A stretch of 64,000 nt of DNA, taken from the NCBI RefSeq assembly GCF_988242995.1, contig NZ_OZ547043.1. One strand, given 5' to 3'. Below are positions 1 to 64,000 of this stretch, piece after piece; positions within the stretch are counted from its first letter, which is position 1, and the number at the start of each line of letters is the position of its first letter. A model generated the notes under the pieces. That model saw only the letters and a list, made by a program, of their open reading frames with translations. It did not search any database and was not told where the DNA came from. The translations under genes were made by a program, and so were the position numbers.

Positions 1-347
1 ATAAAACGTCATCGCTGCGTAAATCGGTATGCAGCGATCTCCTCACTCTTTTTAATTCTCCTCATTCGGCATTACCGTCATTACTTGTTTCAGGCATGCC
101 CGAGTGGCAAGTGCATAACCCGAGCGACAAACATCTCCAGAGCTGGTATTGCCGTCAGCTGCGTTCTGCACTGTTATTTCATGAGCCACGGATTGCGGCG
201 TTGCAGGTTAATTTGAAAGAAGCGTACTGCCACACTCTGGCGATCAGCCTTGAGATAATGCTGTACCACGACGATGAACCGCTAACGTTTGATCTGGTCT
301 GGGATAATGGCGGTTGGCGCAGTGCGACGCTGGAGAATGTCAGCTAA
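1..347 (+). CDS. iraD: Anti-adaptor protein IraD (YjiD), 3' portion only; gene starts upstream of the window
   Basis: Open frame runs from the window edge (translation from nt 3: [31 protein letters not shown], continuing into the ORF-track peptide [21 protein letters not shown]...); stop at 345-347; matches IraD C-terminus from memory. Confidence 0.8.
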
Positions 348-1251
348 GCACAATCTCCAGCTCGCGCAGTTCACGCCAGAAGCGTTCGGCAACGGGATTC
401 ATGCGGGTATTCATCCGGTATGCATAGGCCTGAATCGGGATCACCAGTTCGTCCCGATTCAGTACAACGAGCTTCCCGCTGCGAATTTCTTGTTGGATGG
501 CGTACTCCGGCAGCCAGGCAATCCCACAGCCGTCGAGGGCAACCTGCTTTAAAAGCTCGCTCATCGAAGAGACAAAAAAGGTGCTGAAACTTAACTCACT
601 GTGGCGCGTCAGGGTGCGATTAATCAATCGCCCCATGTAGGAGTTGCGGCTGTAATTCAGTAACGGAAAGTGTGGCTGCGCGAGGTTAAAAAGTGCTTCT
701 CCGTGTTCGTCACTGGCGCAGACAGGGAACAATTGAGATTCAAATAAGCGAATGTGGTCAAACGGCGCTTCCAGCAAATCTTCGTCGTGAAAGGAAAAAA
801 TACAGTCACTTTGCCCTTCACGCAGTTTATCGACCGCTTCATCGACATCAATAGCTTCAATTGCCCAGGTAAAGAGCGGCGGCATCTGGCTGATAATGGA
901 CGGTAACAGCCCGAGGGAAAGAGAGTGTGCAGCGGCTATCTTGATTTTTCGTTGCGCGTAATCGCTGCCGCCACGCAGCTCTGCCAGATTGCTCTCTAAC
1001 TGTTGCAACAGATGGCGGATCTGCGAATGGAAGATTTTCCCTTGTTCTGAGAGTTGCAGCGGCGTTACCTGGCGGTTAAACAATTCAACACCAATCGCCT
1101 GTTCCAGCGCACGGATGCGGCGGCTGAATGCCGGTTGCGAGACGTTGCGACTGACTGCCGCCTGGGAAAAATTGCGGCATTTTTCCAGGGTCAGAAAATC
1201 ATAAAGCCATTTGGTTTCAATATTATGCAAAATCGCACCACAGTCATCCAT
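340..1251 (-). CDS. hypT: LysR-family transcriptional regulator HypT (YjiE), hypochlorite-responsive
   Basis: 303-aa ORF; N-terminal LysR HTH ([31 protein letters not shown]); synteny with iadA. Confidence 0.85.
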
Positions 1252-1315
1252 TACGTTTTACTCTGTCAGCCGCCCTTGCGGGCATTCTACGTCCATTCGG
1301 GCGGCTGACAACCGT

Positions 1316-2488
1316 TTAAGCCGTTTCAAACGTTCCTTTCACGCAGGCTTTGCCGTCTTTGACCATCAGTTTGCCGCGAGCGTATACCTGCTCAATGCGC
1401 AGTTCTGGCGTCATGACCAGCAAGTCAGCATCATTGCCTGGCAGAATTTCGCCTTTCCCGGTCAGGTTAAGGAAACCGGCTACGCTACTGGTGAGCGGGC
1501 GCAGGGCATCGCTGATACTGAAATCATAGTCTTTGACCAGCACCTGCACGGTTTCCAGCAACGTTTCAAAACCGGCAACACCGATATGGGTTAAATTCCC
1601 TTCGTCATCGAAGAACGGCTGGCTACCGTTGCCGTCGGAGCTGAGGGTGACGCGTGCCAGCGGAATACCCGCCTGAACGGCGCGGGCAATACCTTCGGCA
1701 GGGGCGACCGGTTCGTCAATGCTGCTGGTGATATCGATGGTGCCGCCTTTGCGCGCGAACTCCAGCGCCTGCTCAAACAACGGTACGTTGCGGTTAACGT
1801 GGGTCGGCAGCAGCTTGCTGATCGGCACATCGCAGTTTTCCAGCAGGTCATAAATAGGCTGTAACGCCTTTTTACTGTCGCCCATGTGGAACACGGTGAC
1901 GCCAGGTTTACCGCCGAGCAAACCGCCAACGCGGGATTCTGCCGCCATATTGGCCAGGCGATAAACGTCCGGTGCGGCAGAACGGTGATCAGAGATGGCG
2001 CATTTCACGCCAATCACACGATCGATAATCGCCACGTCTTTTTCCACGGAACCCGTAATGGTGCGGGAAGGGACATGATAAGCGCCGGTCAGCATCCAGG
2101 CGCTGATGCCTTCTTCATTGAGCGCACGGGTCTTGGCGAGCAGGGATTCCGGGTGGCGAGAGATAGAGTCGGTGCCCAGCAGACCAACCACTGACGTGAC
2201 GCCCGCTTCCGTCAGGCGACTTAGCGCCACTTCCGGCGTGCGCGTCGTGGGACCTGCTTCGCCGCCACCGCCAATCAAATGGACGTGTTGATCAATAAAA
2301 CCTGGGCAGAGGATCTGCCCACTGAGATCGACAACCGTGCAGTTCGGTACAATGTCAGAAGGGATATTGCTGGCAACGGCGATAATTTTGCCGTTAGCGA
2401 CGAGGACATCGCAAATTCCCCGATCTTCCGGCGCATACAAATGCGCTCCCTGCAGCAGGGTAAAACCGGCTGCGGTATAATCAATCAT
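1316..2488 (-). CDS. iadA: Isoaspartyl dipeptidase IadA (amidohydrolase superfamily)
   Basis: 390-aa ORF; metal-binding HxH near N-terminus (IDQHVHLIGGGGE); matches E. coli IadA length and synteny. Confidence 0.9.
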   Translation of the reverse strand: MIDYTAAGFTLLQGAHLYAPEDRGICDVLVANGKIIAVASNIPSDIVPNCTVVDLSGQILCPGFIDQHVHLIGGGGEAGPTTRTPEVALSRLTEAGVTSVVGLLGTDSISRHPESLLAKTRALNEEGISAWMLTGAYHVPSRTITGSVEKDVAIIDRVIGVKCAISDHRSAAPDVYRLANMAAESRVGGLLGGKPGVTVFHMGDSKKALQPIYDLLENCDVPISKLLPTHVNRNVPLFEQALEFARKGGTIDITSSIDEPVAPAEGIARAVQAGIPLARVTLSSDGNGSQPFFDDEGNLTHIGVAGFETLLETVQVLVKDYDFSISDALRPLTSSVAGFLNLTGKGEILPGNDADLLVMTPELRIEQVYARGKLMVKDGKACVKGTFETA

Positions 2489-2500
2489 GGTAACTCCTTG

Positions 2501-2962
2501 TTAAACAATAAGCTGCATAACCCAGATCGACAGCAATGCGTTAATCACGCAGACCGTAATGATATGCGGGTAATATTTGGCATTCACTTCGGCTGTCCCC
2601 AGGCAGCGACCGACATTTTGCACCGGGTTGCCCATTAAATACATCGCGGGCAGTAAAACGGTGACATCGTGACCGGTTAATGCGCCAGCGGTTGCCAGAC
2701 TGGCGGCAACACCGACTGCGCCACCCATACTCATTAATGCGGCTAAAAGGACGGTTGCCGCTTCACCGGGTAATCCCCACAGCGCCATTACGGGTTCACA
2801 GATATGCCCCACCCAGTCGAGCAGGCCGGTAATTTTCAGCGCCTGAATGATGACAAACGCCATCACCACGTTTGGCAGCAGGTTGGTCGTGGCGATAGTA
2901 AAGCCACGGCGCGCGCCATCGATAAACATATCCATGACGTTTTTGCGGACCTGAGTTGTCAT
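2501..2962 (-). CDS. yjiG: Inner-membrane protein YjiG (SpmB-like nucleoside-recognition-domain half-transporter)
   Basis: 153-aa hydrophobic ORF; 4-nt ATGA overlap with yjiH stop implies translational coupling. Confidence 0.8.
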   Translation of the reverse strand: MTTQVRKNVMDMFIDGARRGFTIATTNLLPNVVMAFVIIQALKITGLLDWVGHICEPVMALWGLPGEAATVLLAALMSMGGAVGVAASLATAGALTGHDVTVLLPAMYLMGNPVQNVGRCLGTAEVNAKYYPHIITVCVINALLSIWVMQLIV

Positions 2963-3642
2963 GCTTGCGCTCCTTGCGTTGGGTTGCGACGTTCTTCGAA
3001 GTTAAGCCAGACGCGCAAAATGTTGGCTCCGACAAATTTAAACACCAGGATGACGGCTAAAGGTACGATTACGGACGTGCCCAGAAAGGCAAACACCGCG
3101 ACGCCGGAAGAGAAGTAGTTGGTGATGATGGCGCTACCGCTGGTTTGATATGCGGCGAAAATCACTTTATCGCGTTCGGTAATTTCACCTTCCTGCGCCA
3201 GCTCTTTGGTCATACCGGCGGCGGCATCGGTGTTTTGCAGGTTAGCGATCAGCGCCAGCGAGCAGATCCCAGGAATGCCCAACAACGGTTTTAGCACAGG
3301 TGTCATTAACTGCTGCGCGGCGCGTAATCCACCAAGACCATCGGTAATTGAAATAATCCCCAGAGAGAGAATGACTGACGGTGCCAGCTCCAGCGCAAAG
3401 AGAAAGCCATCTTTAGCCCCCGCGCCACCCGCGCCGCGAAATGAGGTGGTGGCTCCGTTCGCACCAGGCAGTTGCCCAAACGATCCGTTCAGAACGGAAA
3501 AATCAAAAACGCGCCACCAGCTGTCTGTTCCGGAAAAAACACCGGAAAAAAAGATTATGGTGAGAAAAAAGGCCAGATACCCTTTAATGCCCACTTTTTC
3601 TGTCGCCAGCTCCCCGGCTACAGCATCCCCTTGTTGTGTCAT
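2959..3642 (-). CDS. yjiH: Inner-membrane protein YjiH (SpmA-like)
   Basis: ORF-track 231 aa; start placed at the second Met (227 aa), which has an upstream GGGGA Shine-Dalgarno; hydrophobic membrane protein. Confidence 0.75.
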   Translation of the reverse strand: MTQQGDAVAGELATEKVGIKGYLAFFLTIIFFSGVFSGTDSWWRVFDFSVLNGSFGQLPGANGATTSFRGAGGAGAKDGFLFALELAPSVILSLGIISITDGLGGLRAAQQLMTPVLKPLLGIPGICSLALIANLQNTDAAAGMTKELAQEGEITERDKVIFAAYQTSGSAIITNYFSSGVAVFAFLGTSVIVPLAVILVFKFVGANILRVWLNFEERRNPTQGAQA

Positions 3643-3891
3643 AACAATCCCCATTGTTTTTTTGTGTTTGTGTGTTGCTTGAGCCAGGAAAATTCCTGGA
3701 ACTGAAAAACCTTATCAGCCATGTGGGTATGGGGAAAATGCAAGTATGTTTCTGGCTATGCGTTTTTTGCATAGCGGAAAAATTACGCTGTGTGGAAAAG
3801 GCTCTGCGCAGGATTGAGTTGCAGAAAATTCATAAACCAAGTGACAATGACATCAGTAAATAAAAACAGAAAATCCAGGGACGAAAACGAG

Positions 3892-4446
3892 ATGGCAAAG
3901 TACAACGAAAAAGAGCTGGCGGATACGAGCAAGTTTTTAAGTTTTGTCCTCCGACACAAACCGGAGGCGATTGGTATCGTACTGGACCGTGAAGGATGGG
4001 CGGATATCGATAAGCTCATACTTTGTGCCCAAAAAGCGGGCAAGCGGTTAACCCGTGCATTGCTGGATACTGTGGTTGCCACCAGCGATAAAAAGCGTTT
4101 TAGTTATTCCAGTGATGGTAGGTGCATCCGCGCGGTTCAGGGGCATTCGACTTCGCAGGTCGCTATTTCCTTTGCCGAAAAAACACCGCCACAGTTTCTC
4201 TACCACGGTACGGCAAGCCGTTTCCTTGACGAGATAAAAAAACAGGGGCTGATTGCAGGTGAGCGTCACTACGTACATCTCTCTGCTGATGAAGCAACGG
4301 CACGCAAAGTGGGAGCAAGACACGGATCGCCGGTTATTTTAACCGTCAAAGCACAGGAAATGGCGAAACGAGGCCTCCCTTTCTGGCAAGCGGAAAACGG
4401 GGTCTGGCTGACATCAACGGTTGCGGTTGAGTTTCTTGAGTGGTAA
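3892..4446 (+). CDS. kptA: RNA 2'-phosphotransferase KptA (Tpt1 family)
   Basis: ORF-track frame starts at GTG 3790, but the 184-aa product from ATG 3892 ([25 protein letters not shown]...) matches KptA; conserved Tpt1 HxSxD-like region ([15 protein letters not shown]). Confidence 0.85.
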
Positions 4447-4458
4447 GGGAAACTTCCC

Positions 4459-5637
4459 TCATGAAGTGACCACTTGTAGCTTAAATAATTGCACTGTGCT
4501 GATAAGCGCAGCAATAAACAACGCCGCCGCGCCGCAGAGAGTGGCGCTGGCAAGCGCCGATGTTCCATTGCTGAGCATACTGGTCAGCGCCGGGCCGAGG
4601 ATTTGCCCAATGCCGTAAATGAGCGTCACAAAGCCTAAAAGATTGAGATTTCCCGGTACGCTCAGTTGGCGGGCGATAGTCATCACCAGAGATGTCGTGC
4701 CCATAAAGGTACCGCCAAAACCAAGACTGCTGATGATAAGCAAGAGAGGCGAGTCGCTGGCGAGAGTAAGCAGCACACAGATAGCCTGCACCAGCAAATT
4801 CGCCGTCAGGCAGGGCAAAGCCCCCCAACGTTTTGCTGCCCATAGCCAGCCAAAGCAACCAGGCACAATTGATAAGCCGACTAACGTCCAGAGATGGGCG
4901 GTTAACAATGGTGAGCCTGCATCTTTCGCCATGAGCGGCAGGTAAGTCGCGACGATGATATAACCAAATCCCGCCAGGCCGTACAGAATAGCCAGTAACC
5001 ACCAGCTCATTATCTGTTGCTCCGTTTTTGCCAATGGCATTGGTGTGATGGCGTGTTTTTTCGAGGGCATTAAAAGCGTAAGTGCAATCAGCATCATGCC
5101 AGAAAGCGCCCCGGCGCCTTGCCATAACGTTTGCGAGGAGAGGTCAAAATGCAGGCCTGCCAGAACATATTCATTGCCCAGTGCGATGCCAATGCCAACG
5201 CCAGAAAACAAAGCTGCCAGCACAAAAGGATGGCGCGTGTGCTGCATAATCAGCGTCGAACCAAAAATCAGCATACCGGCGCTGGCGACACCCGCCAGGA
5301 CGCGAATCAATAACACCAGAATAAATGGCGGCAACCATGCCATTGCGAGGATCAACAACCCGCTCGCCAGGGCAGAAGCCAACAGAAATGGGCGCAGGCG
5401 CGATGGCTGGTGAAATGCGCCAAAAGAAAATAGCAGACTGCCAGCCAGATACCCCGCATAGTTGCCGCTGGCAATCCACGAGAGCTGGCTAAATGAAAAC
5501 GATCCTTCCGCCATCATGACGGGCAACATAGGCGTATAAAGGAAGCGGCCTAAACCCATACCTAAGGTCAGAACCAGCATCCCGAAAAGCGCGGTGCTGA
5601 AAGAAAAGCGTTCTACGGGATGCGTGGACGAAGGCAT
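4459..5637 (-). CDS. yjiJ: MFS-family transporter YjiJ
   Basis: 392-aa ORF, about 12 predicted hydrophobic helices; synteny. Confidence 0.85.
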
Positions 5638-5704
5638 GTTTAACCTTGTTTGTCATTTTTGTTGTTAACAAGTTAATAACAAAAAGGTGAAGCATGCCAG
5701 CCTG

Positions 5705-7657
<1,953 letters not shown>

Positions 7658-7660
7658 TCC

Positions 7661-8812
7661 TTACAGCATCTCAATAAAGGCCGCGACACGGGTACTGAGC
7701 TGCCCGACATCCGAGGTGGAGTAGTCTGTTTCAATAGCGATATAAGGAATGTTGTGCTGCTGGCGCACATGACGTTTAATCGCCAGCGATTCCACCGCGT
7801 AGGTATGGCACGCCTGCAAAATCACATCAACTACGCCATCGACCTGATATTCCTCCACCATCTGGCTGAGCATTTTCAGGCGCTGATCGTTCGGCGAAAC
7901 ACAGGAGCAGCCAATCGCCAGATATTTATCCGCCAGCGCGTCGTAGACATCGCCCGTTTCTGCCACGCATTGCTCGGTCGCTTTCGCCCCGGTGCAGTTT
8001 TCATAACCGACAACCCAGCCGCCATTCTCTTCAATCGCGCGCACCACTTTTTCTGCTGCGCCGCCAATCGGGCAGCCGGTGATTAAAATGCGCGGACGCG
8101 GGTCCAGTCGCTGGCCTTCTTCCCACTGCTGACGAACGCGGGCGGTCATTGCATCCAGTTCATTGATCAACGCCTCTTTATCGAACCGGAAGGTTGCGCC
8201 GTAAACCACTTTCAGAATGTCGCTGCCGCTAAGCGCCGGAGGATTTAACTGCCCAAGATGATAAAAATTAGCCAGTGCGCGACGTTCGCGGTTTTTCAGC
8301 GCAATGGCATCGCGCAGAGCATCTTCGCTAATCTCGTGCCCAAAACGTTCTTCTACCGTTTTTTGCAAGCGCAGCATCTCGGCTTTCCATAACGCACGCG
8401 AGGCATCGTCCTTAACGCTGTTGGGCAATTGCATCACATGAACAGGCTTAAACTCCGCCATGTATTCATACATTTTCTTTTTGCCGTCGCAGGTGGTTTC
8501 ACCGACCACCAGATCCGAAAAGTAGAAGTAGGGGCATTTATCGGTTTTGCCGAAGCCGTAGCTGCTTTTAATCAGCGGGCAGAGGTTGCGCGGCAGATCT
8601 TTCTCCGCTTCTTCAATGGTTTCATCAGAGGTGGAACAGAGCGAAACCACAACCGCACCGGCTGCCATCGGGATCTCTTGCGGCATAAAGGTGCAGTAAG
8701 TGCCAACCAGCGGAATGCCGCGCTCCTTGAGATCCATGACGGTGAGAAAGCCTGTCTGGCGAGCTTCAGAGAACTGATCGAAAATGGCGGGTAGATCGGT
8801 GACAAGTGACAT
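7661..8812 (-). CDS. yjiM: 2-hydroxyglutaryl-CoA dehydratase D-component-like protein YjiM
   Basis: ORF-track frame starts at GTG 8833; internal ATG at 8812 with a GGAAGGAAA Shine-Dalgarno gives 383 aa; HgdB-like family; 3-nt gap to yjiL. Confidence 0.85.
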   Translation of the reverse strand: MSLVTDLPAIFDQFSEARQTGFLTVMDLKERGIPLVGTYCTFMPQEIPMAAGAVVVSLCSTSDETIEEAEKDLPRNLCPLIKSSYGFGKTDKCPYFYFSDLVVGETTCDGKKKMYEYMAEFKPVHVMQLPNSVKDDASRALWKAEMLRLQKTVEERFGHEISEDALRDAIALKNRERRALANFYHLGQLNPPALSGSDILKVVYGATFRFDKEALINELDAMTARVRQQWEEGQRLDPRPRILITGCPIGGAAEKVVRAIEENGGWVVGYENCTGAKATEQCVAETGDVYDALADKYLAIGCSCVSPNDQRLKMLSQMVEEYQVDGVVDVILQACHTYAVESLAIKRHVRQQHNIPYIAIETDYSTSDVGQLSTRVAAFIEML

Positions 8813-8927
8813 GATTTTCCTTCCCCGTACCACGGGAGATAATGAAAAGAGGCCACATTATTACCATTCTTTTAGTATGGTTTATTTGATCTCTCTCGCG
8901 GTTAGCCACTTAGTTTTTCATGGATTT

Positions 8928-10208
8928 CTAAAAATTGCCGAGGGGGAACAAGGCCGGGAGCTGCGACAGCAAATATAAAATTAGCCCAATACAACCGCCA
9001 ACCAGCGTACCGTTGACACGAATAAACTGCAGATCTTTGCCGATATTTAACTCTATTTGCCGCGACATATCCCGCGCATCCCAGCTTTTTACCGTATCGC
9101 TGATGTGGCGCGTCAGGAATGCGGAAAACTCAGGCGCGACGCGGTGCGCGGCTTGTTCAAGATGACCATTTAACGACGCCCGCAAGGCATCATCGGCAAT
9201 TAACGTTTCGCCAAACCATTGACCCGCTCGTGCGATGCGTTCTTTCACACGAGAATCTTCACTGTTGATATCCACTTTCAGCCATTCCCGTAAATCCCCC
9301 CACAATTCACTGAGATAGCGATTAAAAGCTTCATCTTCTTTCAGATAGCTTTTTACGGCATCGGCTCGCGCTGCCATTTCCGGATCGTTTTTCAGCTTGT
9401 CGATCAGGGCGAAGGTGGCGCGATCAAACGCATGGCGGATCTGATGCGCACGATCGCGACTAATATCATCAAGCAAAGAATTCACCGCGTCAGAAACCAA
9501 CTCCGCGCTATGTTCGCCCAACCATTCGGTGGGGAGAATTTTGGCTTTCAGTGGATGCTCGCTCTCCAGCCAGCGAACAATTTGCTGGGCGATAAACTTG
9601 CGCGATTTATCGCGCTGGAGAAGGGCGATCAACTGTGCGATCAGCGTATCCAGCAGCACCTGATGACGATCGTTTTTGGTCATACTCTCCAGCATCAACG
9701 CACTGGTGCCGGAAAGATCGACCTTATCAATCGCCCGATGGACCGCGCGCTTAAGCAGGCGCTGAATACGCGCATCATCGGTAAGTTCGAGAAAACCGCT
9801 CATGATCTGCAACAGATGCTGACCAACGCGGCGGGCGTTTTCTGGCTGGCTAAACCAGTTGCCAATCAGCAACGCCGGTTCGTGGCGTCGAATCAATGCC
9901 ACCAGGGATTGAGTATCAAGAAATTTTTCCTGCACGAACTGGCCGAGATTTTCGCCAATCCGGTCTTTATTACGCGGGATAATCGCCGTATGGCGAGAAA
10001 TGATCGGAATCGGCACGCGGCGAAACAGCGCCACCACCGCAAACCAGTCCGCCAGCGCGCCGACCATCGCCGCTTCAGCAATCGCCTTCACGCCGCTCAC
10101 CCAAAAATTGGGCGGCAAAAACAGCGTAACGACAAAGGTAGCAGCGGCGATAAGCAGTAAAGAGAGCGCCAACCTTTTGGCGCGTCTGAGTTCGATGAGT
10201 TTATTCAT
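8928..10208 (-). CDS. yjiN: DUF445-family inner-membrane protein YjiN
   Basis: 426-aa ORF with N- and C-terminal hydrophobic segments; synteny. Confidence 0.8.
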
Positions 10209-10248
10209 AACGTTAAGAATAGAGCCTGACGGCAGGATCGCGCAAAAA

Positions 10249-11481
10249 TCACTGCTCCTCCACTAGCTCGGCTGCCTGATGCTGGCGCACGCGATTGAGC
10301 AATCCCGCCAGGGTGAAAACGACGATAACGCCCGCCACAACGGCTAACAGATGAAACGGCAAGCGACCGCCGTTAAACCATAGCCAGCGGCCGATTTCGA
10401 CCGAGACCGACATCACCATCAGGATCACCATATTTAGCGATGCGGAGACGGTCCCTTTCGGTAACTTATTGGAAAACAGCGTAAAGCGGAATAAGGTCGG
10501 GAAAATCAAACCAATCCCGAAAGCATACAGACTGGTGCCCAGCACCGACCACAGCCAGACGTGCGGCGACAGCAGATTGCCGACAATCAACAGCGAGAGG
10601 CCGACCAGTTGAATGGGTACGGCACGCCAGATAAACCGCGGTTCGGTCGGATCTTTAACAAAACGCGCCACGATGGCATTCGCAACAATCACCGCGCCGA
10701 ACACCGGAACCTGTGTCCAGGCGAACTGCGAAGTTGTTAAGCTGCCTGCATCGATAAGGATCACCGGCGAGACAGCCACCCAGCTCATCATCGGGATATA
10801 GCTTAAAGAGATGGTTGCTGCGCCAAAGAGGAACAGCCGATTGCAAAAGACATTACGAAAATCGCGCAAGACGCTTTTGGCGCTAAACGGAACCGCGCCG
10901 CGCTTCACCGTCTCTGGCATCGCCAACAGTAAGCCAACAAATGAGATAAAACCCATAACCGCAATGATGGCAAAAAGGACTTTCCAGTGCATAAAGTGCA
11001 TCAGAGCTGCGCCGGAAAGCGGGCCGATAATCGGCGCAATCAGTACGATGGAGGTGATAATCGCCATCAACTTGATCCCTTTTGTCTGTCCGAACGCCTC
11101 CTGCACCGTGACATAACCAACGGTGGCAATAAAACAGATACTGGTGCCCTGAATTGCACGCGCGATAAGAAACTGTGTCATAGACGTTGTGAACATTGTC
11201 GCGGCGCAGGCAAGGGTAAAAATTAGCGCCCCGGTAATCAGCACCGGCCTGCGGCCAATTCTGTCGGAAAGCGGCCCCAGCAGCCACTGTAACGCCATAC
11301 CGCCAGCAAGATAGAGACTGACGGCAGCAGGGGCCAGACTGACATCGGCATTAAAATCACGTACCACATTAATGATCCCAGGCTGGATCAGATCCGTCGA
11401 CAGATACGCAGCAAAGTCATACAAAATCAACGCCATCGGGAAAAACAGCGTGGCGGCATGGCGGGTAAAAAAACGTGGCAT
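10249..11481 (-). CDS. mdtM: Multidrug efflux MFS transporter MdtM (YjiO)
   Basis: ORF-track 443 aa; start at internal ATG 11481 (AAGGAG Shine-Dalgarno upstream) gives 410 aa ([26 protein letters not shown]...); 12-TM MFS. Confidence 0.85.
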
Positions 11482-11959
11482 AACAAACAACTCCTTGTCC
11501 GGAGAACCCCAACGGGGAAAACGAAATTCAATACCGTCGGTAATGACGAAAGGCAGGTGAGAAGGGCAACGAGACTGCAAATGTACTGAATTTCATGTAA
11601 TCAACCACACTGCCTGTGAACACACAGACAGAGAAATACTTTCTGACTTAGGGTCAGAATGTATAACGATTACAAATAGTCATCAGCACATTACACCTCT
11701 TGAATTGATGGGTTGCATAGAAAATATACACCTTAAGTGTAATTAAAATTTGCGGTTAATCAAAAGAGCGCGGTGGAAAGGGGAATATCTGCCGGGTACA
11801 GGACATGTAAAACGCGAGCTTGTTTCCGGAAAAATGTATCGTTTGCAGAAGAATAAAAATAGCCTGGAAAGCGCCTCGGGGAATGGGAAATTGCCGGGTG
11901 AGAATGGTTTTGTTAGTCGCTAAAGTCAGGCCATCTTTTTCAACAGGTGATGGATCGCC

Positions 11960-12874
11960 ATGACAAACTTCACGACCAGCACGCCGCATGATGCATTATT
12001 TAAAACCTTTCTCACGCACCCTGACACTGCGCGGGATTTTATGGAGATTCACTTACCTAAAGATTTACGTGAACTGTGCGATCTCGATAGCTTAAAACTG
12101 GAATCCGCCAGCTTTGTCGATGAAAAATTGCGGGCGCTACACTCCGATATTTTATGGTCGGTAAAGACCCGCGAAGGCGATGGCTATATCTATGTGGTGA
12201 TTGAACATCAGAGCCGCGAGGACATTCATATGGCCTTTCGCCTGATGCGCTATTCCATGGCGGTGATGCAGCGCCATATAGAGCATGATAAACGCCAGCC
12301 GCTACCGTTGGTCATCCCGATGCTATTTTATCACGGTAGCCGTAGTCCTTACCCCTGGTCCCTGTGCTGGCTGGACGAATTTGCCGACCCGACTACCGCA
12401 CGGAAGCTTTATAACGCCGCGTTCCCGCTGGTGGATGTTACTGTCGTGCCAGACGACGAGATTGTGCAGCATCGCAGAGTCGCCCTGTTGGAGTTGATCC
12501 AAAAGCATATTCGCCAGCGCGATCTGATGGGGCTTATCGATCAACTGGTAGTATTACTGGTTACAGAGTGTGCTAATGACAGCCAGATAACTGCGCTGTT
12601 AAATTACATTTTACTGACTGGCGATGAAGCGCGTTTTAATGAGTTTATCAGTGAACTTACCCGTCGAATGCCACAACACAGGGAGCGAATAATGACGATT
12701 GCAGAGCGAATTCATAATGATGGATATATAAAAGGGGAGCAGCGCATTCTTCGATTGTTGTTGCAGAATGGGGCGGATCCTGAATGGATACAAAAGATTA
12801 CCGGACTTTCGGCAGAGCAAATGCAGGCATTAAGGCAGCCCTTGCCTGAGCGCTATTCATGGCTCAAGAGCTAA
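11960..12874 (+). CDS. rpnD: Recombination-promoting nuclease RpnD (YhgA/transposase_31 family, PD-(D/E)XK), intact 304 aa
   Basis: Single uninterrupted 304-aa ORF ([36 protein letters not shown]...), the characteristic Rpn N-terminus; K-12 carries this locus as the split pseudogene yjiP/yjiQ (from memory). Confidence 0.8.
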
Positions 12875-12902
12875 TCAGAGACGGATGACAAACGCAAAGC
12901 AG

Positions 12903-13003
12903 CCTGATGCGCTATGCTTATCAGGTCTACATAACCCATTAAATATATTGAACTTTAAAGATTTTTGTAGACCTGGTCAGGCGTTCACATGGCATCCGGC
13001 ATG
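12903..13003. repeat. REP-type palindromic elements (pair) between rpnD and yjiR
   Basis: GCCTGATGCGCTATGCTTATCAGGTCTAC and a partner TGTAGACCTGGTCAGGCG...CATCCGGCATG; resemble the E. coli REP consensus. Confidence 0.6.
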
Positions 13004-13117
13004 AACAAAGCGTACTTTGCTTAATTCAGGCTGGAACGTGGCGATGACCCAGCAAAGATAAAACGAGTCACAGGTTATGCATGAGAGGAAATCAGGCGCT
13101 TCGCCGCTATTTCGAAT

Positions 13118-14530
13118 TTATTCCATTGCCCGATACACGGCCTCGCCAATTTGCTTCAGTGCTTCGCGATAGGTTTCGCTGAGCGGCAAAGCGCAGTTGA
13201 TGCGCAGACAATTACGGTATTTGCCGGAAGCTGAGAAAATCGAGCCTGCCGCCACCTGGATTTTCATGCGGCACAGCTGCCGCGCGACGCAGACCATATC
13301 GACCTGTTCAGGCAATTCTATCCACAGTAAAAATCCGCCTTTCGGGCGCGTAATACAGATTTCGCAGGGAAAATATTCCCGTATCCAGCAGGTATAAAGC
13401 GCCAAATTGCGCTGATAGATCTGCCGCATCCGCCGGATATGGCGATGATAGTGACCTTCCAGCACAAACGTTGCCGCCGCCATTTGCGTGGACGGCACAT
13501 TAAAGCTGCTGATGGCGTATTTCATATGCATCAGTTTATCGTGATAACGCCCCGGTGCGACCCAACCCACGCGCAGGCCTGGTGCAATACTTTTACTGAA
13601 CGAGCTGCACAACAGCACTCGCCCGTCGATATCCCAGGAATGAATGGTCCGCGGGCGCGGATACTCCGTCGCCAGTTCGCCATAGACATCATCTTCAAAA
13701 ATCACAATATCATGACGCTGAGCGAGAGAGAGAACGGCCCGTTTGCGCGCGTCCGGCATAATAAATCCCAGCGGATTATTACAGTTTGGCACCAGAATGA
13801 TGCCTTTAATCGGCCACTGTTCCAGCGCCAGTTCCAGCGCTTCAACGCTGATGCCAGTTTCTGGATCGGTTGGGATTTCAATCACTTTCACGCCCATGCC
13901 GCGCAGCATCTGCATCGAACCGTAATAACAGGGGGATTCGACCGCGACAATATCGCCCGGTTTACACACTGCCATTAACGCCAGCGACATCGAGTTATGG
14001 CAGCCGCTGGTGATGATGATGTCATCGGCGGTGACCACCGAGCCGCTGTCGAGCATCAGGCGGGCAATCTGCTCTCGCAATACTCGCTGACCGGCTAACA
14101 AGTCATAACCGAGAACGGTTTGCAGATTATGCTGCACCACCCGGCTTAGCTCCCGCCAAAGCGGTTTCAGGCTGGGCGCTTCGACATCCGGTGTGCTTTT
14201 GCTTAACGGAACAATGGAACTGTCGCTATGCGCCTCCAGCATATCCAGCACCTGATCCCACTGGGTAATTTCCACCGGGCGCTGCACCGGACGCGTCATC
14301 GGCGGTACTGGCGGCTGGGCTTTACGTTGTGCGACAAAATAACCCGAACGCGGCTGCGGAGTGATGAGCTTCATCGTCTCCAGCGTCTGATACGCCTGCT
14401 GCACGGTGCTGATACTGACGCCGTGCTCCTGACTTAAGCTGCGCACCGACGGCAATTTCTCCCCGTGACGATACAGCCCTTGCTCAATCCGCTCGGCAAG
14501 CAGAGTTGCCAGATGTTGATAACGCGTCAT
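13118..14530 (-). CDS. yjiR: MocR-type regulator YjiR (GntR HTH fused to PLP aminotransferase-like domain)
   Basis: 470-aa ORF; N-terminal GntR HTH (LPSVRSLSQEHGVSISTVQQAYQTLE); PLP-lysine motif SFSKSIAPGLRVGW. Confidence 0.85.
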   Translation of the reverse strand: MTRYQHLATLLAERIEQGLYRHGEKLPSVRSLSQEHGVSISTVQQAYQTLETMKLITPQPRSGYFVAQRKAQPPVPPMTRPVQRPVEITQWDQVLDMLEAHSDSSIVPLSKSTPDVEAPSLKPLWRELSRVVQHNLQTVLGYDLLAGQRVLREQIARLMLDSGSVVTADDIIITSGCHNSMSLALMAVCKPGDIVAVESPCYYGSMQMLRGMGVKVIEIPTDPETGISVEALELALEQWPIKGIILVPNCNNPLGFIMPDARKRAVLSLAQRHDIVIFEDDVYGELATEYPRPRTIHSWDIDGRVLLCSSFSKSIAPGLRVGWVAPGRYHDKLMHMKYAISSFNVPSTQMAAATFVLEGHYHRHIRRMRQIYQRNLALYTCWIREYFPCEICITRPKGGFLLWIELPEQVDMVCVARQLCRMKIQVAAGSIFSASGKYRNCLRINCALPLSETYREALKQIGEAVYRAME

Positions 14531-14706
14531 GCTGTATTCCTTATTTGGACCATACAGAGAGAAAAACCGGTACAGATGAGGCTAAAAAACCGGATGCAGA
14601 TGCTGTTTTAACCTGTCTGTATGTTAAATAAAACTAATATTTGCATCTGTATTGTGAACTGCCTGAAGGTGGATGATGAAGCCTCTGAAAGATGAGGAGG
14701 CAGCAG

Positions 14707-14871
14707 ATGGAATTTTACGAAAACAAAGCCAAAACGCCGTTTATCAGACTTGTGCAACTCTGGCAGGCGGTGAGGCGTTGGCGGCGGCAAATGCAGACCC
14801 GACGAGTGTTACAGCAGATGAGTGATGAGCGGTTGAGGGATATCGGGTTACGCAGGGAGGATGTGGAGTGA
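14707..14871 (+). CDS. yjiS: DUF1127-family small protein YjiS (54 aa); below the ORF-track size cutoff
   Basis: ATG at 14707 preceded by a strong GAGGAGG Shine-Dalgarno; product MEFYENKAKTPFIRLVQLWQAVRRWRRQMQTRRVLQQMSDERLRDIGLRREDVE; stop TGA 14869-14871. Confidence 0.7.
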   Translation: MEFYENKAKTPFIRLVQLWQAVRRWRRQMQTRRVLQQMSDERLRDIGLRREDVE

Positions 14872-15320
14872 GGGGGATATAGATTTATATATAATAAAAC
14901 GTTTTTATGTTGTTAAATTAAGTTATAAAAATTTTCCCGAGACAATTCATCAATAGGTATGGAGTGTACAGGAATATCTTCTTCACTAACCTCTTTAAAC
15001 TCATACTGATAACGGTCAAAAAACGCACAGTGATTACTTGTGTTTTTTGACTGACTTTACAACTCTCATTATTCGCTATTGTGCAGTTTCTCTAATTGTT
15101 TTATATCCTGGAATGTTAAATGTCAGCTACTGAATACTTTTTGATTGTTTGAGATTTATTTTCATTTGAAATTATAAAATCAGGTGATAAATGAGTTGTG
15201 ATTAATAGATGGTTGATATCATTTTTATCAAAAATTGATTTCTAGTATCGACCTTAAAAAATAGTTGTTGCCGCTTGGTTAATTATACGATATTTTGAAA
15301 AGTTTTCTTTCAAATTAGAA

Positions 15321-18300
15321 ATGTTGTGGGGTTTTGTTTTTGTATCTTTTATCTCTAAGGAGCTTGCTTTGGGTCAATCAGAATACATTTCATGGGTAAA
15401 ATGTACTTCCTGGCTAAGTAACTTTGTGAATCTTAGAGGGTTGAGACAACCGGATGGACGTCCTCTTTATGAATATCATGCAACCAATGCTGAATATAAC
15501 CAATTAACGCAGCTACTCTGTGCTGTTGGTCAATCACAATCTAATATATGTAATAGAGACTTTGCTGCCTGTTTTGTTCTTTTTTGCTCTGAGTGGTACC
15601 GCAGGGATTATGAACGGCAATGCGGATGGACGTGGGACCCTATATATAAAAAAATAGGGATTTCATTCACCGCCACAGAGCTTGGTACTATCGTACCGAA
15701 AGGGATGGAAGATTACTGGCTGCGCCCAATTCGATTTTATGAATCTGAACGACGTAATTTTCTCGGAACATTATTCAGTGAAGGTGGTTTACCTTTCCGG
15801 CTACTCAAAGAATCAGACAGTCGCTTTCTGGCTGTTTTCTCCAGGATCCTTGGACAATATGAGCAAGCAAAGCAGTCAGGTTTTTCTGCCCTTTCGCTGG
15901 CAAGAGCTGTCATAGAAAAATCAGCGCTGCCAACTGTTTTTAGCGAAGATACCTCTGTAGAACTTATCAGTCATATGGCTGATAACCTCAATTCCTTAGT
16001 ACTTACTCACAACCTAACAAATCACAAAGAACCAGTACAACAGCTTGATAAGGTTCACCCTACCTGGCGAAGCGAGTTTCCAATACCGTTAGATGATGAA
16101 ACAGGAACGCATTTTTTGAATGGACTGCTATGCGCAGCCTCTGTAGAGGCTAAGCCTCGACTACAAAAAAATAAGAGTACGCGTTGCCAATTCTATTGGT
16201 CAGAAAAGCATCCAGATGAGCTTAGGGTGATAGTATCTCTTCCTGACGAAGTTTCCTTTCCTGTAACTAGCGAGCCGTCAACTACGCGCTTTGAACTTGC
16301 CATTTATGAAGATGGTGAGGAAGTCTCTGGCCTTGGGCCAGCCTATGCTTCCCTGGAAAACAGACAGGCAACAGTTCGATTACGTAAAAGCGAAGTGAGA
16401 TTTGTCAGGCAAAATCCATCTGCAGGTTTGTCGTTAGTGGCTCGTGCTGGAGGGATGATTGTTGGGAGCATTAAACTTGATGACAGTGAAATTGCCATTG
16501 GTGAGGTGCCGTTAACCTTCATCGTTGATGCAGATCAATGGCTGTTACAGGGACAGGCCTCCTGCAGTGTGCGAAGCAGCGATGTTCTGATTGTGCTCCC
16601 TCGGGACAATAGCACTGTTGCTGGTTTTGATGGCCAATCGAGTGCAGTAAACGTATTAGGACTTAAAGCGCTACCTGTTAAGGGATGTCAGGACGTTACA
16701 GTTACAGCAAATGAAACTTATCGGATTCGCACCGGAAGAGAACAAATCAGCATCGGAAGGTTTGCTCTAAATGGAAAGCGTGCAAGCTGGGTTTGTCATC
16801 CAGATGAGACATTTATTGGTGTACCAAAAGTCATTTCTACACTACCAGATATTCAAAGCATTGATGTAACGCGTTACCTGAGCGGAATTTCAATTGAGCA
16901 ATGTCATATACAAGAGATGCTAGGGGCTCAATATCTTTCTATCCGTAATAGTAATAATGAAACGCTCTTGCGTCGCAAAATCGGTATCTTGCCTGCTGAT
17001 TTCAGTATTGAGATAAAAGGTGGAATGCACGCAAATGAAGGCACTATCGTAATCACCACACAGCATCCTTGTGTAGCAACACTTAAAGATAAAACATTGG
17101 AGGCTACACGTAAGCGTACTGAGGGGCGAACAGAGATACAACTCAAAGCGGAAGGGGTACCTCCGGCATTTATTACATTACAAGTTCTGCCTAATTTGGC
17201 GGCTGATACCATCGACATTGAGTTACCTTTCCCAGCTAAAGGCTGCCTTGCTCTTGATGTAAACGGACGTCCTCTGGATAAAAACATTACGCTGCATGAT
17301 CTGCTGGGTTCCAGAGCATTCCTGTTCTCCAGAAATGGTGAGCCGACAAAATATACATTGCAGTTGCATTTGCGCTCCATTAGTGGATTACAGGCATGGC
17401 ACGAATGGAGTTATACGGCATTGAGCGAGCGTCCTGTTGAATTGAATCTCTATAGTCTACGTGAACACATTGAAAATCTGATTTCACTTGAGGCAGGTAT
17501 TGATCAGGTTGTTGAGATGCGTATTACGGGGGCGGGTGTGGTCATGGCCTGGCAAATTCGTCGCTATAAATACAGCCTGCGCTATGATTATGAAAAAGAA
17601 CTATTACTCAGCCAGTCAGTGAACCATCGTGCTGGACAGATTCCTTCCCCCGTTATCATGCTGTTAAGTGAACCCGAGAGGAAATCCATTCCCTTAGCAT
17701 CAAGAATGAGCGAGGGAGTGCCTGTCGGTGAATATGAGTTGAGCTCAATCGTTAACAAAAACGGACCATGGTTGGTTGTTCCTAAACCGGGTGAAGAGAT
17801 GGCTTTTCGCCCCTGCTTCATTCGTGGCGAATCTTCGTTACCGGTAGAAGAAAGCAACATCCGCTCATTGCAGAAAGCGACCCAGCTTTTTAATCCACAG
17901 GCAGAAGTTAATACCATCACACGGGTTCTCGGACAGATGGCTAACGATCCTGCCCATTCCGGCTGGCAATTTATGCGTAGCCTGTACGATCAATTTGGTT
18001 ATTTACCGCTGGCAACCTTTGAAGTATGGCGTGCACTAGTGCAGCATCCGCAGGCATTGGCGATGTCGCTCTTCAAATTCGAAATGTCAGCAGAGTATCT
18101 GAGTCGTATTGAGAATGAGTTCCCTATTTTATGGGAGTTTTTCCCCATCTTTGAGATCAAAGCTGCATCTGAGCGTTTCAAATTGTTCCTGAGCCAAAAA
18201 GGTGCACCGGAGGAAACCCAGAAATTACTGGTTACCAATATGTTTCAACGGCTGGGGCTCGTGTTCCCGACATATGCCGATGAAATTGAGAAATGGTTAA

Positions 18301-18659
18301 GTAATGGATATCTCCCCCCGTCTATTCCTGAATCTTGTGTCCACGGGTGGTATCAGGAGCTCTTACGTGAGCACAGTGAAGCTCGCTGGCCTGAATACGG
18401 CTGCAAGCGTCTGTATAAATGGATGATGTCACAAAAAAATCCAGTGATTGGTATTAATCCTGACGCAAATCACCGCTATTCCGTGGCCTGGTTACCCGTC
18501 TTCGCCGCAGCGGTGGCAAGCGGAAATGCTTCTTTTGAATCTGTATTTGACCGTAAACCCGGTGCCGTATTTTTCCTGAGGCAAGTCAGGGATTTCGATT
18601 CCCGCTGGTTTAAGGCCATCTTCCAGTTCAGCCTGTTGCGTTATGTTGCTAAAAAATAA
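15321..18659 (+). CDS. yjiT: Large protein of unknown function (1112 aa); intact counterpart of the K-12 yjiT pseudogene; candidate DruH-like partner of the downstream helicase
   Basis: Uninterrupted 3.3-kb ORF with no motif I recognise; AT-rich 5' end; alternative in-frame TTG start at 15369 has a perfect AAGGAG Shine-Dalgarno; stop is 12 nt before the next gene. Confidence 0.8.
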   Translation: MLWGFVFVSFISKELALGQSEYISWVKCTSWLSNFVNLRGLRQPDGRPLYEYHATNAEYNQLTQLLCAVGQSQSNICNRDFAACFVLFCSEWYRRDYERQCGWTWDPIYKKIGISFTATELGTIVPKGMEDYWLRPIRFYESERRNFLGTLFSEGGLPFRLLKESDSRFLAVFSRILGQYEQAKQSGFSALSLARAVIEKSALPTVFSEDTSVELISHMADNLNSLVLTHNLTNHKEPVQQLDKVHPTWRSEFPIPLDDETGTHFLNGLLCAASVEAKPRLQKNKSTRCQFYWSEKHPDELRVIVSLPDEVSFPVTSEPSTTRFELAIYEDGEEVSGLGPAYASLENRQATVRLRKSEVRFVRQNPSAGLSLVARAGGMIVGSIKLDDSEIAIGEVPLTFIVDADQWLLQGQASCSVRSSDVLIVLPRDNSTVAGFDGQSSAVNVLGLKALPVKGCQDVTVTANETYRIRTGREQISIGRFALNGKRASWVCHPDETFIGVPKVISTLPDIQSIDVTRYLSGISIEQCHIQEMLGAQYLSIRNSNNETLLRRKIGILPADFSIEIKGGMHANEGTIVITTQHPCVATLKDKTLEATRKRTEGRTEIQLKAEGVPPAFITLQVLPNLAADTIDIELPFPAKGCLALDVNGRPLDKNITLHDLLGSRAFLFSRNGEPTKYTLQLHLRSISGLQAWHEWSYTALSERPVELNLYSLREHIENLISLEAGIDQVVEMRITGAGVVMAWQIRRYKYSLRYDYEKELLLSQSVNHRAGQIPSPVIMLLSEPERKSIPLASRMSEGVPVGEYELSSIVNKNGPWLVVPKPGEEMAFRPCFIRGESSLPVEESNIRSLQKATQLFNPQAEVNTITRVLGQMANDPAHSGWQFMRSLYDQFGYLPLATFEVWRALVQHPQALAMSLFKFEMSAEYLSRIENEFPILWEFFPIFEIKAASERFKLFLSQKGAPEETQKLLVTNMFQRLGLVFPTYADEIEKWLSNGYLPPSIPESCVHGWYQELLREHSEARWPEYGCKRLYKWMMSQKNPVIGINPDANHRYSVAWLPVFAAAVASGNASFESVFDRKPGAVFFLRQVRDFDSRWFKAIFQFSLLRYVAKK

Positions 18660-18671
18660 AAAGGAATAAGG

Positions 18672-21600
18672 ATGACTACACGCTATTTTTCGTCACTTAT
18701 TGAACAATCGTTGTCTCGTTCAACTGAAGCAACGCTCAGTATCATGGGCGTTACAAACCCGCAGTTGCGTGAACATCTCGCGCAGCAAATGGGGGCTGAT
18801 TGTGGGAAACCGGGCTCATTCCTTGCTTCTCCGGTATTCCAGCAAATGTTTGGCTGGAAGGAGTCAAACCACACGATGCGCAGTCTGACGGAAGGCAACG
18901 CATTGTTGAGCAAAGCAGTGGTTGATTCACTGGATGATCAGAGTAATGGCCGGTACCGATTTGGTGCTGACTGGAAGCCTTTTACACACCAGTTAGCCAG
19001 TTGGAAAGCTTTGCTGGAAAAGAAACATTCAGTGGTGGTAACCAGTGGTACGGGTTCAGGTAAAACGGAATGTTTTATGGTACCGGTGCTGGAAGATCTT
19101 TACCGGGAACTGCATGAAAATGGCAACAATCCGTTGGTCGGTGTCCGAGCCCTTTTTCTCTATCCATTGAACGCCTTGATTAATTCACAGCGCGAGCGTC
19201 TGGATGCCTGGACGCGTGGTTTTGGTACTGGGATCCGCTACTGCTTGTATAACGGAAATACAGAAGAGCTCCACGCAAAAATGAAAACAGTGCAGGATAA
19301 TAGACCAAATGAAGTCTTATCCCGTGAAAAGATGCGTCTGGAGCCAGCCCCGATTCTGGTGACCAACGGCACGATGCTGGAATATATGATGGTTCGCCAG
19401 GTCGACGCCCCGATTATCCAGCAATCCAAAGCACAAAAATCACTACGCTGGATTGTACTGGATGAAGCGCATACCTATGTCGGGTCGCAGGCCGCTGAAC
19501 TGGCACTCCAGCTGCGTCGTGTGATGACAGCGTTTGGCGTGACGCCAGATGATGTGCGCTTTGTAGCGACCTCTGCGACCATTGCCTGCAGCGACGCCGA
19601 AAAGCAGCTGAAAAAATTTCTCTCTGAATTATCCGGTATCCCGCAGGAGCGCATCGATGTTCTGGACGGAAGTCGGGTGATTCCTGAACTGGAACCATCC
19701 AAAAACGTTTCTGTTCCGTTAGACGAAATAGAGCAAATACCTGATCTGGATCTAAAAGATAAAAATGATAATAAAATTAAAGGGATAAGCCCTGAGCGCT
19801 TTTATGCGCTTACGCACTCCCCCGAAGCGCGTTACATACGTGAAATGTTGGTTAGCCAACCCAATCCAATGAAACTGGATGAGATGACGCAGCGGTTAAA
19901 TGCGCTGACAAAACAGCATTACAGCCAGCAGGAAGTACTGCGTTGGATCGATGTCTGTTCAGGGACTCAACCTAATGCAAAGGATCCCGCATTTCTTAAA
20001 GTCAGGGCGCATATCTTCCAGCGTAATACCCAAGGAATATGGGCTTGTGTTGATAAAGATTGCAGATTAAAGCACGGTACACCGCTCGAAAAAGGCTGGC
20101 CCTTTGGCTATGTGTATGTGAACCAGCGACAAAATTGTGACTGTGGAAGCCCTGTATACGAAGTTGCATTCTGTAATGATTGTAATGAGCCTCATCTTCT
20201 GGCGCAGGACAAAAAGGGCAAACTTGTCCAATGGGAAAATAAAGGTGGCGATGAGTTCTCCTTGCAGGATGAAGTACCTGTTGAACATGACACTACAGAG
20301 GAAAAAGTCGAAAAAGAGAACGGTTTCCTGCCTCCGTTGATTATTGCCGCAGGAGAGACCAGCGAGACAGGCTATACCCTACAACGCCTCGACCACCAGA
20401 CGCGCCGTATTGGCGTTATTAACAATGACAGCATTCCGCTGATTATTAATGATGTTGAACAGGTTTGTAGCGCCAGTGGCTGTGGCTACAGAGGCATGAG
20501 TGGGAAACAGCCCTTCCGGCGTGCACTATTAGGTGGGCCATTTTACGTTACTAATATCGTGCCCACCGTTCTTGAGTATTGTCAGGACTTTACCAGTGAT
20601 GAAGGCAAAGAGGGCGTCGGACCAGATTCGTTGCCAGGGCGAGGACGTCGACTCATTACCTTTACGGACAGTCGACAAGGTACAGCTCGAATGGCGGTGC
20701 GTATGCAGCAAGAAGCAGAACGCAGTCTCTTACGCGGAAGCGTAGTCGAAATTCTGAGCTGGCATCAACGGACGCAAACGTCCACGGCGCCGAATGCCAA
20801 TGCCGATCTGGAAAAATTAGCGGCCAGGGCAAAGCAAGCCCGTGAGCAGGCAGAAGAATATCGAAGCTGGGGAATGCCAGACCAGGCGAAATTGTCACAA
20901 GCACAGGCTGAACAGCTTGAACAGGCTTATCAGGCTGCAACCGGTGGAAAAGCAGCAACTACCCTGGTATCCCGCACCTGGACAGAAATGGTTAACGAGC
21001 TTAAAGATAAAGCCGATATCCGTGGCCCGGTACTGAAATATAACCACTATTTGCAGCCTGAAGTGTTTAATAAAAACGGCGGGCCACTAAAGCTTTCGGA
21101 AATGTTGTTGTTCCGGGAATTCATGCGTCGCCCTAAACGGACTAACAGCCTGGAAACACAGGGGCTGGTTCAGGTTGGTTACCAGGGGCTGGAGAAAATA
21201 CATAAGAGCCCCTTGCACTGGCAGGAAAAAGGATTAACGCTGGATGACTGGCGCGATTTTCTCAAGGTTACGTTGGATCTTTATGTTCGCGAAAGCAACT
21301 TCACACAGCTGGATGATGAGCTGAAAAACTGGATTGGTAGCCGTTTTTCATCAAAATTCGTCCGTAACCCGGAATCAAAAGATCCTGAAGATAATCAGAA
21401 CAGACGCTGGCCTCAAATTCGTAATGGCAACGTATCCCATCGTTTAGCGAAGTTACTGATGCTGGGGGCTGGATTCAAAACCGTCAATACGGCGACTATT
21501 GATATTATCAATACATGGCTGAAAGAAGCATGGGCCCAACTTACCGGACCACTTGCAGTACTGAAACCCGATGGCAACCGTTTTTATTTACCGAAAGAGC

Positions 21601-24600
21601 ATATGACTTTTTCTTTAATCACGGATGCCTGGATTTGCCCGGTAACCAATAAAATCCTGGATACGGCTTTTAAAGGCTTAACCCCTTATCTGCCCACCCA
21701 TATTTCGTTCGAGCATCTTACCCAGGCGCAATATGACACTTTTGTCGCGCAGAAAGTCACCATGCCGGAAATCTGGAAGCTGGATCGTTCACAGGAAGAC
21801 TACGCAGAGGGTCTGGCAAAAGCACGAGACTGGGTCAACAATGATCCGCTGATCGCACAATTGCGGTCGGAAAACGTCTGGACAGACATCAACGATCGTG
21901 TAGTGGAAGGCGGTTTCTACTATCGCACTGCCGAGCACTCTGCCCAGCAGTCGTCAGAACGCCTGCAAAGCTATGAAAAGATGTTCAAGAACGGGCAACT
22001 AAATGTTCTCAACTGTTCCACCACCATGGAAATGGGGGTTGATATTGGGGGCATTACTGCGGTGGTAATGAACAACGTTCCGCCACATCCGGCCAACTAT
22101 TTACAGCGCGCCGGGCGAGCCGGGCGTAGTAAAGAATCACGCGCGATCTCTTATACCCTATGCAAAGGTAACCCACACGACCAGCAGGTTTTTGCCAACC
22201 CACTCTGGCCATTTGAAACCATGATCCCGGCACCCATGGTCGCGATGAACTCCGCCCGACTGGTGCAACGTCACGTCAATGCATTATTACTGTCTGACTT
22301 TTTATGTAACGTTATTGGCGAAACCGATAAAGAGAAAACCAGCCTCGATAGCCTCTGGTTTTTCGGTGAAGATGACGGGCAGTCAAAATGCGAACGCTTT
22401 AAAGTCTGGCTGGAACGCCCGGTTCTTGATATCGACATGGCGCTGGAACGGCTGGTGAAAGGTACGGCGTTGCATGGCGCAAGAGCCGAACATCTGCGGG
22501 ATAAAACAATCAATGCGATCACCTTCCTGCAACAGCGGTGGCTCTCCGTTTATCGCGATCTCGTGACCCAGGAGCGTGAGTCGCAGCCGCAAACGCCTTA
22601 TCGTAAGCGCATAGAGCTGGAGAAGAAACGGCACTGTGGCGAGTATCTGCTGCGCGATCTGGCTGCCAGAACCTTCCTGCCGGGATACGGTTTCCCGACA
22701 GATGTAGTGACGTTTGATAACTTCACGATGGAAGATTATATCCGCGAAAAATCGCAGAAAAGTCGTGATAAAAAGGACCGTGAAGATAACGTCTCCCGTT
22801 ATAAAGGATTACCTTCCCGTAACCTCGGTGTTGCCATTCGTGAATATGCACCGGGAGCAGAGATCATTCTTGATGGTCGTGTCTTCCGCTCTGCCGGTGT
22901 CTCACTGCACTGGCACAACATTAATGCTGATACCAATGAAGCCCAGCGTCTGGATTGCGCCTGGCGCTGTCACAAATGCGGGACCATTGGCTATGAAGAG
23001 GGGATGAGCAGTTCCGGGATGCTCTTTTGCTCCAACAGCGCCTGCGGCGAAAAAATAACCATGGATAATCGCCGTCAGGTGTTGCAGCCTGCCGGGTTTG
23101 TCACCGATGCACACGCTCCGGTAACGAACAATATTGAAACCATGAAATTCGTCCCGGTTGTCCCCGCGTGGGTCTTTGTTAAAGCAGAGCCTGTACCGTT
23201 GCCTAACCCGCTAATGGGTTATATGGCTTCTGGGGCTGATGGGCATGTTTTCCAGCAAAGTTTGGGGGAAGGTGGACACGGTTATGCATTGTGTCTGAGC
23301 TGTGGCCGTGCGGAGTCGATGCTGAATGAAAATGATGCACCGAAAAGTATGGAAGCTCACTATCCACCGCGTCCGGGTAAAGCGGACCGCGACAGCCAGA
23401 ATCATCGTCTGATTTGCCCCGGTTCGACGGCACTCATGAAGAACGTCACCCTGGGCGCACTGGCGCGCACCGATGTCTTTGAAATGGTTCTGCGCAAACC
23501 GCAAAACGGCGAGTATCTGCCAGATAACACAGAAGAGGGGCGGATTGTCGCTATGACTCTGGCGGTTGCTCTGCGTCAGGCGCTGGCAGGCGTTCTGGGT
23601 ATCTCCGCCGCAGAACTCGGCTATTCTGTACGTCCGGTCAGACTGGAGGATGGGCAATCGGTATTAGCCGTTCAGCTTTATGATGTGATCAGCGGTGGTG
23701 CTGGTTTTGCCTCCAGCGCACCGGTACATATTGAAGCTATATTGCAGGGAATGGTGAAACAGTTAGGCTGCCGCCATTGTGATACTGCATGCAGTGAATG
23801 TCTGCTTGATTCCCAGACTCGCCACGATCACGATTTGCTGGATCGCAAAGTGGCGCTGGCTTGGCTTGGCGATGACTTCACGTATTACATCGGTTTACCG
23901 GATGAAGAGACATTCTCGCTGCCGGATGCCCGCTACTGCCCTGGCGCTATTGGCGATACGATTCGCCGGGCGATTAACGAAGGCGCTGAAAAGCTCACCC
24001 TGTGGATGACTGGCGCGCCCAATGAGTGGGATTTATACGGCCGTCAGTTCCGCGCGGCTATTCAGAGCTATCGGCTAAAAGACAACGTCGAGGTCGATCT
24101 TGTTATTCCTGCGGGAGTGGATGACCCAGACCTGTTGCATGAACTATCGCAATTTACTGCGCTGGGTGTGCGGTTGTGCCATGTTGAGCAGGAGCTGCAA
24201 TTACCGATTGTTGCCCAGGTCACCTTTGCCGATCGCGTGATGACGCTGGCCTCTCGCAGTCAGCAGGCAACGATTCCGGGGCCGGAGTGGCACCTGAATG
24301 ACGAACTGGTGGTGCGTAGTCTCGGTTATCAAACGGTAGAACTGAACGAGTTTATTCTGCCCGCTAAAGCCGCCAACGCTGTCGAGCGGGTCAAAGACAT
24401 TCAGATCCACAAACAGTTGAATGGACCACTTTCGCAGTTTGGGCAACGCTTCTGGGACGTGCTGTTTAACGACCATGAAGAAGCGCAGTCACTGATGAAA
24501 AACACGCGAATTACCGGCGTTCACTATACCGATCGCTATCTGCAAAACCCGGTTGCGCTGGCGTTGTTGGGATCAATTCTGAAACCGCTAAAAACAAAGC

Positions 24601-25016
24601 TGACCGATGGCGCTGAAGTGGCGCTGGATACGCTGTTTAAAGATAAAGATCGCCCCGGTAACCGGCCTTTCCATGACTGGATGAGCATAGCGGATTTTCA
24701 GGATTTCGCTGATCAGTGGTTTGCTGCTGCGCTGGGCAGGCCGATAGAACTGACGGTGTTCGATTCGCCGCGCGATATCCCTCACCATCGTAAACTGACG
24801 GTGACTTTTGAGGATGGTCAGGTATTGAAGATCCGCTTCGATCAGGGGATGGGCTACTGGCGCATCAACTTTGCATCGCAATGGCATTACTTTGATTTCC
24901 GCGATGACGTTTCTTTCCAGTTAGTCAAAATGGCTCAGGCCTGCAAGGAAGGGAATGTGGCCAACAGCGAAGAGAGCTGGGCAACGGATGTGCTGGTGGA
25001 GGTGATCGCCTCCTGA
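18672..25016 (+). CDS. yjiV: Giant SF2 (DEAH-type) helicase with Cys-ribbon modules (2114 aa); intact counterpart of the K-12 yjiV pseudogene; candidate DruE-like defence helicase
   Basis: AAGGAATAAGG Shine-Dalgarno before ATG 18672; Walker [10 protein letters not shown] (aa 124-132, nt 19041-19067); motif II VLDEAH (aa 262-267); motif [10 protein letters not shown] (aa 1145-1152); Cys clusters near nt 20046-20184 and CxxC...CxxC near nt 23292-23812. Confidence 0.85.
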
Positions 25017-25023
25017 TGATGTG

Positions 25024-25050
25024 CCGCTCCCGACGTCGTGTCGGGAGCGG
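25024..25050. terminator. GC-rich stem-loop between convergent yjiV (druE-like) and mcrC; possible bidirectional terminator or RNA-stability element
   Basis: 11-bp perfect stem CCGCTCCCGAC / GTCGGGAGCGG with a 5-nt loop; no clear U-tract on either strand. Confidence 0.45.
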
Positions 25051-25072
25051 TATTGTCTATAAAACTTACCGC

Positions 25073-26119
25073 TTATTTGAGATATTCATCGAAAATGGCG
25101 AGTAATTCTTGATGTATACACGGCCATTCCTGACCTAAATTGACGGTACACAGGCCAATATCGAAGCCATTAATTTTATAACGATGTTTCACTGCGGTGT
25201 CTACGTGGGGGTATATTAATAAACCCCCTATGTTTTCGCCATTTTCAGGTTTTAACGACCATAAGTAATTCATCAGTTGATAAAGATTTTGAGAGTGAAA
25301 TTTTTCTGAGCCCATTCGTCGTGAAAAAATGCTCTTATAGTATTTGGCGTCAACGATAAGTATTTTTTCTGATGAGCGAATGGTGATGTCAGTTTCCATT
25401 CGAGGTAACAAATTAAGTGACTGATCCGATATGCTCGATGCATCCCATTTTAAATAAGAGCGGGTTGTATTTGCAGACGTTAATTCACGGCGGCAAAATT
25501 CAAAAAGAAACTTTTGATAAAGTAATGACATCTCTTTTTCGTTTCTTTCAAAATCATAGAAACGGTAGTGTCCTTTGTTTTGACCTGGGATAGAATTATT
25601 GACGATGAACTTACAGACGCTGATAACAAATTTATAATAACGCGTGTTCTTTCCGCCATTCAGATAGCTGAAATGCTGCGGAGTTAAATGAAGAGTGCTA
25701 ATGCCCGGTAATTTTCTATAAAGTGAACGAGCTTCATCTCTGATGGTTGAGTTTAACTTTTCATGCTTAATTAACATGGCTAATGTGCTTTTTATAATTC
25801 GGTTAGCCAGCGTATCTTCATTAAGCAGATCAAAAGTACTGACGGTTTTCCCATGATTAAGATGGAAGCCGCGTATTGTTTTAGCAAACTCTATTCGCCC
25901 TTTGATGCCAGGAATGATCTCGGTATTAGGATTGTAATCAAGCTCAAGCCCTCGGCGTGAAAGCTGTAAAACCCCTTTATTTAATACATACCCCAGGATA
26001 TCAAGAAGATTGTTACCGGGAATGGCTTCAAGGTCGGCCTGCTTAATTTCCTGTAAATAACCCCATGCATAGGTAAGCATGTAATAGATATTACGGACAG
26101 GTATCACGGGCTGTTCCAC
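25073..26119 (-). CDS. mcrC: McrC, nuclease subunit of the McrBC modified-cytosine restriction system
   Basis: 348-aa ORF; its start overlaps the mcrB stop; AT-rich codon usage typical of mcrBC; matches McrC length. Confidence 0.9.
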   Translation of the reverse strand: MEQPVIPVRNIYYMLTYAWGYLQEIKQADLEAIPGNNLLDILGYVLNKGVLQLSRRGLELDYNPNTEIIPGIKGRIEFAKTIRGFHLNHGKTVSTFDLLNEDTLANRIIKSTLAMLIKHEKLNSTIRDEARSLYRKLPGISTLHLTPQHFSYLNGGKNTRYYKFVISVCKFIVNNSIPGQNKGHYRFYDFERNEKEMSLLYQKFLFEFCRRELTSANTTRSYLKWDASSISDQSLNLLPRMETDITIRSSEKILIVDAKYYKSIFSRRMGSEKFHSQNLYQLMNYLWSLKPENGENIGGLLIYPHVDTAVKHRYKINGFDIGLCTVNLGQEWPCIHQELLAIFDEYLK

Positions 26120-27498
26120 TATGAGTCACCTAATAATTTGTCGGCCCATATCTGTTGTTTATAGGGGTCATCAAAGAAATATTCTTCGAGTAAAGGGGCG
26201 ATATCCGTCATCACAATTTCCTTAAGCCATTGCGTATCAGGAGAGGTGCCATCTTCCAACCCGGAGCAGAAGTAACTATGCCCAATGCGGAATCCTTTCC
26301 CAAGGATAGTGGCCTCTTTGCTGATTTCCTGGTTTAACTCATTCATTTTTTGGCATAAAGACTCAACAAATGAAGGTTCTGCTTTTTTATTCAGTAAAAA
26401 ATTACGGAACTGTGGTGTATCAAAACCAGGCTCAATATCTATGAAAGAAAATCGTCTGCGCAGGGCATAATCAACAACGGCCAGAGAGCGATCGGCAGTA
26501 TTCATTAAACCGATAATATAAACATTCTCCGGGACATAGAATCGTTCTTCATCGTTTTCGGAATAGGTTAAGGGAACAGACCAGTTTTCACCTCGTTTAT
26601 CATGTTCCATTAACATCATCACTTCGCCAAATACTTTACTGAGATTGGCACGATTGATTTCATCTATAATAAAAACATACTTTTTCTCTGGCTGCTCTTT
26701 AGCTTGCTGACAAAAATTGTAAAATATGCCGTCTTTACGTCGGAAGCCGACGCCATTCGGACGATAGCCCTGTATAAAATCCTCATAGCTATAAGATTGA
26801 TGGAACTGAACCATATTGACGCGTTGCGGAGCCTTTTCTCCTGTCAGCAGGTAAGCCAGACGGCGTGCAACAAAGGTTTTTCCAACGCCGGGCGGCCCCT
26901 GGAGGATAATATTTTTTTTGATGGTTAATCGTTTGAGTATCGTCTCTATCGTGGTTTCAGGGATAAACAAATCATTTAACGCATCTTCCAGACAGTATGA
27001 TTCAGTTTTTGACATAGGTGGAATAACACTCTTGCCAGAATTAAATATTAATTTATAGTCGTTGATTATGTTGTCCAGCATGGAGGCAAACCGGGTATAA
27101 TCAAGACCCTGTGAGACTTTTTGGGAACAGGCGTAATAGGACTGTCCGTATTTTTTAGGATAAACACCTGAAGTTGTCTGGAAATACTCTGCGATTGTTT
27201 TAGGTATGTCTGAAGAGAACTGCCATTGGGCATGTGGTTTATTCGTGTCGCTTATACCATAAGCCAAAACCAACTCATCAAAATCTTTATAATAGAGAAT
27301 AACGGGATATATACCGTTAGAAACTTCCTGACCTTCTCCCAGAAATGCAAACCAGGGAATAGATGTAAAATTGCCATAACCGAAACTCACTTTTACTCGC
27401 AGGTTACGGTAAGACGTTGGATAATCTTTGGTGGATTGTGAACTTTTTTGCTGTGCTTGCTCAATAAATTTTTCAATCCAGGCTTGAATTGATTCCAT
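26119..27498 (-). CDS. mcrB: McrB, GTP-binding AAA+ DNA-binding subunit of McrBC
   Basis: Start at ATG 27498 (MESIQAWIEKF..., AGGAAGG Shine-Dalgarno) gives 459 aa; the ORF-track Met six codons upstream is the alternative; Walker A GPPGVGKT; in-frame internal Met162 (codon 27013-27015) matches the known McrB-s short form. Confidence 0.9.
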   Translation of the reverse strand: MESIQAWIEKFIEQAQQKSSQSTKDYPTSYRNLRVKVSFGYGNFTSIPWFAFLGEGQEVSNGIYPVILYYKDFDELVLAYGISDTNKPHAQWQFSSDIPKTIAEYFQTTSGVYPKKYGQSYYACSQKVSQGLDYTRFASMLDNIINDYKLIFNSGKSVIPPMSKTESYCLEDALNDLFIPETTIETILKRLTIKKNIILQGPPGVGKTFVARRLAYLLTGEKAPQRVNMVQFHQSYSYEDFIQGYRPNGVGFRRKDGIFYNFCQQAKEQPEKKYVFIIDEINRANLSKVFGEVMMLMEHDKRGENWSVPLTYSENDEERFYVPENVYIIGLMNTADRSLAVVDYALRRRFSFIDIEPGFDTPQFRNFLLNKKAEPSFVESLCQKMNELNQEISKEATILGKGFRIGHSYFCSGLEDGTSPDTQWLKEIVMTDIAPLLEEYFFDDPYKQQIWADKLLGDS

Positions 27499-27659
27499 AA
27501 GATGTGCCTTCCTCATTGCTAAGCCTCTATTATCGCTTTCGCAACGTACTGAAACAATAGATTTTTACTGCAAAAGGTGGTGGGTAAATATTTACTGAGG
27601 GGGAAAGTTTCTATTGAGTCAGTGGAAGGCTCCCGGTGGTTAACCGGGAGTAAACGCTG

Positions 27660-28001
27660 TTACGCGACTTTCTGTTTACCGGCAATCACTCCAATAAACG
27701 CCTGCACCTGCTTTTGTTTACGTGCCGACAGCTTGCACACCTGGCGCAGCGACTGCATCAGTTCGCTCTCTTCGACGGCGAGTGGTTGGGCGGTGAGGAC
27801 AATACAGCCTTCCATCACTTTGACATCTACCGCCGTGCCGGTGGTAAAACCGGCGGCTTCCAGCCACTGACCTTTCAGGGTGATGGCGGGAATACGGCTG
27901 TAATCCGGGTAGCGACTCGCATAACTCACGGTTAATTGACGGTTATTTGCCGGGGAGACTTCTGCTTCGAACGGTTGTGCAATAGAATGCATGTCAGTCA
28001 T
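27660..28001 (-). CDS. symE: SymE, SOS-induced toxin-like protein (AbrB-fold; YjiW)
   Basis: 113-aa ORF ([52 protein letters not shown]...); LexA-box-like site about 78 nt upstream. Confidence 0.85.
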
Positions 28002-28071
28002 GATTACTATTCCTTAGAAATAGGGATTGTGATTAGCGGTGCGGGTGTGTTGGCGCACATCCGCACCGCGC
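27995..28071 (+). ncRNA. symR: SymR (RyjC) cis-antisense sRNA opposite the symE 5' end; coordinates approximate
   Basis: Candidate -10 TAGAAT at 27983-27988 on the + strand inside the symE 5' coding region; transcript would cover the symE start codon and Shine-Dalgarno and end at a GC-rich hairpin (about 28035-28071); ends not verifiable here. Confidence 0.4.
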
Positions 28072-28078
28072 TAAATAC

Positions 28079-28094
28079 CTGGATATATCATCAG
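28079..28094 (-). promoter_or_regulatory. LexA (SOS) box-like operator upstream of symE
   Basis: CTG-N10-CAG palindromic 16-mer (bottom strand CTGATGATATATCCAG) about 78 nt upstream of the symE start; consistent with the known SOS control of symE. Confidence 0.6.
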
Positions 28095-28185
28095 TAAATA
28101 CCGGGAAAGTCCAGCTAAAAATAGAATAAAATGGGCAATTTCCGGAATGATTTAAATATATTTATGTGAGTTATGATTGGCGAGA

Positions 28186-28215
28186 AATAATAAAAAGCGC
28201 ACCGGAAAGGTGCGC
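28186..28215 (-). terminator. Rho-independent terminator downstream of hsdS
   Basis: Stem GCGCACC / GGTGCGC with GGAAA loop at 28197-28215, followed on the minus strand by a T-rich tract (complement of 28186-28196), 14 nt after the hsdS stop. Confidence 0.7.
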
Positions 28216-28228
28216 CAGAAAATAATGA

Positions 28229-29653
28229 TCAGAACTTTTTACGCGAGGCTTTTTTACCCCCGCTGGCTGCGCGCTCAGCTTTGATTTTCTCCAGCAACGC
28301 AGCGGCGCTGTTTTCTCCGCTGATTAAATCCGGGTTTTCGGCCCGCCACTGGGCGGTGAGTTCACCACGGAACGCTTTTGCCAGGATGGATTGCGTCAGG
28401 TTGTTGACGCGGGCTAAGGCGTTGTTGACCTGTTTTTCTATGGAGTCGGCGTAGGCGAAGAGTTGCTCGACGCGGCGAACGATTTCGTGTTGTTCTTCTA
28501 TAGACGGTAAAGGGACAAATGCATTTTTAAGATCTTTTAAATTTAATGTCTTTCTGGCGACCTCCTTAGATGACTGAACTAGCCATGTTTGCATAACTGG
28601 TGAACTTAACCATATATGGAGAAACATAGGAACAATAATCTTATATTCAGGAGATATTCTGGCAACGGCACGAGCGATATTAACATTTATATCTTCTCTA
28701 ACAATACCTATTCTACCTATAGCCCCAACAATTGTTACAAGAATGTCATTCTTTCGTACTTTGGAACGCTTATATTGTAAATCTATTTCCTTTGAAATTT
28801 TACGAAGATGATTTAAATCTACTTCACCATCGTTAATATCACAAACACGAATTAATTCTATACCGTCTTTTATATCATCTCCAGGTTGCACCACACCATA
28901 ACATAATGGTCTTTGTGTATTGATAATGTTATTCAAAATTGTTTCACTCCAGTCTTCTGGAATAAGGATTTTGTAGTTATCTAATTCAACTTTTTTTGTT
29001 ATAAAATCTTTATCTTCTTTGGTCAACCTACCAGTTACTGCCGCAGCCAACACCGCCTGACGAAAACGTTTCAGGATTTGTGGGATTTGCTCAAGGCGTG
29101 CTTTGGTGCTGTCTACCTGCGCCAGCAGCGTATCGAGTTTTTCAGCGATGATTTTTTGCTCGGCAAGTGGTGGCAACGGAAGTAGGGTATCTTGAAGTGT
29201 CCTGGAAGAAAGATGCTTTACAGTAACCGAGGACGTATTTGCATTGATTGCGGATAAATATCCTGGTAAGGCGTGATAGAAAAACCTTTTATTGTATTTG
29301 TCTTCCTGAACTTCAATTTTACATACTCGTTGATTTAACAGAGCTGGTTCTGAGCACCATATAGTTGCATTAAAATCACCATCCATTCCCACGATTAAGT
29401 CTTCGGGATATACCCAATATCCCTCAGGAATTTGACCCGAGTAATAAGTCGATGTATTACCTTTTAGAACATCACGAATTCTAATTAATGGTACACCATC
29501 TTTACGATTATTAAATTCTGACGACTTAAAAGCAAAACCGTTTGTGATGTTTGCTACGGAATCCATTGAAATACGTAACCAGCTATCATGGATTGAAAGT
29601 AACCCATTGATATTTTGCTCAATTAATTCTTTTGATGTTGAGTTGAAACTCAT
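28229..29653 (-). CDS. hsdS: Type I restriction-modification specificity subunit HsdS (474-aa allele)
   Basis: 474-aa ORF; GC-richer conserved N-terminal, central and C-terminal segments separated by two very AT-rich blocks (target-recognition domains); 4-nt overlap with hsdM. Confidence 0.9.
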   Translation of the reverse strand: MSFNSTSKELIEQNINGLLSIHDSWLRISMDSVANITNGFAFKSSEFNNRKDGVPLIRIRDVLKGNTSTYYSGQIPEGYWVYPEDLIVGMDGDFNATIWCSEPALLNQRVCKIEVQEDKYNKRFFYHALPGYLSAINANTSSVTVKHLSSRTLQDTLLPLPPLAEQKIIAEKLDTLLAQVDSTKARLEQIPQILKRFRQAVLAAAVTGRLTKEDKDFITKKVELDNYKILIPEDWSETILNNIINTQRPLCYGVVQPGDDIKDGIELIRVCDINDGEVDLNHLRKISKEIDLQYKRSKVRKNDILVTIVGAIGRIGIVREDINVNIARAVARISPEYKIIVPMFLHIWLSSPVMQTWLVQSSKEVARKTLNLKDLKNAFVPLPSIEEQHEIVRRVEQLFAYADSIEKQVNNALARVNNLTQSILAKAFRGELTAQWRAENPDLISGENSAAALLEKIKAERAASGGKKASRKKF

Positions 29654-31239
29654 TCCTTCACCCCACCAAACGCTTCTTCCAGCAACTGACGCTGTGCATC
29701 CGCCTCATCGCTCGCTCCCAGTTCACGTATCAGCGCATCCAGTTCGCCCAGCGCCTGTACCAGCTCGCCCATCGCTTCTGCCGCTAATACATCCGGCTCC
29801 GGCAGGTTGTCGGCATCAATGCTATCTTTATCTTTCAGCCAGGAGATATCCAGCGAATCGGATTTCGTGGTGCGGATCCACTCGCGGGTGAACTTACGCC
29901 AGCGGCTGGTAGCCAGGTGCTGGTCGGTGTTTTTGTTCTCTTCGCTGTCGGCAACTTCCGTCTCTTCGGCGTTAAAACTCCATTCCCCTTCGCTACGCGG
30001 GCTTAAACCGTGCGGATCTTCGCCATACACGCGCTCAAACGGCTGCAGATGCTCGTCGGTAAACGGCGTGCGTTTGCCGAAGCTCGGCATATTGGTACGC
30101 AGGTCGTACACCCACACATCATCGGTACAGTTCTTATCCTGATGCGGGTTCGCCACCGTCCCTTTGGTAAAGAACAGCACGTTCGCCTTCACGCCCTGCG
30201 CGTAAAAAATACCGGTCGGCAGACGCAGAATAGTGTGCAGATGACACTTATCCATCAGGTCACGACGGATGTCCGTGCCTTTGCCGCCTTCAAACAGCAC
30301 GTTATCCGGCACCACCACCGCCGCACGACCGCCGGGGTGCAGTGTTTCGATAATATGCTGCATAAAGCACAATTGTTTGTTGCTGGTCGGGTGAACAAAG
30401 GTACGGGTAATGTTGGTGCCTGCGGCGCTACCAAACGGCGGGTTAGTGGCGACAATATGCGCCTTCGGCAGGTTTTCACCGTCGCTACCCAGGGTGTTGC
30501 CCAGACGGATTGCGCCACCGTGGTCGAGGTTGCCTTCGATATCGTGCAGCAGGCAGTTCATTAGCGCCAGACGACGGGTGCCGGGTACCAGTTCGAGGCC
30601 GATAAACGCGCGGTGGATCTGGAAATCCTGCGTGTCGCCATCAAGGTCGTCCAGATCGTTAGTCTGCGACTTAACGTAGCGGTCAGCTTCAATCAAAAAG
30701 CCCGCTGTACCTGCTGCCGGGTCCTGCACCACTTCACGCGGCTGCGGTTTCAGCAGATGAATAATGGTTTTAATCAGCGGACGTGGGGTGAAGTACTGGC
30801 CCGCGCCAGACTTGGTTTCGTTGGCGTTTTTCTGCAACAGCCCTTCGTACATATCGCCGAAGTCATCGCGTGACTTACCGTGCGCGCCGTTGTACCAGTC
30901 CAGTGAATCCATATTGCTGACCAGTTCGGTCAACTGTTTCGGCTGGGTAATGGTGGTGTTGACGTTCTGGAACACCGCCTGCACCAGCTTTTGATTGTCG
31001 GCGCCCAGATGCACCAGCAGGTTACGGTAGAACTGCAACTGCTCCTGGCCGATGCGGGATTTCAGGTCATCCCAGCGGTAGCCTTCCGGCAGGTATTCCG
31101 CTTCCTGTCCGGTTTCTTTACACATTTTCAAAAACAGCAGCGAGGCGAGTTCATTGACGTAGTTTTGATAGGAAACGCCGCCATCGCGCAGGTTGTCGCA
31201 CAGTTTCCACAGCTTCGCGACCAGATCGTTATTGTTCAT
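29650..31239 (-). CDS. hsdM: Type I R-M N6-adenine DNA methyltransferase HsdM
   Basis: 529-aa ORF; catalytic NPPF motif (VATNPPFGSAAG); AdoMet-binding region. Confidence 0.95.
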   Translation of the reverse strand: MNNNDLVAKLWKLCDNLRDGGVSYQNYVNELASLLFLKMCKETGQEAEYLPEGYRWDDLKSRIGQEQLQFYRNLLVHLGADNQKLVQAVFQNVNTTITQPKQLTELVSNMDSLDWYNGAHGKSRDDFGDMYEGLLQKNANETKSGAGQYFTPRPLIKTIIHLLKPQPREVVQDPAAGTAGFLIEADRYVKSQTNDLDDLDGDTQDFQIHRAFIGLELVPGTRRLALMNCLLHDIEGNLDHGGAIRLGNTLGSDGENLPKAHIVATNPPFGSAAGTNITRTFVHPTSNKQLCFMQHIIETLHPGGRAAVVVPDNVLFEGGKGTDIRRDLMDKCHLHTILRLPTGIFYAQGVKANVLFFTKGTVANPHQDKNCTDDVWVYDLRTNMPSFGKRTPFTDEHLQPFERVYGEDPHGLSPRSEGEWSFNAEETEVADSEENKNTDQHLATSRWRKFTREWIRTTKSDSLDISWLKDKDSIDADNLPEPDVLAAEAMGELVQALGELDALIRELGASDEADAQRQLLEEAFGGVKE

Positions 31240-31439
31240 TGTAAGTTCCGTAAATTAAGCAGCGGCCCGCATGTTCGGGGCCGCAGAAGAAGAAATTGCC
31301 GAGGGTAATATACACAAAATCATTCAGATTGCATCAAGGCGGCAAGTGAGCGAATCCCCGGGAGCGTACAGAAGTACTTGACCGGGGTAAACGAGCGCAG
31401 CCAACGCAGAGGCAGCCTGAAGGATGAAGTGTATACGTG

Positions 31440-34400
31440 TCAGGCCAGCTCGTCCCAAATGTAATCGCTGAATTTATCGAGCAGGTTGTCGAGATTATCG
31501 TCAAAGGTTCTTTGCAGCATCGCCTTCCCGCCGCGACGGTGGAAGTTGCCGGTTTTGAAGACATCGTCGTCGAGCACCACTTTCTCTTTCAGCGCCTGCG
31601 CTAAACGATCGAGCCAGCTTAATTGCTCGCTGCTCCAGTCATTTTCGCCCTTAATGCGCGTCAGCGCGTGATCGACACGTTCCTCAAACGGTTTCAGCGC
31701 ATCGCCCACCGCAGCGCGGCGAATATGTCCAATCAGCCGGGCGGCGATATCTTCATTGCGCGTCTCTTGCCATGCTTTGCGCAGGGAAGATTCCTCAAAG
31801 TGCTGGCGGTCAAACCACTCCTGTAGCTCGACCAGCCCTTTACGGGTGAGATCGCGCGGGCGATTAATCACCGCCTGCAATGCCGGCTGTGCATTCGGGG
31901 AACGTTGCACCAGCGAGTCAAAGGCTTCGAGGAAATCCTGCGGCGTGTCGTAATCACCGTACAGCGATTTTACGCTCACCACTTCATCGTCGATATCGAG
32001 GAAGATCGGCGCATCATTCAGGTTGTTGATGTCGGTTTTCAGCTTTTCCAGACGGGCGATAAAGCCAGGTAGTTTGTTAAAGACTTCGGCGCTCCAGTGC
32101 GGCCCTTTTTCCCGCAGGCGCGAGGCGAAGCCGTTAAAGTTAACCCCCGCCGCGTCCTGGCATAGCTCATCCAGACGACGCACCTGTTTGTCTATCGTTT
32201 CGCTGCGGTCACGGTTAAACGTGGCCAGGCCGATGATGCGCTGGAGCTTCGCCACCAGTTGTTCATGGCTGTGCTCGGCAAAACTGCGGCCATCCGCTTC
32301 GGTGATTTTATAGGTTTCTGAATCGGTAATTTCGTTGACCAGCGTTTGCAGTTCCACCTTCGGACGCACCACCACCGGACGCATGGTGTCGACGCTCTCC
32401 AGCGTGCTGTAGATATCGACACAGTCGAAAATCTTAAAGCTGGTTTTATTCACCTCCGGGCATAAGCGCGTGGCGCGCCCTTTCATCTGCTCGTACAGAA
32501 TACGGCTGCGTACCTTGCGCAGGAACACGATATTACAGATCGACGGAATATCGACGCCGGTCGTCAGCAGGTCGACGGTGACCACGATATTGGGCAGCCG
32601 CTCTTTATTGAAGCGGGTGATCATGGTCTGCACTTTTCGCGCGTCTTTATCGGCATCACCGGTGATCTTGATGATCGCGTCGTGCTCCAGTTGTGGATAC
32701 TTTTTCTTGAACGCGGTACGCAGCTCTTCCACCACCATATCGGCATGGGCATTGGTGACGCAGAAGACCAGCGTTTTTTGTGACCCGGTCGGGTCAAGGT
32801 AGTTGGTGAGTTCGTTACAGACGGCGCGGTTAAACGCCGGGATCACCAGGCCACGGTTAAAGTCGGCGACCTCAAAATCCTGATCGTCTTCCAGGGTGTC
32901 GTTGATCACTTCCCCCTGCGGGCTGATGCGCTCAACCTGCTCGCCTTTGGAGAGATAAACCCCTTCCTGGGCGTTGCGGGTGGTGATCTGAATCGGCGGA
33001 TCCTGGTCGATCAGAAAACCGTCGATAACCGCGGTACGGTAGGTGTAACGGTAAACCGGCTCGCCGAAAATCTGCACCGTATGCAGAGCCGGGGTGGCGG
33101 TGAGAGCGATTTTTACCGCATCGAAGTGATCGAGAATACGACGGTAGGCAGAGACGTAATCCAGCTGACTGCGGAACTGTAGTTCGCCTTCGGTCTGCTC
33201 TTTATCGAGAATGTAGCCGCGATGCGCTTCATCGACGACGATACAGTCGTAACGGGCTACCGGCATCGGTTCATCCGATTGCAGGGTGCGTTTCACCAGC
33301 GACTGTACGGTGGCAACGTGAATTTTGGTGCTGTCTTCAGGGAATTTATCCGTCAGCCCTTTAATGTCGAAAATGCTGTTAAAGGTGTCGCCGTTAATAC
33401 GCGTATCTTCAAACGCGCCCAGCGCCTGTTCGCCAAGAGAACGGCGGTCGACAAGGAAGAGAATGCGTTTAAAACGCTGGGACTGGATCAGGCGGAACAT
33501 CATGGCAATTGCCGTACGGGTTTTACCGGTACCGGTTGCCATCGCCAGCAGGATCTCTTGTTGCCCCTTGACGATTGCCTTTTCAACCGCGCGGACGGCA
33601 TCTTCCTGATAATAACGCAGGCCCAGCTCACTCATGCCAGGGTTATCGGCAAACCACTGATTCTGTTTTTGCGGTTCGCTGCCGAGCATTTCCAGCAGCT
33701 CTTCCGGGCGGTGCCACTCGGGTAAGGCTTTCGACATATTGCGGGTATCACGCACGTCGCGATACCAGATGCCGCTTTTAATCTTCATCGCTGCGCGGTA
33801 TTCGCGCCCGTTGGTTGAGTAGCAGAAGGGGATTTTAAACCGTTGTTGGCCGCTGGTGTCCTGCCAGCTGGTTTCATACTCTGGCACCGCTTCATGCACT
33901 TCATCTGGTGAATAGTGCTCAAGCAAGGTTTCCCGCAGGAAGCCATTATCGAAACATTTACTGTAGCGATACGACTCATTGAGCTTGCCGGGAACGTCGA
34001 TATTTTTACGTTTCGCTTCTACCACCGCGATGGGTTTGAGACCGACAAACAGCACATAATCCGCAAAGCCCTGATTACCCGTTTCATCTTTCCCGGTCGG
34101 CCATTCGGCAATGGCTTTATTGACGCCGGGTTCCGGGCGCGCGCCTTTGGAGAAGCGCAGGGTTTTGCTATCGGCCTGCCAGCCTGCTTTACGCAGTTGC
34201 GCGTCAATCAGGAAGCGGCTCTCTTCTTCGCTAAGATTGAGTGTACGCTTGATGGCCTGATCGGTAATTTCTTTGTGGTAAGCCTTACGTTCCTGTTCGG
34301 TCTGCTTGGCCAGTTCCGCGTTCTTCTCGGCGAGCTGTGCTTCCAGTGCAGCAAGGCGAGCCTGGGTTTGCGCTTCGGTTTCCTGCTGCTTGCCTTCCAG

Positions 34401-34952
34401 AATGGCGATATAGCCGTTCAGGGCAACCAGCTTCTGCTGTTGTGCTTCGACTTCTGCCTGACTCTGCGCTTTTTCTCGCACCTGCTGTTCAAGCTGTTGT
34501 TTTAGCGTCAGCACTTCCTGGTGATAGAGGTTTTCACCACGTTCCGGCAACACAAACACCGGCACCGGGAAGTCATAATCTTTAGTGACCAGACGGTAGT
34601 ACCAGACAGCCAGGCGAAACCCGAGTCGCAGGCACATCTGGGCATCGTCGAGATCGTTATGATATTCGTGCACCGCCTGGTTACCAATGCGGCGTAATTT
34701 GTGGAATACAGAGAGAATGTTGTCATCAACGAAGGCGATTTTGCCGAGTTCGCGCAGGAGATCGTGTTGATTCTCACAAGGGGGGATGTTGAGTAACAGA
34801 CCAAGATGTTTCGCTGTGGCTTCGCCAAACATACGCATTTTAATCAGCGTCGTGTTGGGATCATCCGGGTAGTTATTTTCCGCCGCACAGGCGATGGCAT
34901 AGGTAAAGTCGTTGACGCCCTTCAGGAATTCAAAATTGGATTTATTCATCAT
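31440..34952 (-). CDS. hsdR: Type I R-M restriction endonuclease/translocase HsdR
   Basis: 1170-aa ORF; SF2 motifs (Walker A MATGTGKT, DEAH VVDEAHR); N-terminal nuclease region. Confidence 0.95.
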   Translation of the reverse strand: MMNKSNFEFLKGVNDFTYAIACAAENNYPDDPNTTLIKMRMFGEATAKHLGLLLNIPPCENQHDLLRELGKIAFVDDNILSVFHKLRRIGNQAVHEYHNDLDDAQMCLRLGFRLAVWYYRLVTKDYDFPVPVFVLPERGENLYHQEVLTLKQQLEQQVREKAQSQAEVEAQQQKLVALNGYIAILEGKQQETEAQTQARLAALEAQLAEKNAELAKQTEQERKAYHKEITDQAIKRTLNLSEEESRFLIDAQLRKAGWQADSKTLRFSKGARPEPGVNKAIAEWPTGKDETGNQGFADYVLFVGLKPIAVVEAKRKNIDVPGKLNESYRYSKCFDNGFLRETLLEHYSPDEVHEAVPEYETSWQDTSGQQRFKIPFCYSTNGREYRAAMKIKSGIWYRDVRDTRNMSKALPEWHRPEELLEMLGSEPQKQNQWFADNPGMSELGLRYYQEDAVRAVEKAIVKGQQEILLAMATGTGKTRTAIAMMFRLIQSQRFKRILFLVDRRSLGEQALGAFEDTRINGDTFNSIFDIKGLTDKFPEDSTKIHVATVQSLVKRTLQSDEPMPVARYDCIVVDEAHRGYILDKEQTEGELQFRSQLDYVSAYRRILDHFDAVKIALTATPALHTVQIFGEPVYRYTYRTAVIDGFLIDQDPPIQITTRNAQEGVYLSKGEQVERISPQGEVINDTLEDDQDFEVADFNRGLVIPAFNRAVCNELTNYLDPTGSQKTLVFCVTNAHADMVVEELRTAFKKKYPQLEHDAIIKITGDADKDARKVQTMITRFNKERLPNIVVTVDLLTTGVDIPSICNIVFLRKVRSRILYEQMKGRATRLCPEVNKTSFKIFDCVDIYSTLESVDTMRPVVVRPKVELQTLVNEITDSETYKITEADGRSFAEHSHEQLVAKLQRIIGLATFNRDRSETIDKQVRRLDELCQDAAGVNFNGFASRLREKGPHWSAEVFNKLPGFIARLEKLKTDINNLNDAPIFLDIDDEVVSVKSLYGDYDTPQDFLEAFDSLVQRSPNAQPALQAVINRPRDLTRKGLVELQEWFDRQHFEESSLRKAWQETRNEDIAARLIGHIRRAAVGDALKPFEERVDHALTRIKGENDWSSEQLSWLDRLAQALKEKVVLDDDVFKTGNFHRRGGKAMLQRTFDDNLDNLLDKFSDYIWDELA

Positions 34953-35139
34953 TGTTATTAATCCATTGCTGTGTGGGCCTGTCCAAATATTTAAGGCCCA
35001 TAACGCCTTATCTTAGCTTTCTGTACCTTTCCGGGCAATGACCACGGTCACAGCAACTGACTCATTTCTAACGTGTTCGTCTATTTTGGTAGTGTTATAG
35101 TAGCCGAAAAACATCTACCTGATTCTGCAAGGATGTACT

Positions 35140-36054
35140 ATGACGGTTCCTACCTATGACAAATTTATTGAACCTGTTCTGCGTTATCTGGCGACAAAAC
35201 CGGAAGGTGCAGCCGCGCGTGATGTTCATGAGGCTGCCGCGGATGCATTAGGACTGGATGACAGCCAGCGAGCGAAAGTCATTACCAGCGGACAACTTGT
35301 TTATAAAAATCGTGCAGGCTGGGCGCATGACCGTTTAAAACGTGCCGGGTTGTCGCAAAGTTTGTCGCGTGGCAAATGGTGCCTGACTCCTGCGGGTTTT
35401 GACTGGGTTGCGTCTCATCCCCAGCCAATGACGGAGCAGGAGACGAACCATCTGGCCTTCGATTTTGTGAATGTCAAACTTAAGTCACGGCCGGATGCCG
35501 TCGATTTAGATCCGAAAGCCGACTCTCCCGATCATGAAGAACTTGCAAAGAGCAGCCCGGACGATCGGTTAGATCAGGCGCTAAAAGAGCTTCGTGATGC
35601 GGTGGCTGATGAGGTTCTGGAAAACTTATTGCAGGTTTCTCCTTCGCGCTTTGAAGTCATTGTTCTGGATGTTTTGCATCGCCTGGGGTATGGCGGCCAC
35701 CGTGATGATTTGCAGCGTGTTGGCGGTACTGGAGATGGTGGCATCGATGGTGTGATATCGCTTGATAAACTTGGCCTGGAGAAAGTTTATGTTCAGGCAA
35801 AACGTTGGCAGAACACTGTAGGCAGGCCAGAATTACAGGCATTTTACGGCGCACTGGCTGGGCAAAAGGCGAAACGTGGGGTGTTTATTACCACTTCTGG
35901 ATTTACGTCTCAGGCGCGTGACTTTGCTCAATCCGTCGAGGGTATGGTGTTGGTTGATGGGGAACGCCTGGTGCACTTAATGATCGAAAACGAAGTAGGG
36001 GTTTCTTCACGTTTGTTGAAGGTGCCGAAACTGGATATGGACTATTTTGAGTGA
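35140..36054 (+). CDS. mrr: Mrr, type IV methylated-DNA restriction endonuclease
   Basis: 304-aa ORF; N-terminal winged-helix and C-terminal Mrr catalytic region; synteny next to hsdR. Confidence 0.9.
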   Translation: MTVPTYDKFIEPVLRYLATKPEGAAARDVHEAAADALGLDDSQRAKVITSGQLVYKNRAGWAHDRLKRAGLSQSLSRGKWCLTPAGFDWVASHPQPMTEQETNHLAFDFVNVKLKSRPDAVDLDPKADSPDHEELAKSSPDDRLDQALKELRDAVADEVLENLLQVSPSRFEVIVLDVLHRLGYGGHRDDLQRVGGTGDGGIDGVISLDKLGLEKVYVQAKRWQNTVGRPELQAFYGALAGQKAKRGVFITTSGFTSQARDFAQSVEGMVLVDGERLVHLMIENEVGVSSRLLKVPKLDMDYFE

Positions 36055-36060
36055 AATATC

Positions 36061-36091
36061 AGGCCGGATGCGGCTGCGCCTTATCCGGCCC
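36061..36091. repeat. REP element between mrr and yjiA
   Basis: AGGCCGGATGCGGCTGCGCCTTATCCGGCCC matches the REP consensus (GCCGGATGCGGCG...CCTTATCCGGCCTAC). Confidence 0.65.
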
Positions 36092-36099
36092 ATAACCCC

Positions 36100-37056
36100 T
36101 TACTTCCTCAACCCCGCAAACGCCGCCCGAATCTCTTCCTCCGGCAACTGAATCCCGATAAACACCATTGTGCTATGCGGTTTTTCATCGCCCCACGGGC
36201 GGTCCCAGTCGGCGCTGTAGAGGCGCTGGACGCCCTGGAACAGCAGGCGGTTAGGTTCGCCGTCAATCCACAGCATCCCTTTGTAACGCAGCAGTTTATC
36301 TGCCGATTCCAGCAGCAGGTTTTCCATCACCCGGGAAACTACGCTGATATCTACCGGGTAATCCAGTTCCACCACAATCGACGAAATATCGTTTTGTTTG
36401 TCCGCGATAAAGTGGAAACGCGGTTTGGTGCTGACGACATTCTCTTCCAGCATAAAACCGTTGGTGTTGAACAGCAGACCCAGGTCGATGTCGCCGTGGG
36501 TGACGGTGTAGACCGGTGCGCGGGCATTGATGCGTGCCAGACGTTCACGCAGTTTCTCTGCTTCGCCTGCGACGTCGGTTTTAGTCAGCAGAATACGGTC
36601 GGCGTAGCCAACCTGGGACTGGGCGATGGTGAACTGGTTCATCTGCTCATCGGCATGTACCGCATCCACCAGCGCAATCACGCCGTCCAGCAGGTAACGC
36701 TGGCATAAAATCTCATGGGAGAAAAAGGTCTGAATAATCGGGCCAGGATCGGCCATGCCGGTGCATTCAATGACCAGACGATCGAACTGAATATTGCCCT
36801 TGTCGAGATTATCCAGCAGGTCGAGTAGTGCGTCTTCCAGCTCGTTGGAGCGCGAACAGCAGATGCAGCCGTTGGTCAGCGTTTTGATCTGCGTGGCGCG
36901 GTCGCCAATCAGTTGATCATCAACGGAGACTTCGCCGAATTCGTTTTCAATCACGGCAATCTTGTAGCCGTGTTGTTCATTAAGAATATGGCGCAGCAGG
37001 GTGGTTTTGCCCGCGCCTAAAAAACCGGTGAGTAGGGTAACTGCAATCGGGTTCAT
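36100..37056 (-). CDS. yjiA: COG0523/CobW-family P-loop GTPase YjiA (zinc-binding)
   Basis: Start at internal ATG 37056 gives 318 aa (MNPIAVTLLTGFLGAGKTTLLRHIL); Walker A GFLGAGKTT; CxCC metal motif (GCICCS). Confidence 0.85.
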   Translation of the reverse strand: MNPIAVTLLTGFLGAGKTTLLRHILNEQHGYKIAVIENEFGEVSVDDQLIGDRATQIKTLTNGCICCSRSNELEDALLDLLDNLDKGNIQFDRLVIECTGMADPGPIIQTFFSHEILCQRYLLDGVIALVDAVHADEQMNQFTIAQSQVGYADRILLTKTDVAGEAEKLRERLARINARAPVYTVTHGDIDLGLLFNTNGFMLEENVVSTKPRFHFIADKQNDISSIVVELDYPVDISVVSRVMENLLLESADKLLRYKGMLWIDGEPNRLLFQGVQRLYSADWDRPWGDEKPHSTMVFIGIQLPEEEIRAAFAGLRK

Positions 37057-37066
37057 GCTCTCTCCA

Positions 37067-37270
37067 TTAACAACAGCGCATACCGCCTTTACCATCGCCG
37101 CCGTAGCGCGCGTTCTGGCGTTCGCGGAAGAATTCTTCATAGCTCATGTACGGCTTGTCGGGATGGTTGGTCTTCATATGCTCGACGTAGTTGTCGTAGT
37201 CTGGAATGCCAATCAACATCTTCGCCGCCTGGCCGAGATATTTTTTTGCCTGTCCTAAGTTACCAAACAT
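37067..37270 (-). CDS. yjiX: DUF466-family small protein YjiX (67 aa)
   Basis: 67-aa ORF ([58 protein letters not shown]...), immediately downstream of btsT. Confidence 0.8.
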
Positions 37271-37319
37271 AGTTCACTCTGATAAGAACAAAGCCCCGCC
37301 GAAGCGGGGCTAAACACGG

Positions 37320-39470
37320 TTAGTGGTGCGAAGAGATCTTCACGCCGCCTTCCGGGATTGGAACGTACGGTGTTTCTTTGTCAGTACGTTTGTCGCTGTT
37401 ACGCACCGCAAGCCAGGTTTTGAAACCGTAGAAGATGATGCTGTACACCACAATCAGGAACAGAATACTCAGGCCTGCGTTGGTGTAGTTGTTCACAACG
37501 ATGTGGTTCATGTTGGCAATCTGCTGCGCCGTCAGGTCAGTACCGTTAGCAATCTTCTCTTTGTACTGGCTTGCCATGTAGAAGAAGCCTTCCATCTGCG
37601 GGTTGGTGCTGAACAGTTTCAGACCCAGCGCCCAGGTGGTGCAGATAAGCAGCCATACAGCCGGAACAACAGTTACCCAGATGTATTGGGTGCGCTTCAT
37701 CTTAATCAGCACAACGGTGCCCAGTACCAGCGCTACGGCTGCCAGCATCTGGTTGGAAATACCGAACAGCGGCCACAGGCTCTTAACGCCGCCCAGCGGA
37801 TCGACCACGCCCTGATACAGCAGGTAGCCCCACAGACCCACACAGCCCGCAGTACCGATGATACCGGCAACCAGAGAGTCGGTTTTTTTCAGGAACGGGA
37901 TGAAGTTACCCAGCAGGTCTTGCAGCATAAAGCGGCCAGAACGGGTACCCGCATCCAGCGCGGTCAGGATGAACAGGGCTTCGAACAGAATACCGAAGTG
38001 ATACCAGAAGCCCATGTCAGCCATCGGCAGCACTTTGTGGAACACGTGAGCGATACCTACCGCCAGCGTTGGCGCACCACCTGCACGGTTCAGGACAGAA
38101 GGCTCACCAATGTCTTTCGCGGTTTGCAGGATCTGCTCTGGCGAAATCACGAAGCCCCAGGAGCTGACGGTCGCCGCCGCGTGTGCGGTAACGTCTTTCA
38201 GCTGCGCCATGATGATCGGCGCATTCTCGCCACCCATTTCATGCAGGTTAGGCATGGTAATGCCAAGGCCAGCAGGCGGGGTGTTCATCGCGAAGTAAAG
38301 ACCCGGTTCGATGATGGACGCAGCAACCAGCGCCATAATCGCCACGAAGGACTCCATCAGCATTGCGCCGTAGCCAATGAAACGCGCGTCGGTTTCGTTA
38401 GCCAGCAGTTTCGGAGTCGTACCGGAAGAGATCAGCGCGTGGAAGCCAGATACCGCACCACAGGCGATGGTGATGAACAGGAACGGGAACAGAGCGCCTT
38501 TCCACAGCGGGCCAGTACCGTCAATGTACTGGGTCATCGCAGGCATTTTCAGTTCCGGGTTCAGCACCACAATACCCAGCGCCAGGCCGACGATAACGCC
38601 GATTTTCAGGAAGGTTGCCAGATAGTCGCGCGGTGCGAGGATCAGCCACACCGGCAGCAGTGCGGAAACAAACGCATAGCCAATCAGCGCGAAGGTAATG
38701 GTGGTGTCTTTAAAGGTCAGTGCCGGACCCCAGTACGGATCGTGAGCAATCACGCCACCGAAGTAGATAGAGGCAACCAGCAGCACGATACCAATGACAG
38801 AGACTTCACCCACACGCCCCGGACGGATAAAGCGCATGTAGATACCCATAAACAGCGCAATCGGTACGGTTGAGCAAACGGTGAAAACACCCCACGGGCT
38901 TTCGGCCAGGGCTTTAACCACAATCAGCGCCAGGACGGCAAGGATGATGATCATGATTAAGAAACAGCCAAACAGCGCGATAGTCCCCGGTACTGGTCCC
39001 ATCTCTTCTTTGATCATCTCACCGAGAGATGCGCCGTTACGGCGAGAGGAGATAAACAGCACCATAAAGTCCTGTACCGCACCGGCCAGTACTACCCCCG
39101 CCAGCAGCCACAGCGTGCCAGGTAGGTAGCCCATCTGCGCGGCGAGAACCGGACCAACCAGCGGACCAGCACCGGCGATAGCGGCGAAGTGGTGACCAAA
39201 CAACACGTAACGGTTGGTCGGAACGTAGTTCAGACCGTCGTTGTTAATAACCGCAGGCGTCGCGCGCGTGGGGTCGAGTTTCATCACCTTCTGGGCGATA
39301 TACAAACTGTAGTAGCGATACGCCACCAGATACACCGACACAGAGGCGACCACGATCCACAGGGCGCTGACGTGCTCCCCCCGACGTAATGCAACTACCG
39401 CGAGGCAGAATGCACCGATGATTCCGAGAATCACCCAGGGTATGTGCTTGAATAGTTTTTTCGTATCCAT
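37320..39470 (-). CDS. btsT: CstA-family pyruvate/H+ symporter BtsT (YjiY)
   Basis: ORF-track 721 aa; start at ATG 39470 gives 716 aa (MDTKKLFKHIPWVILGIIGAF...); polytopic membrane protein. Confidence 0.9.
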   Translation of the reverse strand: MDTKKLFKHIPWVILGIIGAFCLAVVALRRGEHVSALWIVVASVSVYLVAYRYYSLYIAQKVMKLDPTRATPAVINNDGLNYVPTNRYVLFGHHFAAIAGAGPLVGPVLAAQMGYLPGTLWLLAGVVLAGAVQDFMVLFISSRRNGASLGEMIKEEMGPVPGTIALFGCFLIMIIILAVLALIVVKALAESPWGVFTVCSTVPIALFMGIYMRFIRPGRVGEVSVIGIVLLVASIYFGGVIAHDPYWGPALTFKDTTITFALIGYAFVSALLPVWLILAPRDYLATFLKIGVIVGLALGIVVLNPELKMPAMTQYIDGTGPLWKGALFPFLFITIACGAVSGFHALISSGTTPKLLANETDARFIGYGAMLMESFVAIMALVAASIIEPGLYFAMNTPPAGLGITMPNLHEMGGENAPIIMAQLKDVTAHAAATVSSWGFVISPEQILQTAKDIGEPSVLNRAGGAPTLAVGIAHVFHKVLPMADMGFWYHFGILFEALFILTALDAGTRSGRFMLQDLLGNFIPFLKKTDSLVAGIIGTAGCVGLWGYLLYQGVVDPLGGVKSLWPLFGISNQMLAAVALVLGTVVLIKMKRTQYIWVTVVPAVWLLICTTWALGLKLFSTNPQMEGFFYMASQYKEKIANGTDLTAQQIANMNHIVVNNYTNAGLSILFLIVVYSIIFYGFKTWLAVRNSDKRTDKETPYVPIPEGGVKISSHH

Positions 39471-39862
39471 AGTAAAACCTGGCATTTTACTCGTCGTCTT
39501 TTGGCTTACAGGTGCGGCAGCTGCGTTCGTTCACCCCTGTCACTTACTGTTGCAAGCTCCCGGGGATTCACTCACTTGCTGCCTTCCTGCAAACCAAAAT
39601 CCATAGAGTAATTTGTTAATCATAGGCCGAAGCCGTTCTAGGTTTGCGTTGCGTTTGAGGAGGTAAATTGACCGCTATCCTGCAGTGATGTTGCCAGAGA
39701 TACGCGCGCGTAAAGTAAGGTAAATAACTGAGTGGTTATTTTAGGGATGTAAGCGGTCAGGAATGGCGGTGAGCGGTTGGGCAAGAATTATTCATCGGGT
39801 GGATATGTGATTGAGATCACAATAAAAATGCCCCTTCGACGAATGCGTGAAGGGGCTGGAGC

Positions 39863-40375
39863 TTAAATCGCAGCTTCCATTTCCAGCATCACCGGATGGA
39901 AACGGCGTTTAAAGTAGATAAGTCCGTGACCTTCTGCACTGAGGATGATGTTTTTAATCTCCACCAGATACACCAGATGTGTGCCAATTGCCTGCACATC
40001 GCGGATCTCACCTTCAAGACTGGCCAGCGAACCTTTTAGCACCGGCTGCGCCAGCGGACCTTTTTGCCAGCATGAGAGGCTAAAACGCTCTTCCATCGCC
40101 ATGCCCGTCATGCCCGCGAAGTGGCGTGCCATCAGTTCCTGCTCATGGTTGAGGACGTTGACGCACAACTTGCCGTTGCCCTGAAAAACCGGGTTCATCG
40201 CACTGTTGGCGTTAATGCACACCATCAGCGATGGTGGTGTATCCGTGACCGAGCAGACGGCCGTTGCCGTAATCCCGCATTGTCCGGCGTCGCCCTCGGT
40301 GGTGATAATATTTACCGCTGCCGACAGGCTGGCCATCGCGTCACGAAAGCGCAGGCGTTGTTCATCTAATTGCAT
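39863..40375 (-). CDS. hpaC: 4-hydroxyphenylacetate 3-monooxygenase reductase component HpaC (flavin:NADH reductase)
   Basis: 170-aa ORF; flavin-reductase fold; directly downstream of hpaB. Confidence 0.9.
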   Translation of the reverse strand: MQLDEQRLRFRDAMASLSAAVNIITTEGDAGQCGITATAVCSVTDTPPSLMVCINANSAMNPVFQGNGKLCVNVLNHEQELMARHFAGMTGMAMEERFSLSCWQKGPLAQPVLKGSLASLEGEIRDVQAIGTHLVYLVEIKNIILSAEGHGLIYFKRRFHPVMLEMEAAI

Positions 40376-40392
40376 CTTAACCTCCTGCTGCG

Positions 40393-41955
40393 TTATTTCA
40401 GCAGCTTATCCAGCATGTTGATATCGTCGTTGTTGTGCAGGTGAGGCACAGTCCAGCCGTTCTGGTCGTATTCCGACAGGCAGCGATCAACCATCGCCAT
40501 CATCTTGTCCATATTGCCGGAGCTTTGTGCCTGGCGCAGACACTGCAGGCGAATCTCATCCTGGCTACCGGAGTAGTTGATTTCATACAGTTCGTGACGA
40601 CCACCAAACTCGCTGCCAATGGCATCCCACATCAGTTTGAGGATCTTGATGCGCTGGACGTGATCCATACCGTTCGAACCGCGCACATACTTCGCCAGAT
40701 ACTGGTCGATCTGCGGATTGTTCAGGTCACGGGCACTGGAAGGGAGATAGATCAGGCCACTGGTAACGTTGCGTTCGATAATGTTTTTGATCTTCGCGTA
40801 GGCCATTGGTGCCAGTACGCGATAGGTTTGCAGTGCGGCATGATCCGGTAAATAAGCCCCGTTGACCCACGGCGTCGCTTCAGAACACATCGAGTCACTC
40901 AATGCCCAGAAGGTGTTGCGCCACGCCACCACTTCACCGAGATCGGCCTGCACACCACGGAACTCCAGGGTGCCGGTACATTCGAGTGATTTTTTCAGCA
41001 GTGCCGTAATGAAGTCGAGTTTCACTGCCAGGCGCACACAGGCTTGCAGCGGATACATACGGGCGAAACCGCCTTCCATCGTCCAGCGACGGCAGCGATC
41101 AAAATCGCGGTAGATCAGCACGTTTTCCCATGGGATCAGCACGTTATCCATCACCAGAATCGCATCGTTCTCATCGAAGCGGCTGGAGAGCGGGTAGTCA
41201 TACGGTGAGCCGGTAGCACCCGCGACCATCTCATAAGAGGCGCGGGAGATTAATTTGACGCCATCGGCATCCATTGGCGCAACGAACATCAGTGCGAAGT
41301 CCGGGTTTTCGCCCATTACTTGTGCCGAGCCGAAGCCAATCATGTTGTAGTGAGTCAGCGCCGAGTTGGTGGCAACCACTTTCGCACCGCTGACGATAAT
41401 CCCGGCGTCAGTCTCTTTTTCCAGCTTGATGTAAACGTCTTTTACTTTATCGGTCGGCAAATGACGATCGATCGGTGGGTTAACAATCGCGTGGTTAAAG
41501 TAGAGGCCAGTTTCCTGAATACGGGTGTACCAGTTACGGGCGTTCTGCTCGAACTGACCGTAAAAGCCCGGATTCGCGCCCAGTGCGCAACCGAAAGCAG
41601 CTTTGTAGTCTGGGGTACGGCCCATCCAGCCATAGCTCAGGCGTGACCACTCAGCGATGGCGTCGCGTTGCTGGCGCAGGTCGTCGGCACTTTTCGCCAC
41701 GCGGAAGAATTTATGGGTATAGCCGCCGCTGCCGGTGTCGGTGTTCCAGCACAGAGAGTCCTGCATCTCCGGTTTGTGCAGTGCGTCGTACAGCTGGGCA
41801 ACAGACGCTGCCGCATTACGAAATGCCGGATGAGTGGTGACGTCTTTCACTCGCTCGCCATAGATATAGATCTCGCGACCATCCTGCAGGCTTTTCAGAT
41901 ACTCTTCCCCGGTGAACGGACGTTGGGTACTGGCGCGGAAATCTTCTGGTTTCAT
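40393..41955 (-). CDS. hpaB: 4-hydroxyphenylacetate 3-monooxygenase oxygenase component HpaB
   Basis: 520-aa ORF; two-component flavin-dependent monooxygenase family; matches HpaB length. Confidence 0.95.
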   Translation of the reverse strand: MKPEDFRASTQRPFTGEEYLKSLQDGREIYIYGERVKDVTTHPAFRNAAASVAQLYDALHKPEMQDSLCWNTDTGSGGYTHKFFRVAKSADDLRQQRDAIAEWSRLSYGWMGRTPDYKAAFGCALGANPGFYGQFEQNARNWYTRIQETGLYFNHAIVNPPIDRHLPTDKVKDVYIKLEKETDAGIIVSGAKVVATNSALTHYNMIGFGSAQVMGENPDFALMFVAPMDADGVKLISRASYEMVAGATGSPYDYPLSSRFDENDAILVMDNVLIPWENVLIYRDFDRCRRWTMEGGFARMYPLQACVRLAVKLDFITALLKKSLECTGTLEFRGVQADLGEVVAWRNTFWALSDSMCSEATPWVNGAYLPDHAALQTYRVLAPMAYAKIKNIIERNVTSGLIYLPSSARDLNNPQIDQYLAKYVRGSNGMDHVQRIKILKLMWDAIGSEFGGRHELYEINYSGSQDEIRLQCLRQAQSSGNMDKMMAMVDRCLSEYDQNGWTVPHLHNNDDINMLDKLLK

Positions 41956-42205
41956 GTCGACCTCTACAGTATTAATCGGAATACGATTGTTAATTTTGTG
42001 TGTTGTTTTTGTTATTCAATTGAAGCTTGCAGGGGCGATTACGGGAAGACACTTTTGGGACAATGGCTGGTACTTTTCAGGTCGGGTACGGTTTTGTGAT
42101 CGAGGTCGCTTTTAGCGATTTTTGACGTTACTAAATCCCCTTGCTCCAGGCGGAGAAAGGGGAATAGCAGGTGGTGCCTGGTTTCCCGTTAAGACTAAGG
42201 GATTT

Positions 42206-43096
42206 TCACGTCACAGGTACTTTTTTGGCACGATAAGCACTGGGCGAGCAACCGACTAAGCGATTAAAAAAGCGCGCAAAATAAGCTGGATCCTTAAAAC
42301 CGAGTTGCCAGGCAATATTGTTCACGGCGTTATCAGAAAACAGCAGCAGCCGCTTGGCTTCTCGCAGCTGCCTGTCGAAAATCAACCGTTTTGGCGGACG
42401 GTTGGCAAAGCGGCGGCAGATGTCCGTGAGGCGTGATTCGGTGATATGCAGTTCGTTAGCGTAATCCGGTACTGTCCAGTGCTGATGAAAATGGCTTTCA
42501 ATCAGCATATTAAAACGCTGGAACAGTTTTAATTCTCCGCGCATTCCGCTGGCGGCATGGTCGTCGAGTTTTGCGTTACGCAGCAGTAGGGTGAACACTG
42601 CCTGTGCCAGTAACGTCAGGGTGTGTTCCCGTCCAGGCAGTTGTTCTACCGATTCCCGCTCTATCAGTTGCCAATAGTGTTCCAGCGCCGCCAGTTCGTC
42701 GGGTTTATCTGCCAGTGACAGGCAAATCCCCGGCAGGCCGAAGGTTTCCCGAGTGCCCGGATAAAGAACTTCCAGCAGGGGCCAGATCAGATCTTCCCGT
42801 ACCGTCAACACATGACCGTCGGCGTCAGACTCCGTAATAAACGCATGAGGTACTGACGGCGGCGTCAGGACAAACAGGGGCGCTTCCACCGAGTAGCGAT
42901 GATCGTCAAGTTGTAGCTCAATCTGTCCGCTATTGAGGAAATGCATCTGAAAGTACTGTTCGTGGCGATGTGGCAGCATATGGCGGCCAAAAAATGCCGC
43001 CATGCGGGCGAACGACTGATAATGCACATCGTCCGTGCCCAGGCTTTCATCGTACTCTTTGCTGATATCAATATTGGCAATCTGACGGTCACACAT
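42206..43096 (-). CDS. hpaA: AraC/XylS-family activator HpaA of the hpaBC operon
   Basis: 296-aa ORF; C-terminal AraC-type HTH (NNIAWQLGFKDPAYFARFFNRLVGCSPSAYR); N-terminal cupin-like effector domain. Confidence 0.85.
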   Translation of the reverse strand: MCDRQIANIDISKEYDESLGTDDVHYQSFARMAAFFGRHMLPHRHEQYFQMHFLNSGQIELQLDDHRYSVEAPLFVLTPPSVPHAFITESDADGHVLTVREDLIWPLLEVLYPGTRETFGLPGICLSLADKPDELAALEHYWQLIERESVEQLPGREHTLTLLAQAVFTLLLRNAKLDDHAASGMRGELKLFQRFNMLIESHFHQHWTVPDYANELHITESRLTDICRRFANRPPKRLIFDRQLREAKRLLLFSDNAVNNIAWQLGFKDPAYFARFFNRLVGCSPSAYRAKKVPVT

Positions 43097-43105
43097 CGTC
43101 GTTCC

Positions 43106-44482
43106 TTACGGGGTCGCTCGCGGACGGGAGGACTGCATTGGAATCGCCCAGATAATCCCCGCACCAATCACCAGCAGCGCGGCAACAAACCACAATCCAC
43201 TGTTAAAGCTGCCGGTCAAATCTTTCAACCAGCCGATCATAAACGGACTTAACGCTGAACCAATGTTGCCAGTGGCGTTGATCACCGCAATACCGATCGC
43301 TCGTGCCCGCAGGCTGATGGACTGATCCGGTGTTGTCCAGAAAATCGCCATTGCGCTGAATGATCCGGTCGAAGCCATAATGATCCCCAGCATCTGGATC
43401 ATGTTGTGATCAGTTGCCGAAGCCAGTAACCAACCTGCGGCAGCGAACAAATAAGGAAGGGCGGTGTGATGCCTTCGTTCCTGGCGGCGATCTGAGTGAC
43501 GGCTCCAGTAGACCATCCCGAGAATGGTACAAATCTGCGGTACGGCGGCCAGCAGGCCGATGGTGATATTACTGCTGCCCTGATTAAAACTTTGCAGGAT
43601 CTGCGGTGTCCAGATGCTGATCGCACTAAGTGTGTTGGTCAGGCAGAAATACGCCAGGGTATACATCATCACCACCGGAGTGAAGATCTCCCGCCACATA
43701 CTGCGTTGTTGCATGGCGTGGTGGCTGATGGCTCCCTCTGGCTGAACCAGCGTCAGACGATCGTTATCCATCATCTCTTGCAGGCATTTTTTGTCTTCTT
43801 TCGTCAGCCACTTAGCTTTGTCCGGTGAGTCATCAAGCCAGAACCACACCATGACGCCGAGTAATACCGACGGGAAGCCTTCCAGCAAAAACAGCCACTG
43901 CCAGCCTTTTAATGCCATGACGCCATCCAGCGACAAAATGTAGCCGGAAACGATCGAGCCCAACGCTGTCGTTACCGGCATTGCTACCATAAACAAGGCG
44001 TTGGCACGGGCGCGGAAATAGGCCGGAAACCAGAAGGTTAAATACAGCAGAATACCAGGCAGAAAGCCGGCTTCGGTAATGCCAACCAGTATACGCAGTA
44101 CGTACAAGCTGGTGGGGCCAGTGGCAAACATGGTGGCAGTAGAGGCGATGCCCCAGAGCACCATGATGGTGGCGATCCAGCGCCGCGCACCGACAATACT
44201 CAGCATAATGTTGCTGGGAATGCCGAAGATGACATAAGCGGCATAGAACAGGGTGGTAGCGAGGCCAAACATGGTGGCGCTCAGACCGAGGTCGCGTCCC
44301 ATCGTGAGTCCGGCAAAGCCGATGTTGATGCGATCAAGGAACGAGAAGATAAACAGCACGAACAGAAAGACGATCAGGCGGCGAAACAGCTTCTTAATAA
44401 CCGCCTGTTGTCCGGCAGTCAGCGCTTTATGCTGATTCGCCGGATCGATACTCTCCGGTATGGCAGGTGAGGTGTCGCTCAT
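43106..44482 (-). CDS. hpaX: 4-hydroxyphenylacetate MFS transporter HpaX
   Basis: Start at internal ATG 44482 (GAGGAAG Shine-Dalgarno) gives 458 aa; MFS topology. Confidence 0.85.
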   Translation of the reverse strand: MSDTSPAIPESIDPANQHKALTAGQQAVIKKLFRRLIVFLFVLFIFSFLDRINIGFAGLTMGRDLGLSATMFGLATTLFYAAYVIFGIPSNIMLSIVGARRWIATIMVLWGIASTATMFATGPTSLYVLRILVGITEAGFLPGILLYLTFWFPAYFRARANALFMVAMPVTTALGSIVSGYILSLDGVMALKGWQWLFLLEGFPSVLLGVMVWFWLDDSPDKAKWLTKEDKKCLQEMMDNDRLTLVQPEGAISHHAMQQRSMWREIFTPVVMMYTLAYFCLTNTLSAISIWTPQILQSFNQGSSNITIGLLAAVPQICTILGMVYWSRHSDRRQERRHHTALPYLFAAAGWLLASATDHNMIQMLGIIMASTGSFSAMAIFWTTPDQSISLRARAIGIAVINATGNIGSALSPFMIGWLKDLTGSFNSGLWFVAALLVIGAGIIWAIPMQSSRPRATP

Positions 44483-44503
44483 TTTTCTTCCTCTAATGGG
44501 ATT

Positions 44504-44656
<153 letters not shown>

Positions 44657-45445
44657 TTAATACACGCCGGGCTTAACGGTCGTGGCCTGTGCGCCAAACC
44701 GTGCTGCCAGCGCTTCAGCGGCGCGGGCGAGCAGGGTGGTGTCAACGCCGACGGCGACAAACAGCGCGCCCAGTTCCAGATAGCGTTTTGCCAGTTGCTC
44801 ATTGGCGATCAGGATCCCCGGCGCTTTGCCCGCTTCGCGGATCTGCACGATCGCCTGCTCAATCGCGGCCTGTACTTCCGGGTGCTGTGGATTACCGGCA
44901 TAACCCATATCGGCGCTCAGATCCGCCGGGCCGATAAACACGCCGTCGACCCCTTCCACGTCCAGAATCTGCGGTAAGTTCTTCATTGCCTCACGCGTTT
45001 CGATCTGCACCAGCACGCACATTTGATCGTTGGCTTTTTGCAGGTAATCAGGAATACGATTCCAGCGCGAGGCTCGGGCCAGCGCACTGCCCACACCGCG
45101 AATACCGGCGGGGGGATAACGGGTGGCGCGTACCGCTTCACGGGCTTCGTCAGCGTTTTGTACCATCGGCACCAGCAAGGTTTGTGTGCCGACGTCCAGC
45201 AGTTGTTTGATTTGCACCGGATCGTTCCACGACGGACGTACCACCGGCTGGCTGGGGTAGGGCGCAATCGCCTGTAGCTGGGTGAGCACGGTTTGCACGT
45301 TATTCGGCGCGTGCTCACCGTCGATCAATAACCAGTCGAATCCTGCTCCGGCCAGTAACTCTGCGCTGTAGCTGCTACTCAGCCCCAGCCATAATCCGAT
45401 CTGCGGGCGGCCTGCTTTCAGCGCCGCTTTAAAACTGTTTTCCAT
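44657..45445 (-). CDS. hpaI: 2,4-dihydroxyhept-2-ene-1,7-dioate aldolase HpaI
   Basis: Start at internal ATG 45445 (AAGGAGAG Shine-Dalgarno) gives 262 aa ([21 protein letters not shown]...); HpcH/HpaI aldolase family; this removes the apparent overlap with hpaH. Confidence 0.85.
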
Positions 45446-45455
45446 CGTTCTCTCC

Positions 45456-46259
45456 TTAAACAAAGCGGCAGCTAATGGAGCCCATGTTGCCGTAATCGAC
45501 GTGGAAGGTGTCGCCCTTACGCGCCGGAACCGGGCGGGTGAACGAACCGCCGAGAATGATTTGCCCGGCTTCCAGTTGTACGTCATACGGTGCGAGTTTG
45601 TTCGCCAGCCAGGCCACGCCGTTTGCCGGATGATTCAGCACACCAGCGGCGACGCCGGTTTCTTCAATCACGCCATTGCGATACATCAGGGCGGAGATCC
45701 AACGTAGATCCAACTCATCGGGCTTAATGGGACGACCACCGAGGATCACCCCGGCATTGGCGGCGTTATCAGAAATGGTGTCGAACACTTTACGCGGGCG
45801 CTGGGTTTCCGGATCGATGTTGTGGCAGCGAGCGTCGATCAGCTCCAGCGCCGGGATCACATAGTCCGTGGCGTTGTAGACGTCGAACAGCGTGCAGTTT
45901 GGCCCACGCAGCGGTTTTGCCAGCACGAAAGCCAGCTCCACTTCAATGCGCGGCACGATAAAGCGATCGGTCGGGATATCGCTGCCATCGTGGAAGAACA
46001 TGTCATCCAGCAGGGCACCGTAATCCGGCTCGCTGATTTGTGAGCTGGCCTGCATCGCTTTCGAGGTCAGGCCGATTTTGTGGCCTTTCAGCGTGCGACC
46101 TTCGGCGATTTTCAGTCGAACCCATTCACGCTGCACCGCGTAAGCGTCTTCGATGGTGATCTCCGGGTAATCCAGCGAGATCGCGCGGATCTGTTCGCGC
46201 TGTTTTTCTGCCTGATCCAGACGCTGGGCGATCAGGGTGTGGGTGTGTTTATCGAACAT
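45456..46259 (-). CDS. hpaH: 2-oxo-hept-3-ene-1,7-dioate hydratase HpaH
   Basis: Start at internal ATG 46259 gives 267 aa ([20 protein letters not shown]...); hydratase/decarboxylase family. Confidence 0.85.
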
Positions 46260-46278
46260 AGCGATATCCTGTGGCATT

Positions 46279-46362
46279 GCCGGATGCGGCTGCGCCTTAT
46301 CCGGCCTACGGTGTACGGTTTGGGGTTTTGTAGGCCCGGTAAGCGCAGCGCCACCGGGCAAT
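46279..46362. repeat. REP pair between hpaH and hpaF
   Basis: GCCGGATGCGGCTGCGCCTTATCCGGCCTAC followed by GTAGGCCCGGTAAGCGCAGCGCCACCGGGCAAT. Confidence 0.65.
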
Positions 46363-46369
46363 CTGCGCG

Positions 46370-46750
46370 CTACTTAAACAATGCGTGCACGTTGTTTTGT
46401 TTAAAATTCAGCGTCGGATGCAGCTCTTCAATCTCAAACGACAACGCCAGCAGGCGGCTCTCCATCAGGGCGGCGAAGTGCGTTTTAATCAGTTCAAACA
46501 GCATTTCACCCGCCTGCTGACGGCTTTCCAGGCTGCGACCTGCGCCGATTTTCAACGTCATATGCACGAAGGCATAATCACGCTGCCCGTCGGCCATCTG
46601 CCAGGTATCGACCCAATGCACGCGGCTGCGAATACCCGCCAGCGGAAAAATACCCGTGGCTGCCAGCGTCGGATTCACTTTGGCGAACAACCCCGGCAGG
46701 TCGGCTTCTTCGCGGATGTTGTCACTGCATTCAACGATAAAGTGCGGCAT
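46370..46750 (-). CDS. hpaF: 5-carboxymethyl-2-hydroxymuconate isomerase HpaF
   Basis: 126-aa ORF ([22 protein letters not shown]...); TAG stop. Confidence 0.85.
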
Positions 46751-46759
46751 AAAACGTCC

Positions 46760-47611
46760 TTACGCGGGAAGCGGGAAAACAGCGTTAACCTGACCGGTGC
46801 CAGAGCTTGGGAATAGCTCGGTGATAAACTCCACCTTGCCGTCGTATTTATCCCAGCCGAGCATCCCCAGCAGCATCACCGTGTCGTGCATATTGCCTTC
46901 GCCGTAGCAGTAGTCGGCGTACTCCGGCAGCATATTGCAGAACTCTTTGAACTGGCCTTCGCGCCACAGCTTCACCACGCGCTCATCCATCTGGCGGTCG
47001 AACTCGCGGGTGTAGCTGTTCATCCCTTCTTCCGCTCGCTGATCGTCAATAAAGCGGTGCGATAACGAACCGCTGGCAAGGACCGCCACGGTGCCGTCGT
47101 ACTGTTCGATCGCTTTCAGAATCGCCTCGCCCAGCTTGCGGCTGTCGGCAAAATCGTGAACAGTGCAGAAAGCTGAAATGGAAACCACTTTGAAGTGCTT
47201 GTCTTCATTCATGTAGCGCATTGGCACCAGCGTGCCGTATTCCAGTTTCAGGCTGGGAATGTTGTGCGCTTTTGCCCGCACGCCGAGCTTTAAGGCTTCA
47301 TCGGCAATAAGCTGCCCCAACTCCGGGTTGCCCTCGTAGTTGTAGGTCATATCGCGGATAAAATGCGGCAGCTCGTTGCTGGTGTAGACGCCTTCAAAAT
47401 GGTCTGCACAGTTGATGTGATAAGCACTGTTGACCAGCCAGTGGGTATCGAAAACGATAATGGTATCGACGCCCATTTCCCGGCAACGCTTGCTGATCTC
47501 TTTATGCCCGTCGATCGCGCCCTGGCGGCAACCGTGGTTTTTCCCTGGCAGTTCAGAGAGATACATCGACGGTACGTGCGTGATCTTGGCGGCTAACGCT
47601 AACTTACCCAT
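46760..47611 (-). CDS. hpaD: 3,4-dihydroxyphenylacetate (homoprotocatechuate) 2,3-dioxygenase HpaD
   Basis: 283-aa ORF; extradiol dioxygenase family; synteny inside the hpa meta-cleavage operon. Confidence 0.9.
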   Translation of the reverse strand: MGKLALAAKITHVPSMYLSELPGKNHGCRQGAIDGHKEISKRCREMGVDTIIVFDTHWLVNSAYHINCADHFEGVYTSNELPHFIRDMTYNYEGNPELGQLIADEALKLGVRAKAHNIPSLKLEYGTLVPMRYMNEDKHFKVVSISAFCTVHDFADSRKLGEAILKAIEQYDGTVAVLASGSLSHRFIDDQRAEEGMNSYTREFDRQMDERVVKLWREGQFKEFCNMLPEYADYCYGEGNMHDTVMLLGMLGWDKYDGKVEFITELFPSSGTGQVNAVFPLPA

Positions 47612-47612
47612 A

Positions 47613-49079
47613 TCAGACTCCCCATTTCGGAATTGGATGGTCGCCCATGGAAATGCAGACGTTCTTCATTTCCGCGAACACTTCGAAGCTGTACTCACCG
47701 CCTTCACGCCCGGTGCCGGAGGCTTTTACGCCGCCAAATGGCTGGCGCAGGTCACGCACGTTCTGGGTGTTGACGAACACCATGCCAGCTTCAATGCCAC
47801 GCGCCAGGCGTAACACTTTGCTGACATCCTGTGTCCAGATGTACGACGCGAGGCCGTACTCCACGTCGTTTGCCAGACGTAAGCCTTCGGCTTCGTCTTT
47901 AAACGGCAGCAGGCAGGCGACCGGCCCGAAAATCTCTTCCTGGGCGACTCGCATACGGTTATCAACGTCTGCCAGCACGGTTGGGCGCAGGAAGTTGCCG
48001 CCTTTCAGGTGCGCAGGCAGGTCGGACGGTTTATCCGGGCCGCCCGCCAGCAGGGTTGCGCCTTCTTCAATGCCGAGACGGATATAGCCGGAGACTTTTT
48101 CCCAGTGCTGCTGGCTGATAAGCGCGCCAACCTGGGTATTCGGATCGTTCGGATCGCCCACGCGCAGACGGTTGGCGCGTTCGGCAAAGCGTTTAACGAA
48201 TTCCGGGTAGATGCTTTGCTGAATAAAGATGCGCGAACCGGCGGTGCAGCGTTCGCCGTTGATCGAGAAGATGGTGAACAGGGCGGCGTCCAGCGCGCGT
48301 TCAATATCAGCATCTTCAAAAATCAGCACCGGCGATTTACCGCCCAGTTCCATGGAGTATTTTTTCAGCCCGGCGTTTTTCATGATGTTGCGCCCGGTCG
48401 CCGTACCGCCGGTGAACGACACGGCACGCACGTCATGATGACGGACCAGCGCATCGCCTGCGGTTGCGCCGTAGCCCTGTACCACGTTCAGCACGCCCGC
48501 CGGAATACCAGCTTCCAGCGCCAGCTCACCCAGGCGGTCGGCGGTCAGCGGGGAGAGTTCCGACATTTTCAGTACCGCGGTATTGCCCAGCGCCAGACAC
48601 GGCGCGACCTTCCAGGTGGCGGTCATAAACGGCACGTTCCACGGTGACACCAGTGCACAAACGCCTACCGGCTGCACCAGCGTGTAGTTGAGCATCTTGT
48701 CGTCGACCGGATAAGTCTTGCCGTTCATCTGCTGGCAGACTTCCGCGAAAAATTCAAAGTTGTGAGAAGCGCGTGGGATCAACACATTTTTGGTCTGATG
48801 GATCGGCAGGCCCGTGTCCGCGGTTTCCATCGCGGCGATCTCCGGCACGTTCTGGTCGATCAGATCGCCCAGACGGCGCATCAGGCGCGCGCGCTCTTTC
48901 ATCGGCAGATTGGCCCATTTCGGGAACGCCTCTTTCGCTGCCGCTACCGCCTGATTGATCTCCGCTTCACCGCCGGAGGCCACATCCGCCAGCACTTCAC
49001 CCGTTGCCGGATTGGTAGTCTGGAAGTAGTCGTTACCTGCAACATTTTTACCGTTGATCCAATGATTTACTTTTTTCAT
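47613..49079 (-). CDS. hpaE: 5-carboxymethyl-2-hydroxymuconate semialdehyde dehydrogenase HpaE
   Basis: 488-aa ORF; aldehyde dehydrogenase family with catalytic Cys/Glu regions; start overlaps the hpaG stop (ATGA). Confidence 0.9.
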   Translation of the reverse strand: MKKVNHWINGKNVAGNDYFQTTNPATGEVLADVASGGEAEINQAVAAAKEAFPKWANLPMKERARLMRRLGDLIDQNVPEIAAMETADTGLPIHQTKNVLIPRASHNFEFFAEVCQQMNGKTYPVDDKMLNYTLVQPVGVCALVSPWNVPFMTATWKVAPCLALGNTAVLKMSELSPLTADRLGELALEAGIPAGVLNVVQGYGATAGDALVRHHDVRAVSFTGGTATGRNIMKNAGLKKYSMELGGKSPVLIFEDADIERALDAALFTIFSINGERCTAGSRIFIQQSIYPEFVKRFAERANRLRVGDPNDPNTQVGALISQQHWEKVSGYIRLGIEEGATLLAGGPDKPSDLPAHLKGGNFLRPTVLADVDNRMRVAQEEIFGPVACLLPFKDEAEGLRLANDVEYGLASYIWTQDVSKVLRLARGIEAGMVFVNTQNVRDLRQPFGGVKASGTGREGGEYSFEVFAEMKNVCISMGDHPIPKWGV

Positions 49080-50365
49080 TTCGCTGTTTCCTCACTCACA
49101 ATTCGGTTCACCAGGCGGCCCACGCCTTCTACTTCCACCACCACTTCATCGCCAGGCACCACGTCAGATAAGCCTTTTGGTGTGCCGGTGGCGATCATGT
49201 CGCCCGGATTCAGGGTCATAAATTCGCTTAAGTAGGCGATCAGGAAGGACACGCTGAAGATCAGATCGGCGGTGGTGCCTTGCTGGCGTAACTCGCCGTT
49301 GACGAAGGTGCGAAGGGTCAGATTATGCGGGTCCGGGATCGCCTCTTTCGGCACGATGGTTGAAAGCATCGGCGTCAGTCCGTCGCGGCTTTTGACCCGC
49401 AGGTTAGGGCGGTAGTAGTTTTCCAGATAGTCGCGAATGGCGTAGTCGTTACACACGGTGTAGCCCGCGACATAATCCATGGCATCGGCTTCGCTGACGT
49501 TACGCGCCTGTTTGCCAATAACTACCACCAGCTCCGCTTCATAGTGCATGTATTCAATATTGTTTGGACGCACGGAGGTCTGGTTATCGCCAGTGAGGGT
49601 ATTTGGCGCTTTCAGGAACACCAGCGGTTCTTCCGGTGGCTTAAATTCCAGTTCGCTGGCGTGGTCGGCGTAGTTCAGGCCGAGGGCAAACAGCGTGCCG
49701 TGCGGGTGTGGCTGCGTTGGGAAGCTCTTGCGCGTGGTCACTTCACGTTCGTCCACTACCGGATTTTCCAGCGGCGGGAAACCTTCTGCGAGAACACGAA
49801 CGCGATCGCCTGGCTGTATTTCCACGCGCGCCTGTGGCGTGCCGAGCAGAATGGCGTCGCCTGGATTCAGCGTGGCAAATTCGCTCAGGGCGCTCAGCAA
49901 CTGCGCGGCGTTACGTTGTAAATCGGCGGTATTCCAGTGATCGGCAGGACGCCCGTTGATCTCGGTATAGATGGTCAGATTATCGACATTGCTGAGAGCC
50001 ACGGTTTCGCCAATGGGGCAGAATCCATCACGACATTTTGCTTTGATTGCCGGGCGGTAAAAGCTCTCTTCCGGCAGGCTGACGTCGTTAGCCAGCGCAT
50101 ATCCGGCGATGTACTCTGCCGCATCTTCTTCACGTACTTTCGTCGCCGTTTTTCCCACAATCAGCGCAACAGTCGCACCGCTCAGTACCTTTTCACCCTG
50201 TGGAAAGGGAATCGGTTCACCGCAACCAATCACCGTATTGCGCGGTTTAATAAACCAGACCGCAGTTTTAGGCGGGGCTTTGTAGGGGGATTGCTGGAAC
50301 GCTTCCTGCCATGCATCAAGTTGGCTGCGATGGTTCAACGCTACGGCGAAGATAGTGCCTTTCAT
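49076..50365 (-). CDS. hpaG: Bifunctional isomerase/decarboxylase HpaG (duplicated FAH-fold)
   Basis: Start at ATG 50365 (GAGGAG Shine-Dalgarno) gives 429 aa (MKGTIFAVALNHRSQLDAWQ...); internally duplicated sequence. Confidence 0.9.
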   Translation of the reverse strand: MKGTIFAVALNHRSQLDAWQEAFQQSPYKAPPKTAVWFIKPRNTVIGCGEPIPFPQGEKVLSGATVALIVGKTATKVREEDAAEYIAGYALANDVSLPEESFYRPAIKAKCRDGFCPIGETVALSNVDNLTIYTEINGRPADHWNTADLQRNAAQLLSALSEFATLNPGDAILLGTPQARVEIQPGDRVRVLAEGFPPLENPVVDEREVTTRKSFPTQPHPHGTLFALGLNYADHASELEFKPPEEPLVFLKAPNTLTGDNQTSVRPNNIEYMHYEAELVVVIGKQARNVSEADAMDYVAGYTVCNDYAIRDYLENYYRPNLRVKSRDGLTPMLSTIVPKEAIPDPHNLTLRTFVNGELRQQGTTADLIFSVSFLIAYLSEFMTLNPGDMIATGTPKGLSDVVPGDEVVVEVEGVGRLVNRIVSEETAK

Positions 50366-50390
50366 TACCACTCCTCGGATTCGATCATTT

Positions 50391-50414
50391 TAATCATTAA
50401 TATGTTAATGATTA
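50391..50414. promoter_or_regulatory. Perfect inverted repeat in the hpaG-hpaR intergenic region; candidate HpaR operator
   Basis: TAATCATTAA-tatg-TTAATGATTA (10-bp arms, 4-bp spacer) about 26 nt upstream of the hpaG start; a related half-site (ATTAATGATT) lies near the hpaR start. Confidence 0.5.
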
Positions 50415-50636
50415 CTTTTATTCCCGATTGCGTAGTTTGGCAAAAGTAAGTGATGTAAATGTGATCTAATTAACAAACTATTTACATTTAAAGATAATAA
50501 AATATTAAATATCAGCAAGTTAACAAAACATGCTCAATTTTGATAAAATGAAGAATTGCAGGGGCAGCGCAGTCCCGGTAACGTGATGATTAACTGTTTC
50601 TATATTAATGATTTTGAATTTTTCAGGGGAAAGATA

Positions 50637-51083
50637 ATGCACGACTCTCTAACCATTGCGTTGCTCCAGGCGCGAGAAGCGGCGATGAGTTATTTTCGCC
50701 CAATCGTTAAACGGCATAATTTGACTGAGCAACAGTGGCGCATCGTGCGTATTCTGGCGGAAAGCCCATCAATGGATTTTCACGATCTGGCGTATCGCGC
50801 CTGCATTTTGCGCCCAAGCCTGACCGGGATCCTTACGCGGATGGAACGCGACGGTTTAGTGTTGCGATTAAAGCCGATCAATGATCAGCGGAAGCTCTAT
50901 ATCTCGCTAACCAAAGAGGGGCAGGCGCTGTATAACCGCGCTCAGACACAGATTGAAGAAGCCTATCGGCAGATTGAAGCTCAGTTTACTGCCGAGAAAA
51001 TGCAACAGTTAACCCATCTGTTAGAGGAATTTATTGCTCTGGGCAATTCCCGACAAGAAGCCATCCCGGGCGATAATGAATAA
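50637..51083 (+). CDS. hpaR: MarR-family repressor HpaR of the hpa meta operon
   Basis: Start at ATG 50637 (AGGGGAAAG Shine-Dalgarno) gives 148 aa (MHDSLTIALLQAREAAMSYFRPIVKRHNLTEQQWRIVRILAESP...); MarR winged HTH. Confidence 0.85.
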   Translation: MHDSLTIALLQAREAAMSYFRPIVKRHNLTEQQWRIVRILAESPSMDFHDLAYRACILRPSLTGILTRMERDGLVLRLKPINDQRKLYISLTKEGQALYNRAQTQIEEAYRQIEAQFTAEKMQQLTHLLEEFIALGNSRQEAIPGDNE

Positions 51084-51144
51084 CTTTTTAGTATCTGATA
51101 ACCAGCGCCTGGTTTTTCCATGGATGGCGGGTTACACCTTTTCA

Positions 51145-51171
51145 TAAAGTTTTTGCTTTCCAGGCCGAAAA
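51145..51171 (+). promoter_or_regulatory. Sigma-28 (FliA) class III flagellar/chemotaxis promoter of tsr
   Basis: TAAAGTTT, 11-nt spacer, GCCGAAAA: a near-perfect match to the sigma-28 consensus TAAAGTTT-N11-GCCGATAA, about 30 nt upstream of the tsr ATG. Confidence 0.65.
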
Positions 51172-51201
51172 TCTTGCATCGGTCCACAGGAAAGAGAAAC
51201 C

Positions 51202-52866
51202 ATGTTAAAACGTATCAAGATCGTGACCAGCTTACTGCTGGTTTTGGCCGTTTTTGGCCTTTTACAACTGACATCAGGCGGTCTGTTCTTTAATGCCTTA
51301 AAGAATGACAAAGAAAATTTCACTGTTTTACAAACCATTCGCCAGCAGCAATCCACGCTGAATGGCAGCTGGGTCGCGTTGTTGCAGACGCGTAACACCC
51401 TCAACCGCGCGGGTATCCGCTACATGATGGATCAGAATAATATTGGTAGCGGTTCAACCGTTGCTGAGCTGATGCAGAGTGCCAGTATTTCGCTGAAACA
51501 GGCGGAAAAAAACTGGGCGGATTACGAAGCGTTGCCGCGTGACCCGCGTCAGAGCACCGCCGCAGCGGCAGAGATCAAACGTAATTACGATATTTATCAC
51601 AATGCGCTGGCGGAGCTGATCCAACTGTTAGGTGCAGGCAAAATCAACGAGTTCTTTGATCAGCCGACCCAGGGATATCAAGACGGTTTCGAGAAGCAGT
51701 ATGTGGCTTACATGGAGCAAAACGATCGGCTCTATGATATCGCCGTCAGCGATAACAATGCCTCCTACAGCCAGGCGATGTGGATTCTGGTGGGCGTGAT
51801 GATCGTCGTACTGGCGGTCATCTTCGCCGTCTGGTTCGGTATTAAAGCCTCGCTGGTAGCGCCAATGAATCGCCTGATTGACAGCATCCGTCATATTGCA
51901 GGCGGCGATCTGGTGAAACCGATTGAGGTGGATGGCTCTAATGAGATGGGGCAACTGGCAGAGAGTTTGCGCCATATGCAGGGAGAGCTGATGCGTACCG
52001 TCGGTGATGTGCGCAACGGGGCCAATGCCATCTATAGCGGTGCCAGCGAAATCGCTACCGGCAATAACGATCTCTCTTCGCGCACCGAGCAACAGGCCGC
52101 TTCGCTGGAAGAGACGGCAGCCAGCATGGAGCAACTGACCGCAACGGTGAAACAGAACGCCGAGAATGCGCGCCAGGCCAGCCATCTGGCGTTAAGTGCT
52201 TCTGAAACGGCGCAACGCGGCGGCAAAGTGGTAGATAACGTGGTGCAGACTATGCGCGATATCTCCACCAGTTCGCAGAAAATCGCCGATATTATCAGCG
52301 TAATTGACGGCATTGCCTTCCAGACCAATATTCTGGCTTTGAACGCGGCGGTTGAAGCAGCGCGTGCGGGTGAGCAAGGGCGCGGTTTTGCGGTGGTTGC
52401 GGGAGAAGTGCGTAATCTGGCCCAGCGTAGCGCTCAGGCGGCTCGTGAAATTAAAAGCCTGATTGAAGACTCGGTGGGGAAAGTGGATGTTGGCTCTACG
52501 CTGGTCGAAAGCGCCGGGGAAACAATGGCGGAGATTGTCAGCGCCGTGACCCGCGTGACGGACATTATGGGCGAAATTGCTTCTGCTTCTGATGAGCAGA
52601 GCCGTGGTATCGATCAGGTTGGCTTAGCGGTTGCTGAGATGGACCGGGTAACTCAACAGAACGCCGCGCTGGTGGAAGAATCTGCCGCTGCCGCCGCCGC
52701 GCTGGAAGAGCAGGCCAGTCGCCTGACCGAAGCTGTGGCAGTGTTCCGGATTCAGCAACAGCAGCAACAGCAGCGTGAAACATCGGCTGTGGTAAAAACC
52801 GTGACGCCAGCTGCGCCGCGTAAAATGGCCGTGGCAGATAGCGAGGAGAACTGGGAAACATTTTAA
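51202..52866 (+). CDS. tsr: Serine chemoreceptor Tsr (methyl-accepting chemotaxis protein I)
   Basis: 554-aa ORF; two TM segments, HAMP, conserved MCP signalling domain, C-terminal NWETF pentapeptide; sigma-28 promoter upstream. Confidence 0.95.
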
Positions 52867-52877
52867 TCGCCATGAAA

Positions 52878-52907
52878 ATGCCCGATAAGCAAAATGTTAT
52901 CGGGCAT
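52878..52907. terminator. Stem-loop between convergent tsr and lgoT; possible bidirectional terminator
   Basis: 11-bp stem ATGCCCGATAA / TTATCGGGCAT with an 8-nt loop, 12 nt after the tsr stop and 8 nt after the lgoT stop. Confidence 0.5.
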
Positions 52908-52914
52908 AAGGAGA

Positions 52915-54276
52915 TTAATCTTTACGTGGGTCGTTGATCGGCTGACGAACCAGGAAGATGTACGCCAGTGCCCCCGCTGCGGTGACGCAACCGCAGATGA
53001 TTAGTGCCAGACGGAATGAGTGGGTGGTATCAACAATAAAACCAGTAATGATCGGCGCAAAAGAGGCGCAGATGAAGCTGGCAAAGTTCTGGATACTGCC
53101 CACCGACGCAGTCATGCGAGAAGCAACTGCGACGTGGATCAAGCCCCAGCAGGATGTTCCGGCAAAGTGAATACAGAACAGTGCCATGCCAATCAGCAGA
53201 ACCGCCGTCATGGATGTTGTCGCTTGTGGTACTATCAGCGTAAAGGCGGCAGAACAGAACATCCCGGCAATAATGCAGATCTTACGGCTTTTAATCGGAG
53301 CCATTCCCCCTTTGACCAGCCAGTCAGTAACGTAACCGTTGACCAGCATCCCGGCAGCCCCAAACAGGAAAGGGATAGCCGCCATCAACCCTGTGCTTTT
53401 TAAATCCAGGTTATAGGCTGTTTGCAGGTAACCAGGAAGCCAGGCCAGATACAGCCACGCAGTGTAGTTGATGCCACTGAATCCGAGCATCATTCCCCAC
53501 ATTGTACGGTTACGGAACAGGCTGCGCCATTCGGCAAAACTGAGCGGATCTCGGCGGGCATTGACGCTACCTGCATTGAGATAAGCTTGTTCAACGGCAG
53601 TCAGTTCTACGTGCTCGCGGTTGCGATAGAGCATATACCAGCCGATGGCGAGAAAAATCCCCAGTACACCAATGGTAATAAACATCCCGCGCCAGCCCAT
53701 CACCAGCATCATCGCCGCCAGAATCGGTGGGCTTACGGCAACGCCAATGGTAGAAGCTGCGTTGAAGAAGCCCATCGGGCGTCCGCGCTCTTTGATGTTG
53801 AACCAGTCGTTAATGACTTTTACACCGCATGGGTTCATCGGCGCTTCACCAATCCCCATACCGATACGCACCAACACGAACTGCGTAAAGTTGTGCACCA
53901 TGCCAGACATTGCCTGGAACAGTGACCAGAAGAACATCCCCAGTCCCAGCATCAGGCGTGGGCCTTTACGATCCAATAGTGGGCCGCAAGGAAGTTGCGC
54001 AATCCCGTAAGCGAGTGAAAACACGGAGAGCAAAGCGCCGATTTCGGTGGCACTTAATCCCAATTCTTCACGAATCGTTAAATTTGCTACCGACAGCGAA
54101 CTGCGGTCGAGATAATTGATTACCGCCGCAAAAAATAATAACAACATGGCGGTGGTTTGAATGCGTTTAATTCGGGTACTGCGTTGAACTAATCCATCTG
54201 GTGGCACGGGAATATCTGCCGACGAAGATGGAGTAAATGAAGAACGCGGATCGAGGGTGATATTTTCTTTTTCCAC
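52915..54276 (-). CDS. lgoT: MFS transporter LgoT (YjjL), probable L-galactonate/H+ symporter
   Basis: 453-aa ORF; MFS anion:cation symporter-like; synteny with lgoR and lgoD. Confidence 0.85.
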   Translation of the reverse strand: MEKENITLDPRSSFTPSSSADIPVPPDGLVQRSTRIKRIQTTAMLLLFFAAVINYLDRSSLSVANLTIREELGLSATEIGALLSVFSLAYGIAQLPCGPLLDRKGPRLMLGLGMFFWSLFQAMSGMVHNFTQFVLVRIGMGIGEAPMNPCGVKVINDWFNIKERGRPMGFFNAASTIGVAVSPPILAAMMLVMGWRGMFITIGVLGIFLAIGWYMLYRNREHVELTAVEQAYLNAGSVNARRDPLSFAEWRSLFRNRTMWGMMLGFSGINYTAWLYLAWLPGYLQTAYNLDLKSTGLMAAIPFLFGAAGMLVNGYVTDWLVKGGMAPIKSRKICIIAGMFCSAAFTLIVPQATTSMTAVLLIGMALFCIHFAGTSCWGLIHVAVASRMTASVGSIQNFASFICASFAPIITGFIVDTTHSFRLALIICGCVTAAGALAYIFLVRQPINDPRKD

Positions 54277-54490
54277 GCCGGACTCCTGTATTTATAATTT
54301 TAATTGTTTACGTAATTGTGAATTACGCAAGGTTGACATTAACGGCAGGTTAAAGTTTTAGGACTTTACTACCGCTCACAAAAAAATTTTTAGTCGACTG
54401 ATTGTGAGCATAGGTAAGCGGGAATTTCCCGGTATTTATCTTTTGATAAAACCGTGCACCCGCTAATAGTTTGCTGTTTTTAATCCGTAC

Positions 54491-55405
54491 TTAATGAGCA
54501 TAACGCGTGTTCTCATTAATGGATCGAATCATTGATTGTTTAGCTGAATTCAAATGGTTACGGAGCGCAAGGGTGGCATCAAGGTCACTGCGGCAAATCA
54601 GAGCGCTGAGAATGGTCATATGCTCATCGACGGCAATGATATTGCGCTGTTTAAGATCGCTTTCGTCCCATTGATAGTGAAAATGAAAGATGACTGAGAT
54701 GATCTCAAGCGATTGATCAAAAAAGATATTGTCGGCAGCTGAAAGCAGTAAGGAGTGAAAATCTCTGTCAAGTTGCGAGAACATGCGAAAGCTATTGCCG
54801 ATGTTGTCACGCAGTAGCCGATGACGTTCGAGCATGGTTTTCGCCTGCAGCCAGCGGGGATCATGATCAGGCAGGTTGAGAAAGTGCTGAAGTGAATGTG
54901 TTTCGAGCATTTCGCGTAGCTCAAACAGCTGCTCGGCGTAGGATTGATCGAATTGCTTCATGCTCCACTGGCCGCGTTTTTCGCTTTGAATAAGATTATA
55001 ACGGCCGAATTTTAAAAGATATTCTCTTACAACCACCGGGCTGACACCCGCGGCCCGAGCCAGTTGCAGTTCAGAAAAAGTTTCCCCAGGGCGTAACTGA
55101 CGCTGGTTTATCATCGTGAAAAAAGCCTGCTCAAACACTTTGTTTTGTTCACTCATTGAAGCGGTAGTACAGGCGAAACCGTCATCATGGTCAGGTTTAC
55201 GCGCAATAACATAGTCGTTTCCAACCTGCGTTAAGACGCCGCATTCGCGTAAGTGGCTGAGAATATGACGCACTGTTGTGCGGCTGATGTTGTACATTTC
55301 CGCCAGCGCACTTTGCGATGGAAGTGGGGAAGGGATATGACCCCGCGCCATATCATCAATGACCTGGTTAATCACATTGTGGCGTAAATTTTGTGAACGA
55401 CTCAT
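54491..55405 (-). CDS. lgoR: Transcriptional regulator LgoR (YjjM), GntR family
   Basis: 304-aa ORF; N-terminal HTH (LAEMYNISRTTVRHILSHL); synteny. Confidence 0.85.
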   Translation of the reverse strand: MSRSQNLRHNVINQVIDDMARGHIPSPLPSQSALAEMYNISRTTVRHILSHLRECGVLTQVGNDYVIARKPDHDDGFACTTASMSEQNKVFEQAFFTMINQRQLRPGETFSELQLARAAGVSPVVVREYLLKFGRYNLIQSEKRGQWSMKQFDQSYAEQLFELREMLETHSLQHFLNLPDHDPRWLQAKTMLERHRLLRDNIGNSFRMFSQLDRDFHSLLLSAADNIFFDQSLEIISVIFHFHYQWDESDLKQRNIIAVDEHMTILSALICRSDLDATLALRNHLNSAKQSMIRSINENTRYAH

Positions 55406-55543
55406 ATTTTCCTCCTTGTGAGTCCATTAAAACCCGATTTAAAACATTTTTATGCGTGTGTTTTCACAAAACAGATTTTCCGTTCCGCTGCCATTTTTCA
55501 TTTTCATTGATATCTAAGGCAACAAAAAATGGAGAGCCGAATC

Positions 55544-56566
55544 ATGTCTACGATGAATGTTTTAATTTGCCAGCAGCCGAAAGAATTAGTCTGGAAACAA
55601 CGCGAGATACCTATTCCGGGTGACAATGAAGCATTAATAAAAATTAAGTCTGTCGGGATTTGCGGTACCGATATTCATGCCTGGGGTGGAAATCAACCAT
55701 TTTTTAGTTATCCACGTGTTTTAGGCCATGAAATATGTGGGGAGATTGTTGGGCTGGGTAAAAATATTGCTGATCTTAAAAATGGTCAGCAAGTTGCTGT
55801 GATCCCTTATGTTGCCTGTCAGCAATGCCCGGCGTGTAAAAGCGGGCGTACCAATTGCTGTGAAAAAATTTCAGTCATTGGCGTGCATCAGGATGGCGGT
55901 TTTAGTGAGTATTTGAGCGTGCCGGTGGCGAACATTTTGCCCGCAGACGGTATTGACCCGCAGGCGGCCGCATTGATTGAACCTTTCGCTATTAGCGCTC
56001 ATGCGGTGCGTCGCGCAGCCATTGCTCCCGGCGAGCAGGTGCTGGTGGTCGGGGCGGGGCCAATCGGTCTGGGCGCGGCGGCAATCGCTAAAGCCGATGG
56101 CGCACAGGTGGTGGTGGCGGATACCAGTCCGGCGCGCCGTGAACATGTGGCAACGCGTCTGGAATTACCTTTACTGGACCCGTCAGCCGAAGATTTTGAC
56201 GCGCAGCTACGGGCGCAGTTTGGTGGTTCGCTGGCGCAGAAAGTGATCGACGCGACAGGTAATCAACATGCGATGAATAACACCGTGAATTTGATTCGTC
56301 ACGGCGGCACGGTGGTATTTGTCGGCCTGTTTAAAGGTGAGTTGCAGTTCTCCGATCCGGAATTCCATAAAAAAGAAACGACGATGATGGGCAGCCGCAA
56401 CGCCACGCCGGAAGATTTCGCTAAAGTCGGTCGACTGATGGCAGAAGGGAAAATCACTGCCGACATGATGTTAACCCATCGCTATCCGTTCGCCACGCTG
56501 GCAGAAACCTACGAGCGCGATGTGATTAACAATCGTGAGTTGATTAAGGGTGTAATTACTTTCTGA
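55544..56566 (+). CDS. lgoD: L-galactonate 5-dehydrogenase LgoD (YjjN), Zn-dependent MDR family
   Basis: Start at ATG 55544 (GGAGAG Shine-Dalgarno) gives 340 aa; zinc-ligand GHE motif and Rossmann GxGxxG (VVGAGPIGLGAA). Confidence 0.85.
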   Translation: MSTMNVLICQQPKELVWKQREIPIPGDNEALIKIKSVGICGTDIHAWGGNQPFFSYPRVLGHEICGEIVGLGKNIADLKNGQQVAVIPYVACQQCPACKSGRTNCCEKISVIGVHQDGGFSEYLSVPVANILPADGIDPQAAALIEPFAISAHAVRRAAIAPGEQVLVVGAGPIGLGAAAIAKADGAQVVVADTSPARREHVATRLELPLLDPSAEDFDAQLRAQFGGSLAQKVIDATGNQHAMNNTVNLIRHGGTVVFVGLFKGELQFSDPEFHKKETTMMGSRNATPEDFAKVGRLMAEGKITADMMLTHRYPFATLAETYERDVINNRELIKGVITF

Positions 56567-56593
56567 TAAGGCGAGATTATTAAAGTTGCCATG

Positions 56594-56627
56594 CAGCGTC
56601 CGGGGAAGTGTTGGGCGCTGTTTTTTT
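56594..56627 (+). terminator. Rho-independent terminator downstream of lgoD
   Basis: Stem CAGCGUCC / GGGCGCUG (one G-U pair) followed by a 7-T run, about 28 nt after the lgoD stop. Confidence 0.55.
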
Positions 56628-56644
56628 CTGTTTCTCAATGATGT

Positions 56645-56695
56645 TTTGTAGGCCGGAGAAGGTGTGTAGGTCGCACCTTATGCGACCTACACATC
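56645..56695. repeat. REP-like palindrome immediately downstream of opgB
   Basis: GTAGGCCGGAGAAGG followed by a perfect 11-bp hairpin TGTAGGTCGCA-cctta-TGCGACCTACA. Confidence 0.5.
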
Positions 56696-56704
56696 AGTCA
56701 GGAA

Positions 56705-58996
56705 TTACCCTTCACGTTCCACAACTTTAATTTCCACCATGCCGATCCCGAGCTTACGCGGCGAGTGTCCGAGGATATTCCCTTCGTTGGTTGAGACAGG
56801 TTCCGGCGGCACAATTACCAGTGTGTCGGCATCGGTTGGGTTATCGAAATGCAGTGTGGTGGTGGTTACTTCATTGCCCAGCACAAGAGTTTGTTCTTCA
56901 TTGCCTACGCGTACCGGAATAGGACGGCTGGCGTTATTGCCGTATGCTTTGGCGGTAATCACCAGGTCAAATTTCTTCGGCAGCGGATGCTTGTACTCGA
57001 TTTTTACTTCATCGCCCAGCTGAGCGTTGGACCAGCGGCCCCACGACTCCGGACGGGAAATCCCGCTAAACTGTTTCACCTCTTCTGGCGCACCGGCGAC
57101 GTTGAAGATGAAACTGTCGGCTTTGTAGCGAATATCGTTATCAACAATTTTCAGCGTATCGACATTGCTTTTGTAACGCGCCATGTCGATGACCGTATCT
57201 TTAAATGCCGTTTTGCCCTTCCACATTGTTTTATCAACATGCTGGACAATTTGCTGACCGCCAAGCTGCCCCTGCGAGACACACCAGTCGGTGGAGAGTG
57301 CCAGTTCCGGAGCCCAGAGTTGTGCCATCTTATAGCAACGGTCAACCCAGACGAAATTGTCGCGTGGAGCGAAATCGGCCAGCTGGAAACGCAGCGGTGC
57401 TGAGTATTCGCTTTCCGGCAGCGGTTCCACGCGTTTGTCTGAAACCCGCAACAGCAGCGGCAAACGGAAATGGCTACCCGAGAAGGCAATCATGTTTTTC
57501 TGCTGGTCGATGGTGAACTCTTTCATCTCTTTAGGGAATTTCCACAGGCGGATGATATCCGGCTTCCACGCCAATGTTTTCTCTTTGATATTGAGGAAGA
57601 TTTCCGACATCGACTGCCCGGATAAACTGCTACGACCAAGTCCGAGATAGTTATCGCCACCGAGAATGTCCAGCACCGTCGCGCCGTTATCCATCGTGTT
57701 ACGCTTCACTGCCAGCGTCTCTTGCTGCGGCTTGTCGCCACGAATGACAAAAAACAGGTTATTGCGATCCTGCTTATTAAGGTATTTCCACGCCGTGTTG
57801 TTCATCGCTAAATGGTCAGAAGAGACGACGATGACGGTATCTTTAAACCACGGTGACGCTTTGATTTTGTTGATAAACGCCGCGATATTCTCCTGGCTGC
57901 AACTTACCGCGCTGAATGACTGGTTCGGCTTACCGTCAAAATCATATTTTTTGCGGTTACAGGTACGCGAGATAAAACCATCCGGGTGATGGGTATCGAC
58001 TGTCAGGGTAAACAGTGAGAATCGCTGACCTGAGCGGGAAAGCTCTTCAAACTTTTTCCACGCTTCATCGAGAACGGTATCGTCGTAGAATCCCCAGTCG
58101 TTGCGATAGTGCGGGTCGGCCACCACGCTTTTCAGCTCTTCTGAGCCGTATAAGTGGTCGAAGCCATGCGACTTCAGGAACACATCTTTACCGGCAAAAC
58201 GCAGATTCGCGCCCTGCACGAAATAGTTCTGATAACCCGAGTTTTTCAGGATATCGCCCAGACAGATGTTCTGCGGGAAGAAGCTGGAGACAGAGGCGGA
58301 GGCGTTGCCTTCAAAGGGGGCAAACAGCGGTATGCCGCACTGAGAAGCCACCATGCCCGCAATCGTGTAATCCGTTCCTGGCAGCTGCTGCGTGTGGCTG
58401 AAATCCAGGCCTTCATTTTTCAACGCGCCCAGTTCAGGCGTGAGATCCGGGAAAGCTTCGTTATCAAAATAGGTCCGCTCGAGACTTTCGCCGTAGATAT
58501 AAACCAGGTTGAGTTTCGGGTCAGGGATAGTTTTCGACGGCTCTTTATAATAAGCCGCAAAGTCCGGGTCGCCATCGCGTGACTGGGATTTCACCAGTTC
58601 CGTTATCTGACGAAATGCCGGGCTGGCGTCCACCGAACCCAGCGCCAGTAAGAGCGCCAGCAGGCTGTAACCAAAATGGTGCGGATGATGGCGACGACGG
58701 CGCAGGATCCAGCCCAGCGCACCGAACACCGCTGTCAGCCCCAGCACAATGCCGATACCCGGCAGGATGTATTTGCTGACGCCAGCACCGGTCAGGCTGT
58801 TGGTTAAGGTATAGAGAACCGCGTCGTTAATACCATCGCCAGTAAAATAGTCGCTGGCAAACAGGGTGATATTTAAAACGACAAATAGCCCCAGCACCGT
58901 TAATGTGGCTGCAAACCACCAGGTGTTACGTCCCGCTTTCCATGCGTAAATCAGCACAGAGGCGAGAAAAAGGGCGAAAGAGAGTAGTTCTGACAA
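56705..58996 (-). CDS. opgB: Phosphoglycerol transferase I OpgB (MdoB)
   Basis: 763-aa ORF; N-terminal TM helices and sulfatase-like periplasmic domain. Confidence 0.9.
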
Positions 58997-59249
58997 CGGG
59001 CGATCCTCACTAAACCGGGCCGTTTAGCCAACGTTTAAGCTTTTTGAGAAGCACAATGTAATGGCGTCGCCATATTGCTGCAATTCTAGTGTCAAAAAAA
59101 TGCGATGTTGTTAGGAATTAGTTTATAAACAGACTTTTTTGATCGCGGTCGCTTCCCGTGTAACAGGGGGAAAACCGTCCAGGAGCAGGGAAAAGGGCAG
59201 GAGAGAGCCGCGTCAGCCGGGTAACAGCTAAAACGCGGCGTTTCGCGGT

Positions 59250-59747
59250 TCAGGAAATGAAGTTCAGCCCCTGCTTTAACACCAGATCGCAGGCTTTGGT
59301 TTTCACCTTTTCTGCCAGCGGAGTCGTTCCGATGTTATCCAGATTGAGTTGCTGACCATCTTTGGTTTTCAGCAAACCCTGAATGCCATCCAGATAGTTG
59401 GTGTCTTCTTTTTGCTCTTCACTGTTCAGGCCCAGCTTTTCCAGCACCTGGTTCTTGATGTTTTCGGCATCGGTTACCGACGCCAGCTTTTGCTTCGCGC
59501 AGTATTGCAGAATGCCTGCGGCGTTGTTCATGTTATCTGCGCTTAAGGCCTGGTTCCCGCTGCTAAGCAAGTTAGTTAATGACGCGAGCGACCAACCGCC
59601 TTCCTGTGTCGTGCTGTTTTGGTTGCCAAGTTCGCTGGCGGCGCTGGAGAGCGCATCTTTCCAGGACGCAGCATGCACCCCGGTGGAAATTAATGCGCTG
59701 GCGGCAATGGCACAGCACAGAAGATGTTTAACAGTTTTCATCATCAT
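59250..59747 (-). CDS. yjjA: DUF2501-family secreted protein YjjA
   Basis: 165-aa ORF with N-terminal signal peptide (MMMKTVKHLLCCAIAASALISTGVHA); start may be the second Met. Confidence 0.75.
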   Translation of the reverse strand: MMMKTVKHLLCCAIAASALISTGVHAASWKDALSSAASELGNQNSTTQEGGWSLASLTNLLSSGNQALSADNMNNAAGILQYCAKQKLASVTDAENIKNQVLEKLGLNSEEQKEDTNYLDGIQGLLKTKDGQQLNLDNIGTTPLAEKVKTKACDLVLKQGLNFIS

Positions 59748-59792
59748 TAATCAAGGTGGAATTGTGTCGCAGTATACCGCCAGAAACGGGGA

Positions 59793-60530
59793 TTAATACT
59801 CTTTACCTGTTACCCGGCTACGGTAGCTATCCCAGTTGAAGATCACCCACAAACTGTTACCCAGGCGCATACGGTCCATCACGCGTTCGCCCAGCAACTT
59901 GGTCATCTCTTCCATATTACTGTTGGTCAGCATCCCGGTTGGGCGTTTGGAAGAAGAGCGGCGATCGACGATCTGGTTGATGATCACTTTTTCGTATTTC
60001 GATTCGGTCTGCACGCCGATCTCATCGATCACCAGCAGATCAACGTTGCTCAGATCGTTAAGCAGTTGTTCTTCACTGGTACCGCTATTCCTGAAGGTAT
60101 CTTTCATCGCCGACATAATATCGGCCACGGTGATGATCAATACGGATTTACCGCGTAGCAGCAGCTCGTTGCAGATTGCCGCCGCCAGATGGTTTTTGCC
60201 GGTTCCTGGCTTACCAGAAAAGATGAAGCTGGCGATGTTGCCGTCAAACTCTTCGACGTACTGGCGCGCTTTGCTTAACGCATTCATCTGCCCTTCACAC
60301 TCAACGCGATAGTTCTCAAAGGAGCAGTTCTGATGCAGTGGCCGAATACCGGAGCGGTTAAAGGTGCGCTGCATTTTCATCGCCCGATTTTCACGTTCGA
60401 GAGCGGCGGAGCGGATCGCTCCTTGTTCTTTCTGCCAGGCCAGTAGCTCTTCACCCGTTTTGAATGCAGGTTTGATATGGGCAGGCATCATTTTTTGCAG
60501 GCGTTGCATCAGGTCGCCAACGTTTTTCAT
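59793..60530 (-). CDS. dnaC: DNA replication helicase loader DnaC
   Basis: 245-aa ORF; AAA+ Walker A (GKPGTGKNHLAAAI); 2-nt gap after dnaT. Confidence 0.95.
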   Translation of the reverse strand: MKNVGDLMQRLQKMMPAHIKPAFKTGEELLAWQKEQGAIRSAALERENRAMKMQRTFNRSGIRPLHQNCSFENYRVECEGQMNALSKARQYVEEFDGNIASFIFSGKPGTGKNHLAAAICNELLLRGKSVLIITVADIMSAMKDTFRNSGTSEEQLLNDLSNVDLLVIDEIGVQTESKYEKVIINQIVDRRSSSKRPTGMLTNSNMEEMTKLLGERVMDRMRLGNSLWVIFNWDSYRSRVTGKEY

Positions 60531-60532
60531 CG

Positions 60533-61072
60533 TTACCCTCTGAATCCTGGTGGAATTTGGCTGTCAGGTTCGCTGACCGTATTCACATCTCGTTTCGGCA
60601 GTCCGCCGTTGCTGGCACGACCGATTTGCAGGCTGCGCGCCAGTTTTTGTTGCCACTGCACATGGTGAAAGACTTTACCTTCCGCCTGCCAGTAGGCAAT
60701 GAATGAGGCCAGTTCTTCGGTGGTCACCGGCTCTCTTAGCGCCACGCCCCATAGCGCCGCCAGGCGGATAAAGTCGGCATCGGGTTGCCAGTCCGGATAC
60801 ATGGCGAATTTCCCCATGGGGACAGCAACGGGAGCGGCTTGCGGTTCCTGATAGAGTTGATCGTCCAGAGCGACATCGCTTCCCGGACGCGCCAGCTTTT
60901 CTTCCAGCGCCAGCAGTTCAGCCAGGCGTGCAGGCGTGACGGCATAAAACGCCGGGGCATTGTTAGCAAATACGGCAACCACACCGCCTTCAGCTTTTGC
61001 CAGAACGGTTTGGTGATCGTGTACCAGGGCGTCAATACCAACGACGTCCGGGGTCAAAACTCTGGAAGACAT
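60533..61072 (-). CDS. dnaT: Primosomal protein DnaT
   Basis: Start at ATG 61072 gives 179 aa ([26 protein letters not shown]...); operon with dnaC. Confidence 0.9.
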
Positions 61073-61178
61073 ACTGTTTCTCAAATATGGAACGATGAAC
61101 GAGAAGGGAGATAACTTTTATAGTAACACACGGAGGAGAGGAGGCTGTCTCTCATCCGTGTGCTTAAGCGAGGCAATT

Positions 61179-62413
<1,235 letters not shown>

Positions 62414-63031
62414 AACTCGCCCTTTGTCATAGACGTGCTGCGTATTGTTCAGATAATGAGAATCCATTTGTATCATGAAGCACGGTTGTTTTGCGGTAGG
62501 TTAAGATCAAAATTGCGCTGATTAATCCTGGTTATCGGGACAAGCTCGGTGATAAAAAGCGAATTATCTCTCGCCGCAAACAAACTATCACATGAATATT
62601 ATCACTATAATGAATTTATTGTTTGGCCTTTACGAATCAGGATAATAGATAACCGGGCACGTTTTTTAATGTTAACAAGTTAAAACCATCAGATTTCATT
62701 GAATAAATATTGGTTGTGTGATTTTTCATTCTGCGGGAAGGGATATCATTTAATTATAAATTAAATGAATGTGATTTCTGTTTTTCATTAAGTATTCCTA
62801 ACAACTTAATGTAGATATTTTAAATGTCTCCAGGCTATTTCACCAGGTTATCATTTGATGCTAACCTTCTGACACATGCAGTGGAGTTGTTGTGCAGCAG
62901 GAGTATGCTGATATGAAAGTGAATGCTAAGGATAATTTATTCGCTTAATCTATTAATTTGCTGGAAACATTTAAGGAATGAATATCCTGAATAAACCATC
63001 ATGATTTTTAGACAGTGGATGTGGAGGAAAT

Positions 63032-63757
63032 ATGTTGCCAGGATGCTGCAAAAATGGAATTGTTATCAGTAAAATACCTGTTATGCAAGCAGGGTTAAAA
63101 GAGGTCATGAGGACTCACTTCCCTGAATATGAAATAATATCCAGCGCCTCTGCGGAGGACCTTACCTTATTACAATTACGTCGTTCCGGATTAGTCATTG
63201 CTGATTTAGCCGGTGAAAGTGAAGATCCTCGTTCTGTTTGTGAACATTATTATTCTTTAATCTCACAATATCGGGAAATTCACTGGGTTTTCATGGTGTC
63301 ACGCTCCTGGTATTCCCAGGCAGTAGAATTGCTCATGTGCCCTACGGCGACGTTATTGTCTGATGTTGAACCCATTGAGAATCTGGTCAAGACCGTACGT
63401 TCCGGCAATACGCACGCAGAGCGTATCAGCGCCATGCTGACCTCTCCGGCAATGAATGAAACTCATGATTTTAGCTATCGCTCCGTCATTCTCACTCTTT
63501 CAGAGCGCAAGGTACTGCGGCTATTAGGTAAAGGATGGGGCATCAACCAGATAGCTTCGTTGCTTAAGAAAAGTAATAAAACTATCAGCGCCCAAAAAAA
63601 CAGTGCGATGCGTCGACTGGCAATTCACAGCAACGCTGAAATGTATGCATGGATAAATAGCGCGCAGGGTGCAAGAGAACTTAACTTGCCTTCTGTTTAT
63701 GGAGATGCCGCAGAATGGAACACAGCCGAATTAAGAAGAGAAATGTCGCACTCATAG
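63032..63757 (+). CDS. yjjQ: LuxR-family transcriptional regulator YjjQ
   Basis: 241-aa ORF; C-terminal LuxR/FixJ HTH ([41 protein letters not shown]); long AT-rich leader. Confidence 0.8.
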
Positions 63758-64000
63758 AAAAATGCGTCATGAGCAGTATCGGTATTGAGAGTTTATTCAG
63801 AAAGTTTGCGGGTAACCCTTATAAGCTCCATACCTATACCAGTCAGGAGTCATTTCAGGATGCCATGTCGCGGATCTCATTTGCGGCGGTCATTTTTTCT
63901 TTTTCTGCCATGAGAAGTGAGCGCAGAGAGGGATTATCTTGCCTGACTGAACTGGCGATTAAGTTTCCGCGTACCCGGCGTTTAGTTATTGCGGATGATG
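63715..64000 (+). CDS. bglJ: LuxR-family regulator BglJ, 5' portion (runs off the window end)
   Basis: ATG at 63715 in a different frame from yjjQ, overlapping its last 43 nt; translation [41 protein letters not shown]... stays open to the window end. Confidence 0.8.

Follow-up and report, generated by a model that had tools for sequence, protein, structure and literature searches.

The immigration control region of Escherichia coli CFS3313, a probable fixed slot for exchangeable, self-contained defence cassettes

The immigration control region (ICR) was the earliest defence island to be described. It has been defined as a hypervariable, defence-rich region that is delimited by the anchors yjiN...yjiS and yjiA and lacks a resident integrase, and its repertoire, that of defence hotspot 36, comprises type IA, IB and ID systems, Mrr, McrBC, GmrSD, symE and rpn (PMC12707154). 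In contrast to the integrase-anchored hotspot 37, the ICR has no mobilising activity according to the same review (PMC12707154). The K-12 version (yjiT-yjiV-mcrCB-symE-hsdSMR-mrr) occupies the same slot as the locus described here, with the same anchors, gene order and orientation.

Described Druantia III systems provide a further comparison, for the helicase cassette of this locus. Phage resistance requiring both genes is known for the ATCC 8739/EDL933 lineage and for systems of P. aeruginosa and M. smegmatis, and the mechanism has been studied in bioRxiv 10.64898/2026.05.13.724758, PMC13192584 and 10.64898/2026.05.13.724313. The studied systems are blocked by phage hydroxymethyl- or glucosyl-cytosine. 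C-terminal PLD-like domains of DruE separate type III-A from the shorter III-B, and published Druantia III studies conflict on the need for these domains and for nuclease activity. The experimentally and structurally characterised III-A system of ATCC 8739, EDL933 and Sakai (ECs_5259-5260) consists of druH followed by druE in the same direction. A link between YjiT and Druantia has already been noted (PMC13192584).

We analysed a window of 64,000 nucleotides, which matches E. coli CFS3313 (NZ_CP026939.2) at 100% identity. Positions 14877-36099 of this window are the ICR, defence hotspot 36, of that strain. The conserved anchors are yjiR and yjiS on the left, the latter (14707-14871, plus strand) encoding a small protein with a Pfam DUF1127 match, and yjiA on the right. 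The variable slot starts at 14877, 5 nt past the yjiS stop codon, with left breakpoints at 14871/14876 in blastn comparisons with three strains of other ICR contents; its right edge, at 36099, adjoins the yjiA stop codon, and the blastn breakpoint is at 36100. The flanks were detected in 5,423 of 5,426 complete E. coli genomes, and neither the block nor its edges contain an integrase or transposase gene, a tRNA gene or flanking direct repeats. Near-universal anchors around variable contents, with no integrase, tRNA or terminal repeats, correspond to the definition of the ICR.

The initial annotation had proposed a stack of at least five nucleic-acid-targeting modules in this interval, and profile searches with PADLOC, NCBIfam, Pfam and Rfam verified each of the five that it listed: Druantia III (apparently III-A), McrBC, SymE/SymR, a type IA HsdRMS system with an EcoBI allele, and Mrr. 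All genes from druH to mrr are present, intact and in the order claimed, and they are spread over both strands in five or more transcription units. The Rpn family nuclease gene that had been placed just upstream, rpnD (11954-12874, plus strand), is likewise intact and lies just outside the variable slot; its rpnD-like product matches Pfam Transposase_31 at 291 bits and the NCBIfam Rpn subfamily at 160.6 (cut-off 52.1). In RefSeq annotations the K-12 copy of rpnD is a pseudogene with an internal stop, and an IS1 truncates the copy of E. coli B.

Comparison with the two laboratory lineages places the locus near E. coli B. From the middle of druE through mrr, the ICR of E. coli B is 99.9-100% identical to the window at the DNA level, and its McrC, McrB, SymE, HsdS (EcoBI), HsdM, HsdR and Mrr have the same protein accessions. 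In that strain an IS1 takes the place of window positions 12727-21662, and the 3' end of rpnD, all of yjiR, yjiS and druH, and 3 kb at the start of druE are gone; BL21 has an extra IS1 inside hsdS. In essence, the window holds this ICR without the deletion. The flanks diverge from K-12 by 0.05-0.2% and the interior of the slot by 2-6%; identity to K-12 is 94-99% for mcrBC, symE/symR, hsdMR and mrr (94-97% for hsdM and hsdR). The Druantia III genes of K-12 are wrecked by two internal deletions, corresponding to window positions 16878-19894 and 22045-24228. The K-12 yjiT and yjiV pseudogenes and the truncated helicase gene of B and BL21 are Druantia III remnants.

What the initial annotation had called a candidate Druantia-like helicase cassette appears to be more than that, namely a complete Druantia type III-A system with full-length DruH3 and DruE3 matches. 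It begins with a 497-bp intergenic leader of 28.6% GC (14872-15368), which is part of the module and is missing wherever Druantia is missing; the leader contains no match to the sigma-70 consensus and no convincing small ORF. The accessory gene druH (yjiT; 15369-18659, plus strand) encodes 1096 aa from a TTG start at 15369 preceded by an AAGGAG ribosome-binding site, the longest ORF starting at 15321. DruH matches the PADLOC profile DruH3 (PDLC00049) over its full length at 1830 bits and NCBIfam YjiT_fam at 1277 bits. After a gap of 12 nt follows druE (18672-25016, plus strand), encoding an SF2/YprA-like helicase (2114 aa) that contains an MZB (DUF1998) domain and, at its C-terminus, a putative PLD-like region. 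DruE covers positions 1-2053 of the 2055 positions of the PADLOC profile DruE3 (2692 bits), contains the Pfam domains DEAD, Helicase_C and MZB, and retains the motifs GSGKT128, DEAH264, SAT301, RAGRAGR1146 and Cys1700-1710. Its match to the DruE of PDB 9tu7 reaches 1018 bits, its C-terminal 325 aa align to the PLD region of that structure at 71 bits, and its length fits III-A. DruH is the sole accessory protein, with no DruA-D or DruM/F/G, and between yjiS and mcrC there is no further non-nested ORF of at least 80 aa.

The two genes are distant from the characterised ones. DruE is 33% identical to Sakai ECs_5260; DruH is 24% identical to ECs_5259 over its N-terminal half, with a C-terminal half that is almost unalignable, and its match to the DruH of PDB 9tud is confined to the N-terminus. 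Both DruE types have about 2,100 aa, conserved helicase motifs and the order RecA1, RecA2 and MZB/DUF1998, followed by a C-terminal PLD-like region that is putative in the ICR type. [quoted passage not shown] E. coli has two very different Druantia III lineages, only one of which has been studied; for the ICR (YjiT) lineage, the literature that we searched yielded no experimental study. At identities of only 33% and 24%, any transfer of mechanism, and above all of phage range, from the characterised proteins is tentative.

Directly past the druE stop codon, reading of the sequence revealed a GC-rich hairpin (GCTCCCGAC...GTCGGGAGC; 25028-25050), which marks where the mcrBC cassette begins on the left, with a blastn breakpoint at 25049/25050 against strain 120899. 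The cassette (25050-27663, minus strand) encodes a type IV restriction enzyme, the GTP-dependent one for modified cytosine that the initial annotation had named: mcrC (25073-26119) and mcrB (26119-27498), both on the minus strand and overlapping by 1 nt, score above the cut-offs of their NCBIfam equivalogs (450.3 against 338 and 1103.5 against 637). With the Pfam domains MrcB_N, AAA_5 and McrBC, the pair has the predicted make-up of an McrBC system, an McrB with N-terminal DNA-binding and AAA+ GTPase parts adjoining the McrC nuclease subunit. The module has 39.7% GC and occurs or is missing as one unit, strain 120899 lacking precisely mcrBC, with druE there abutting symE in blastn alignments.

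SymE and its cis-antisense RNA were also recovered as claimed. The type I toxin gene symE (27660-28001, minus strand) matches its NCBIfam equivalog at 223 against a cut-off of 132, as well as Pfam SymE_toxin. The antitoxin RNA SymR (27996-28072, plus strand) matches Rfam RF01809 over its full length, 1-77, at 93.1 bits (gathering score 61), and overlaps the symE start codon (28001) and 5' UTR. A LexA-box-like palindrome, CTG-N10-CAG (CTGGATATATCATCAG; 28079-28094), in the symE promoter region is a putative operator; a LexA site at symE (yjiW) and the SymE/SymR system itself have been described (PMC1891008). An ORF of AbrB/MazE fold, an antisense RNA across its 5' end and a predicted LexA operator together point to a SymE/SymR system. 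The activity of SymE is disputed: RNA cleavage was proposed by Kawano 2007, whereas Thompson 2022, as cited in PMC11894785, describes a DNA-binding, nucleoid-condensing protein. The symE core (27664-28132) is retained at ~95% identity even next to type IB systems, as judged by blastn.

The type I genes, previously labelled simply HsdSMR, could be refined to a type IA system that bears the EcoBI specificity allele. All three are on the minus strand: hsdS (28229-29653; 474 aa; PADLOC Specificity_I, 679 bits), hsdM (29650-31239; methyltransferase subunit; MTase_I, 765 bits) and hsdR (31440-34952; restriction/translocase subunit of 1170 aa; REase_I, 2805 bits, full length). The exact protein match of HsdS carries the source name 'EcoBI specificity subunit', the hsdS DNA matches E. 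coli B and ATCC 11303 at 100% identity, and HsdR shares its protein accession with E. coli B. The assignment to type IA follows the presence of hsdR, hsdM and an hsdS with two variable domains, allelic with EcoKI. According to blastn, hsdS is divided into TRD2 (28501-29021), a conserved centre (29022-29173) and TRD1 (29174-29647); genome comparison indicates that the recognition domains are swapped between the conserved segments. The EcoKI allele of K-12 differs in both recognition domains, and only its conserved segments match the window. At the right end of the slot lies mrr (35140-36054, plus strand), encoding the type IV methylation-dependent restriction endonuclease expected there (PADLOC mREase_IV, 577 bits); a winged-helix Mrr_N domain (Pfam, 72.6 bits) is fused to the PD-QxK nuclease domain Mrr_cat (135.1 bits), and the gene is 99.3% identical to K-12 mrr.

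The initial annotation had read the locus as a product of modular exchange, which invariant gene content across strains would contradict; the genome comparison and six alternative layouts of the slot bear this reading out. Positions 14000-36500 (22.5 kb) are present at 80% or more in only 229 of the 5,426 genomes, and the frequencies of the modules span 1.9% to 53%; these are not population estimates, because hundreds of K-12 and B laboratory derivatives are overrepresented in the collection. Individually, symE occurs in 2,872 genomes, mrr in 951, type IA hsdMR (coverage of at least 80%) in 927, druHE in 674 (231 near full length) and mcrBC in 596; this hsdS allele is found in only 101, and the conserved parts of hsdS are matched in 922. 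Other E. coli strains carry, between the same anchors and breakpoints, type IB/EcoAI-family hsd with GmrSD, type I remnants with BrnTA, or penicillin G acylase, that is, wholly different cargo without Druantia, McrBC and Mrr, and symE is kept beside unrelated type I families. The AT-rich character claimed for mcrBC and the hsdS recognition domains was borne out, with 39.7% GC for the former and 36.3% (TRD1) and 31.9% (TRD2) for the latter, against 53-55% in the conserved parts of hsdS and ~52% in the flanks. Matches were almost wholly chromosomal: with the whole stretch as query, 6 of 8,217 places were on plasmids, with hsdMR 3 of 3,712, and with druHE, mcrBC and mrr none.

The identities, intactness, cassette boundaries, composition and frequencies, all observed directly here, argue that the ICR is a slot at a constant chromosomal position, bounded by yjiR/yjiS and yjiA, in which self-contained cassettes are swapped, and that this window holds an 'E. 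coli B-type' set of independent modules in undeleted form; we put the probability of this reading at about 0.9. The most likely route of replacement is homologous recombination that uses the conserved flanks and conserved internal segments. By homology and from the literature, the modules may independently target different features of incoming DNA. EcoBI (HsdR2M2S) would methylate the bipartite site in the host and translocate and cut unmethylated DNA; McrBC, which depends on GTP, and Mrr would cut DNA with foreign methyl- or hydroxymethyl-cytosine or methyl-adenine patterns. Druantia III-A would target phage DNA irrespective of the host methylation state, DruH sensing or processing infection-specific DNA and DruE, as a 3'-to-5' helicase with or without nuclease activity, loading on replication and recombination intermediates that are single-stranded or forked, and phage would be cleared without cell death. 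SymE would be an SOS-induced, LexA-repressed toxin restrained by SymR and a companion of several type I families.

A cooperating super-system, in which DNA ends or single-stranded intermediates left by EcoBI, McrBC or Mrr cleavage, together with RecBCD processing, feed Druantia III, or in which regulation such as the SOS response is shared, is unlikely. Of the 231 genomes whose ICR-type druHE is near full length, 229 keep 80% or more of the 22.5-kb stretch, which requires type IA hsd, but linkage and common descent alone would yield such co-occurrence, and the cassettes are also found apart: strain 120899 has no mcrBC, K-12 and B have no functional Druantia, and symE occurs beside type IB systems. 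Several Druantia III cluster neighbourhoods are enriched in type I and IV restriction-modification, and Druantia III and Zorya II act synergistically through shared DNA intermediates and RecBCD (PMC13192584). The neighbouring symE, with its putative LexA operator, would be under SOS control; the genes nevertheless occupy several transcription units on both strands, and small or regulatory elements common to several systems, for which the initial annotation had considered the region a natural place to look, were not supported. Repeats between modules were limited to short chance-level matches, Rfam gave beyond SymR a single sub-threshold match, to an ERIC-like repeat, promoter- and terminator-like sites were no commoner than in shuffled sequence, and the block yielded no repeat, operator or RNA common to different modules. 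It is doubtful that the deeply diverged ICR (YjiT-type) Druantia III is retained next to type IA, McrBC and Mrr owing to cooperation with them, for example by loading where restriction and RecBCD have left ends or single-stranded intermediates in phage DNA; if it did, independent loss of Druantia in K-12 and B would partly explain their phage permissiveness.

We consider it very unlikely that druH and druE look intact but are non-functional or silenced, like the relics in K-12 and B, leaving effectively four working modules. Decay of ICR-type druHE is frequent: of 60 genomes drawn at even spacing from 672, just 17 had the genes unbroken at full length, and the others showed deletions, IS elements or a group II intron. 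The AT-rich leader without a consensus promoter might permit H-NS silencing. Here, however, both ORFs are stop-free and full length against the PADLOC profiles, the helicase and zinc-binding motifs found essential by mutagenesis in ATCC 8739 are all conserved (10.64898/2026.05.13.724758), and an identical or near-identical operon is retained in many unrelated natural isolates.

That the 21-kb block is a single mobile element inserted whole, an integrative island or phage satellite of the SPIDER/SpLE6 kind, is hardly credible: the AT-rich segments suggest foreign origin and the other E. coli Druantia III lineage rides the phage-like SpLE6 in Sakai (PMC12458937), but the block has neither mobility genes nor terminal repeats, the same two anchors enclose many unrelated contents, the sub-cassettes vary independently of each other, and the ICR differs from hotspot 37 in having no mobilising activity (PMC12707154).

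The discovery value of the locus is small, since the ICR, its modules and the Druantia link are already described in the literature or in annotation models. The window is useful as a reference for a complete, undeleted E. coli B-type ICR with intact Druantia III, and is relevant to users of K-12 and B as 'defence-poor' hosts and to the extrapolation of Druantia III mechanisms to YjiT-type systems. Between the hsdR stop codon and the hsdM promoter region, we also observed a 127-bp imperfect palindrome (31309-31435) that matches the ERIC core pattern. This ERIC/IRU-like element has a fold z-score of -4.5, and over 2,000 genomes carry a ~84%-identical copy of it between puuR and puuC; the element has no defence specificity and is a bystander repeat.

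The immigration control region (ICR) of E. coli was the first defence island described. In the window, which is matched at 100% identity by the chromosome of the bovine isolate E. coli CFS3313 (NZ_CP026939.2), it is bounded on the left side by yjiR (13118-14530, minus strand) and on the right side by yjiA (36100-37056, minus strand). After yjiS (14707-14871; Pfam DUF1127) come druH, also named yjiT (15369-18659; DruH3 at 1830 bits in PADLOC, YjiT family at 1277 bits in NCBIfam), and druE (18672-25016; DruE3 at 2692 bits in PADLOC, with the Pfam domains DEAD, Helicase_C and MZB (DUF1998)). These are followed by mcrC (25073-26119), mcrB (26119-27498; AAA_5 and MrcB_N in Pfam) and symE (27660-28001), each with an equivalog-level NCBIfam match above the cut-off. 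The gene for the antisense RNA SymR (27996-28072; 93 bits in Rfam, against a gathering score of 61) overlaps the symE start codon. The type I restriction genes hsdS (28229-29653), hsdM (29650-31239) and hsdR (31440-34952) precede mrr (35140-36054; Mrr_N and Mrr_cat in Pfam). The remaining long open reading frames between yjiR and yjiA are nested in these genes, in other frames. Because every module is supported by a profile match, the initial annotation had correctly listed all five modules, in the right order. Its "candidate Druantia-like" helicase cassette turned out to be a complete Druantia III system, probably of subtype III-A, the DruH3 and DruE3 profiles covering both large genes from end to end.

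The ICR is a known locus, which the initial annotation read correctly. [quoted passage not shown] The SymE/SymR pair has been described (PMC1891008), and its revised DNA-binding role has been summarised (PMC11894785). Upstream of symE, at a distance of 78 nt from its start, a CTG-N10-CAG palindrome is a candidate LexA site, judged by its pattern, and fits the one reported for symE (PMC1891008).

Comparison with E. coli B defined the type of this ICR. The protein accessions of McrC, McrB, SymE, HsdS, HsdM, HsdR and Mrr are identical in B and the window, and the common segment is 99.9-100% identical in DNA. Exactly this HsdS protein is listed by a public source as "EcoBI specificity subunit"; the hsdS gene is 100% identical in E. 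coli B and ATCC 11303, and the same allele is split by IS1 in BL21 strains. In B, IS1 stands in place of 8.9 kb of the window (12727-21662), a loss that covers yjiR, yjiS and druH as well as the 3' end of rpnD and the initial 3 kb of druE. The window thus carries the undeleted B-type ICR.

K-12 has the same layout as the window, and its yjiT and "yjiV" ("DEAD/DEAH helicase") pseudogenes correspond to the intact window operon minus 16878-19894 and 22045-24228, internal deletions that take out 3.0 and 2.2 kb. An Rpn-family gene occupies the rpnD position (11954-12874; Transposase_31 in Pfam), outside the variable slot as set by the breakpoints described below; it is intact in the window, K-12 has a copy with an internal stop, and the copy in B is truncated. 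The ICR-type druHE operon decays often. When 60 evenly spaced genomes were taken from the 672 with the ICR-type lineage, full-length druHE was found in 19, two of which have IS insertions. The K-12-type deletions were present in 29 and the B-type deletion in four; the other eight showed different decay, namely IS3, IS629 with a group II intron, and truncations. Across the sample, the forms of decay other than the K-12 and B types included IS5/IS2 insertions, an IS3 truncation and several larger deletions. In strain 120899, a truncated druH adjoins IS621 and is relocated beside msrA.

The initial annotation had also proposed that AT-rich blocks of the region are exchanged between strains, and both the composition and the population data bear this out. 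The mcrBC cassette has 39.7% GC and the two hsdS recognition domains 36.3% (TRD1) and 31.9% (TRD2), compared with 53-55% in the conserved hsdS segments and about 52% in the flanks. Some match to 14000-36500, for which the flanking anchors are enough, was obtained in 5,423 of the 5,426 complete E. coli genomes compared, and only 229 retained at least 80% of it, the opposite of invariant content. Any match to the symE region was found in 2,872 genomes, mrr in 951, type IA hsdMR at 80% coverage or more in 927 and mcrBC in 596. The ICR-type druHE gave any match in 674 genomes and a near full-length match in 231, and the EcoBI-type hsdS allele of the window was present in 101. Blastn against other layouts placed the variable slot at 14877 to 36099, and the same breakpoints were found where the cargo is penicillin G acylase, GmrSD with a type IB hsd set, or type I remnants with BrnTA. 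Within the slot, blastn edges delimit mcrBC as a 2.6-kb cassette (25050-27663) that is exactly absent from 120899, where druE abuts symE, and the hsdS recognition domains as 28501-29021 and 29174-29647, with conserved segments around them. The symE core (27664-28132) is kept at about 95% identity next to unrelated type I families. The flanks differ from K-12 by 0.05-0.2% and the slot interior by 2-6%, and the sharp step at yjiS fits recombination with its breakpoints at the anchors. By gene, identity to K-12 is 99.8-99.95% for mdtM-yjiN and yjiR, 94.5% for yjiS, 94-98% for the ICR genes (94.1% for hsdM), and on the far side 95.9% for yjiA and 98.8% for btsT.

On either side of mcrBC, at 25028-25050 and 27631-27651, is a GC-rich hairpin, and the stems of the two are similar (GCTCCCGAC.../...CTCCCGG). 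In the mcrBC-less strain 120899, a single hairpin of this kind with a T-run after it lies between the convergent druE and symE (17110-17135 of its ICR locus, L003). The hairpins may be the trace of an insertion mechanism, or merely terminators. At the other end of the Druantia module, and travelling with it, is a 497-bp leader upstream of druH (14872-15368) with 28.6% GC. No match to the sigma-70 consensus was found in this leader, and a search for hidden small genes yielded only open reading frames of 20-36 amino acids, none of them supported. H-NS may silence this leader.

Druantia III of E. coli comes in two very different lineages, the one in the ICR and another on a phage-like element. 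It is the latter, in ATCC 8739/EDL933, that has been characterised; it is the same as Sakai ECs_5259-5260, which is carried on the phage-like SpLE6 between Zorya II and ARMADA II (326-30155 of the Sakai comparison locus, L009). The ICR and Sakai DruE proteins are 33% identical (729 of 2,186 positions), and the DruH proteins 24%, in the N-terminal half only. Against solved structures, DruE matches 9tu7 at 1018 bits and DruH matches 9tud at 79 bits over residues 14-266. Sequence inspection revealed that the MZB cysteine cluster and helicase motifs I, II, III and VI are all retained in DruE of the window, and the same motifs are essential by mutagenesis in the ATCC 8739 system (10.64898/2026.05.13.724758). 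A search for the PLD catalytic motif found a single HxK in DruE, at 2039-2041, which is uninformative because the aligned residues in the solved homologue are HGR; published Druantia III studies conflict on the requirement for the DruE PLD/nuclease region. In the published family (10.64898/2026.05.13.724758, PMC13192584, 10.64898/2026.05.13.724313), DruE is a 3'-to-5' helicase that loads on single-stranded or forked DNA, and DruH is described as a sensor and/or nuclease. Phage clearance is direct, non-abortive and independent of host methylation, and is blocked by hydroxymethyl- or glucosyl-cytosine in phage DNA. All the experiments in the searched literature concern systems other than the YjiT lineage; by analogy, this lineage would be expected to share the mechanism, and, with low probability, it may cooperate functionally with its restriction neighbours.

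The suggestion that the region might hold small or regulatory elements common to the systems did not hold up. Repeats in 11000-38000 were 18-32 nt long, 66-89% identical and scattered without pattern in coding regions, at chance level, and were rejected as common elements. Promoter and terminator consensus scans gave matches at shuffle level only, and the strict LexA pattern CTGT-N8-ACAG had no match in the region. An origin as a single mobile element was likewise rejected, integrase, tRNA and terminal repeats all being absent. Rfam searches at E values up to 0.5 returned only symR and a sub-threshold match (V_AS5, 33.8 bits) on an ERIC/IRU-like repeat, a 127-bp imperfect palindrome at 31309-31435 between the hsdR stop and hsdM, with an RNA fold z-score of -4.5. 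This palindrome is a generic enterobacterial repeat and no defence element: a copy at about 84% identity occupies the puuR-puuC spacer in more than 2,000 E. coli genomes, and a second ERIC core lies at 39533-39567 (minus strand), between btsT and the hpa genes.

Follow-up and report, generated by a model that had tools for sequence, protein, structure and literature searches.

The DUF1127 small-protein gene yjiS of Escherichia coli, its predicted control by the divergent regulator YjiR and its border with a Druantia type III cassette

Small DUF1127 proteins and modulators of sensor kinases

The function of the small protein YjiS was studied directly in 2025. According to its published description, YjiS of Salmonella Typhimurium is a DUF1127 protein of 54 amino acids with 11 arginines and a DIGL motif, and its gene flanks the immigration control region (PMC11707872). 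The Salmonella gene is documented by Ribo-seq, northern and western evidence, and its mRNA, ribosome footprints and tagged protein were all found in SPI-2-inducing medium only (PMC11707872). The protein associates with the inner membrane from the cytoplasmic side, as a peripheral protein that high salt releases, and its pull-down included the sensor kinase SsrA; a yjiS mutant presented more flagella and escaped earlier from macrophages (PMC11707872). Expression of the Salmonella gene, tied to SPI-2 conditions, depends on SsrB, whereas E. coli has neither SsrA nor SsrB, and the regulation of yjiS may therefore differ between the genera. In E. coli, mutation of yjiS raised pstS mRNA, accelerated phosphate uptake and slightly impaired growth, and YjiS was found to bind PhoR by Far-Western analysis and in a bacterial two-hybrid assay, in the latter in only one of the orientations tested (PMC12501420). 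The E. coli protein also complemented the pstS phenotype of an Agrobacterium triple DUF1127 mutant, and a model was proposed in which the basic YjiS binds the acidic cytoplasmic linker of PhoR and favours its phosphatase state (PMC12501420). An earlier note on the DNA analysed here had called such small basic proteins poorly characterised, a statement that these reports have put out of date.

Two further groups of DUF1127 proteins are the closest described relatives in function. SDP1–3 of Agrobacterium tumefaciens share with YjiS both the domain and the binding of PhoR, but they present only 24% 'homology' with it (the term used in that paper) and are multi-copy paralogues (PMC12501420). CcaF1 of Rhodobacter sphaeroides is likewise small, arginine-rich and of the DUF1127 family. 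It is known to bind RNA, its gene is co-transcribed with the CcsR small RNAs, and it is 20% identical to Salmonella YjiS; the yjiS locus has no small RNA cluster. Outside the family, MgrB and SafA belong to the same functional class, that of proteins of about 50 amino acids that tune a sensor kinase (PhoQ in their case). They are unrelated to YjiS in sequence, and they are inserted in the membrane and act on the periplasmic domain of PhoQ, whereas YjiS is peripheral and cytoplasmic with no predicted transmembrane helix, as reported for the Salmonella protein. MgrB is moreover induced by its own target system, whereas no Pho box was found near yjiS; such feedback is a trait of some members of the class and not a requirement. 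A search for Pho boxes with up to three mismatches returned none in the whole 64-kb stretch of DNA that was analysed (64,000 nucleotides, hereafter the window).

The yjiS reading frame and its product

The coding sequence of the DUF1127/YjiS-like small protein lies at 14707–14871 on the plus strand of the window, as the earlier note had placed it, with ATG at 14707 and TGA at 14869–14871 (165 nt, that is, 54 codons and the stop). Its translation, MEFYENKAKTPFIRLVQLWQAVRRWRRQMQTRRVLQQMSDERLRDIGLRREDVE, is a very basic, mostly helical protein of 6.9 kDa with a pI of 11.1, in which 11 of the 54 residues are arginine. This content of 20% compares with a mean of 14% for the DUF1127 family (PMC12501420), the domain being C-terminal in YjiS; the arginine-rich stretch previously quoted corresponds to residues 19–52. 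The DUF1127 assignment, for which a Pfam HMM search had been suggested, was borne out by a match to PF06568 with 50.1 bits against a cut-off of 23.3 bits (E = 2.3e-13), in which residues 18–54 align with profile positions 1–37 of 37. The DIGL motif, so named in the Salmonella work (PMC11707872), is formed by D45-I46-G47-L48; across 39 YjiS orthologues D45 and G47 do not vary, and L48 hardly varies. NCBIfam contains no YjiS model.

This ORF is yjiS, a known gene of E. coli that is already annotated in K-12 as b4341 and whose family is already in Pfam. RefSeq annotates identical DNA as yjiS, a DUF1127 domain-containing protein (WP_000397910.1). The K-12 protein (NP_418761.1), also 54 amino acids long, is encoded by the same gene in the same place, with yjiR on one side and the immigration control region on the other; 49 of the 54 residues are identical (91%, no gaps), and the five differences from the window to K-12, Y4H, K7R, T10A, R14G and R44K, are clustered in the N-terminal third.

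Translation is preceded by a Shine-Dalgarno sequence GAGGAGG (14694–14700, plus strand), read from the sequence and confirming the one described before; its end is separated from the ATG by 6 nt, and its GGAG core is kept in most orthologous spacers. A second in-frame ATG is found upstream (14692–14694, plus strand), and the ORF listing lengthens the frame to that codon, giving 59 amino acids. The frame is indeed open from 14692 in the window strain, so that a 59-residue product could be drawn from it, but this ATG falls within the Shine-Dalgarno sequence and lacks its own ribosome-binding site. In K-12 an in-frame TAG (CAG in the window) follows the equivalent ATG, and in a Klebsiella sequence the equivalent position is GTG, again followed by an in-frame TAG before the equivalent of 14707. 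All 71 orthologues begin with MEF, and the RefSeq start is the equivalent of 14707. A 59-residue form is thus extremely improbable, and its ATG is not the start codon; the position within the Shine-Dalgarno sequence and the TAG codons of K-12 and Klebsiella identify 14707 as the real start. The same extension probably accounts for the absence of yjiS from the ORF track, which the earlier note had reported: a frame of 59 amino acids falls just under the default threshold of 60. That omission is plausible for the track, but the curated annotation does contain the gene.

For conservation, each species was represented by one genome in a pattern-based scan, which yielded 62 yjiS loci and, together with loci fetched otherwise, 71 copies. 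The genera represented were Escherichia, Citrobacter, Klebsiella, Raoultella, Kluyvera, Leclercia, Enterobacter, Pantoea, Erwinia and Tatumella. Every one of the 71 copies starts with ATG, and 60 of them encode 54 amino acids and seven 53. For 56 distinct 54-codon alleles, a pooled Nei-Gojobori estimate gave a dN/dS of about 0.13, a value that is approximate because dS is saturated, and the summed column entropy at codon positions 1, 2 and 3 was 38.0, 27.7 and 65.7, respectively. These comparisons show purifying selection on the frame across genera; a lack of conservation of the reading frame in related genomes had been named earlier as grounds for giving up the gene, and conservation is what was found. 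Short ORFs are frequent in this DNA, with 50 of at least 30 amino acids in 6 kb, and an ORF of the length of yjiS is not significant by length alone. A chance ORF in place of a gene has nevertheless next to no likelihood against the Pfam match (E = 2.3e-13), the maintenance of frame and length in 71 loci and the published phenotypes and protein detection for YjiS, and this reading is already refuted by conservation. It is the Pfam match, the RefSeq annotation and purifying selection that identify yjiS as a gene, not the length of its ORF. Salmonella YjiS appeared neither among the 62 loci of the pattern-based scan nor among the best 120 of 646 profile matches.

In Citrobacter koseri NCTC10786 (locus L066), yjiS is cut to 40 amino acids and the yjiR match is fragmented. 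The idea that this locus represents co-decay of yjiR and yjiS was set aside, since an intact C. koseri YjiS of 54 amino acids (P0141 of the profile search) is present on 206 contigs; the damage is accordingly treated as strain-specific or possibly as an assembly error.

A structure prediction with AF2, based on 39 orthologues, gave a model with a mean pLDDT of 80, a long helix at residues 9–37 and short helices at 40–46 and 50–53. A PDB sequence-profile search with YjiS returned nothing below E = 0.06, and Foldseek comparison of the model with the PDB gave no matches, for which reason the mechanism considered here is drawn from the literature. An arginine-rich helical protein could also act mainly on RNA, as CcaF1 does, altering RNA maturation or stability, with the effect on PhoR being secondary. 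The Pfam domain common to YjiS and CcaF1 and the high arginine content and pI of YjiS are consistent with this, and CcaF1 binds RNA and yet complements the Agrobacterium phosphate phenotype (PMC8034643; PMC12501420), so that one domain may do both jobs. On the other hand, a later paper states that no evidence exists for an interaction of Salmonella YjiS with RNA, the partners of that protein were mainly inner-membrane proteins, and identity with CcaF1 is only 20%. No small RNA is co-encoded at the locus, where the downstream DNA is a variable island: an Rfam scan of 14300–15500 with a permissive E-value returned only four chance-level matches to archaeal C/D-box families (E values of 0.26–0.83), caused by GAUGAUGA...CUGA in the leader. 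A mainly RNA-binding YjiS is therefore considered unlikely, and modulation of sensor kinases is the reading retained below.

The control region shared with yjiR

On the minus strand, divergent from yjiS, lies yjiR (13118–14530), which encodes a MocR-type regulator of 470 amino acids with a GntR helix-turn-helix and an aminotransferase-like domain (Pfam GntR and Aminotran_1_2). The NCBIfam models for MocR-like proteins (PdxR, GabR and other named ones) match YjiR below their cut-offs. A divergent YjiR orthologue, 64–99% identical by tblastn, precedes yjiS wherever the sequence of the locus extends far enough upstream, and the pairing spans from Escherichia to Erwinia, Pantoea and Tatumella.

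The control region shared by the two genes comprises 176 bp (14531–14706), and it was delimited by spacer lengths, a phylogenetic footprint and published K-12 SELEX data. In all 68 loci where it could be measured, the start-to-start spacer between yjiR and yjiS is 175–178 bp long. An alignment of 63 distinct spacers, in which column blocks conserved to at least 95% were taken as the footprint, revealed five boxes of the CTGTAT/ATACAG type. Box 1 (14532–14537, plus strand), CTGTAT, is a block conserved to at least 95% that abuts the yjiR start codon. Box 2 (14552–14557, minus strand) reads ATACAG on the plus strand, hence CTGTAT on the minus strand, at 20 bp from box 1, and box 3 (14570–14575, minus strand), 18 bp further on, reads GTACAG on the plus strand and CTGTAC on the minus strand. 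Box 4 (14617–14622, plus strand) is a CTGTAT within the invariant block TCTGTATGTTAAA, at 47 bp from box 3, and box 5 (14647–14652, plus strand), also CTGTAT, follows at 30 bp from box 4 and 59–62 bp upstream of the yjiS ATG. This spacing of 20, 18, 47 and 30 bp holds, to within 1 bp, for 59 of the 63 distinct spacers, and 67 of 73 loci contain exactly one CTGTAT-N24-CTGTAT arrangement, in each case shortly before yjiS. The hexamer CTGTAT is present in 26 copies on both strands of the 64-kb window, from which about 0.07 copies would be expected in 176 bp; four exact copies were observed. Compared with K-12, the control region is identical save for five substitutions, none of them in the boxes, and in the window no TAG closes the frame opened by the upstream ATG.

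Operators of MocR regulators typically combine direct and inverted TGT-containing boxes in a spacer shared with the divergent target (PMC5320631). Those of GabR, PdxR and TauR, with direct and inverted 6-bp TGT repeats between the regulator gene and its divergent target, resemble the yjiR–yjiS boxes in this respect; in contrast, the target of these regulators is a metabolic operon and that predicted for YjiR a small regulatory protein. A comparative genomics study of 2016 had described a 'YjiR - Enterobacteriales' regulog consisting of COG5457, that is, yjiS, with members in E. coli (b4340), Citrobacter koseri, Enterobacter sp. 638 and Pectobacterium (PMC5320631). The footprint reproduces this regulon prediction independently and extends it. 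No experimental link between YjiR and yjiS was found in the literature searched, the regulon being an in-silico prediction, nor did that literature contain a paper naming both MocR and DUF1127. The two functional papers on YjiS make no mention of YjiR or MocR (PMC11707872, PMC12501420), and the paper on CcaF1 mentions neither MocR nor GntR (PMC8034643). For yjiR itself, a study on EHEC reported patchy prevalence and induction of its promoter in the mouse gut (PMC6550539).

Genomic SELEX in K-12 located a site of the RNA polymerase sigma-70 holoenzyme in the spacer, with predicted divergent promoters, and the predicted yjiS promoter is TTAACC-15-TAAAAG (PMC3946193). Placed on this promoter, box 4 falls between the -35 and -10 elements and box 5 just downstream. 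In a strict consensus scan of 14400–15400, no sigma-70 promoter passed. The possibility that the CTGTAT boxes are PhoB sites was rejected, the likeness to the CTGTCAT half-site being superficial and the 30-bp spacing wrong for PhoB.

A single-sequence fold of the leader suggested that a candidate anti-Shine-Dalgarno sequence, GCCUCU (14681–14686, plus strand), pairs with GGAGGC (14696–14701) and would hide the Shine-Dalgarno sequence (z = -2.16). RNAalifold returned no consensus structure for 30 orthologous leaders. When six pairs were specified by hand, 80% of the cells were paired, compared with 45–62% in slid controls; covariation was weak, with compensatory changes in the two outer pairs only. 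Sequestration of the Shine-Dalgarno sequence in a hairpin might provide a second layer of control, the hairpin itself not being claimed.

The explanation that best accounts for the whole, and that is considered likely, is that the ORF is the known yjiS, controlled by YjiR, translated from 14707 and acting as a small protein that modulates two-component sensor kinases. Transcription would start in the 176-bp spacer common to the divergent yjiR, as also predicted in the literature. We infer, again in line with published prediction, that YjiR as a PLP-dependent regulator of the MocR type would bind the five CTGTAT/ATACAG boxes and control yjiS. Translation from ATG 14707 by means of the strong Shine-Dalgarno sequence, demonstrated in Salmonella, would proceed similarly in E. 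coli. The product would bind PhoR and hold down Pho-regulon/pstS expression and phosphate uptake, as shown for the K-12 allele, and the 91% identical allele of the window would presumably behave in the same way. The protein would be placed peripherally at the cytoplasmic face of the inner membrane, as in Salmonella, where SsrA was among the proteins pulled down.

More tentatively, the two genes are proposed to form a self-contained relay, a possibility that still falls short of likely: YjiR, as a PLP-dependent MocR sensor of amino compounds, would switch on or off YjiS, which in turn would bind PhoR and, in Salmonella, maybe SsrA too. If this relay is true, a signal from an amino compound or vitamin B6 would be coupled to phosphate signalling, and if YjiR drives YjiS, it would be the missing input of a small protein by which the phosphate sensor PhoR is tuned. 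The five boxes with their fixed spacing constitute a concrete, testable candidate operator for YjiR. The gene, its family, its function and the predicted link to YjiR are already known; the complete route by which YjiR would act on PhoR by way of YjiS is a hypothesis not previously stated.

The border with Druantia type III and the distribution of yjiS in E. coli

The order of genes at the locus is mdtM, rpnD, yjiR, yjiS, yjiT, helicase, mcrCB, symE and hsd, and the position of yjiS between the MocR regulator and the defence cassette, as given in the earlier note, agrees with Pfam, RefSeq and PADLOC. Downstream of yjiS, an AT-rich spacer (14872–15320) leads into the cassette, with a GC content of 27.8% compared with 52.7% for yjiS. 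It is followed on the plus strand by yjiT (15321–18659), which corresponds to DruH of Druantia type III (PADLOC DruH3, 1829.8 bits, full length) and is annotated as yjiT in RefSeq with a start corresponding to 15369. The next gene (18672–25016, plus strand), an ORF of 2114 amino acids, encodes a DEAD/DEAH helicase that corresponds to DruE of the same system (PADLOC DruE3, 2692.2 bits). Druantia type III (DruH/DruE) is intact in the window; K-12, in contrast, has a truncated yjiT and a yjiV pseudogene.

The immigration control region has been defined as the DNA between yjiS and yjiA (PMC3874153, PMC2481252). In the window, the junction between conserved DNA and this variable region was placed at 14871–14880, where E. 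coli genome alignments end, that is, at the yjiS stop codon. A query consisting of the spacer and yjiS had a megablast match in 3739 of 5426 complete E. coli genomes, with at least 80% of it covered in 3679, compared with only 626 genomes in which the match continued into the AT-rich spacer and the start of the cassette. Among 64 loci, the first gene downstream of yjiS belonged to 23 unrelated clusters; the commonest neighbour was a MarR regulator (28 loci), and efflux genes came next in the Klebsiella and L007 loci.

These data bear on the idea that yjiS is a regulatory or accessory part of Druantia type III, co-transcribed or co-regulated with it. The gene does lie 450 bp upstream of the cassette on the same strand, and there is no terminator-like site after it: a scan of 14400–15400 returned no intrinsic terminator, and a fold of 14840–14960 showed no stable 3' hairpin (z = +1.33). 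Such a role is nonetheless highly improbable in view of the end of E. coli homology at the stop codon, the far larger number of genomes with yjiS than with the start of the cassette, the 23 kinds of downstream neighbour and the absence of any match of YjiS to a PADLOC defence-component model. The low-GC spacer, in which an H-NS site and a promoter of yjiT have been reported for K-12 (PMC3946193), points the same way; travelling with yjiT/druH, it is best assigned to the cassette and not to yjiS. On these comparative data, the reading of YjiS as a Druantia component is already contradicted, and yjiS is not part of Druantia type III but the last gene of the conserved DNA bordering the variable immigration control region. 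The earlier note had asked whether the gene is co-regulated with either neighbour. Computationally the question is settled with a clear answer, in which yjiS is predicted to go with yjiR, through their conserved divergent pairing, the boxes and the published regulon, and not with the helicase cassette of the defence island, from which the homology break and the diversity of neighbours separate it.

Within E. coli, yjiR and yjiS are present or absent together, and about 31% of complete genomes are without the pair; any role of YjiS in Pho control must for that reason be dispensable. With neither gene present in roughly one complete E. coli genome in three, E. coli B being one example, caution is advisable in generalising the YjiS–PhoR interaction across strains. 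In E. coli B, rpnD', yjiR, yjiS, druH and the 5' part of druE have been lost beside an IS1, and in ETEC H10407 the loss comprises everything from beyond mdtM to yjiA.

The N-terminal third of yjiS

When yjiS (window 14707-14871, plus strand) was compared with its counterpart in E. coli K-12 MG1655 (b4341), nine nucleotide differences were found within about 36 bp, at codons 4-15 (window 14716-14751), and these account for four amino-acid changes (Y4H, K7R, T10A and R14G). The remainder of the gene presented two more differences, R44K and one synonymous change in R33, and the 176-bp control region that separates yjiS from the divergent MocR-type regulator gene yjiR (window 13118-14530, minus strand) only five. 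Across genera, dN/dS values of 0.165 and 0.087 were obtained for the N-terminal and C-terminal parts of yjiS, respectively. The cluster of differences in the N-terminal third could be a local mosaic, or could reflect relaxed or diversifying selection.

The yjiS leader and the opposite strand

In the yjiS leader, at window 14681-14701, pairing of GCCUCU with GGAGGC would form a candidate hairpin and mask the Shine-Dalgarno sequence of yjiS (GAGGAGG, window 14694-14700); pair counts lent this hairpin weak support, and RNAalifold gave it none. Weak Rfam matches to archaeal C/D-box sRNAs (window 14668-14709), which arise because the leader contains GAUGAUGA...CUGA, scored far under the gathering scores and were rejected as chance. 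On the minus strand, a TTG-initiated ORF of 60 aa (window 14608-14790) overlaps the yjiS start; it lies opposite a conserved gene and is presumably a chance occurrence.

The 3' boundary of yjiS and the neighbouring genes

Homology between E. coli genomes ends no more than 10 bp from the stop codon of yjiS (window 14871-14880), and therefore the 3' untranslated region of yjiS, as well as any terminator, comes from the resident island; no terminator-like hairpin is present 3' of yjiS in the window. An intact Druantia type III system, the helicase cassette, lies downstream (window 15321-25016), and comprises DruH (yjiT), a 1112-aa ORF whose RefSeq start is equivalent to window 15369, and DruE, a DEAD/DEAH helicase of 2114 aa. 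The truncated yjiT and the pseudogene yjiV of K-12 are apparently degraded remnants of this system. Upstream, rpnD, an Rpn-family nuclease gene (window 11960-12874), is an intact ORF of 304 aa and is annotated as a pseudogene in K-12.

Absence of yjiR-yjiS and irregular loci

Among complete E. coli genomes, about 31% gave no match to yjiR-yjiS. Two such cases affect the equivalent of window 12874-15320. In E. coli B (L072), an IS1-flanked deletion takes the 3' end of rpnD, yjiR, yjiS, druH and the 5' part of druE, and the common laboratory strain B is therefore without YjiS; in ETEC H10407 (L073), an IS1-associated deletion spans from beyond mdtM to yjiA. Citrobacter koseri NCTC10786 (L066) presented a truncated yjiS of 40 aa and a fragmentary yjiR match (45% over 389 columns), and Leclercia NCTC13032 (L046) an intact yjiS of 53 aa with a fragmentary match for yjiR only. 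Since an intact C. koseri YjiS was found on 206 other contigs, these defects are attributed to damage in the individual strains or possibly to misassembly, and are not evidence of decay. Among loci L009, L010 and L065, yjiS copies 98% identical to that of the window occur on contigs bearing the labels 'MAG: Bacillota bacterium' and 'MAG: Collinsella sp.', and a yjiR-yjiS pair of Enterobacteriaceae type on one labelled 'Chryseobacterium sp. 18061'; these three loci are probably contamination or mis-binning in public records.

Follow-up and report, generated by a model that had tools for sequence, protein, structure and literature searches.

The AT-rich leader and TTG start codon of a Druantia type III cassette in the Escherichia coli immigration control region

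Within the 64-kb stretch of DNA analysed here (the window), the 497 bp separating yjiS from the next large open reading frame (ORF) most likely represent a non-coding regulatory leader of a druH-druE cassette, with druH starting at a TTG codon and its expression probably governed by a weak promoter and dampened by H-NS. We assign this joint reading a probability of roughly 0.8. The features on which the argument turns are as follows.

14707-14871, plus strand: yjiS (DUF1127; Pfam DUF1127, E = 2.3e-13), the conserved framework gene left of the variable region, annotated by PGAP in strain CFS3313
14871-14878, no strand: left junction of the variable cassette, where homology with genomes lacking druHE stops
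14872-15368, plus strand: AT-rich non-coding druHE leader (promoter region and 5′ UTR), the stretch of lowest GC content, without conserved ORF, Rfam match or terminator
15149-15178, plus strand: predicted sigma-70 promoter, TTGAGA-18-TATAAA
15321-15323, plus strand: first codon of the longest ORF, an in-frame ATG judged not to be the real start; without a Shine-Dalgarno sequence and lost in some alleles
15357-15362, plus strand: Shine-Dalgarno sequence AAGGAG; AGGAG and a 6-nt spacer are conserved in nine Enterobacterales species
15369-15371, plus strand: TTG start codon of druH (yjiT); the homologous position is TTG in ten species and GTG in two Proteus species
15369-18659, plus strand: druH (yjiT), 1096 aa; PADLOC DruH3 PDLC00049; WP_021548607.1, 'protein YjiT'
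18672-25016, plus strand: druE, 2114 aa, a helicase with an MrfA-type zinc-binding domain; PADLOC DruE3, E = 0

A two-gene cassette directly behind yjiS

Comparison of the 1112-residue translation from the upstream ATG with the PADLOC profile for DruH3 (PDLC00049) returned an E value of 0 and 1829.8 bits, with residues 19-1112 aligned to positions 3-1099 of the 1100 in the profile; DruH homologues bear the Pfam domains YjiT_N and YjiT_2nd. The product of the following gene contains DEAD (2e-22), Helicase_C (7.8e-12) and MZB (3.1e-9) domains and exhibits clear homology along its full length to the protein in PDB entry 9tu7 (E = 0, 1018 bits). The druH stop codon occupies 18657-18659 and the druE ATG begins at 18672, 12 nt later on the same strand, with a GGA-containing Shine-Dalgarno sequence between them. 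The window thus contains a DruH-family protein, a large SF2 helicase DruE with an MZB/DUF1998 domain, and a two-gene operon in the order druH to druE, as is typical of Druantia type III. Because the ORF encodes DruH (YjiT) and the next gene DruE, the pair can be identified as a Druantia type III defence operon. An anti-phage role for these particular genes would be expected from homology; the systems for which protection has been demonstrated all belong to a DruH subfamily that is a distant relative.

Among the 5426 complete E. coli genomes compared, yjiS occurs in 3739, whereas the leader and druH are found together in only about 628. When positions 14600-15700 of the window were used as the query, matches to cassette-free genomes stopped at query position 272-279, and the cargo found after yjiS elsewhere includes GmrSD, symE-hsd and penicillin acylase. 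This presence/absence polymorphism and the sharp junction at the yjiS stop codon establish the accessory status of the segment; strain CFS3313 is 100% identical across the tested region. An earlier proposal, made in a preliminary description of the window, that the cassette had been acquired horizontally is therefore supported by the loss of E. coli homology behind the yjiS stop and by the variety of cargo found at that point. By these genome comparisons, the locus is a swappable two-gene, putatively anti-phage cassette, which fills the variable slot directly behind yjiS in the immigration control region of E. coli.

The start codon of druH

The in-frame ATG at 15321-15323 is preceded by ...caaattagaa and, as had been remarked in the preliminary description, has no Shine-Dalgarno sequence. 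The TTG at 15369, also in frame and 16 codons downstream, lies at exactly the coordinates given there, behind a perfect AAGGAG from which it is separated by the 6-nt spacer CTTGCT (15363-15368). Comparison of orthologues and alleles supports initiation at this TTG so consistently that we regard the question as effectively settled.

The arrangement (A)AGGAG-N6-TTG/GTG recurs in 11 other Enterobacterales species, comprising representatives of Salmonella, Atlantibacter, Serratia, Citrobacter (two), Enterobacter, Raoultella, Pseudenterobacter and Proteus (two) as well as E. whittamii, with some variation in the Shine-Dalgarno sequence (GAGG with a 6-nt spacer and GTG in Proteus; AAGGGG in E. whittamii). 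Farther upstream, the sequence cannot be aligned in any of the 11 except E. whittamii. Eight of them lack any in-frame start upstream of the TTG/GTG. The N-termini of DruH homologues align at the TTG-encoded residue and open with M-[GS]-x-S-[ED]; the PADLOC profile likewise aligns from the TTG, and residue 12 of the DruH structure in PDB 9tud pairs with residue 30 of the translation from the upstream ATG. Furthermore, the TTG is the start used by RefSeq/PGAP and by the MG1655 K-12 reference, and all RefSeq annotations that we inspected agree.

Use of ATG 15321 would yield a 1112-aa DruH with a hydrophobic N-terminal extension of 16 residues (MLWGFVFVSFISKELA). The longest ORF does open at this codon, in the window strain and in K-12 alike, and some initiation without a Shine-Dalgarno sequence is possible on A/U-rich leaders. 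These points are outweighed by the missing Shine-Dalgarno sequence and by the fate of the codon among sampled alleles, in which position 15321 is ATA in E. coli 504239 and ETEC-2265 (ATA-TTC) and TTG in E. whittamii, and by strain 1105, which has GTA followed by an in-frame TAG (GTA-TTG-TAG) and yet retains an intact 1096-aa gene. In Salmonella, Atlantibacter and Raoultella, such an extension is also excluded by an in-frame stop that precedes the TTG by 5-6 codons, and the 16 residues occur in no homologue and are used by no annotation. Initiation at the ATG is thus largely refuted by sequence comparison, and we give it hardly any credence. The suggestion that the N-terminus is 16 codons shorter than the ORF implies is accordingly borne out by the 11 species, the E. 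coli alleles and the RefSeq annotations. It is not novel, as yjiT is given this TTG start both by PGAP and in the MG1655 reference; the proposal is correct, but restates a known annotation.

On the comparative evidence, druH is translated from TTG 15369, with AAGGAG 6 nt upstream and a U-rich initiation region that is predicted to be locally unstructured, and ATG 15321 is a mere accident of the open frame. Folding predictions indeed give the initiation region less structure than its shuffled counterparts (z = +1.54). In Salmonella and Atlantibacter, the Shine-Dalgarno sequence could be sequestered in a GCAAG-GAG-CTTGC hairpin; this candidate was dropped because only 3-4 pairs are left in E. 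coli.

Composition, transcription and H-NS

The spacer from yjiS to druH measures 449 bp to ATG 15321 and 497 bp to TTG 15369. Its GC content is 0.286 over 14872-15371 (0.278 over 14872-15320; 0.286 over 14872-15368), clearly below that of the flanking yjiS (0.527) and yjiR (0.550) and of the whole window (0.509). Only 0.05% of the 500-bp tiles in the window have a GC content as low as 14872-15371, and the global 500-bp minimum of the 64 kb (0.282) begins at 14877. Over 500 bp of leader, AT reaches 71.4%, compared with 49% for the window (T 41%, A 30%, G 16.5%, C 12%); there are 19 runs of A or T of at least 4 nt, and the TpA step has a frequency of 0.101 as opposed to 0.044 in the window. The AT-rich, tract-laden stretch reported between yjiS and the 1112-aa ORF in the preliminary description is thereby confirmed. 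The accompanying statement, which extends the AT-richness to the 5′ portion of the ORF, is true as well, but the effect there is modest: GC is 0.32-0.39 in 15300-15599 and 0.42 in the first 500 nt of druH, compared with 0.46 in the remainder of the gene. Strong AT-richness is confined to the 0.5-kb leader, and druE (0.51) is at the genome average. Across the enterobacterial orthologues, this upstream region is kept in composition and not in sequence; the 300 bp preceding druH have a GC content of 0.28-0.34 in all Enterobacterales orthologues, compared with 0.39-0.45 in the gene.

A sigma-70 promoter has been predicted by Shimada et al. (2014) for the K-12 yjiS>yjiT spacer, and the sequence is present in the window, with the -35 element at 15149-15154 and the -10 element at 15173-15178. 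It falls below the thresholds of our consensus scans, its TATAAA is a poor -10 element that lacks the conserved final T, and its -35 element is not conserved in E. whittamii. Consensus scans revealed no strong promoter in the leader, and promoter-like hexamer pairs were, if anything, scarcer than in shuffled sequences (0 versus 4.1 expected; in a second scan, 18 versus 27 ± 6). Genomic SELEX experiments in vitro placed an RpoD-holoenzyme site as well as an H-NS site in the K-12 spacer (Shimada et al., 2014; PMC3946193). An inverted repeat, TTGATA-N7-TATCAA, at approximately 15213-15231 is a possible regulator site, and falls where the leader is least conserved.

These data bear on whether the leader has a promoter at all. 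It might instead be a junction that cassette exchange has left behind and that has drifted in composition, with druHE transcribed by read-through from the yjiS promoter. The shared orientation of yjiS and druH and the lack of promoter enrichment are compatible with such an origin, as are the absence of any terminator-like site between the two genes in our scan and the rapid divergence of the leader, which is 80% identical to that of E. whittamii while the protein is 95% identical. However, an RpoD-holoenzyme binding peak is reported inside the K-12 spacer, cassettes of other genera still have approximately 300 bp of AT-rich DNA upstream although their genomic contexts are different, and an untranslated stretch of 497 nt would be a likely target for Rho termination. 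We consider a promoterless leader improbable. Transcription would most likely start from the weak sigma-70 promoter predicted within the leader, and read-through from yjiS may contribute, because no intrinsic terminator separates yjiS from druH.

Even less probable, in our estimation, is that the leader conceals an unannotated functional element, whether an sRNA, a cis-regulatory RNA or a gene for a small protein. In strains in which yjiT is disrupted, a 65-aa antisense 'hypothetical protein' is annotated by PGAP within the leader, and conservation with E. whittamii is higher in two blocks (~15019-15113 and ~15159-15213) than in the remainder of the leader, which could be taken to favor such an element. 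In the window, however, there is no minus-strand ORF of at least 20 aa across 15116-15313, each of the three forward frames is interrupted by stops at intervals of ~40 nt, and no ORF in the leader is conserved across alleles. Searches of Rfam at permissive thresholds returned only sub-threshold snoRNA models that amount to noise (E = 0.24-0.76; 14-17 bits versus gathering scores of 36-65), and folding of the putative 5′ UTR gave no more structure than that of shuffled sequences (z = +0.59).

The low GC content had also been read as the signature of H-NS-silenced DNA and of a cassette repressed under laboratory conditions. Binding of H-NS is supported only indirectly, in that the composition fits the preferences of H-NS and the K-12 spacer contains an in vitro SELEX site. 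Near-matches to the H-NS motif are more frequent in the leader tile than in any other tile of the window, but their number (7, versus 5.1 ± 2.3 in shuffled sequences) is explained by base composition alone, and AA/TT periodicity gave no sign in the leader of the A-tract phasing that indicates curvature. Action of H-NS on the druHE leader is a plausible hypothesis. Repression under laboratory conditions fares worse, as the evidence from K-12 yjiT opposes a fully silent locus: an RNA polymerase ChIP-chip signal is present there in the wild type (PMC5811629), and the K-12 literature describes binding of YiaU to yjiT and differential expression of yjiT in a yiaU mutant.

In its strongest form, silencing of the leader by H-NS/StpA would be complete, with druHE off in the laboratory until a counter-silencer or stress signal intervenes. 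An AT content of 71% over 500 bp, the SELEX site and the weakness of the promoter-like sequences all accord with this scenario, whereas the polymerase signal and the YiaU-linked expression of K-12 yjiT do not. Other Druantia III operons, moreover, are functional in laboratory-grown K-12 when driven by their native promoters, which is evidence by analogy only, because the leaders differ. For the ATCC 8739 Druantia III system, hns deletion lowered defence rather than raising it (bioRxiv 10.64898/2026.05.13.724758), a result that does not speak for Druantia operons being simply silenced by H-NS, albeit for a different leader and context. Complete silencing is thus conceivable but, on balance, unlikely. 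Since the AT- and TpA-rich leader should be a good substrate for H-NS/StpA, we favor the milder possibility that H-NS probably dampens expression without abolishing it. Together, the weak promoter, H-NS, and a conserved weak TTG with a strong Shine-Dalgarno sequence would be expected to set a low, tuned level of DruH.

Implications and comparison with known systems

A highly speculative extension is that the H-NS-prone leader serves as an infection-responsive switch, in which H-NS/StpA, the weak promoter and the conserved weak TTG keep DruH low in uninfected cells, and druHE is boosted once this restraint is lifted, either by anti-H-NS proteins of the phage or by incoming AT-rich phage DNA that titrates H-NS. 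If this were true, the AT-rich upstream region and non-ATG start of the orthologues would be a selected expression-control module and not drift. More immediately, longest-ORF calling over-extends druH by 16 codons, and cloning or tagging should use the MGQSEY... N-terminus; for a related DruH, every tag tested, whatever its position, abolished defence (bioRxiv 10.64898/2026.05.13.724758). The conserved non-ATG start with its strict AGGAG-N6 and AT-rich upstream region could be of use in tuning Druantia III expression. Leader and start features are nonetheless already known, and neither the conserved start nor the AT-rich upstream region alters current understanding, so that their value lies mainly in annotation hygiene.

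The window represents an instance of the immigration control region, the hot spot between yjiS and yjiA for cassette-like variation in restriction and defence genes. Variable DNA starts directly after yjiS, and the window carries mcrBC, symE and hsd; other strains differ, their cargo consisting of different defence genes or of unrelated genes. In K-12, yjiT (b4342) occupies the same locus, with a leader (4571916-4572413 in U00096.3) that is ~97% identical and a segment corresponding to 15305-15371 that is identical. Two internal deletions in K-12 (window positions 16878-19894 and 22045-24228) have reduced yjiT to a 5′ fragment of druH and yjiV to fragments of druE, whereas the operon in the window is intact.

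Like the H-NS-bound xenogeneic promoter regions of the proU and bgl class, the leader is high in AT, rich in TpA and located on accessory DNA, and in K-12 its allele figures among the H-NS-binding sequences from genomic SELEX. It differs from that class in having neither motif enrichment beyond composition nor A-tract phasing, and in that only 0.5 kb is strongly AT-rich. The Druantia III systems that have been studied (E. coli ATCC 8739, EDL933 and ECOR19; PDB 9tud for DruH and 9tu7 for DruE) likewise consist of a two-gene druH-druE operon. They reside, however, on a separate island, where Zorya II and ARMADA II flank them, their leader and genomic context differ from those in the window, and the relationship of their 1119-aa DruH to the protein described here is only a distant one (78.6 bits, mainly over residues 30-282).

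The druHE locus and the left edge of its cassette

The leader, an AT-rich stretch at 14872-15368, separates yjiS from the first gene of druHE, and the features on either side are as follows:

14707-14871: yjiS, DUF1127
DruH ORF, listed mechanically from ATG 15321, 1112 aa: PADLOC DruH3, E=0, nearly full length
18672-25016: DruE, PADLOC DruE3, E=0; Pfam DEAD, Helicase_C and MZB

The DruH and DruE ORFs make up a Druantia type III anti-phage operon. E. coli CFS3313 has an identical sequence (100%) over this part of the window, and its PGAP annotation gives yjiT and 'DEAD/DEAH box helicase' for the two genes. Downstream of druHE are mcrC, mcrB, symE and hsdS/M, which places the locus in the immigration control region of E. 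coli. DruE is related over its full length to the solved DruE (PDB 9tu7; 1018 bits); the match of DruH (15369-18659) to the solved DruH (PDB 9tud) is weak (78.6 bits) and lies mainly in residues 30-282. On sequence grounds, the immigration control region seems to encode, in its YjiT-type DruH, a subfamily that still awaits experimental study. Two genes upstream of the yjiS junction lies a gene for an Rpn-family recombination-promoting nuclease (11960-12874), which is intact in the window and in CFS3313 and carries an internal stop in K-12.

The preliminary description singled out 14872-15371 as strongly AT-rich, and windowed GC content confirms that it differs from its flanking genes, at 0.286 compared with 0.53-0.55 for yjiS and yjiR and 0.509 for the window. 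No other part of the 64 kb reaches so low a value over 500 bp (0.05% tail), the minimum itself, 0.282, starting at 14877. The accompanying statement that the 5′ part of the ORF is likewise AT-rich holds in part: GC is about 0.32-0.39 up to 15600, but the AT-richness reaches only weakly into the ORF, whose first 500 nt have a GC content of 0.42 versus 0.46 for the remainder. Two further AT-rich troughs, at ~28480-29040 (at the hsdS end of the symE-hsdS region) and ~62485-63140, have 500-bp GC values down to 0.31.

Whereas yjiS is carried by 3739 of 5426 complete E. coli genomes, the leader and the druH 5′ end occur together in only about 628. For most yjiS-carrying genomes the match stops at query position 272-279, corresponding to window 14871-14878, directly past the yjiS stop codon. 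In other strains, this slot is occupied by DUF262/GmrSD genes, by symE plus various type I restriction-modification systems, or by penicillin G acylase followed directly by yjiA. An exchangeable cassette thus begins, on its left side, with the AT-rich leader. This leader is also present in K-12, at about 97% identity, but the K-12 derivative JME64 lacks window segments 16878-19894 and 22045-24228; K-12 yjiT corresponds to the first 1.5 kb of druH, and the yjiV pseudogene to two druE fragments. Thus, K-12 retains an intact leader, and the Druantia III operon that follows it is dead. Insertion sequences were also encountered here: IS1B after ~15165 in strain AMSCJX03 and IS1A at ~15367, at the start codon, in Z1323PEC0013 (druHE and mcrBC being lost as well in both), and IS3 at ~16168 in strain 504239, where yjiT is truncated. 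These independent breakpoints in or beside the leader fit, if anecdotally, the reported capture of transposons by AT-rich, H-NS-bound DNA.

The start codon of druH

It had been proposed that the DruH N-terminus is 16 codons shorter than the ATG version (the 1112-aa ORF from ATG 15321), and all lines of evidence examined agree that this is correct. Inspection of the sequence reveals no Shine-Dalgarno preceding ATG 15321, and an AAGGAG at 15357-15362 separated by a 6-nt spacer from the in-frame TTG at 15369, as originally described. Every RefSeq annotation inspected (CFS3313, JME64, 504239, 1105, WP4-S18-ESBL-08 and the MG1655 reference, with yjiT at 4572414) begins yjiT at the TTG equivalent. 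The PADLOC profile alignment starts at residue 19 of the ATG version, and residue 12 of the 9tud DruH aligns with its residue 30. Homologous proteins (46-72% identity, 91-95% query coverage) lack about the first 16 residues of the ATG version and have N-termini of the form M-[GS]-x-S-[ED]-[YFL] at the TTG position.

The same initiation arrangement was found at the DNA level in 11 other species (Salmonella, Atlantibacter, Serratia, two Citrobacter, Enterobacter, Raoultella, Pseudenterobacter, two Proteus and E. whittamii). In nine species, 6 nt separate an AGGAG from the TTG; in E. whittamii the motif is AAGGGG, with equal spacing and again a TTG, and the two Proteus have GAGG-N6-GTG. Sequence farther upstream is alignable, among these 11, with E. 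whittamii only. No in-frame start codon whatsoever was found upstream of the TTG/GTG in 8 of the 11, and the frame is closed about 4-5 codons upstream in Salmonella, Atlantibacter and Raoultella. Among E. coli strains, 504239 and ETEC-2265 have ATA (then TTC) in place of ATG 15321, and strain 1105 carries GTA-TTG-TAG at this site, an in-frame stop, with an intact yjiT of 1096 aa.

Among the 628 carriers, 15305-15371 is the window/K-12 allele in 509 and has 1-3 base differences in 119. Positions 15330-15447, comprising the U-rich end of the 5′ UTR, the Shine-Dalgarno, the start and the first 26 codons, show no variation across five E. coli alleles that differ by 3-6% in the upstream leader; for E. 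whittamii the alignment covers 15330-15400 and contains four changes. Shuffled versions of the initiation region (15325-15400) are more structured than the native one (z = +1.54), in line with what an accessible start should show. Given this concordance, the real DruH is 1096 aa with the N-terminus MGQSEY, a TTG start that is already standard annotation and hence correct but known.

Leader signals and H-NS

Apart from the druH initiation signals, nothing functional was found in the leader. Searches there yielded no ORF conserved across alleles and only snoRNA-model noise from Rfam; the putative 216-nt 5′ UTR shows no stronger folding than its shuffled versions (z = +0.59), and no terminator-like site occurs between yjiS and druH. 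Promoter-like hexamer pairs in the leader are weak and unenriched (0 versus 4.1 expected; 18 versus 27 +/- 6 in a looser scan). The sole published promoter assignment comes from genomic SELEX with RpoD holoenzyme, which gave a peak in the K-12 yjiS>yjiT spacer with TTGAGA-18-TATAAA as the best-match motif (Shimada et al., 2014; PMC3946193). This motif is present at 15149-15178, and remains a prediction because E. whittamii does not share the -35 and the -10 is without the customary T at its end. Where yjiT is disrupted, PGAP calls a 65-aa antisense (-) 'hypothetical protein' at the equivalent of ~15116-15313; no ORF of this kind reaching 20 aa exists in the window, and the call is therefore probably spurious. 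An earlier study listed 'yjiT' as a sigma-32 ChIP-chip target (U00096.2 position 4570170, roughly window 15100, inside the leader), which a re-investigation failed to reproduce (PMC2996942); the signal may represent non-specific pull-down of AT-rich DNA.

The preliminary description further read the AT-richness as the signature of acquired, H-NS-silenced DNA. A role for H-NS is plausible, and published work on the K-12 allele supports it in part. The composition of the leader, with 71% AT and a TpA frequency of 0.101 versus 0.044 for the window, fits H-NS binding, and an H-NS site was mapped in the K-12 yjiS>yjiT spacer by in vitro genomic SELEX (Shimada et al., 2014; PMC3946193). The leader tile contains more near-matches to the 10-bp H-NS motif than any other window tile, a count that agrees with the expectation from composition alone (7 versus 5.1 +/- 2.3), and no A-tract phasing was found in the leader. 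We consider it likely (probability roughly 0.6) that H-NS binds the leader. Full silencing under laboratory conditions is considered rather unlikely. K-12 yjiT gives an RNA polymerase ChIP-chip signal, lower in an rpoZ mutant (PMC5811629), and reports also describe binding of the LysR-type regulator YiaU to yjiT and differential expression of yjiT when yiaU is mutated; these observations argue against complete silence. A Druantia III of another subfamily (ATCC 8739 / EDL933) functions from its native promoter in K-12, and there hns deletion lowered, rather than raised, the contribution of Druantia III to defence (bioRxiv 10.64898/2026.05.13.724758). Its DruH, however, is only a distant relative of the window DruH (78.6 bits) and is located in another island, and the system therefore serves as an analogy and not as a test.

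Comparison across druH orthologues

GC content is 0.28-0.34 over the 300 bp preceding druH in every Enterobacterales orthologue, versus 0.39-0.45 in the gene, and these upstream sequences are unalignable, E. whittamii excepted. More distant homologues (Pseudomonas and others), in contrast, start with ATG and have upstream GC equal to that of the gene. Thus, the non-ATG start, the strict AGGAG-N6 spacing and the AT-rich upstream sequence together represent a conserved trait of the enterobacterial clade, and the conserved start and composition would be in keeping with selection that holds DruH expression at a low, tuned level. The AT-rich leader is a real feature that involves no departure from known biology.

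Follow-up and report, generated by a model that had tools for sequence, protein, structure and literature searches.

According to papers from 2026, which give structures and biochemistry for the two-gene Druantia type III system (DruH and DruE), DruE is a helicase that works as a dimer, loading on ssDNA tails and at forks and unwinding DNA 3'-to-5', and DruE and DruH together eliminate the phage DNA while the cell stays alive. Phage resistance that depends on both genes has been shown for the homologues from ATCC 8739/EDL933, P. aeruginosa and M. smegmatis, with 10^3- to 10^7-fold protection among homologues; the M. smegmatis study reported abortive infection. Whether DNA is cut at all, and whether by DruH or by DruE, is a point on which these papers conflict. 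DruH has been read as a 3'-5' exonuclease, as a dimer-dependent nickase and phage-protein sensor, and as a nuclease-free ssDNA binder that is inhibited by ATP. The PLD-like domains of DruE, which by definition are present in subtype III-A and absent in III-B, were dispensable according to two groups, who saw no DruE nuclease activity, and required according to two others. In the ATCC 8739 system, mutants of motif I (G118/G120/K121), D251A/E252A, R1135L/R1138L, MZB-Cys mutants and mutants of the ssDNA-contact residue R1372 lose defence. In P. aeruginosa DruE, the D1917A and R1918A mutants no longer defend, and D1740A no longer degrades DNA in vitro. The initial annotation of the present locus called the mechanism 'essentially unknown', a view that these papers have made outdated.

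The locus lies in a 64,000-nt stretch of GCF_988242995.1 NZ_OZ547043.1, the whole of which is referred to here as the window. On the plus strand, two co-directional ORFs lie 12 nt apart: 15321..18659, which gives 1112 aa when read from its first ATG, and 18672..25016, which gives 2114 aa. They are flanked by yjiS upstream and the convergent mcrC downstream, beyond which lie mcrB, symE, hsdS/M/R and mrr (Table 1). The initial annotation had described this arrangement, together with a strong Shine-Dalgarno of its own for the second ORF and the proximity of McrBC, a type I R-M system and Mrr; its coordinates were exactly reproduced, AAGGA was found at 18661-18665, and the annotation of the neighbours agrees. 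McrBC, the type I R-M system and Mrr make the surroundings of druHE a defence island. Open frames this long, with 1.1 and 2.1 thousand codons, could not have arisen by chance. Comparison with a ~97% identical E. coli allele gave dN/dS values of 0.15 for DruH and 0.12 for DruE, indicating purifying selection on both genes, and revealed no frameshifts or stops over 9.6 kb. The GC content was 0.37 in the intervals covering 14500-15999 vs ~0.50 in the flanks, and a sigma-70 consensus scan of the ~500-bp, 37% GC region upstream of druH returned no sites. At the other end, the hairpin between druE and mcrC lacks a T-tract and was not called in a terminator scan; it is a possible bidirectional transcript end.

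Table 1. Features of the druH-druE locus, in window coordinates.
Feature	Position	Strand	Basis or remark
AT-rich non-coding region, presumed promoter	14872..15368	.	between yjiS and druH; promoter function presumed
Shine-Dalgarno AAGGAG of druH	15357..15362	+	6 nt 5' of TTG 15369
druH (intact yjiT), 1096 aa	15369..18659	+	PADLOC, NCBIfam, RefSeq WP_001556397.1 'protein YjiT', hhalign
DruH N-terminal helical domain, aa 1-258	15369..16142	+	AF2 model
DruH central beta-rich, Ig-like repeat region, aa 270-820	16176..17828	+	AF2 secondary structure
DruH C-terminal helical domain, aa 834-1096, with R1036 and FFLRQVRDFD motif	17868..18656	+	AF2
Shine-Dalgarno AAGGA of druE	18661..18665	+	6 nt before ATG 18672
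druE (intact yjiV-type helicase), 2114 aa	18672..25016	+	PADLOC, Pfam, PDB match, RefSeq WP_001472887.1
Motif I, Walker A GSGKT, aa 128-132, K131	19053..19067	+	equivalent to EcDruE G118/G120/K121, invariant
Motif II DEAH, aa 264-267, D264/E265	19461..19472	+	motif search and alignment; Ec equivalent D251/E252
Motif VI QRAGRAGR, aa 1145-1152, R1149/R1152	22104..22127	+	motif search and alignment; Ec equivalent R1135/R1138
Zn-binding Cys4 of the MrfA Zn-binding (DUF1998) domain, C1700/C1703/C1707/C1710	23769..23801	+	Pfam MZB, E 7e-9
Pair of PLD-like domains, aa 1720-2114 (395 aa)	23829..25013	+	AF2 pLDDT 86, pTM 0.81
D1954-R1955-Y1956, PLD-like pocket	24531..24539	+	invariant in 5 and in 17 DruE sequences
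H2038-H2039-R2040 (then K2041), non-canonical HxK-like, second PLD-like domain	24783..24791	+	H2038 and R2040 invariant
GC-rich hairpin, 10-bp stem, 5-nt loop	25025..25049	.	between convergent druE and mcrC; read directly

Standard defence-finder profiles call the system outright. PADLOC DruH3 (PDLC00049) matched DruH with 1829.8 bits over profile positions 3-1099 of 1100, and DruE3 (PDLC00037) matched DruE with 2692.5 bits over positions 1-2053 of 2055, the scores of the DruE1, DruE2 and DruE4 profiles being far lower. NCBIfam NF038336 YjiT_fam (STY4851/ECs_5259 family), whose curated whole-protein cutoff is 150 bits, matched DruH with 1276.9 bits (aa 31-1104, profile 1-1089 of 1090), and hhalign aligned DruH with the characterised O157-type DruH at 99.7% probability over 864 columns. 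The DruE of PDB entry 9tu7 matched the window DruE with 1018 bits across aa 5-2089. When nine neighbouring proteins were scanned with PADLOC, the only matches were of R-M type and no Dru model appeared; neither DruA-D, the accessory genes of type I, nor DruM/F/G, those of type II, lie beside druHE. Judged by its sequence, the yjiT-locus cassette is an intact, already described two-gene Druantia type III (DruH and DruE), and hence a known system. It had been put forward as a candidate 'type III-like' system; the full-length DruH3 and DruE3 matches uphold the type and show a plain member rather than one that is merely alike. The first protein, previously thought to have no recognisable motif, is matched directly by YjiT_fam, and the newer Pfam families YjiT_N/YjiT_2nd are recorded for its homologues. 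Its ORF stands as annotated, but the length of 1112 aa is probably 16 residues too long: the start is most likely TTG 15369 rather than ATG 15321, because RefSeq starts druH/yjiT at this TTG (1096 aa), the PADLOC and NCBIfam profile alignments start at residues 19-31 of the ATG-based ORF, and full-length DruH homologues are mostly 1094-1117 aa.

DruE keeps all helicase motifs, contains five Cys clusters and nine CxnC pairs, and matches DEAD, Helicase_C and MZB in Pfam. GSGKT, DEAH, QRAGRAGR and CxnC were all found, in agreement with the DEAH-type helicase motifs and Cys-ribbon modules noted earlier for this protein. C1700/C1703/C1707/C1710 correspond to EcDruE C1681/C1683/C1687/C1690 and are invariant, as are the DNA-contact residues R668 and R673 (Ec R647/R652), and the ssDNA-contact residue R1383 (Ec R1372) is conserved. 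We counted the retention of G128/G130/K131, D264/E265, R1149/R1152, R1383 and C1700/1703/1707/1710 in favour of a Druantia mechanism. Foldseek searches with the AF2 model of aa 1720-2114 returned phospholipase D, phosphatidylserine synthase, SauUSI 7clg, PLD3/PLD4 and MITD1 with probabilities of 0.96-1.00; matches to SauUSI 7clg and MITD1 are also reported for solved DruE proteins. The two predicted C-terminal PLD-like domains make this DruE subtype III-A. D1954-R1955-Y1956 as well as H2038/R2040 do not vary among DruE proteins whose identity to the window DruE is otherwise 34-60%. A canonical HxK(x)4D motif is absent from the window DruE, which has HHRK and then LTVTFED instead, and a local Pfam search of the protein gave no PLDc match. 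The last 300 codons have the highest dN/dS along the gene (0.29) and are still constrained.

In its AF2 model (mean pLDDT 83), DruH follows the known order of a helical, an Ig-like and a second helical part, the three parts having been likened to the cryo-EM structures through their published descriptions. The N-terminal domain, in which conservation with the solved DruH 9tud is highest, carries an invariant charged cluster (R23, D29, R31, E42, E75, R78, R79, R119 and E138 in 57 sequences). Foldseek found tandem-Ig proteins exclusively for the central region, which is the most variable part of DruH, with the lowest within-clade conservation. R1036 in the C-terminal domain corresponds to EcDruH R1064 and is invariant in a 13-sequence alignment and nearly so in larger ones.

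Enterobacter/Kosakonia radicincitans DSM 16656, by literature listing the founding example of type III DruHE, belongs to the same clade as the window. The DruH of K. radicincitans (strain unchecked) and STY4851 of S. Typhi are 61% and 63% identical to the window DruH, respectively, over the full length and with the same length, and both have the YjiT_N/YjiT_2nd families; the chromosomal position in K. radicincitans and Enterobacterales relatives differs from the yjiS-mcrC interval of the window. For this one clade, which comprises the yjiT locus and the K. radicincitans and STY4851 proteins, the literature searched yielded no phage-challenge data and no other experiments, phenotype or biochemistry. 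Doron et al. reportedly tested type I alone. All E. coli experiments that can be placed used the variant borne on OI-172/SPIDER, whose DruH is ~20% identical to that of the window.

This III-A system of ATCC 8739/EDL933/NCTC 12923 (OI-172/SPIDER, 'cluster 11'; PDB 9tu7 for DruE and 9tud for DruH) shares gene order and orientation with the window locus and has proteins of similar size (1119 and 2104 aa). Its DruE has the same domain series and the same best PADLOC model (DruE3), is 33% identical to the window DruE over the full length, and its tested catalytic and Zn residues are all conserved there. In contrast, DruH identity is 24% in the N-terminal 580 residues and about 19-20% across the whole protein, the PADLOC DruH sub-model is PDLC00041 rather than PDLC00049, and the flanks are Zorya II and ARMADA II on a mobile element rather than yjiS and McrBC. 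Among the EcDruH ATP/ssDNA-site residues, N672, Y733, D735, R1031, H1062 and K1067 are not conserved in the window DruH, and only R1064 is. Membership of E. coli 'cluster 11' was rejected on the basis of the DruE (33%) and DruH (~20-24%) identities, the other sub-profile and the other neighbours; the window locus belongs to another clade than this studied system.

The type III system of P. aeruginosa BL12 (DruE ERY33374.1, DruH ERY33375.1; Loeff et al.) is alike in architecture as set by its published description, with DUF1998 and two PLD-like domains in DruE and N-helical, Ig-like repeat and C-helical parts in DruH. The DEAH glutamate is E266 in BL12 DruE and E265 in the window. By motif and spacing, D1954/R1955/Y1956 correspond to P. 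aeruginosa D1917/R1918/Y1919 and H2038/R2040 to H1999/R2001, the DRY-to-HxR spacing being 82 residues in BL12 vs 84 in the window. The BL12 DruH numbering (R22, K28, E64, E220) fits neither the window DruH nor the P. aeruginosa member of the window clade, and the BL12 system may belong to another clade. More distantly, DISARM DrmA/DrmB, Dpd DpdJ, ARMADA and B. subtilis MrfA have the SF2 core and the MZB/DUF1998 Zn module in common with DruE. DruE gave weak PADLOC matches to DrmA (~33-35 bits) and DpdJ and an NCBIfam DpdJ match; matches of the DrmA/DpdJ type scored 30-120 bits vs ~2700 for DruE3 and covered the RecA domains only. DISARM, which has the DrmA helicase with a separate DrmB (DUF1998), DrmC (PLD) and a methyltransferase (DrmMI/MII) or DrmD, was rejected because the DrmA matches are weak, because a single protein here unites helicase, DUF1998 and PLD-like parts, and because the sole nearby methyltransferase is the type I hsdM. 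DrmD/SNF2 and Dpd biosynthesis genes are not adjacent to druHE. Loci of Pseudomonas, Salinisphaera and Methylotuvimicrobium also have the conserved pair of DruH and DruE genes; R-M genes or an integrase adjoin it in other genera, and Zorya and ARMADA are absent around it in the other loci examined.

At the same locus, K-12 retains three fragments with 96-98% nucleotide identity in the kept segments. Alignment mapped two deletions: one corresponds to window 16878-19894 and removes the C-terminal 593 aa of DruH and aa 1-408 of DruE with motifs I and II; the other (22045-24228, 2184 bp) removes DruE aa ~1125-1852 with motif VI and the MZB domain. The yjiT/yjiV remnants also contain an internal stop. 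The earlier statement that K-12 holds just the pseudogene remnants yjiT and yjiV here was therefore correct, and the window cassette is their ancestral form. At least 80% of the cassette is present in 231 of 5426 complete E. coli genomes (~4%); B strains keep only its 3' third, one copy is interrupted by IS66 (H9), and DruE is split in S. Typhi. The losses in K-12, B strains and S. Typhi show that druHE is dispensable.

Very probably, then, the locus encodes a Druantia III system that is ancestral to K-12 yjiT/yjiV and whose mechanism can be transferred from homologues. DruE would be a dimeric YprA/MrfA-like SF2 helicase that loads on exposed ssDNA, such as 3' tails, forks and intermediates of recombination-dependent phage replication, and unwinds the duplex 3'-to-5' with ATP and its Zn-binding accessory domains. 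DruH would bind, and probably trim or nick, the same DNA intermediates, joining DruE on forked DNA. Together they would remove or immobilise replicating phage DNA, and the infected cell would survive rather than abort. Self-DNA would be spared because such structures are rarely exposed, and not through methylation. The substrates, polarity and protective phenotype of the window system are those we infer from homologues that are 20-33% identical to it or unplaced.

A less likely alternative is that the output is non-nucleolytic, with DruE only unwinding, DruH coating ssDNA once ATP falls and the PLD-like domains being non-catalytic; the immobilised genome would then be cut by other nucleases (McrBC, the type I enzyme, Mrr, RecBCD), a task that those surrounding druHE could perform. 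[quoted passage not shown] Himpich et al. also found these domains dispensable and saw no nuclease activity, and the window DruE likewise has the non-canonical motif and escapes the local PLDc search. However, the invariance of D1954/R1955/Y1956, H2038 and R2040 amid such divergence would be unexpected for a functionless appendage, the last 300 codons of druE remain constrained, the P. aeruginosa substitutions abolish defence or in vitro degradation, and the E. coli DruH ATP-site residues are mostly not conserved in the window DruH.

Ongoing selection (dN/dS 0.12-0.15, with open frames throughout) and the good ribosome-binding sites of both genes argue against a further reading, which we consider improbable, namely that druHE is intact yet contributes nothing in the window strain and is heading to K-12-like decay, owing to silencing (e.g. 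by H-NS-bound AT-rich upstream DNA) or absent partners (Zorya II, ARMADA II). It would fit the upstream region, in which the scan found no sigma-70 consensus promoter, the independent decay in K-12, B strains, the IS66-interrupted copy and S. Typhi, and the behaviour of native ATCC 8739, where Druantia III alone gives at least modest protection against just 3 of 66 phages and acts mainly synergistically. The OI-172-type system nevertheless protects alone from a plasmid under its native promoter, and in the other loci examined druH and druE occur together with neither Zorya nor ARMADA. That druHE serves housekeeping DNA repair as an MrfA/YprA-like helicase module, rather than immunity, is highly improbable. 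Although DruE and B. subtilis MrfA/YprA (PDB 6znp, E 1e-16) have the DEAD, Helicase_C and MZB core in common, the MrfA match is limited to aa 84-307 of the 2114-aa DruE, and defence profiles are by far the best matches. In the presence of mitomycin C the E. coli Druantia system becomes cytotoxic, a link to intermediates of DNA damage, but the patchy distribution of largely intact cassettes, the restriction island setting, the R-M genes or integrase adjoining the pair in other genera and the strong phage protection by homologues all speak for defence.

Within the preferred reading as a Druantia III system, it appears rather unlikely that the yjiT-locus clade differs from the studied E. coli system in the phage cue sensed and in the killing mode; such a difference is suggested by the ~20% identity of DruH, the mostly missing residues of the mapped ATP/ssDNA site, the high variability of the Ig-like region and the DruE of this clade, whose PLD-like pocket is invariant and has one more lysine (HHRK). 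If true, an obligatory PLD nuclease or another phage cue could help settle the 2026 dispute on DNA cutting.

The initial annotation had read the two long genes between yjiS and mcrC as a candidate Druantia type III system (DruH plus DruE), and profile searches confirmed the observation and support this interpretation. The first protein matched the PADLOC DruH3 model PDLC00049 over profile positions 3-1099 of 1100 (1829.8 bits) and the second matched the DruE3 model PDLC00037 over positions 1-2053 of 2055 (2692.5 bits), so that both family profiles are covered end to end. The first protein was also recovered by the NCBIfam model YjiT_fam (1276.9 bits, cutoff 150). The system is thus an already known one, called outright by PADLOC-type profiles; both proteins are listed in RefSeq (WP_001556397.1 and WP_001472887.1), and the literature already connects the YjiT family with DruH and with the immigration control region. 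In DruE, Pfam recognized DEAD, Helicase_C and MrfA Zn-binding domains, and the helicase motifs noticed earlier were found as GSGKT (residues 128-132), DEAH (264-267) and QRAGRAGR (1145-1152), together with nine CxnC pairs. A local Pfam-A search of DruH gave no match even at an E-value of 10; YjiT_N, YjiT_2nd and YjiV_N, which are more recent Pfam families, were seen only in precomputed annotation of homologues. A PADLOC scan of nine neighbouring proteins returned restriction-modification matches only and no further Druantia component, as expected for the two-gene layout of type III. A DISARM or Dpd-like system and an MrfA-type repair helicase were set aside on grounds of score, coverage and gene content.

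The last 395 residues of DruE were predicted to fold as a pair of domains (pLDDT 86, pTM 0.81), using an alignment of matches to this 395-aa query, mostly gene fragments, together with five loci. Foldseek placed the pair in the phospholipase D (PLD) superfamily, with matches including SauUSI (7clg) and MITD1, which have likewise been reported as structural matches of solved DruE proteins. Because DruE of subtype III-B lacks the PLD-like pair, the predicted fold assigns the system to subtype III-A. The DruH model (pLDDT 83) consisted of helices (1-258), beta-rich Ig-like domains (270-820) and a second set of helices (834-1096), the same three-part order as reported from cryo-EM of DruH. When this model was searched with Foldseek in viral and PDB structure libraries, the latter with entries up to 2026-04-08 and without the solved DruH 9tud, the matches were generic tandem-Ig proteins only, at a TM-score of ~0.1, which neither supports nor tests the reported likeness of DruH to baseplate J-like proteins.

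As first described, the two open reading frames are co-directional, lie 12 nt apart, and the second has its own Shine-Dalgarno sequence. The first frame stands but its start probably does not: the TTG codon used by RefSeq, which gives a protein of 1096 aa, is preferable to the longer ATG frame because the PADLOC and NCBIfam alignments begin at residues 19-31 of the latter and full-length DruH homologues are mostly 1094-1117 aa. Upstream of druH lie ~500 bp of DNA of roughly 37% GC (14872-15368), in which a consensus promoter scan found no match (0 sigma-70 consensus matches, vs 2.7 expected in shuffles). H-NS and StpA are host factors reported for the related E. coli Druantia III system. Downstream of druE, a consensus terminator scan found no match and made no call on a hairpin, spotted by eye, that separates the stop codons of the convergent druE and mcrC genes and has a T-tract on neither strand. 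The gene order is yjiS, druHE, convergent mcrC, mcrB, symE/SymR, hsdS-hsdM-hsdR and mrr.

Features of the druHE cassette and its surroundings (nucleotide positions are those of the window, residues those of the 2114-aa DruE; "essential" refers to mutants of the studied E. coli system)
Feature	Position	Strand	Remark
Rpn-family nuclease gene	11954-12874	+	306 aa
K-12 retained segments	14001-16877, 19895-22044, 24229-26200		96-98% identity
First open reading frame (druH)	15321-18659	+	RefSeq start TTG 15369
AAGGAG ahead of druH TTG start	15357-15362	+	
K-12 deletion, druH-druE junction	16878-19894		
Shine-Dalgarno AAGGA of druE	18661-18665	+	six nt before start codon
Second open reading frame (druE)	18672-25016	+	
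K-12 deletion within druE	22045-24228		2184 bp
Hairpin CGCTCCCGAC gtcgt GTCGGGAGCG	25025-25049		perfect 10-bp GC-rich stem, 5-nt loop
symE	27660-28001	-	toxin gene
SymR	27996-28072	+	antisense RNA
hsdS	28229-29653	-	
hpa cluster	about 39800-50300		
hpaB	40393-41955	-	
Essential DruE residues kept	G128/G130/K131; D264/E265; R1149/R1152		
Essential DruE residue kept	R1383		ssDNA contact
Essential DruE residues kept	C1700/C1703/C1707/C1710		Zn ligands

Comparison with a ~97% identical allele of another E. coli genome gave dN/dS values of 0.147 for druH and 0.121 for druE, showing that purifying selection acts on both genes. In a comparison of two E. coli alleles, the first 900 codons of druH showed no sign of positive selection (windowed dN/dS 0.07-0.20). 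All DruE positions at which mutants of the studied E. coli system lose defence were kept and were invariant in a five-sequence alignment, as were the DNA-contact residues R668 and R673. The PLD-like region was likewise invariant at D1954-R1955-Y1956, H2038 and R2040. Judged by motif and spacing, their counterparts in P. aeruginosa DruE are D1917/R1918/Y1919 and H1999/R2001, and the D1917A and R1918A mutations each abolish defence there. In DruH, an N-terminal charged cluster (R23, D29, R31, E42, E75, R78, R79, R119, E138) and a C-terminal FFLRQVRDFD motif are conserved, and of the mapped ATP/ssDNA-site residues of the E. coli protein only R1064 is kept, as R1036.

The suggestion that K-12 holds only the pseudogene remnants yjiT and yjiV was borne out by alignment, in which three segments are retained and two deletions separate them. 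The first deletion removes the C-terminal 593 aa of DruH and the first 408 aa of DruE, motifs I and II included, and the second takes out the Zn-binding domain along with motif VI; in RefSeq the leftovers are pseudogenes with an internal stop. K-12 yjiT and yjiV are thus what is left of a destroyed Druantia III operon, and both of the deletions responsible are now mapped. Among 5426 complete E. coli genomes, 675 had a match to the cassette and 231 had a single site spanning 80% or more of it, so that roughly one genome in 25 still has a mostly intact copy, next to McrBC, type I restriction-modification and Mrr. B strains keep the 3' third only, and an IS66-family element interrupts one E. coli copy. 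For phage therapy and host range, this means that carrier strains hold one DNA-directed defence more than K-12.

The studied E. coli system, the subject of four preprints on mechanism and, before them, of a screen (strains ATCC 8739, EDL933, NCTC 12923 and EPEC42), lies on a mobile element adjoining Zorya II and ARMADA II, whereas the window cassette sits between yjiS and mcrC. The two DruE proteins are 33% identical over their full length. Over the first 580 aa the DruH proteins share 24% identity, falling to about 19-20% for the whole protein (26% in the N-terminal, 18% in the Ig-like and 16% in the C-terminal domain), and their PADLOC sub-profiles differ, but their homology is secure (hhalign probability 99.7%, 864 columns). 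By these sequence comparisons, the window system is only a distant relative of the studied one. Nearer relatives of its DruH are S. Typhi STY4851 (63%) and, at 61%, a protein of Kosakonia radicincitans, which is cited as the origin of Druantia type III; Pseudomonas, Aeromonas and methanotroph proteins are 41-48% identical. The druH-druE pair is kept in all these relatives, often beside type I restriction-modification genes. A literature search found no experiments on this clade. P. aeruginosa has a member of it (P0121), which the residue numbers published for BL12 (Loeff et al.) do not fit.

The initial annotation had called the mechanism essentially unknown, which is out of date, as studies from 2026 describe the helicase, its essential sites and the mode of defence. 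They agree that DruE, a YprA/MrfA-like helicase, acts as a dimer, is loaded at exposed ssDNA (3' tails, forks) and unwinds 3'-to-5', and that the helicase motifs, the MZB zinc site and druH are all essential. Defence is direct, not abortive, in E. coli and P. aeruginosa, and in E. coli host methylation is not required; a mycobacterial study reported abortive infection with a tail protein as activator. The studies conflict over the killing step. In the account of Loeff et al., DruH has 3'-5' exonuclease activity and brings in DruE, with which it forms a 1:1 complex on forked DNA, and DruE degrades DNA via its PLD-like pocket. Wu et al. describe a helicase-nuclease in which DruH senses phage protein and has a nicking activity that depends on dimerization. 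In contrast, Hu et al. and Himpich et al. detected no nuclease activity and found the PLD-like domains dispensable, and Hu et al. propose ATP-regulated sequestration of ssDNA by DruH.

The helicase part of the published model probably transfers well to the window locus, because every relevant DruE residue is conserved; DruE would load on ssDNA and unwind duplex DNA 3'-to-5' as in the studied systems. The DruH part transfers less well, since R1036 alone is kept among the mapped site residues. We favour a nucleolytic output for the window clade, as the PLD-like pocket is invariant among DruE proteins that share 34-60% identity with that of the window. The same system with a non-nucleolytic output, along the lines of Hu et al. 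and Himpich et al., is a less likely though serious alternative. With good ribosome-binding sites and the dN/dS values given above, a silent or decaying cassette is improbable, and a housekeeping repair helicase, at odds with the profile scores, patchy distribution and island context, is very improbable indeed. Because the resident clade lies far from the variant behind all of the E. coli mechanistic work that could be placed, it would offer a cheap and informative second test case for the nuclease dispute.

Several related loci showed features of their own. In an S. Typhi contig (L005, 12313-18637), STY4851 is intact and the downstream DruE frame is split into ORFs of 845 and 1301 aa with no gene called, so that Druantia III seems to have become a pseudogene in this genome, independently of the loss in K-12. 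In Salinisphaera sp. T31B1 (L006, 1-18642), recC, recB and recD lie directly upstream of druH-druE. One study found Druantia III to be sensitive to RecD loss and its synergy with Zorya II to need intact RecBCD, but the neighbourhood in Salinisphaera may be coincidence. A type I restriction-modification operon (hsdR, hsdM, hsdS) lies a few kb upstream of druHE in Pseudomonas schmalbachii (L004, 1-5714) and Methylotuvimicrobium (L007, 1-5940), and in the latter a phage-type integrase lies on the opposite side.

Elsewhere in the window, an Rpn-family recombination-promoting nuclease gene is intact, and its K-12 counterpart, in the yjiP/yjiQ region, has become a pseudogene through an internal stop; overexpression of yjiP reportedly raises RecA-independent recombination at the border of the immigration control region. 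The symE/SymR pair lies between mcrB and hsdS, and SymR (RF01809, 93 bits) was the sole Rfam match in the 64 kb. The hsdS gene, matched best in PADLOC by the type I specificity model PDLC03189, lies in a stretch with a GC content of 0.37-0.40 vs 0.53-0.56 in hsdM and hsdR, which suggests a swapped specificity allele. The window also holds a 4-hydroxyphenylacetate catabolic (hpa) cluster. Its druHE cassette is 100% identical to that of strain 789, but the window derives from another strain, since hpaB is intact in the window and is annotated in strain 789 as a pseudogene with an internal stop.

Follow-up and report, generated by a model that had tools for sequence, protein, structure and literature searches.

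The 2114-aa open reading frame at 18672..25016 (plus strand) of the window, a 64,000-nucleotide stretch of contig NZ_OZ547043.1 (RefSeq assembly GCF_988242995.1), encodes DruE. This is the large helicase of Druantia type III, a two-gene system already known to act against phages, and it lies in the E. coli immigration control region. Taken as a whole, the protein is very probably best explained as a Druantia III DruE built on a single motor of the YprA/MrfA lineage, an SF2 helicase bearing both inserted and appended modules. The split core and its zinc-binding inserts do exist, but structural papers of 2025–2026 have already reported them.

The assignment draws on both genes of the pair. The druE product matches the PADLOC profile DruE3 (PDLC00037, E=0, 2692.5 bits) over residues 1–2110 of its 2114, while RefSeq names it 'DEAD/DEAH box helicase' and nothing more specific. 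Upstream on the same strand lies druH (yjiT), the Druantia type III partner gene (15321..18659, plus strand; RefSeq start 15369), whose product matches PADLOC DruH3 (PDLC00049, E=0, 1829.8 bits) and scores 1276.9 bits against NCBIfam YjiT_fam, where the cut-off is 150; the annotation of the identical strain 789 record calls the gene yjiT. The locus thereby presents the two gene-level marks of Druantia type III, a full-length DruE match and an adjacent DruH gene on the same strand. Only 12 nts separate the druH stop from the druE ATG, upstream of which lies an AGGA ribosome-binding site, and druE would be co-transcribed with druH/yjiT. Anti-phage protection requiring both druH and druE has been shown for homologues and may hold for the present pair.

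Cysteine clusters and predicted zinc sites

The cysteines of DruE are clustered beyond chance: 11 neighboring pairs lie no more than five residues apart, as against 2.7 ± 1.5 in shuffled sequences, and a mere 2 of 20,000 shuffles reach 11. The clusters singled out in the initial annotation, made from the DNA letters alone, all lie within a few residues of where it had put them, namely at aa 459–469 (nt 20046–20078), aa 489–507 (nt 20136–20192), aa 1541–1548 (CLSCGRAE, nt 23292–23315) and aa 1699–1710 (nt 23766–23801, previously given as 23769–23812), all on the plus strand, as are all features below. Three further clusters had escaped it: C599/C604, C1433/C1436/C1453/C1458, and C1582. Conservation in homologues had been proposed there as a check: all 19 clustered cysteines, together with H1563, are invariant throughout an alignment of 120 sequences, in which the query is joined by 119 full-length homologues of 50–98% identity, and also in the 36%-identical O157:H7 DruE. 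These twenty invariant ligands suffice for five tetrahedral zinc sites, and their distribution (eight in the inserted domain, eight in the OB region, and four in the MZB) matches five zinc motifs. We infer from sequence that zinc occupies these sites in the present DruE, and that the ligands are probably grouped as follows.

Eight invariant cysteines (459, 464, 489, 491, 501, 504, 599, and 604) belong to a double zinc-binding domain inserted at about aa 453–645 (20028..20606), whose homologous counterpart, termed dZBD or ZBM_L, has two zinc motifs and touches the DNA duplex (10.64898/2026.05.13.724758; 10.64898/2026.05.12.722862). The remainder lie in the appended half. The extended winged-helix, OB and connector region (22227..23561) contains two putative zinc motifs with all ligands invariant, C1433/C1436/C1453/C1458 (nt 22968–23045) and C1541/C1544/H1563/C1582 (nt 23292–23417). 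It is followed by the MZB (DUF1998) domain (23562..23900; Pfam PF09369, E=7.9e-9), which bears a four-Cys knuckle, C1700/C1703/C1707/C1710 (nt 23769–23801). A WH-OB-CON-MZB roof after RecA2 is found by AF2 and Foldseek together: the AF2 model of aa 1157–1747 has a pTM of 0.81, and its top Foldseek match is MrfA (6znp_A, E=6.6e-6, 391 columns), with the DISARM protein DrmB (7s9v_B) second, at TM-scores that are low (0.26), as expected of a flexible multi-domain module.

Iron–sulphur clusters, disulphides or redox switches, in place of structural zinc, are a very improbable reading of these cysteines. A metal is not readable from sequence alone, and the XPD/DinG and AddB families include helicase-nucleases that do carry 4Fe-4S clusters. 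Against this stand the zinc-ribbon-type spacings (CxxC, CxC, and Cx4C knuckles, with beta hairpins in the AF2 model), an apparent histidine ligand at one site, the zinc of the four-Cys site in MrfA, proved by anomalous diffraction, and the five zinc motifs modelled in homologous DruE cryo-EM structures (10.64898/2026.05.13.724758).

Structural zinc being the preferred reading, there is the matter of which ligands belong together. The initial annotation had joined CLSC (1541/1544) and the 1700–1710 cluster into one split MrfA/DUF1998-type module. An MrfA-type module does follow the core, and both clusters are invariant and situated in this MrfA-like half, but the proposed pairing fails and has very little left to recommend it. 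The 1700–1710 cluster already supplies four ligands, which align residue by residue to the MrfA knuckle 'CPCHDGCPSC' and to C1681/C1683/C1687/C1690 of the studied E. coli DruE, where mutation of this MZB zinc motif abolishes defence (10.64898/2026.05.13.724758). CLSC belongs to another zinc motif because the MrfA-type site is self-contained; it precedes the Pfam MZB match by about 90 residues and has invariant partners of its own in H1563 and C1582, with which it most likely forms a separate predicted zinc site. The five motifs of the homologue are likewise separate (10.64898/2026.05.13.724758).

Beyond the range considered by the initial annotation, two PLD-like domains complete the C-terminus (23901..25013). 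A search for the canonical HxK(x)4D pattern returned no H.K....D match after residue 1700; the domains keep an invariant D1954-R-Y and H2038-x-R2040. Published accounts conflict on the need for the PLD domains (10.64898/2026.05.12.722862; 10.64898/2026.05.13.724758; PMC13192584; 10.64898/2026.05.13.724313).

The helicase motor and its inserts

DruE is one RecA1–RecA2 motor of the YprA/MrfA lineage, not two cores. SF2 motifs I, II (DEAH), III, V, and VI each occur once. Motif I (GTGSGKT, aa 126–132, nt 19047–19067) and motif II (DEAH, aa 264–267, nt 19461–19472) are near the N-terminus, within a few residues of their earlier placement at 124–132 and 262–267, and are followed by motif III (TSAT, aa 300–303, nt 19569–19580); motifs V (aa 1117–1127, nt 22020–22052) and VI (aa 1145–1152, nt 22104–22127) come far later. 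The large gap first noted is confirmed, although it measures 849 residues, counted between the last residue of motif II and the first of motif V, instead of about 880. RecA1, at about aa 100–335 (18969..19676), carries motifs I–III and the Pfam DEAD match (aa 106–310, E=2e-22), and its part of the AF2 model matches MrfA in Foldseek at 3.3 Å over 259 columns. Motifs V and VI lie in the C-terminal part of RecA2, at about aa 1081–1185 (21912..22226), where Pfam Helicase_C matches aa 1085–1153 with model positions 41–109 of 110. Over the whole of DruE, Pfam finds each of these two domains once, along with one MZB (PF09369, about 1631–1711). The family profile aligns to MrfA in the same order, at MrfA residues 58–230 (RecA1), 339–419 (the C-terminal part of RecA2, profile positions 1095–1176) and 685–730 (MZB Cys knuckle). 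The extra length between the RecA1 and RecA2 matches, relative to MrfA, is about 790 residues; from the RecA1 match to the motif V region, MrfA has about 110 residues and the present DruE about 790.

By homology, the gap of some 850 residues would comprise two blocks and not one insert, with a conserved stretch at aa 659–672 between them. The first block, after RecA1, would be a helical domain followed by the double-zinc domain; then would come the start of RecA2 and, last, a duplex-binding domain with a helical subdomain for dimerisation. The helical domain follows RecA1 at about aa 336–452 (19677..20027; AF2 helices, boundaries by alignment) and goes by the names WH, BrxA-like or five-helix domain in homologues (10.64898/2026.05.12.722862; 10.64898/2026.05.13.724758; PMC12458937). 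The stretch at aa 659–672 (20646..20687) sits within a region, aa 646–695, that is 82% conserved, and probably forms the strand with which RecA2 begins, together with its motif IV. It shows a weak, order-preserving match to 'IVFSDSRQ' of 9wae, and splicing aa 640–700 onto 1080–1200 raises the Helicase_C score to 51.9 bits from 49.7 in the control, a gain of about 2 bits. The second block, called the duplex-binding or Cap domain in the literature, is embedded in RecA2 at about aa 701–1080 (20772..21911). Its poorly conserved helical dimerisation subdomain, at about aa 704–756 (20781–20939), was mapped from K683–N753 of O157:H7 DruE (10.64898/2026.05.12.722862); the AF2 model has long helices at 669–756.

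Because the AF2 model of aa 1–1200 failed on RecA2, with pLDDT below 50 in both of its segments (621–675 and 1083–1200), the packing of the split core in the present DruE rests on homology. The pLDDT is also below 50 for residues 1–10, where MrfA-like helicases have an N-terminal strand added to the RecA2 sheet. Cryo-EM structures of homologous DruE proteins display the same layout (10.64898/2026.05.12.722862; 10.64898/2026.05.13.724758; 10.64898/2026.05.13.724313) and support a single RecA2 fold that would be interrupted by the inserts and packed on RecA1.

It was the 849-residue separation, together with the failure of the AF2 model on RecA2, that spoke for two independent cores, or for a fusion of an N-terminal ATPase with a separate C-terminal helicase. 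This arrangement, which the initial annotation had itself named as its refutation, is scarcely credible. There is but one Walker A/DEAH set and one Helicase_C, in the part order of the single-core MrfA. The 745-residue insert (aa 336–1080), searched alone, matched no NCBIfam family, and no Pfam helicase domain was found within it. Each protomer has one RecA1/RecA2 ATP site in the homologous cryo-EM structures (10.64898/2026.05.12.722862; 10.64898/2026.05.13.724758; 10.64898/2026.05.13.724313). A single SF2 motor with zinc-containing, nucleic-acid-binding modules set between its motifs and an MrfA-type zinc module behind it, as originally envisaged, is upheld. Its description as unusual is apt relative to minimal SF2 helicases only; for the DruE family, this layout is the defining one.

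Relatives and genomic setting

The E. coli DruE studied by three groups, that of the OI-172 island (EDL933/ECOR19; PDB 9tu7–9tuc), is only 36% identical to the present protein. PDB 9tu7, an O157:H7-type DruE with a 4-residue tag, nonetheless aligns over its full length (query 5–2089 to chain 11–2089, E=0). The two share part order, SF2 motifs, all 19 zinc-ligand cysteines and H1563, as well as pairing with a DruH/YjiT-family gene; the F1327 wedge and H1698 clamp of the OI-172 type correspond to F1341 and H1718 here. In contrast, several dimer-interface and clamp residues differ. Among functional residues, Y191, R1258, and R1025 are replaced by A202, K1278, and K1036, respectively, W1480 by V1496 (with a conserved W1500 four residues further on), and H1023 has no counterpart. 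The MZB knuckle reads CxxCx3CxxC here and CxCx3CxxC there.

The P. aeruginosa DruE (10.64898/2026.05.13.724313) resembles the present one in its INS and Stalk embedded in RecA2, its Cys-rich zinc motifs, DUF1998, and OB, and both motifs of its PLD pocket, Asp-Arg-Tyr and His-x-Arg, are invariant here. Between the present DruE and P0035, a homologue from P. aeruginosa, identity is 60%; residues could be mapped to the published protein by motif only, because P0035 numbering differs from that of the paper. More distantly, B. subtilis MrfA/YprA (PDB 6ZNP, 6ZNS) has the same RecA1, RecA2, WH-OB-CON-MZB roof and four-Cys knuckle, but is a 749-residue DNA-repair helicase that, unlike DruE, lacks extra zinc motifs and PLD domains. 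DISARM DrmA/DrmB are of the same helicase lineage, and weak PADLOC DrmA matches fall on RecA2 here; in DISARM, however, the helicase core and DUF1998 module reside on separate proteins (10.64898/2026.05.13.724758), and the partner genes are others.

The present locus, placed between yjiS and mcrC, adjoins mcrCB-symE-hsdSMR-mrr, whereas the neighbors of the OI-172 type are Zorya II and another helicase-methyltransferase system. E. coli strain 789 is 100% identical over the locus. At least 80% of druHE is present in 231 of 5426 complete E. coli genomes, and remnants persist in many others. Partial druHE is all that many genomes hold, K-12 included. That the gene encodes a housekeeping RNA helicase regulating motility and not a defence protein, as the RefSeq name of O157:H7 DruE ('motility-regulating DEAH-box RNA helicase') would have it, can be all but dismissed, given this variable presence, the restriction island adjoining mcrBC and hsdRMS, phage defence by homologues (10.64898/2026.05.12.722862; 10.64898/2026.05.13.724758), and a druE deletion without effect on fliC expression or motility (Himpich et al., 10.64898/2026.05.13.724758).

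Proposed mechanism and meaning

The architecture and mechanism of DruE have been treated by Hu et al. (10.64898/2026.05.12.722862), Himpich et al. (10.64898/2026.05.13.724758), Loeff et al. (10.64898/2026.05.13.724313), Bell et al. (PMC12458937), and in PMC13192584. Judging from this cryo-EM and biochemistry on homologues, the present DruE would dimerise and load on a 3′ single-stranded tail or fork. The tracking strand would pass between a floor formed by the RecA domains and a roof formed by OB and MZB. In published DruE structures, the inserted double-zinc and duplex-binding domains grip the DNA duplex; the equivalent platform here would hold and distort the incoming duplex as ATP hydrolysis powers 3′-to-5′ unwinding of phage DNA. 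For the zinc sites, the chief role would be to rigidify small hairpin modules; in the homologue, two of the five touch DNA. The PLD-like domains may degrade DNA. DruH, reported to be an ssDNA binder or a 3′ exonuclease, would sense or prepare the substrate; the papers conflict on its role (10.64898/2026.05.12.722862; 10.64898/2026.05.13.724758; PMC13192584; 10.64898/2026.05.13.724313).

What first drew attention is a layout already published as the one that defines DruE, and standard defence-system profiles recognise the locus. Its annotation value is modest: an intact Druantia III in the classic E. coli restriction island. A literature search found no paper that addresses the immigration-control-region DruHE lineage directly. 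This lineage, 36% identical to the studied one, altered in dimer-interface and clamp residues, and fixed beside McrBC and a type I system, might work with those neighbors, for example if DruHE loaded where restriction cleavage had produced ends or single-stranded tails, or might depart from the published model in how its zinc modules and dimer interface are used; we regard this as an outside chance. The lineage could serve to test whether the published details of unwinding and dimerisation hold more widely, and to ask whether Druantia cooperates with neighboring restriction systems.

One helicase motor with widely separated motifs

The 2114-aa product of the open reading frame at 18672-25016 (+), which holds every feature flagged in the initial annotation, is DruE, the large helicase of Druantia type III (PADLOC PDLC00037, E=0, 2692.5 bits, residues 1-2110). 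The widely separated helicase motifs and the cysteine clusters first described there were all recovered, at most a few residues from the positions originally assigned. Motif I (GTGSGKT, aa 126-132), motif II (DEAH, aa 264-267) and motif III (TSAT, aa 300-303) occupy the N-terminal region, while motif V (aa 1117-1127) and motif VI (aa 1145-1152) lie far downstream; a gap of 849 residues separates motif II from motif V. A Pfam scan gives a single hit each for DEAD (106-310), Helicase_C (1085-1153, covering just positions 41-109 of the model) and the MrfA zinc-binding domain, or MZB (PF09369, ~1631-1711). DruE therefore has one motor, not two: the alternative of two helicase cores is rejected by the single DEAD and single Helicase_C matches, and neither an NCBIfam family nor a Pfam helicase domain matched the 745-residue stretch between RecA1 and Helicase_C.

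Comparison with the B. subtilis SF2 helicase MrfA gives the size of the insertion. A family profile built from 32 family members matched MrfA in three pieces of conserved order: MrfA 58-230 corresponds to RecA1 of DruE, 339-419 to DruE residues 1095-1176, and 685-730, including the sequence CPCHDGCPSC, to the C1700-C1710 knuckle. MrfA thus has ~110 residues where DruE here holds ~790.

A usable AlphaFold2 model of residues 1157-1747 (mean pLDDT 79.8, pTM 0.81) found MrfA (6znp_A, E=6.6e-6) and the DISARM protein DrmB (7s9v_B) as its best solved structures in Foldseek, supporting a predicted MrfA-like roof after the motor. Residues 1-1200, modeled from a 32-sequence alignment, gave a poor model (mean pLDDT 67, pTM 0.42) with pLDDT under 50 in each of the two RecA2 segments and known-fold matches confined to RecA1. 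An artificial splice joining aa 640-700 to 1080-1200 scored 51.9 bits against Helicase_C versus 49.7 for a control splice, with the match beginning at model position 31 rather than 41, a gain of ~2 bits that falls short of proving the predicted assignment of residues 646-700 to the first part of RecA2. For this protein, joint folding of the two RecA2 halves and their packing against RecA1 are predicted from homology. The PDB library searched with Foldseek had a release cut-off of 8 April 2026; the DruE entries 9tu7 and 9wae were not among its matches and were returned by sequence search alone.

Cysteine clusters and their zinc sites

The clusters initially flagged comprise C459/C464, C489/C491/C501/C504, C1541/C1544 and C1700/C1703/C1707/C1710, to which we add C599/C604, C1433/C1436/C1453/C1458 and C1582. 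DruE contains 11 close cysteine pairs versus 2.7 +/- 1.5 in shuffled sequences, a count reached in 2 of 20,000 shuffles. Conservation of the cysteines, on which the initial annotation had staked its reading, is borne out in an alignment of 120 sequences (the query plus 119 homologues, out of 120 listed, that are full-length and 50-98% identical), where 19 clustered cysteines are invariant: 459, 464, 489, 491, 501, 504, 599, 604, 1433, 1436, 1453, 1458, 1541, 1544, 1582, 1700, 1703, 1707 and 1710. H1563 is likewise invariant; C1429 is not conserved. All 19 cysteines and H1563 are kept in the O157:H7 DruE (RefSeq genome), which is 36% identical and, with a 4-residue tag added, is the protein of PDB 9tu7. 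In this studied DruE, five zinc motifs are reported, divided between a double-zinc insert (two), the OB region (two) and the MZB (one) (Himpich et al., 10.64898/2026.05.13.724758). The twenty ligands predicted here would accommodate all five. Iron-sulphur clusters at these positions are rejected, since five zinc motifs were modelled in the DruE cryo-EM structures.

The proposal of a split zinc module pairing CLSC (1541/1544) with the 1700-1710 cluster does not hold. The zinc site of MrfA consists of four closely spaced cysteines within a short coil (paper on MrfA), and the MZB motif of the studied DruE comprises C1681, C1683, C1687 and C1690, mutation of which abolishes defence (Himpich et al.). 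These four residues align to C1700, C1703, C1707 and C1710 here. With all four ligands supplied locally, this site needs no partner, and CLSC, which sits ~90 residues before the Pfam MZB match begins, does not belong to it; the likely partners of CLSC, judging from conservation, are the invariant H1563 and C1582. Two further sites may group as {489, 491, 501, 504} and {459, 464, 599, 604}, and another is predicted at {1433, 1436, 1453, 1458}. Since no explicit zinc-ligand residue numbers were found in the structural preprints on DruE, assignment of cysteines to sites is predictive for all but the MZB.

Published architecture and a predicted path for DNA

The split-core, zinc-rich layout is already known. 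Bell et al. 2025 (PMC12458937) predicted three inserted elements in Druantia helicases, namely a BrxA-like domain after RecA1, a zinc-binding beta-barrel and a MarR-like domain inserted in RecA2, together with extra zinc modules within the OB-CON-DUF1998 roof. Cryo-EM preprints followed in 2026 (Hu et al., Himpich et al., Loeff et al., PMC13192584). Hu et al. (10.64898/2026.05.12.722862) describe an MrfA-like core ringed by DruE-specific domains making up ~60% of the mass, in which a two-site large zinc module and a Cap domain jointly grip and over-twist the duplex. Himpich et al. distinguish eleven domains (RecA1, WH, dZBD, DBD, DD, RecA2, eWH, OBZ, MZB, PLD1, PLD2) and show that the enzyme unwinds 3'-to-5' using lock, wedge and clamp elements. 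Loeff et al. (10.64898/2026.05.13.724313) place INS and Stalk domains within RecA2 of P. aeruginosa DruE and report a PLD nuclease pocket, and PMC13192584 presents a helicase-nuclease with zinc clusters. The layout initially called unusual is therefore the known architecture of the family, and the initial interpretation stands in outline, the CLSC pairing excepted.

By homology, DruE here would dimerise through a helical subdomain at ~704-756 and load on a 3' tail or fork. The tracking strand would thread through the gap separating the RecA floor from the OB/MZB roof, with the inserted double-zinc and duplex-binding domains gripping the duplex in front of the fork, and ATP hydrolysis would power 3'-to-5' unwinding. 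F1341 and H1718 here match the wedge Phe and clamp His of the studied DruE. The residue aligned with its tracking-strand clamp Trp, W1480, is a conserved Val (V1496), and a Trp that is also conserved, W1500, follows four positions on (aa 1496-1500, window 23157-23171). Either the alignment has slipped within a loop, or the lineages truly differ here. An HxK(x)4D motif is absent from the C-terminal PLD-like domains, which carry an invariant DRY (1954-1956) and HxR (2038-2040), via which the catalytic residues of P. aeruginosa DruE were mapped; the homologue P0035 was rejected as the source of those published residues, its mismatched numbering marking a different protein. Published accounts conflict on whether the PLD domains and DruH are nucleases (Hu et al.; Himpich et al.; Loeff et al.; PMC13192584).

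An operon of the immigration control region

Upstream of druE lies druH (15321-18659, +), identified by PADLOC (E=0) and assigned to the YjiT family by NCBIfam (1276.9 bits; cut-off 150). A gap of 12 nt separates druH from druE, whose ATG is preceded by AGGA. The longest druH frame starts at ATG 15321 (1112 aa), and RefSeq starts yjiT 48 nt later, at 15369 (1096 aa); the shorter form is plausible, as the 1112-aa form is matched from residue 19 onward by PADLOC and from residue 31 onward by NCBIfam. A promoter and terminator scan around the operon gave nothing above shuffled background. An antisense frame within druE (23211-23657, -, 148 aa, TTG start) is probably spurious. RefSeq names the O157:H7 DruE (L002:5713-12027) a "motility-regulating DEAH-box RNA helicase"; a motility role is rejected, the function not having been reproduced by Himpich et al., and the name likely misleads annotation transfer.

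The 9.7-kb druHE operon recurs with 100% identity in E. coli strain 789 and in several others. In strain 789 the order is yjiS, druHE, mcrC, mcrB, symE, hsdS, hsdM, hsdR, mrr: this is the gene order of the classic immigration control region. Of 5426 complete E. coli genomes, 231 carry 80% or more of the operon and a further 443 just parts of it; the K-12 match to a 2.1-kb druE probe is its first 145 bases. GC content is 0.43-0.49 over druHE, mcrBC, symE and hsdS (14000-30000) versus 0.50-0.55 in most flanks, which fits a horizontally acquired, variable island. The sole Rfam match within the window is the SymR antitoxin sRNA (27996-28072, +; RF01809, 93.1 bits, gathering score 61), which runs opposite the 5' end of symE (27660-28001, -). 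An intact 304-aa frame annotated as an Rpn-family recombination-promoting nuclease/putative transposase (11960-12874, +) sits just 5' of yjiR-yjiS-druH. Further downstream, the strain 789 record, which is 100% identical over the druHE query, annotates hpaB (~40390-41960, -) as a pseudogene carrying an internal stop and lgoR (~56560-57470, -) as frameshifted.

The rest of the region, downstream of druE at 25073-36054, comprises mcrC, mcrB, symE, hsdS, hsdM and hsdR (-) and mrr (+), so that Druantia III directly adjoins type IV and type I restriction systems. As none of the literature found on DruE studies the immigration-control-region lineage directly, there is room for lineage-specific differences, or for cooperation with the adjacent restriction systems.
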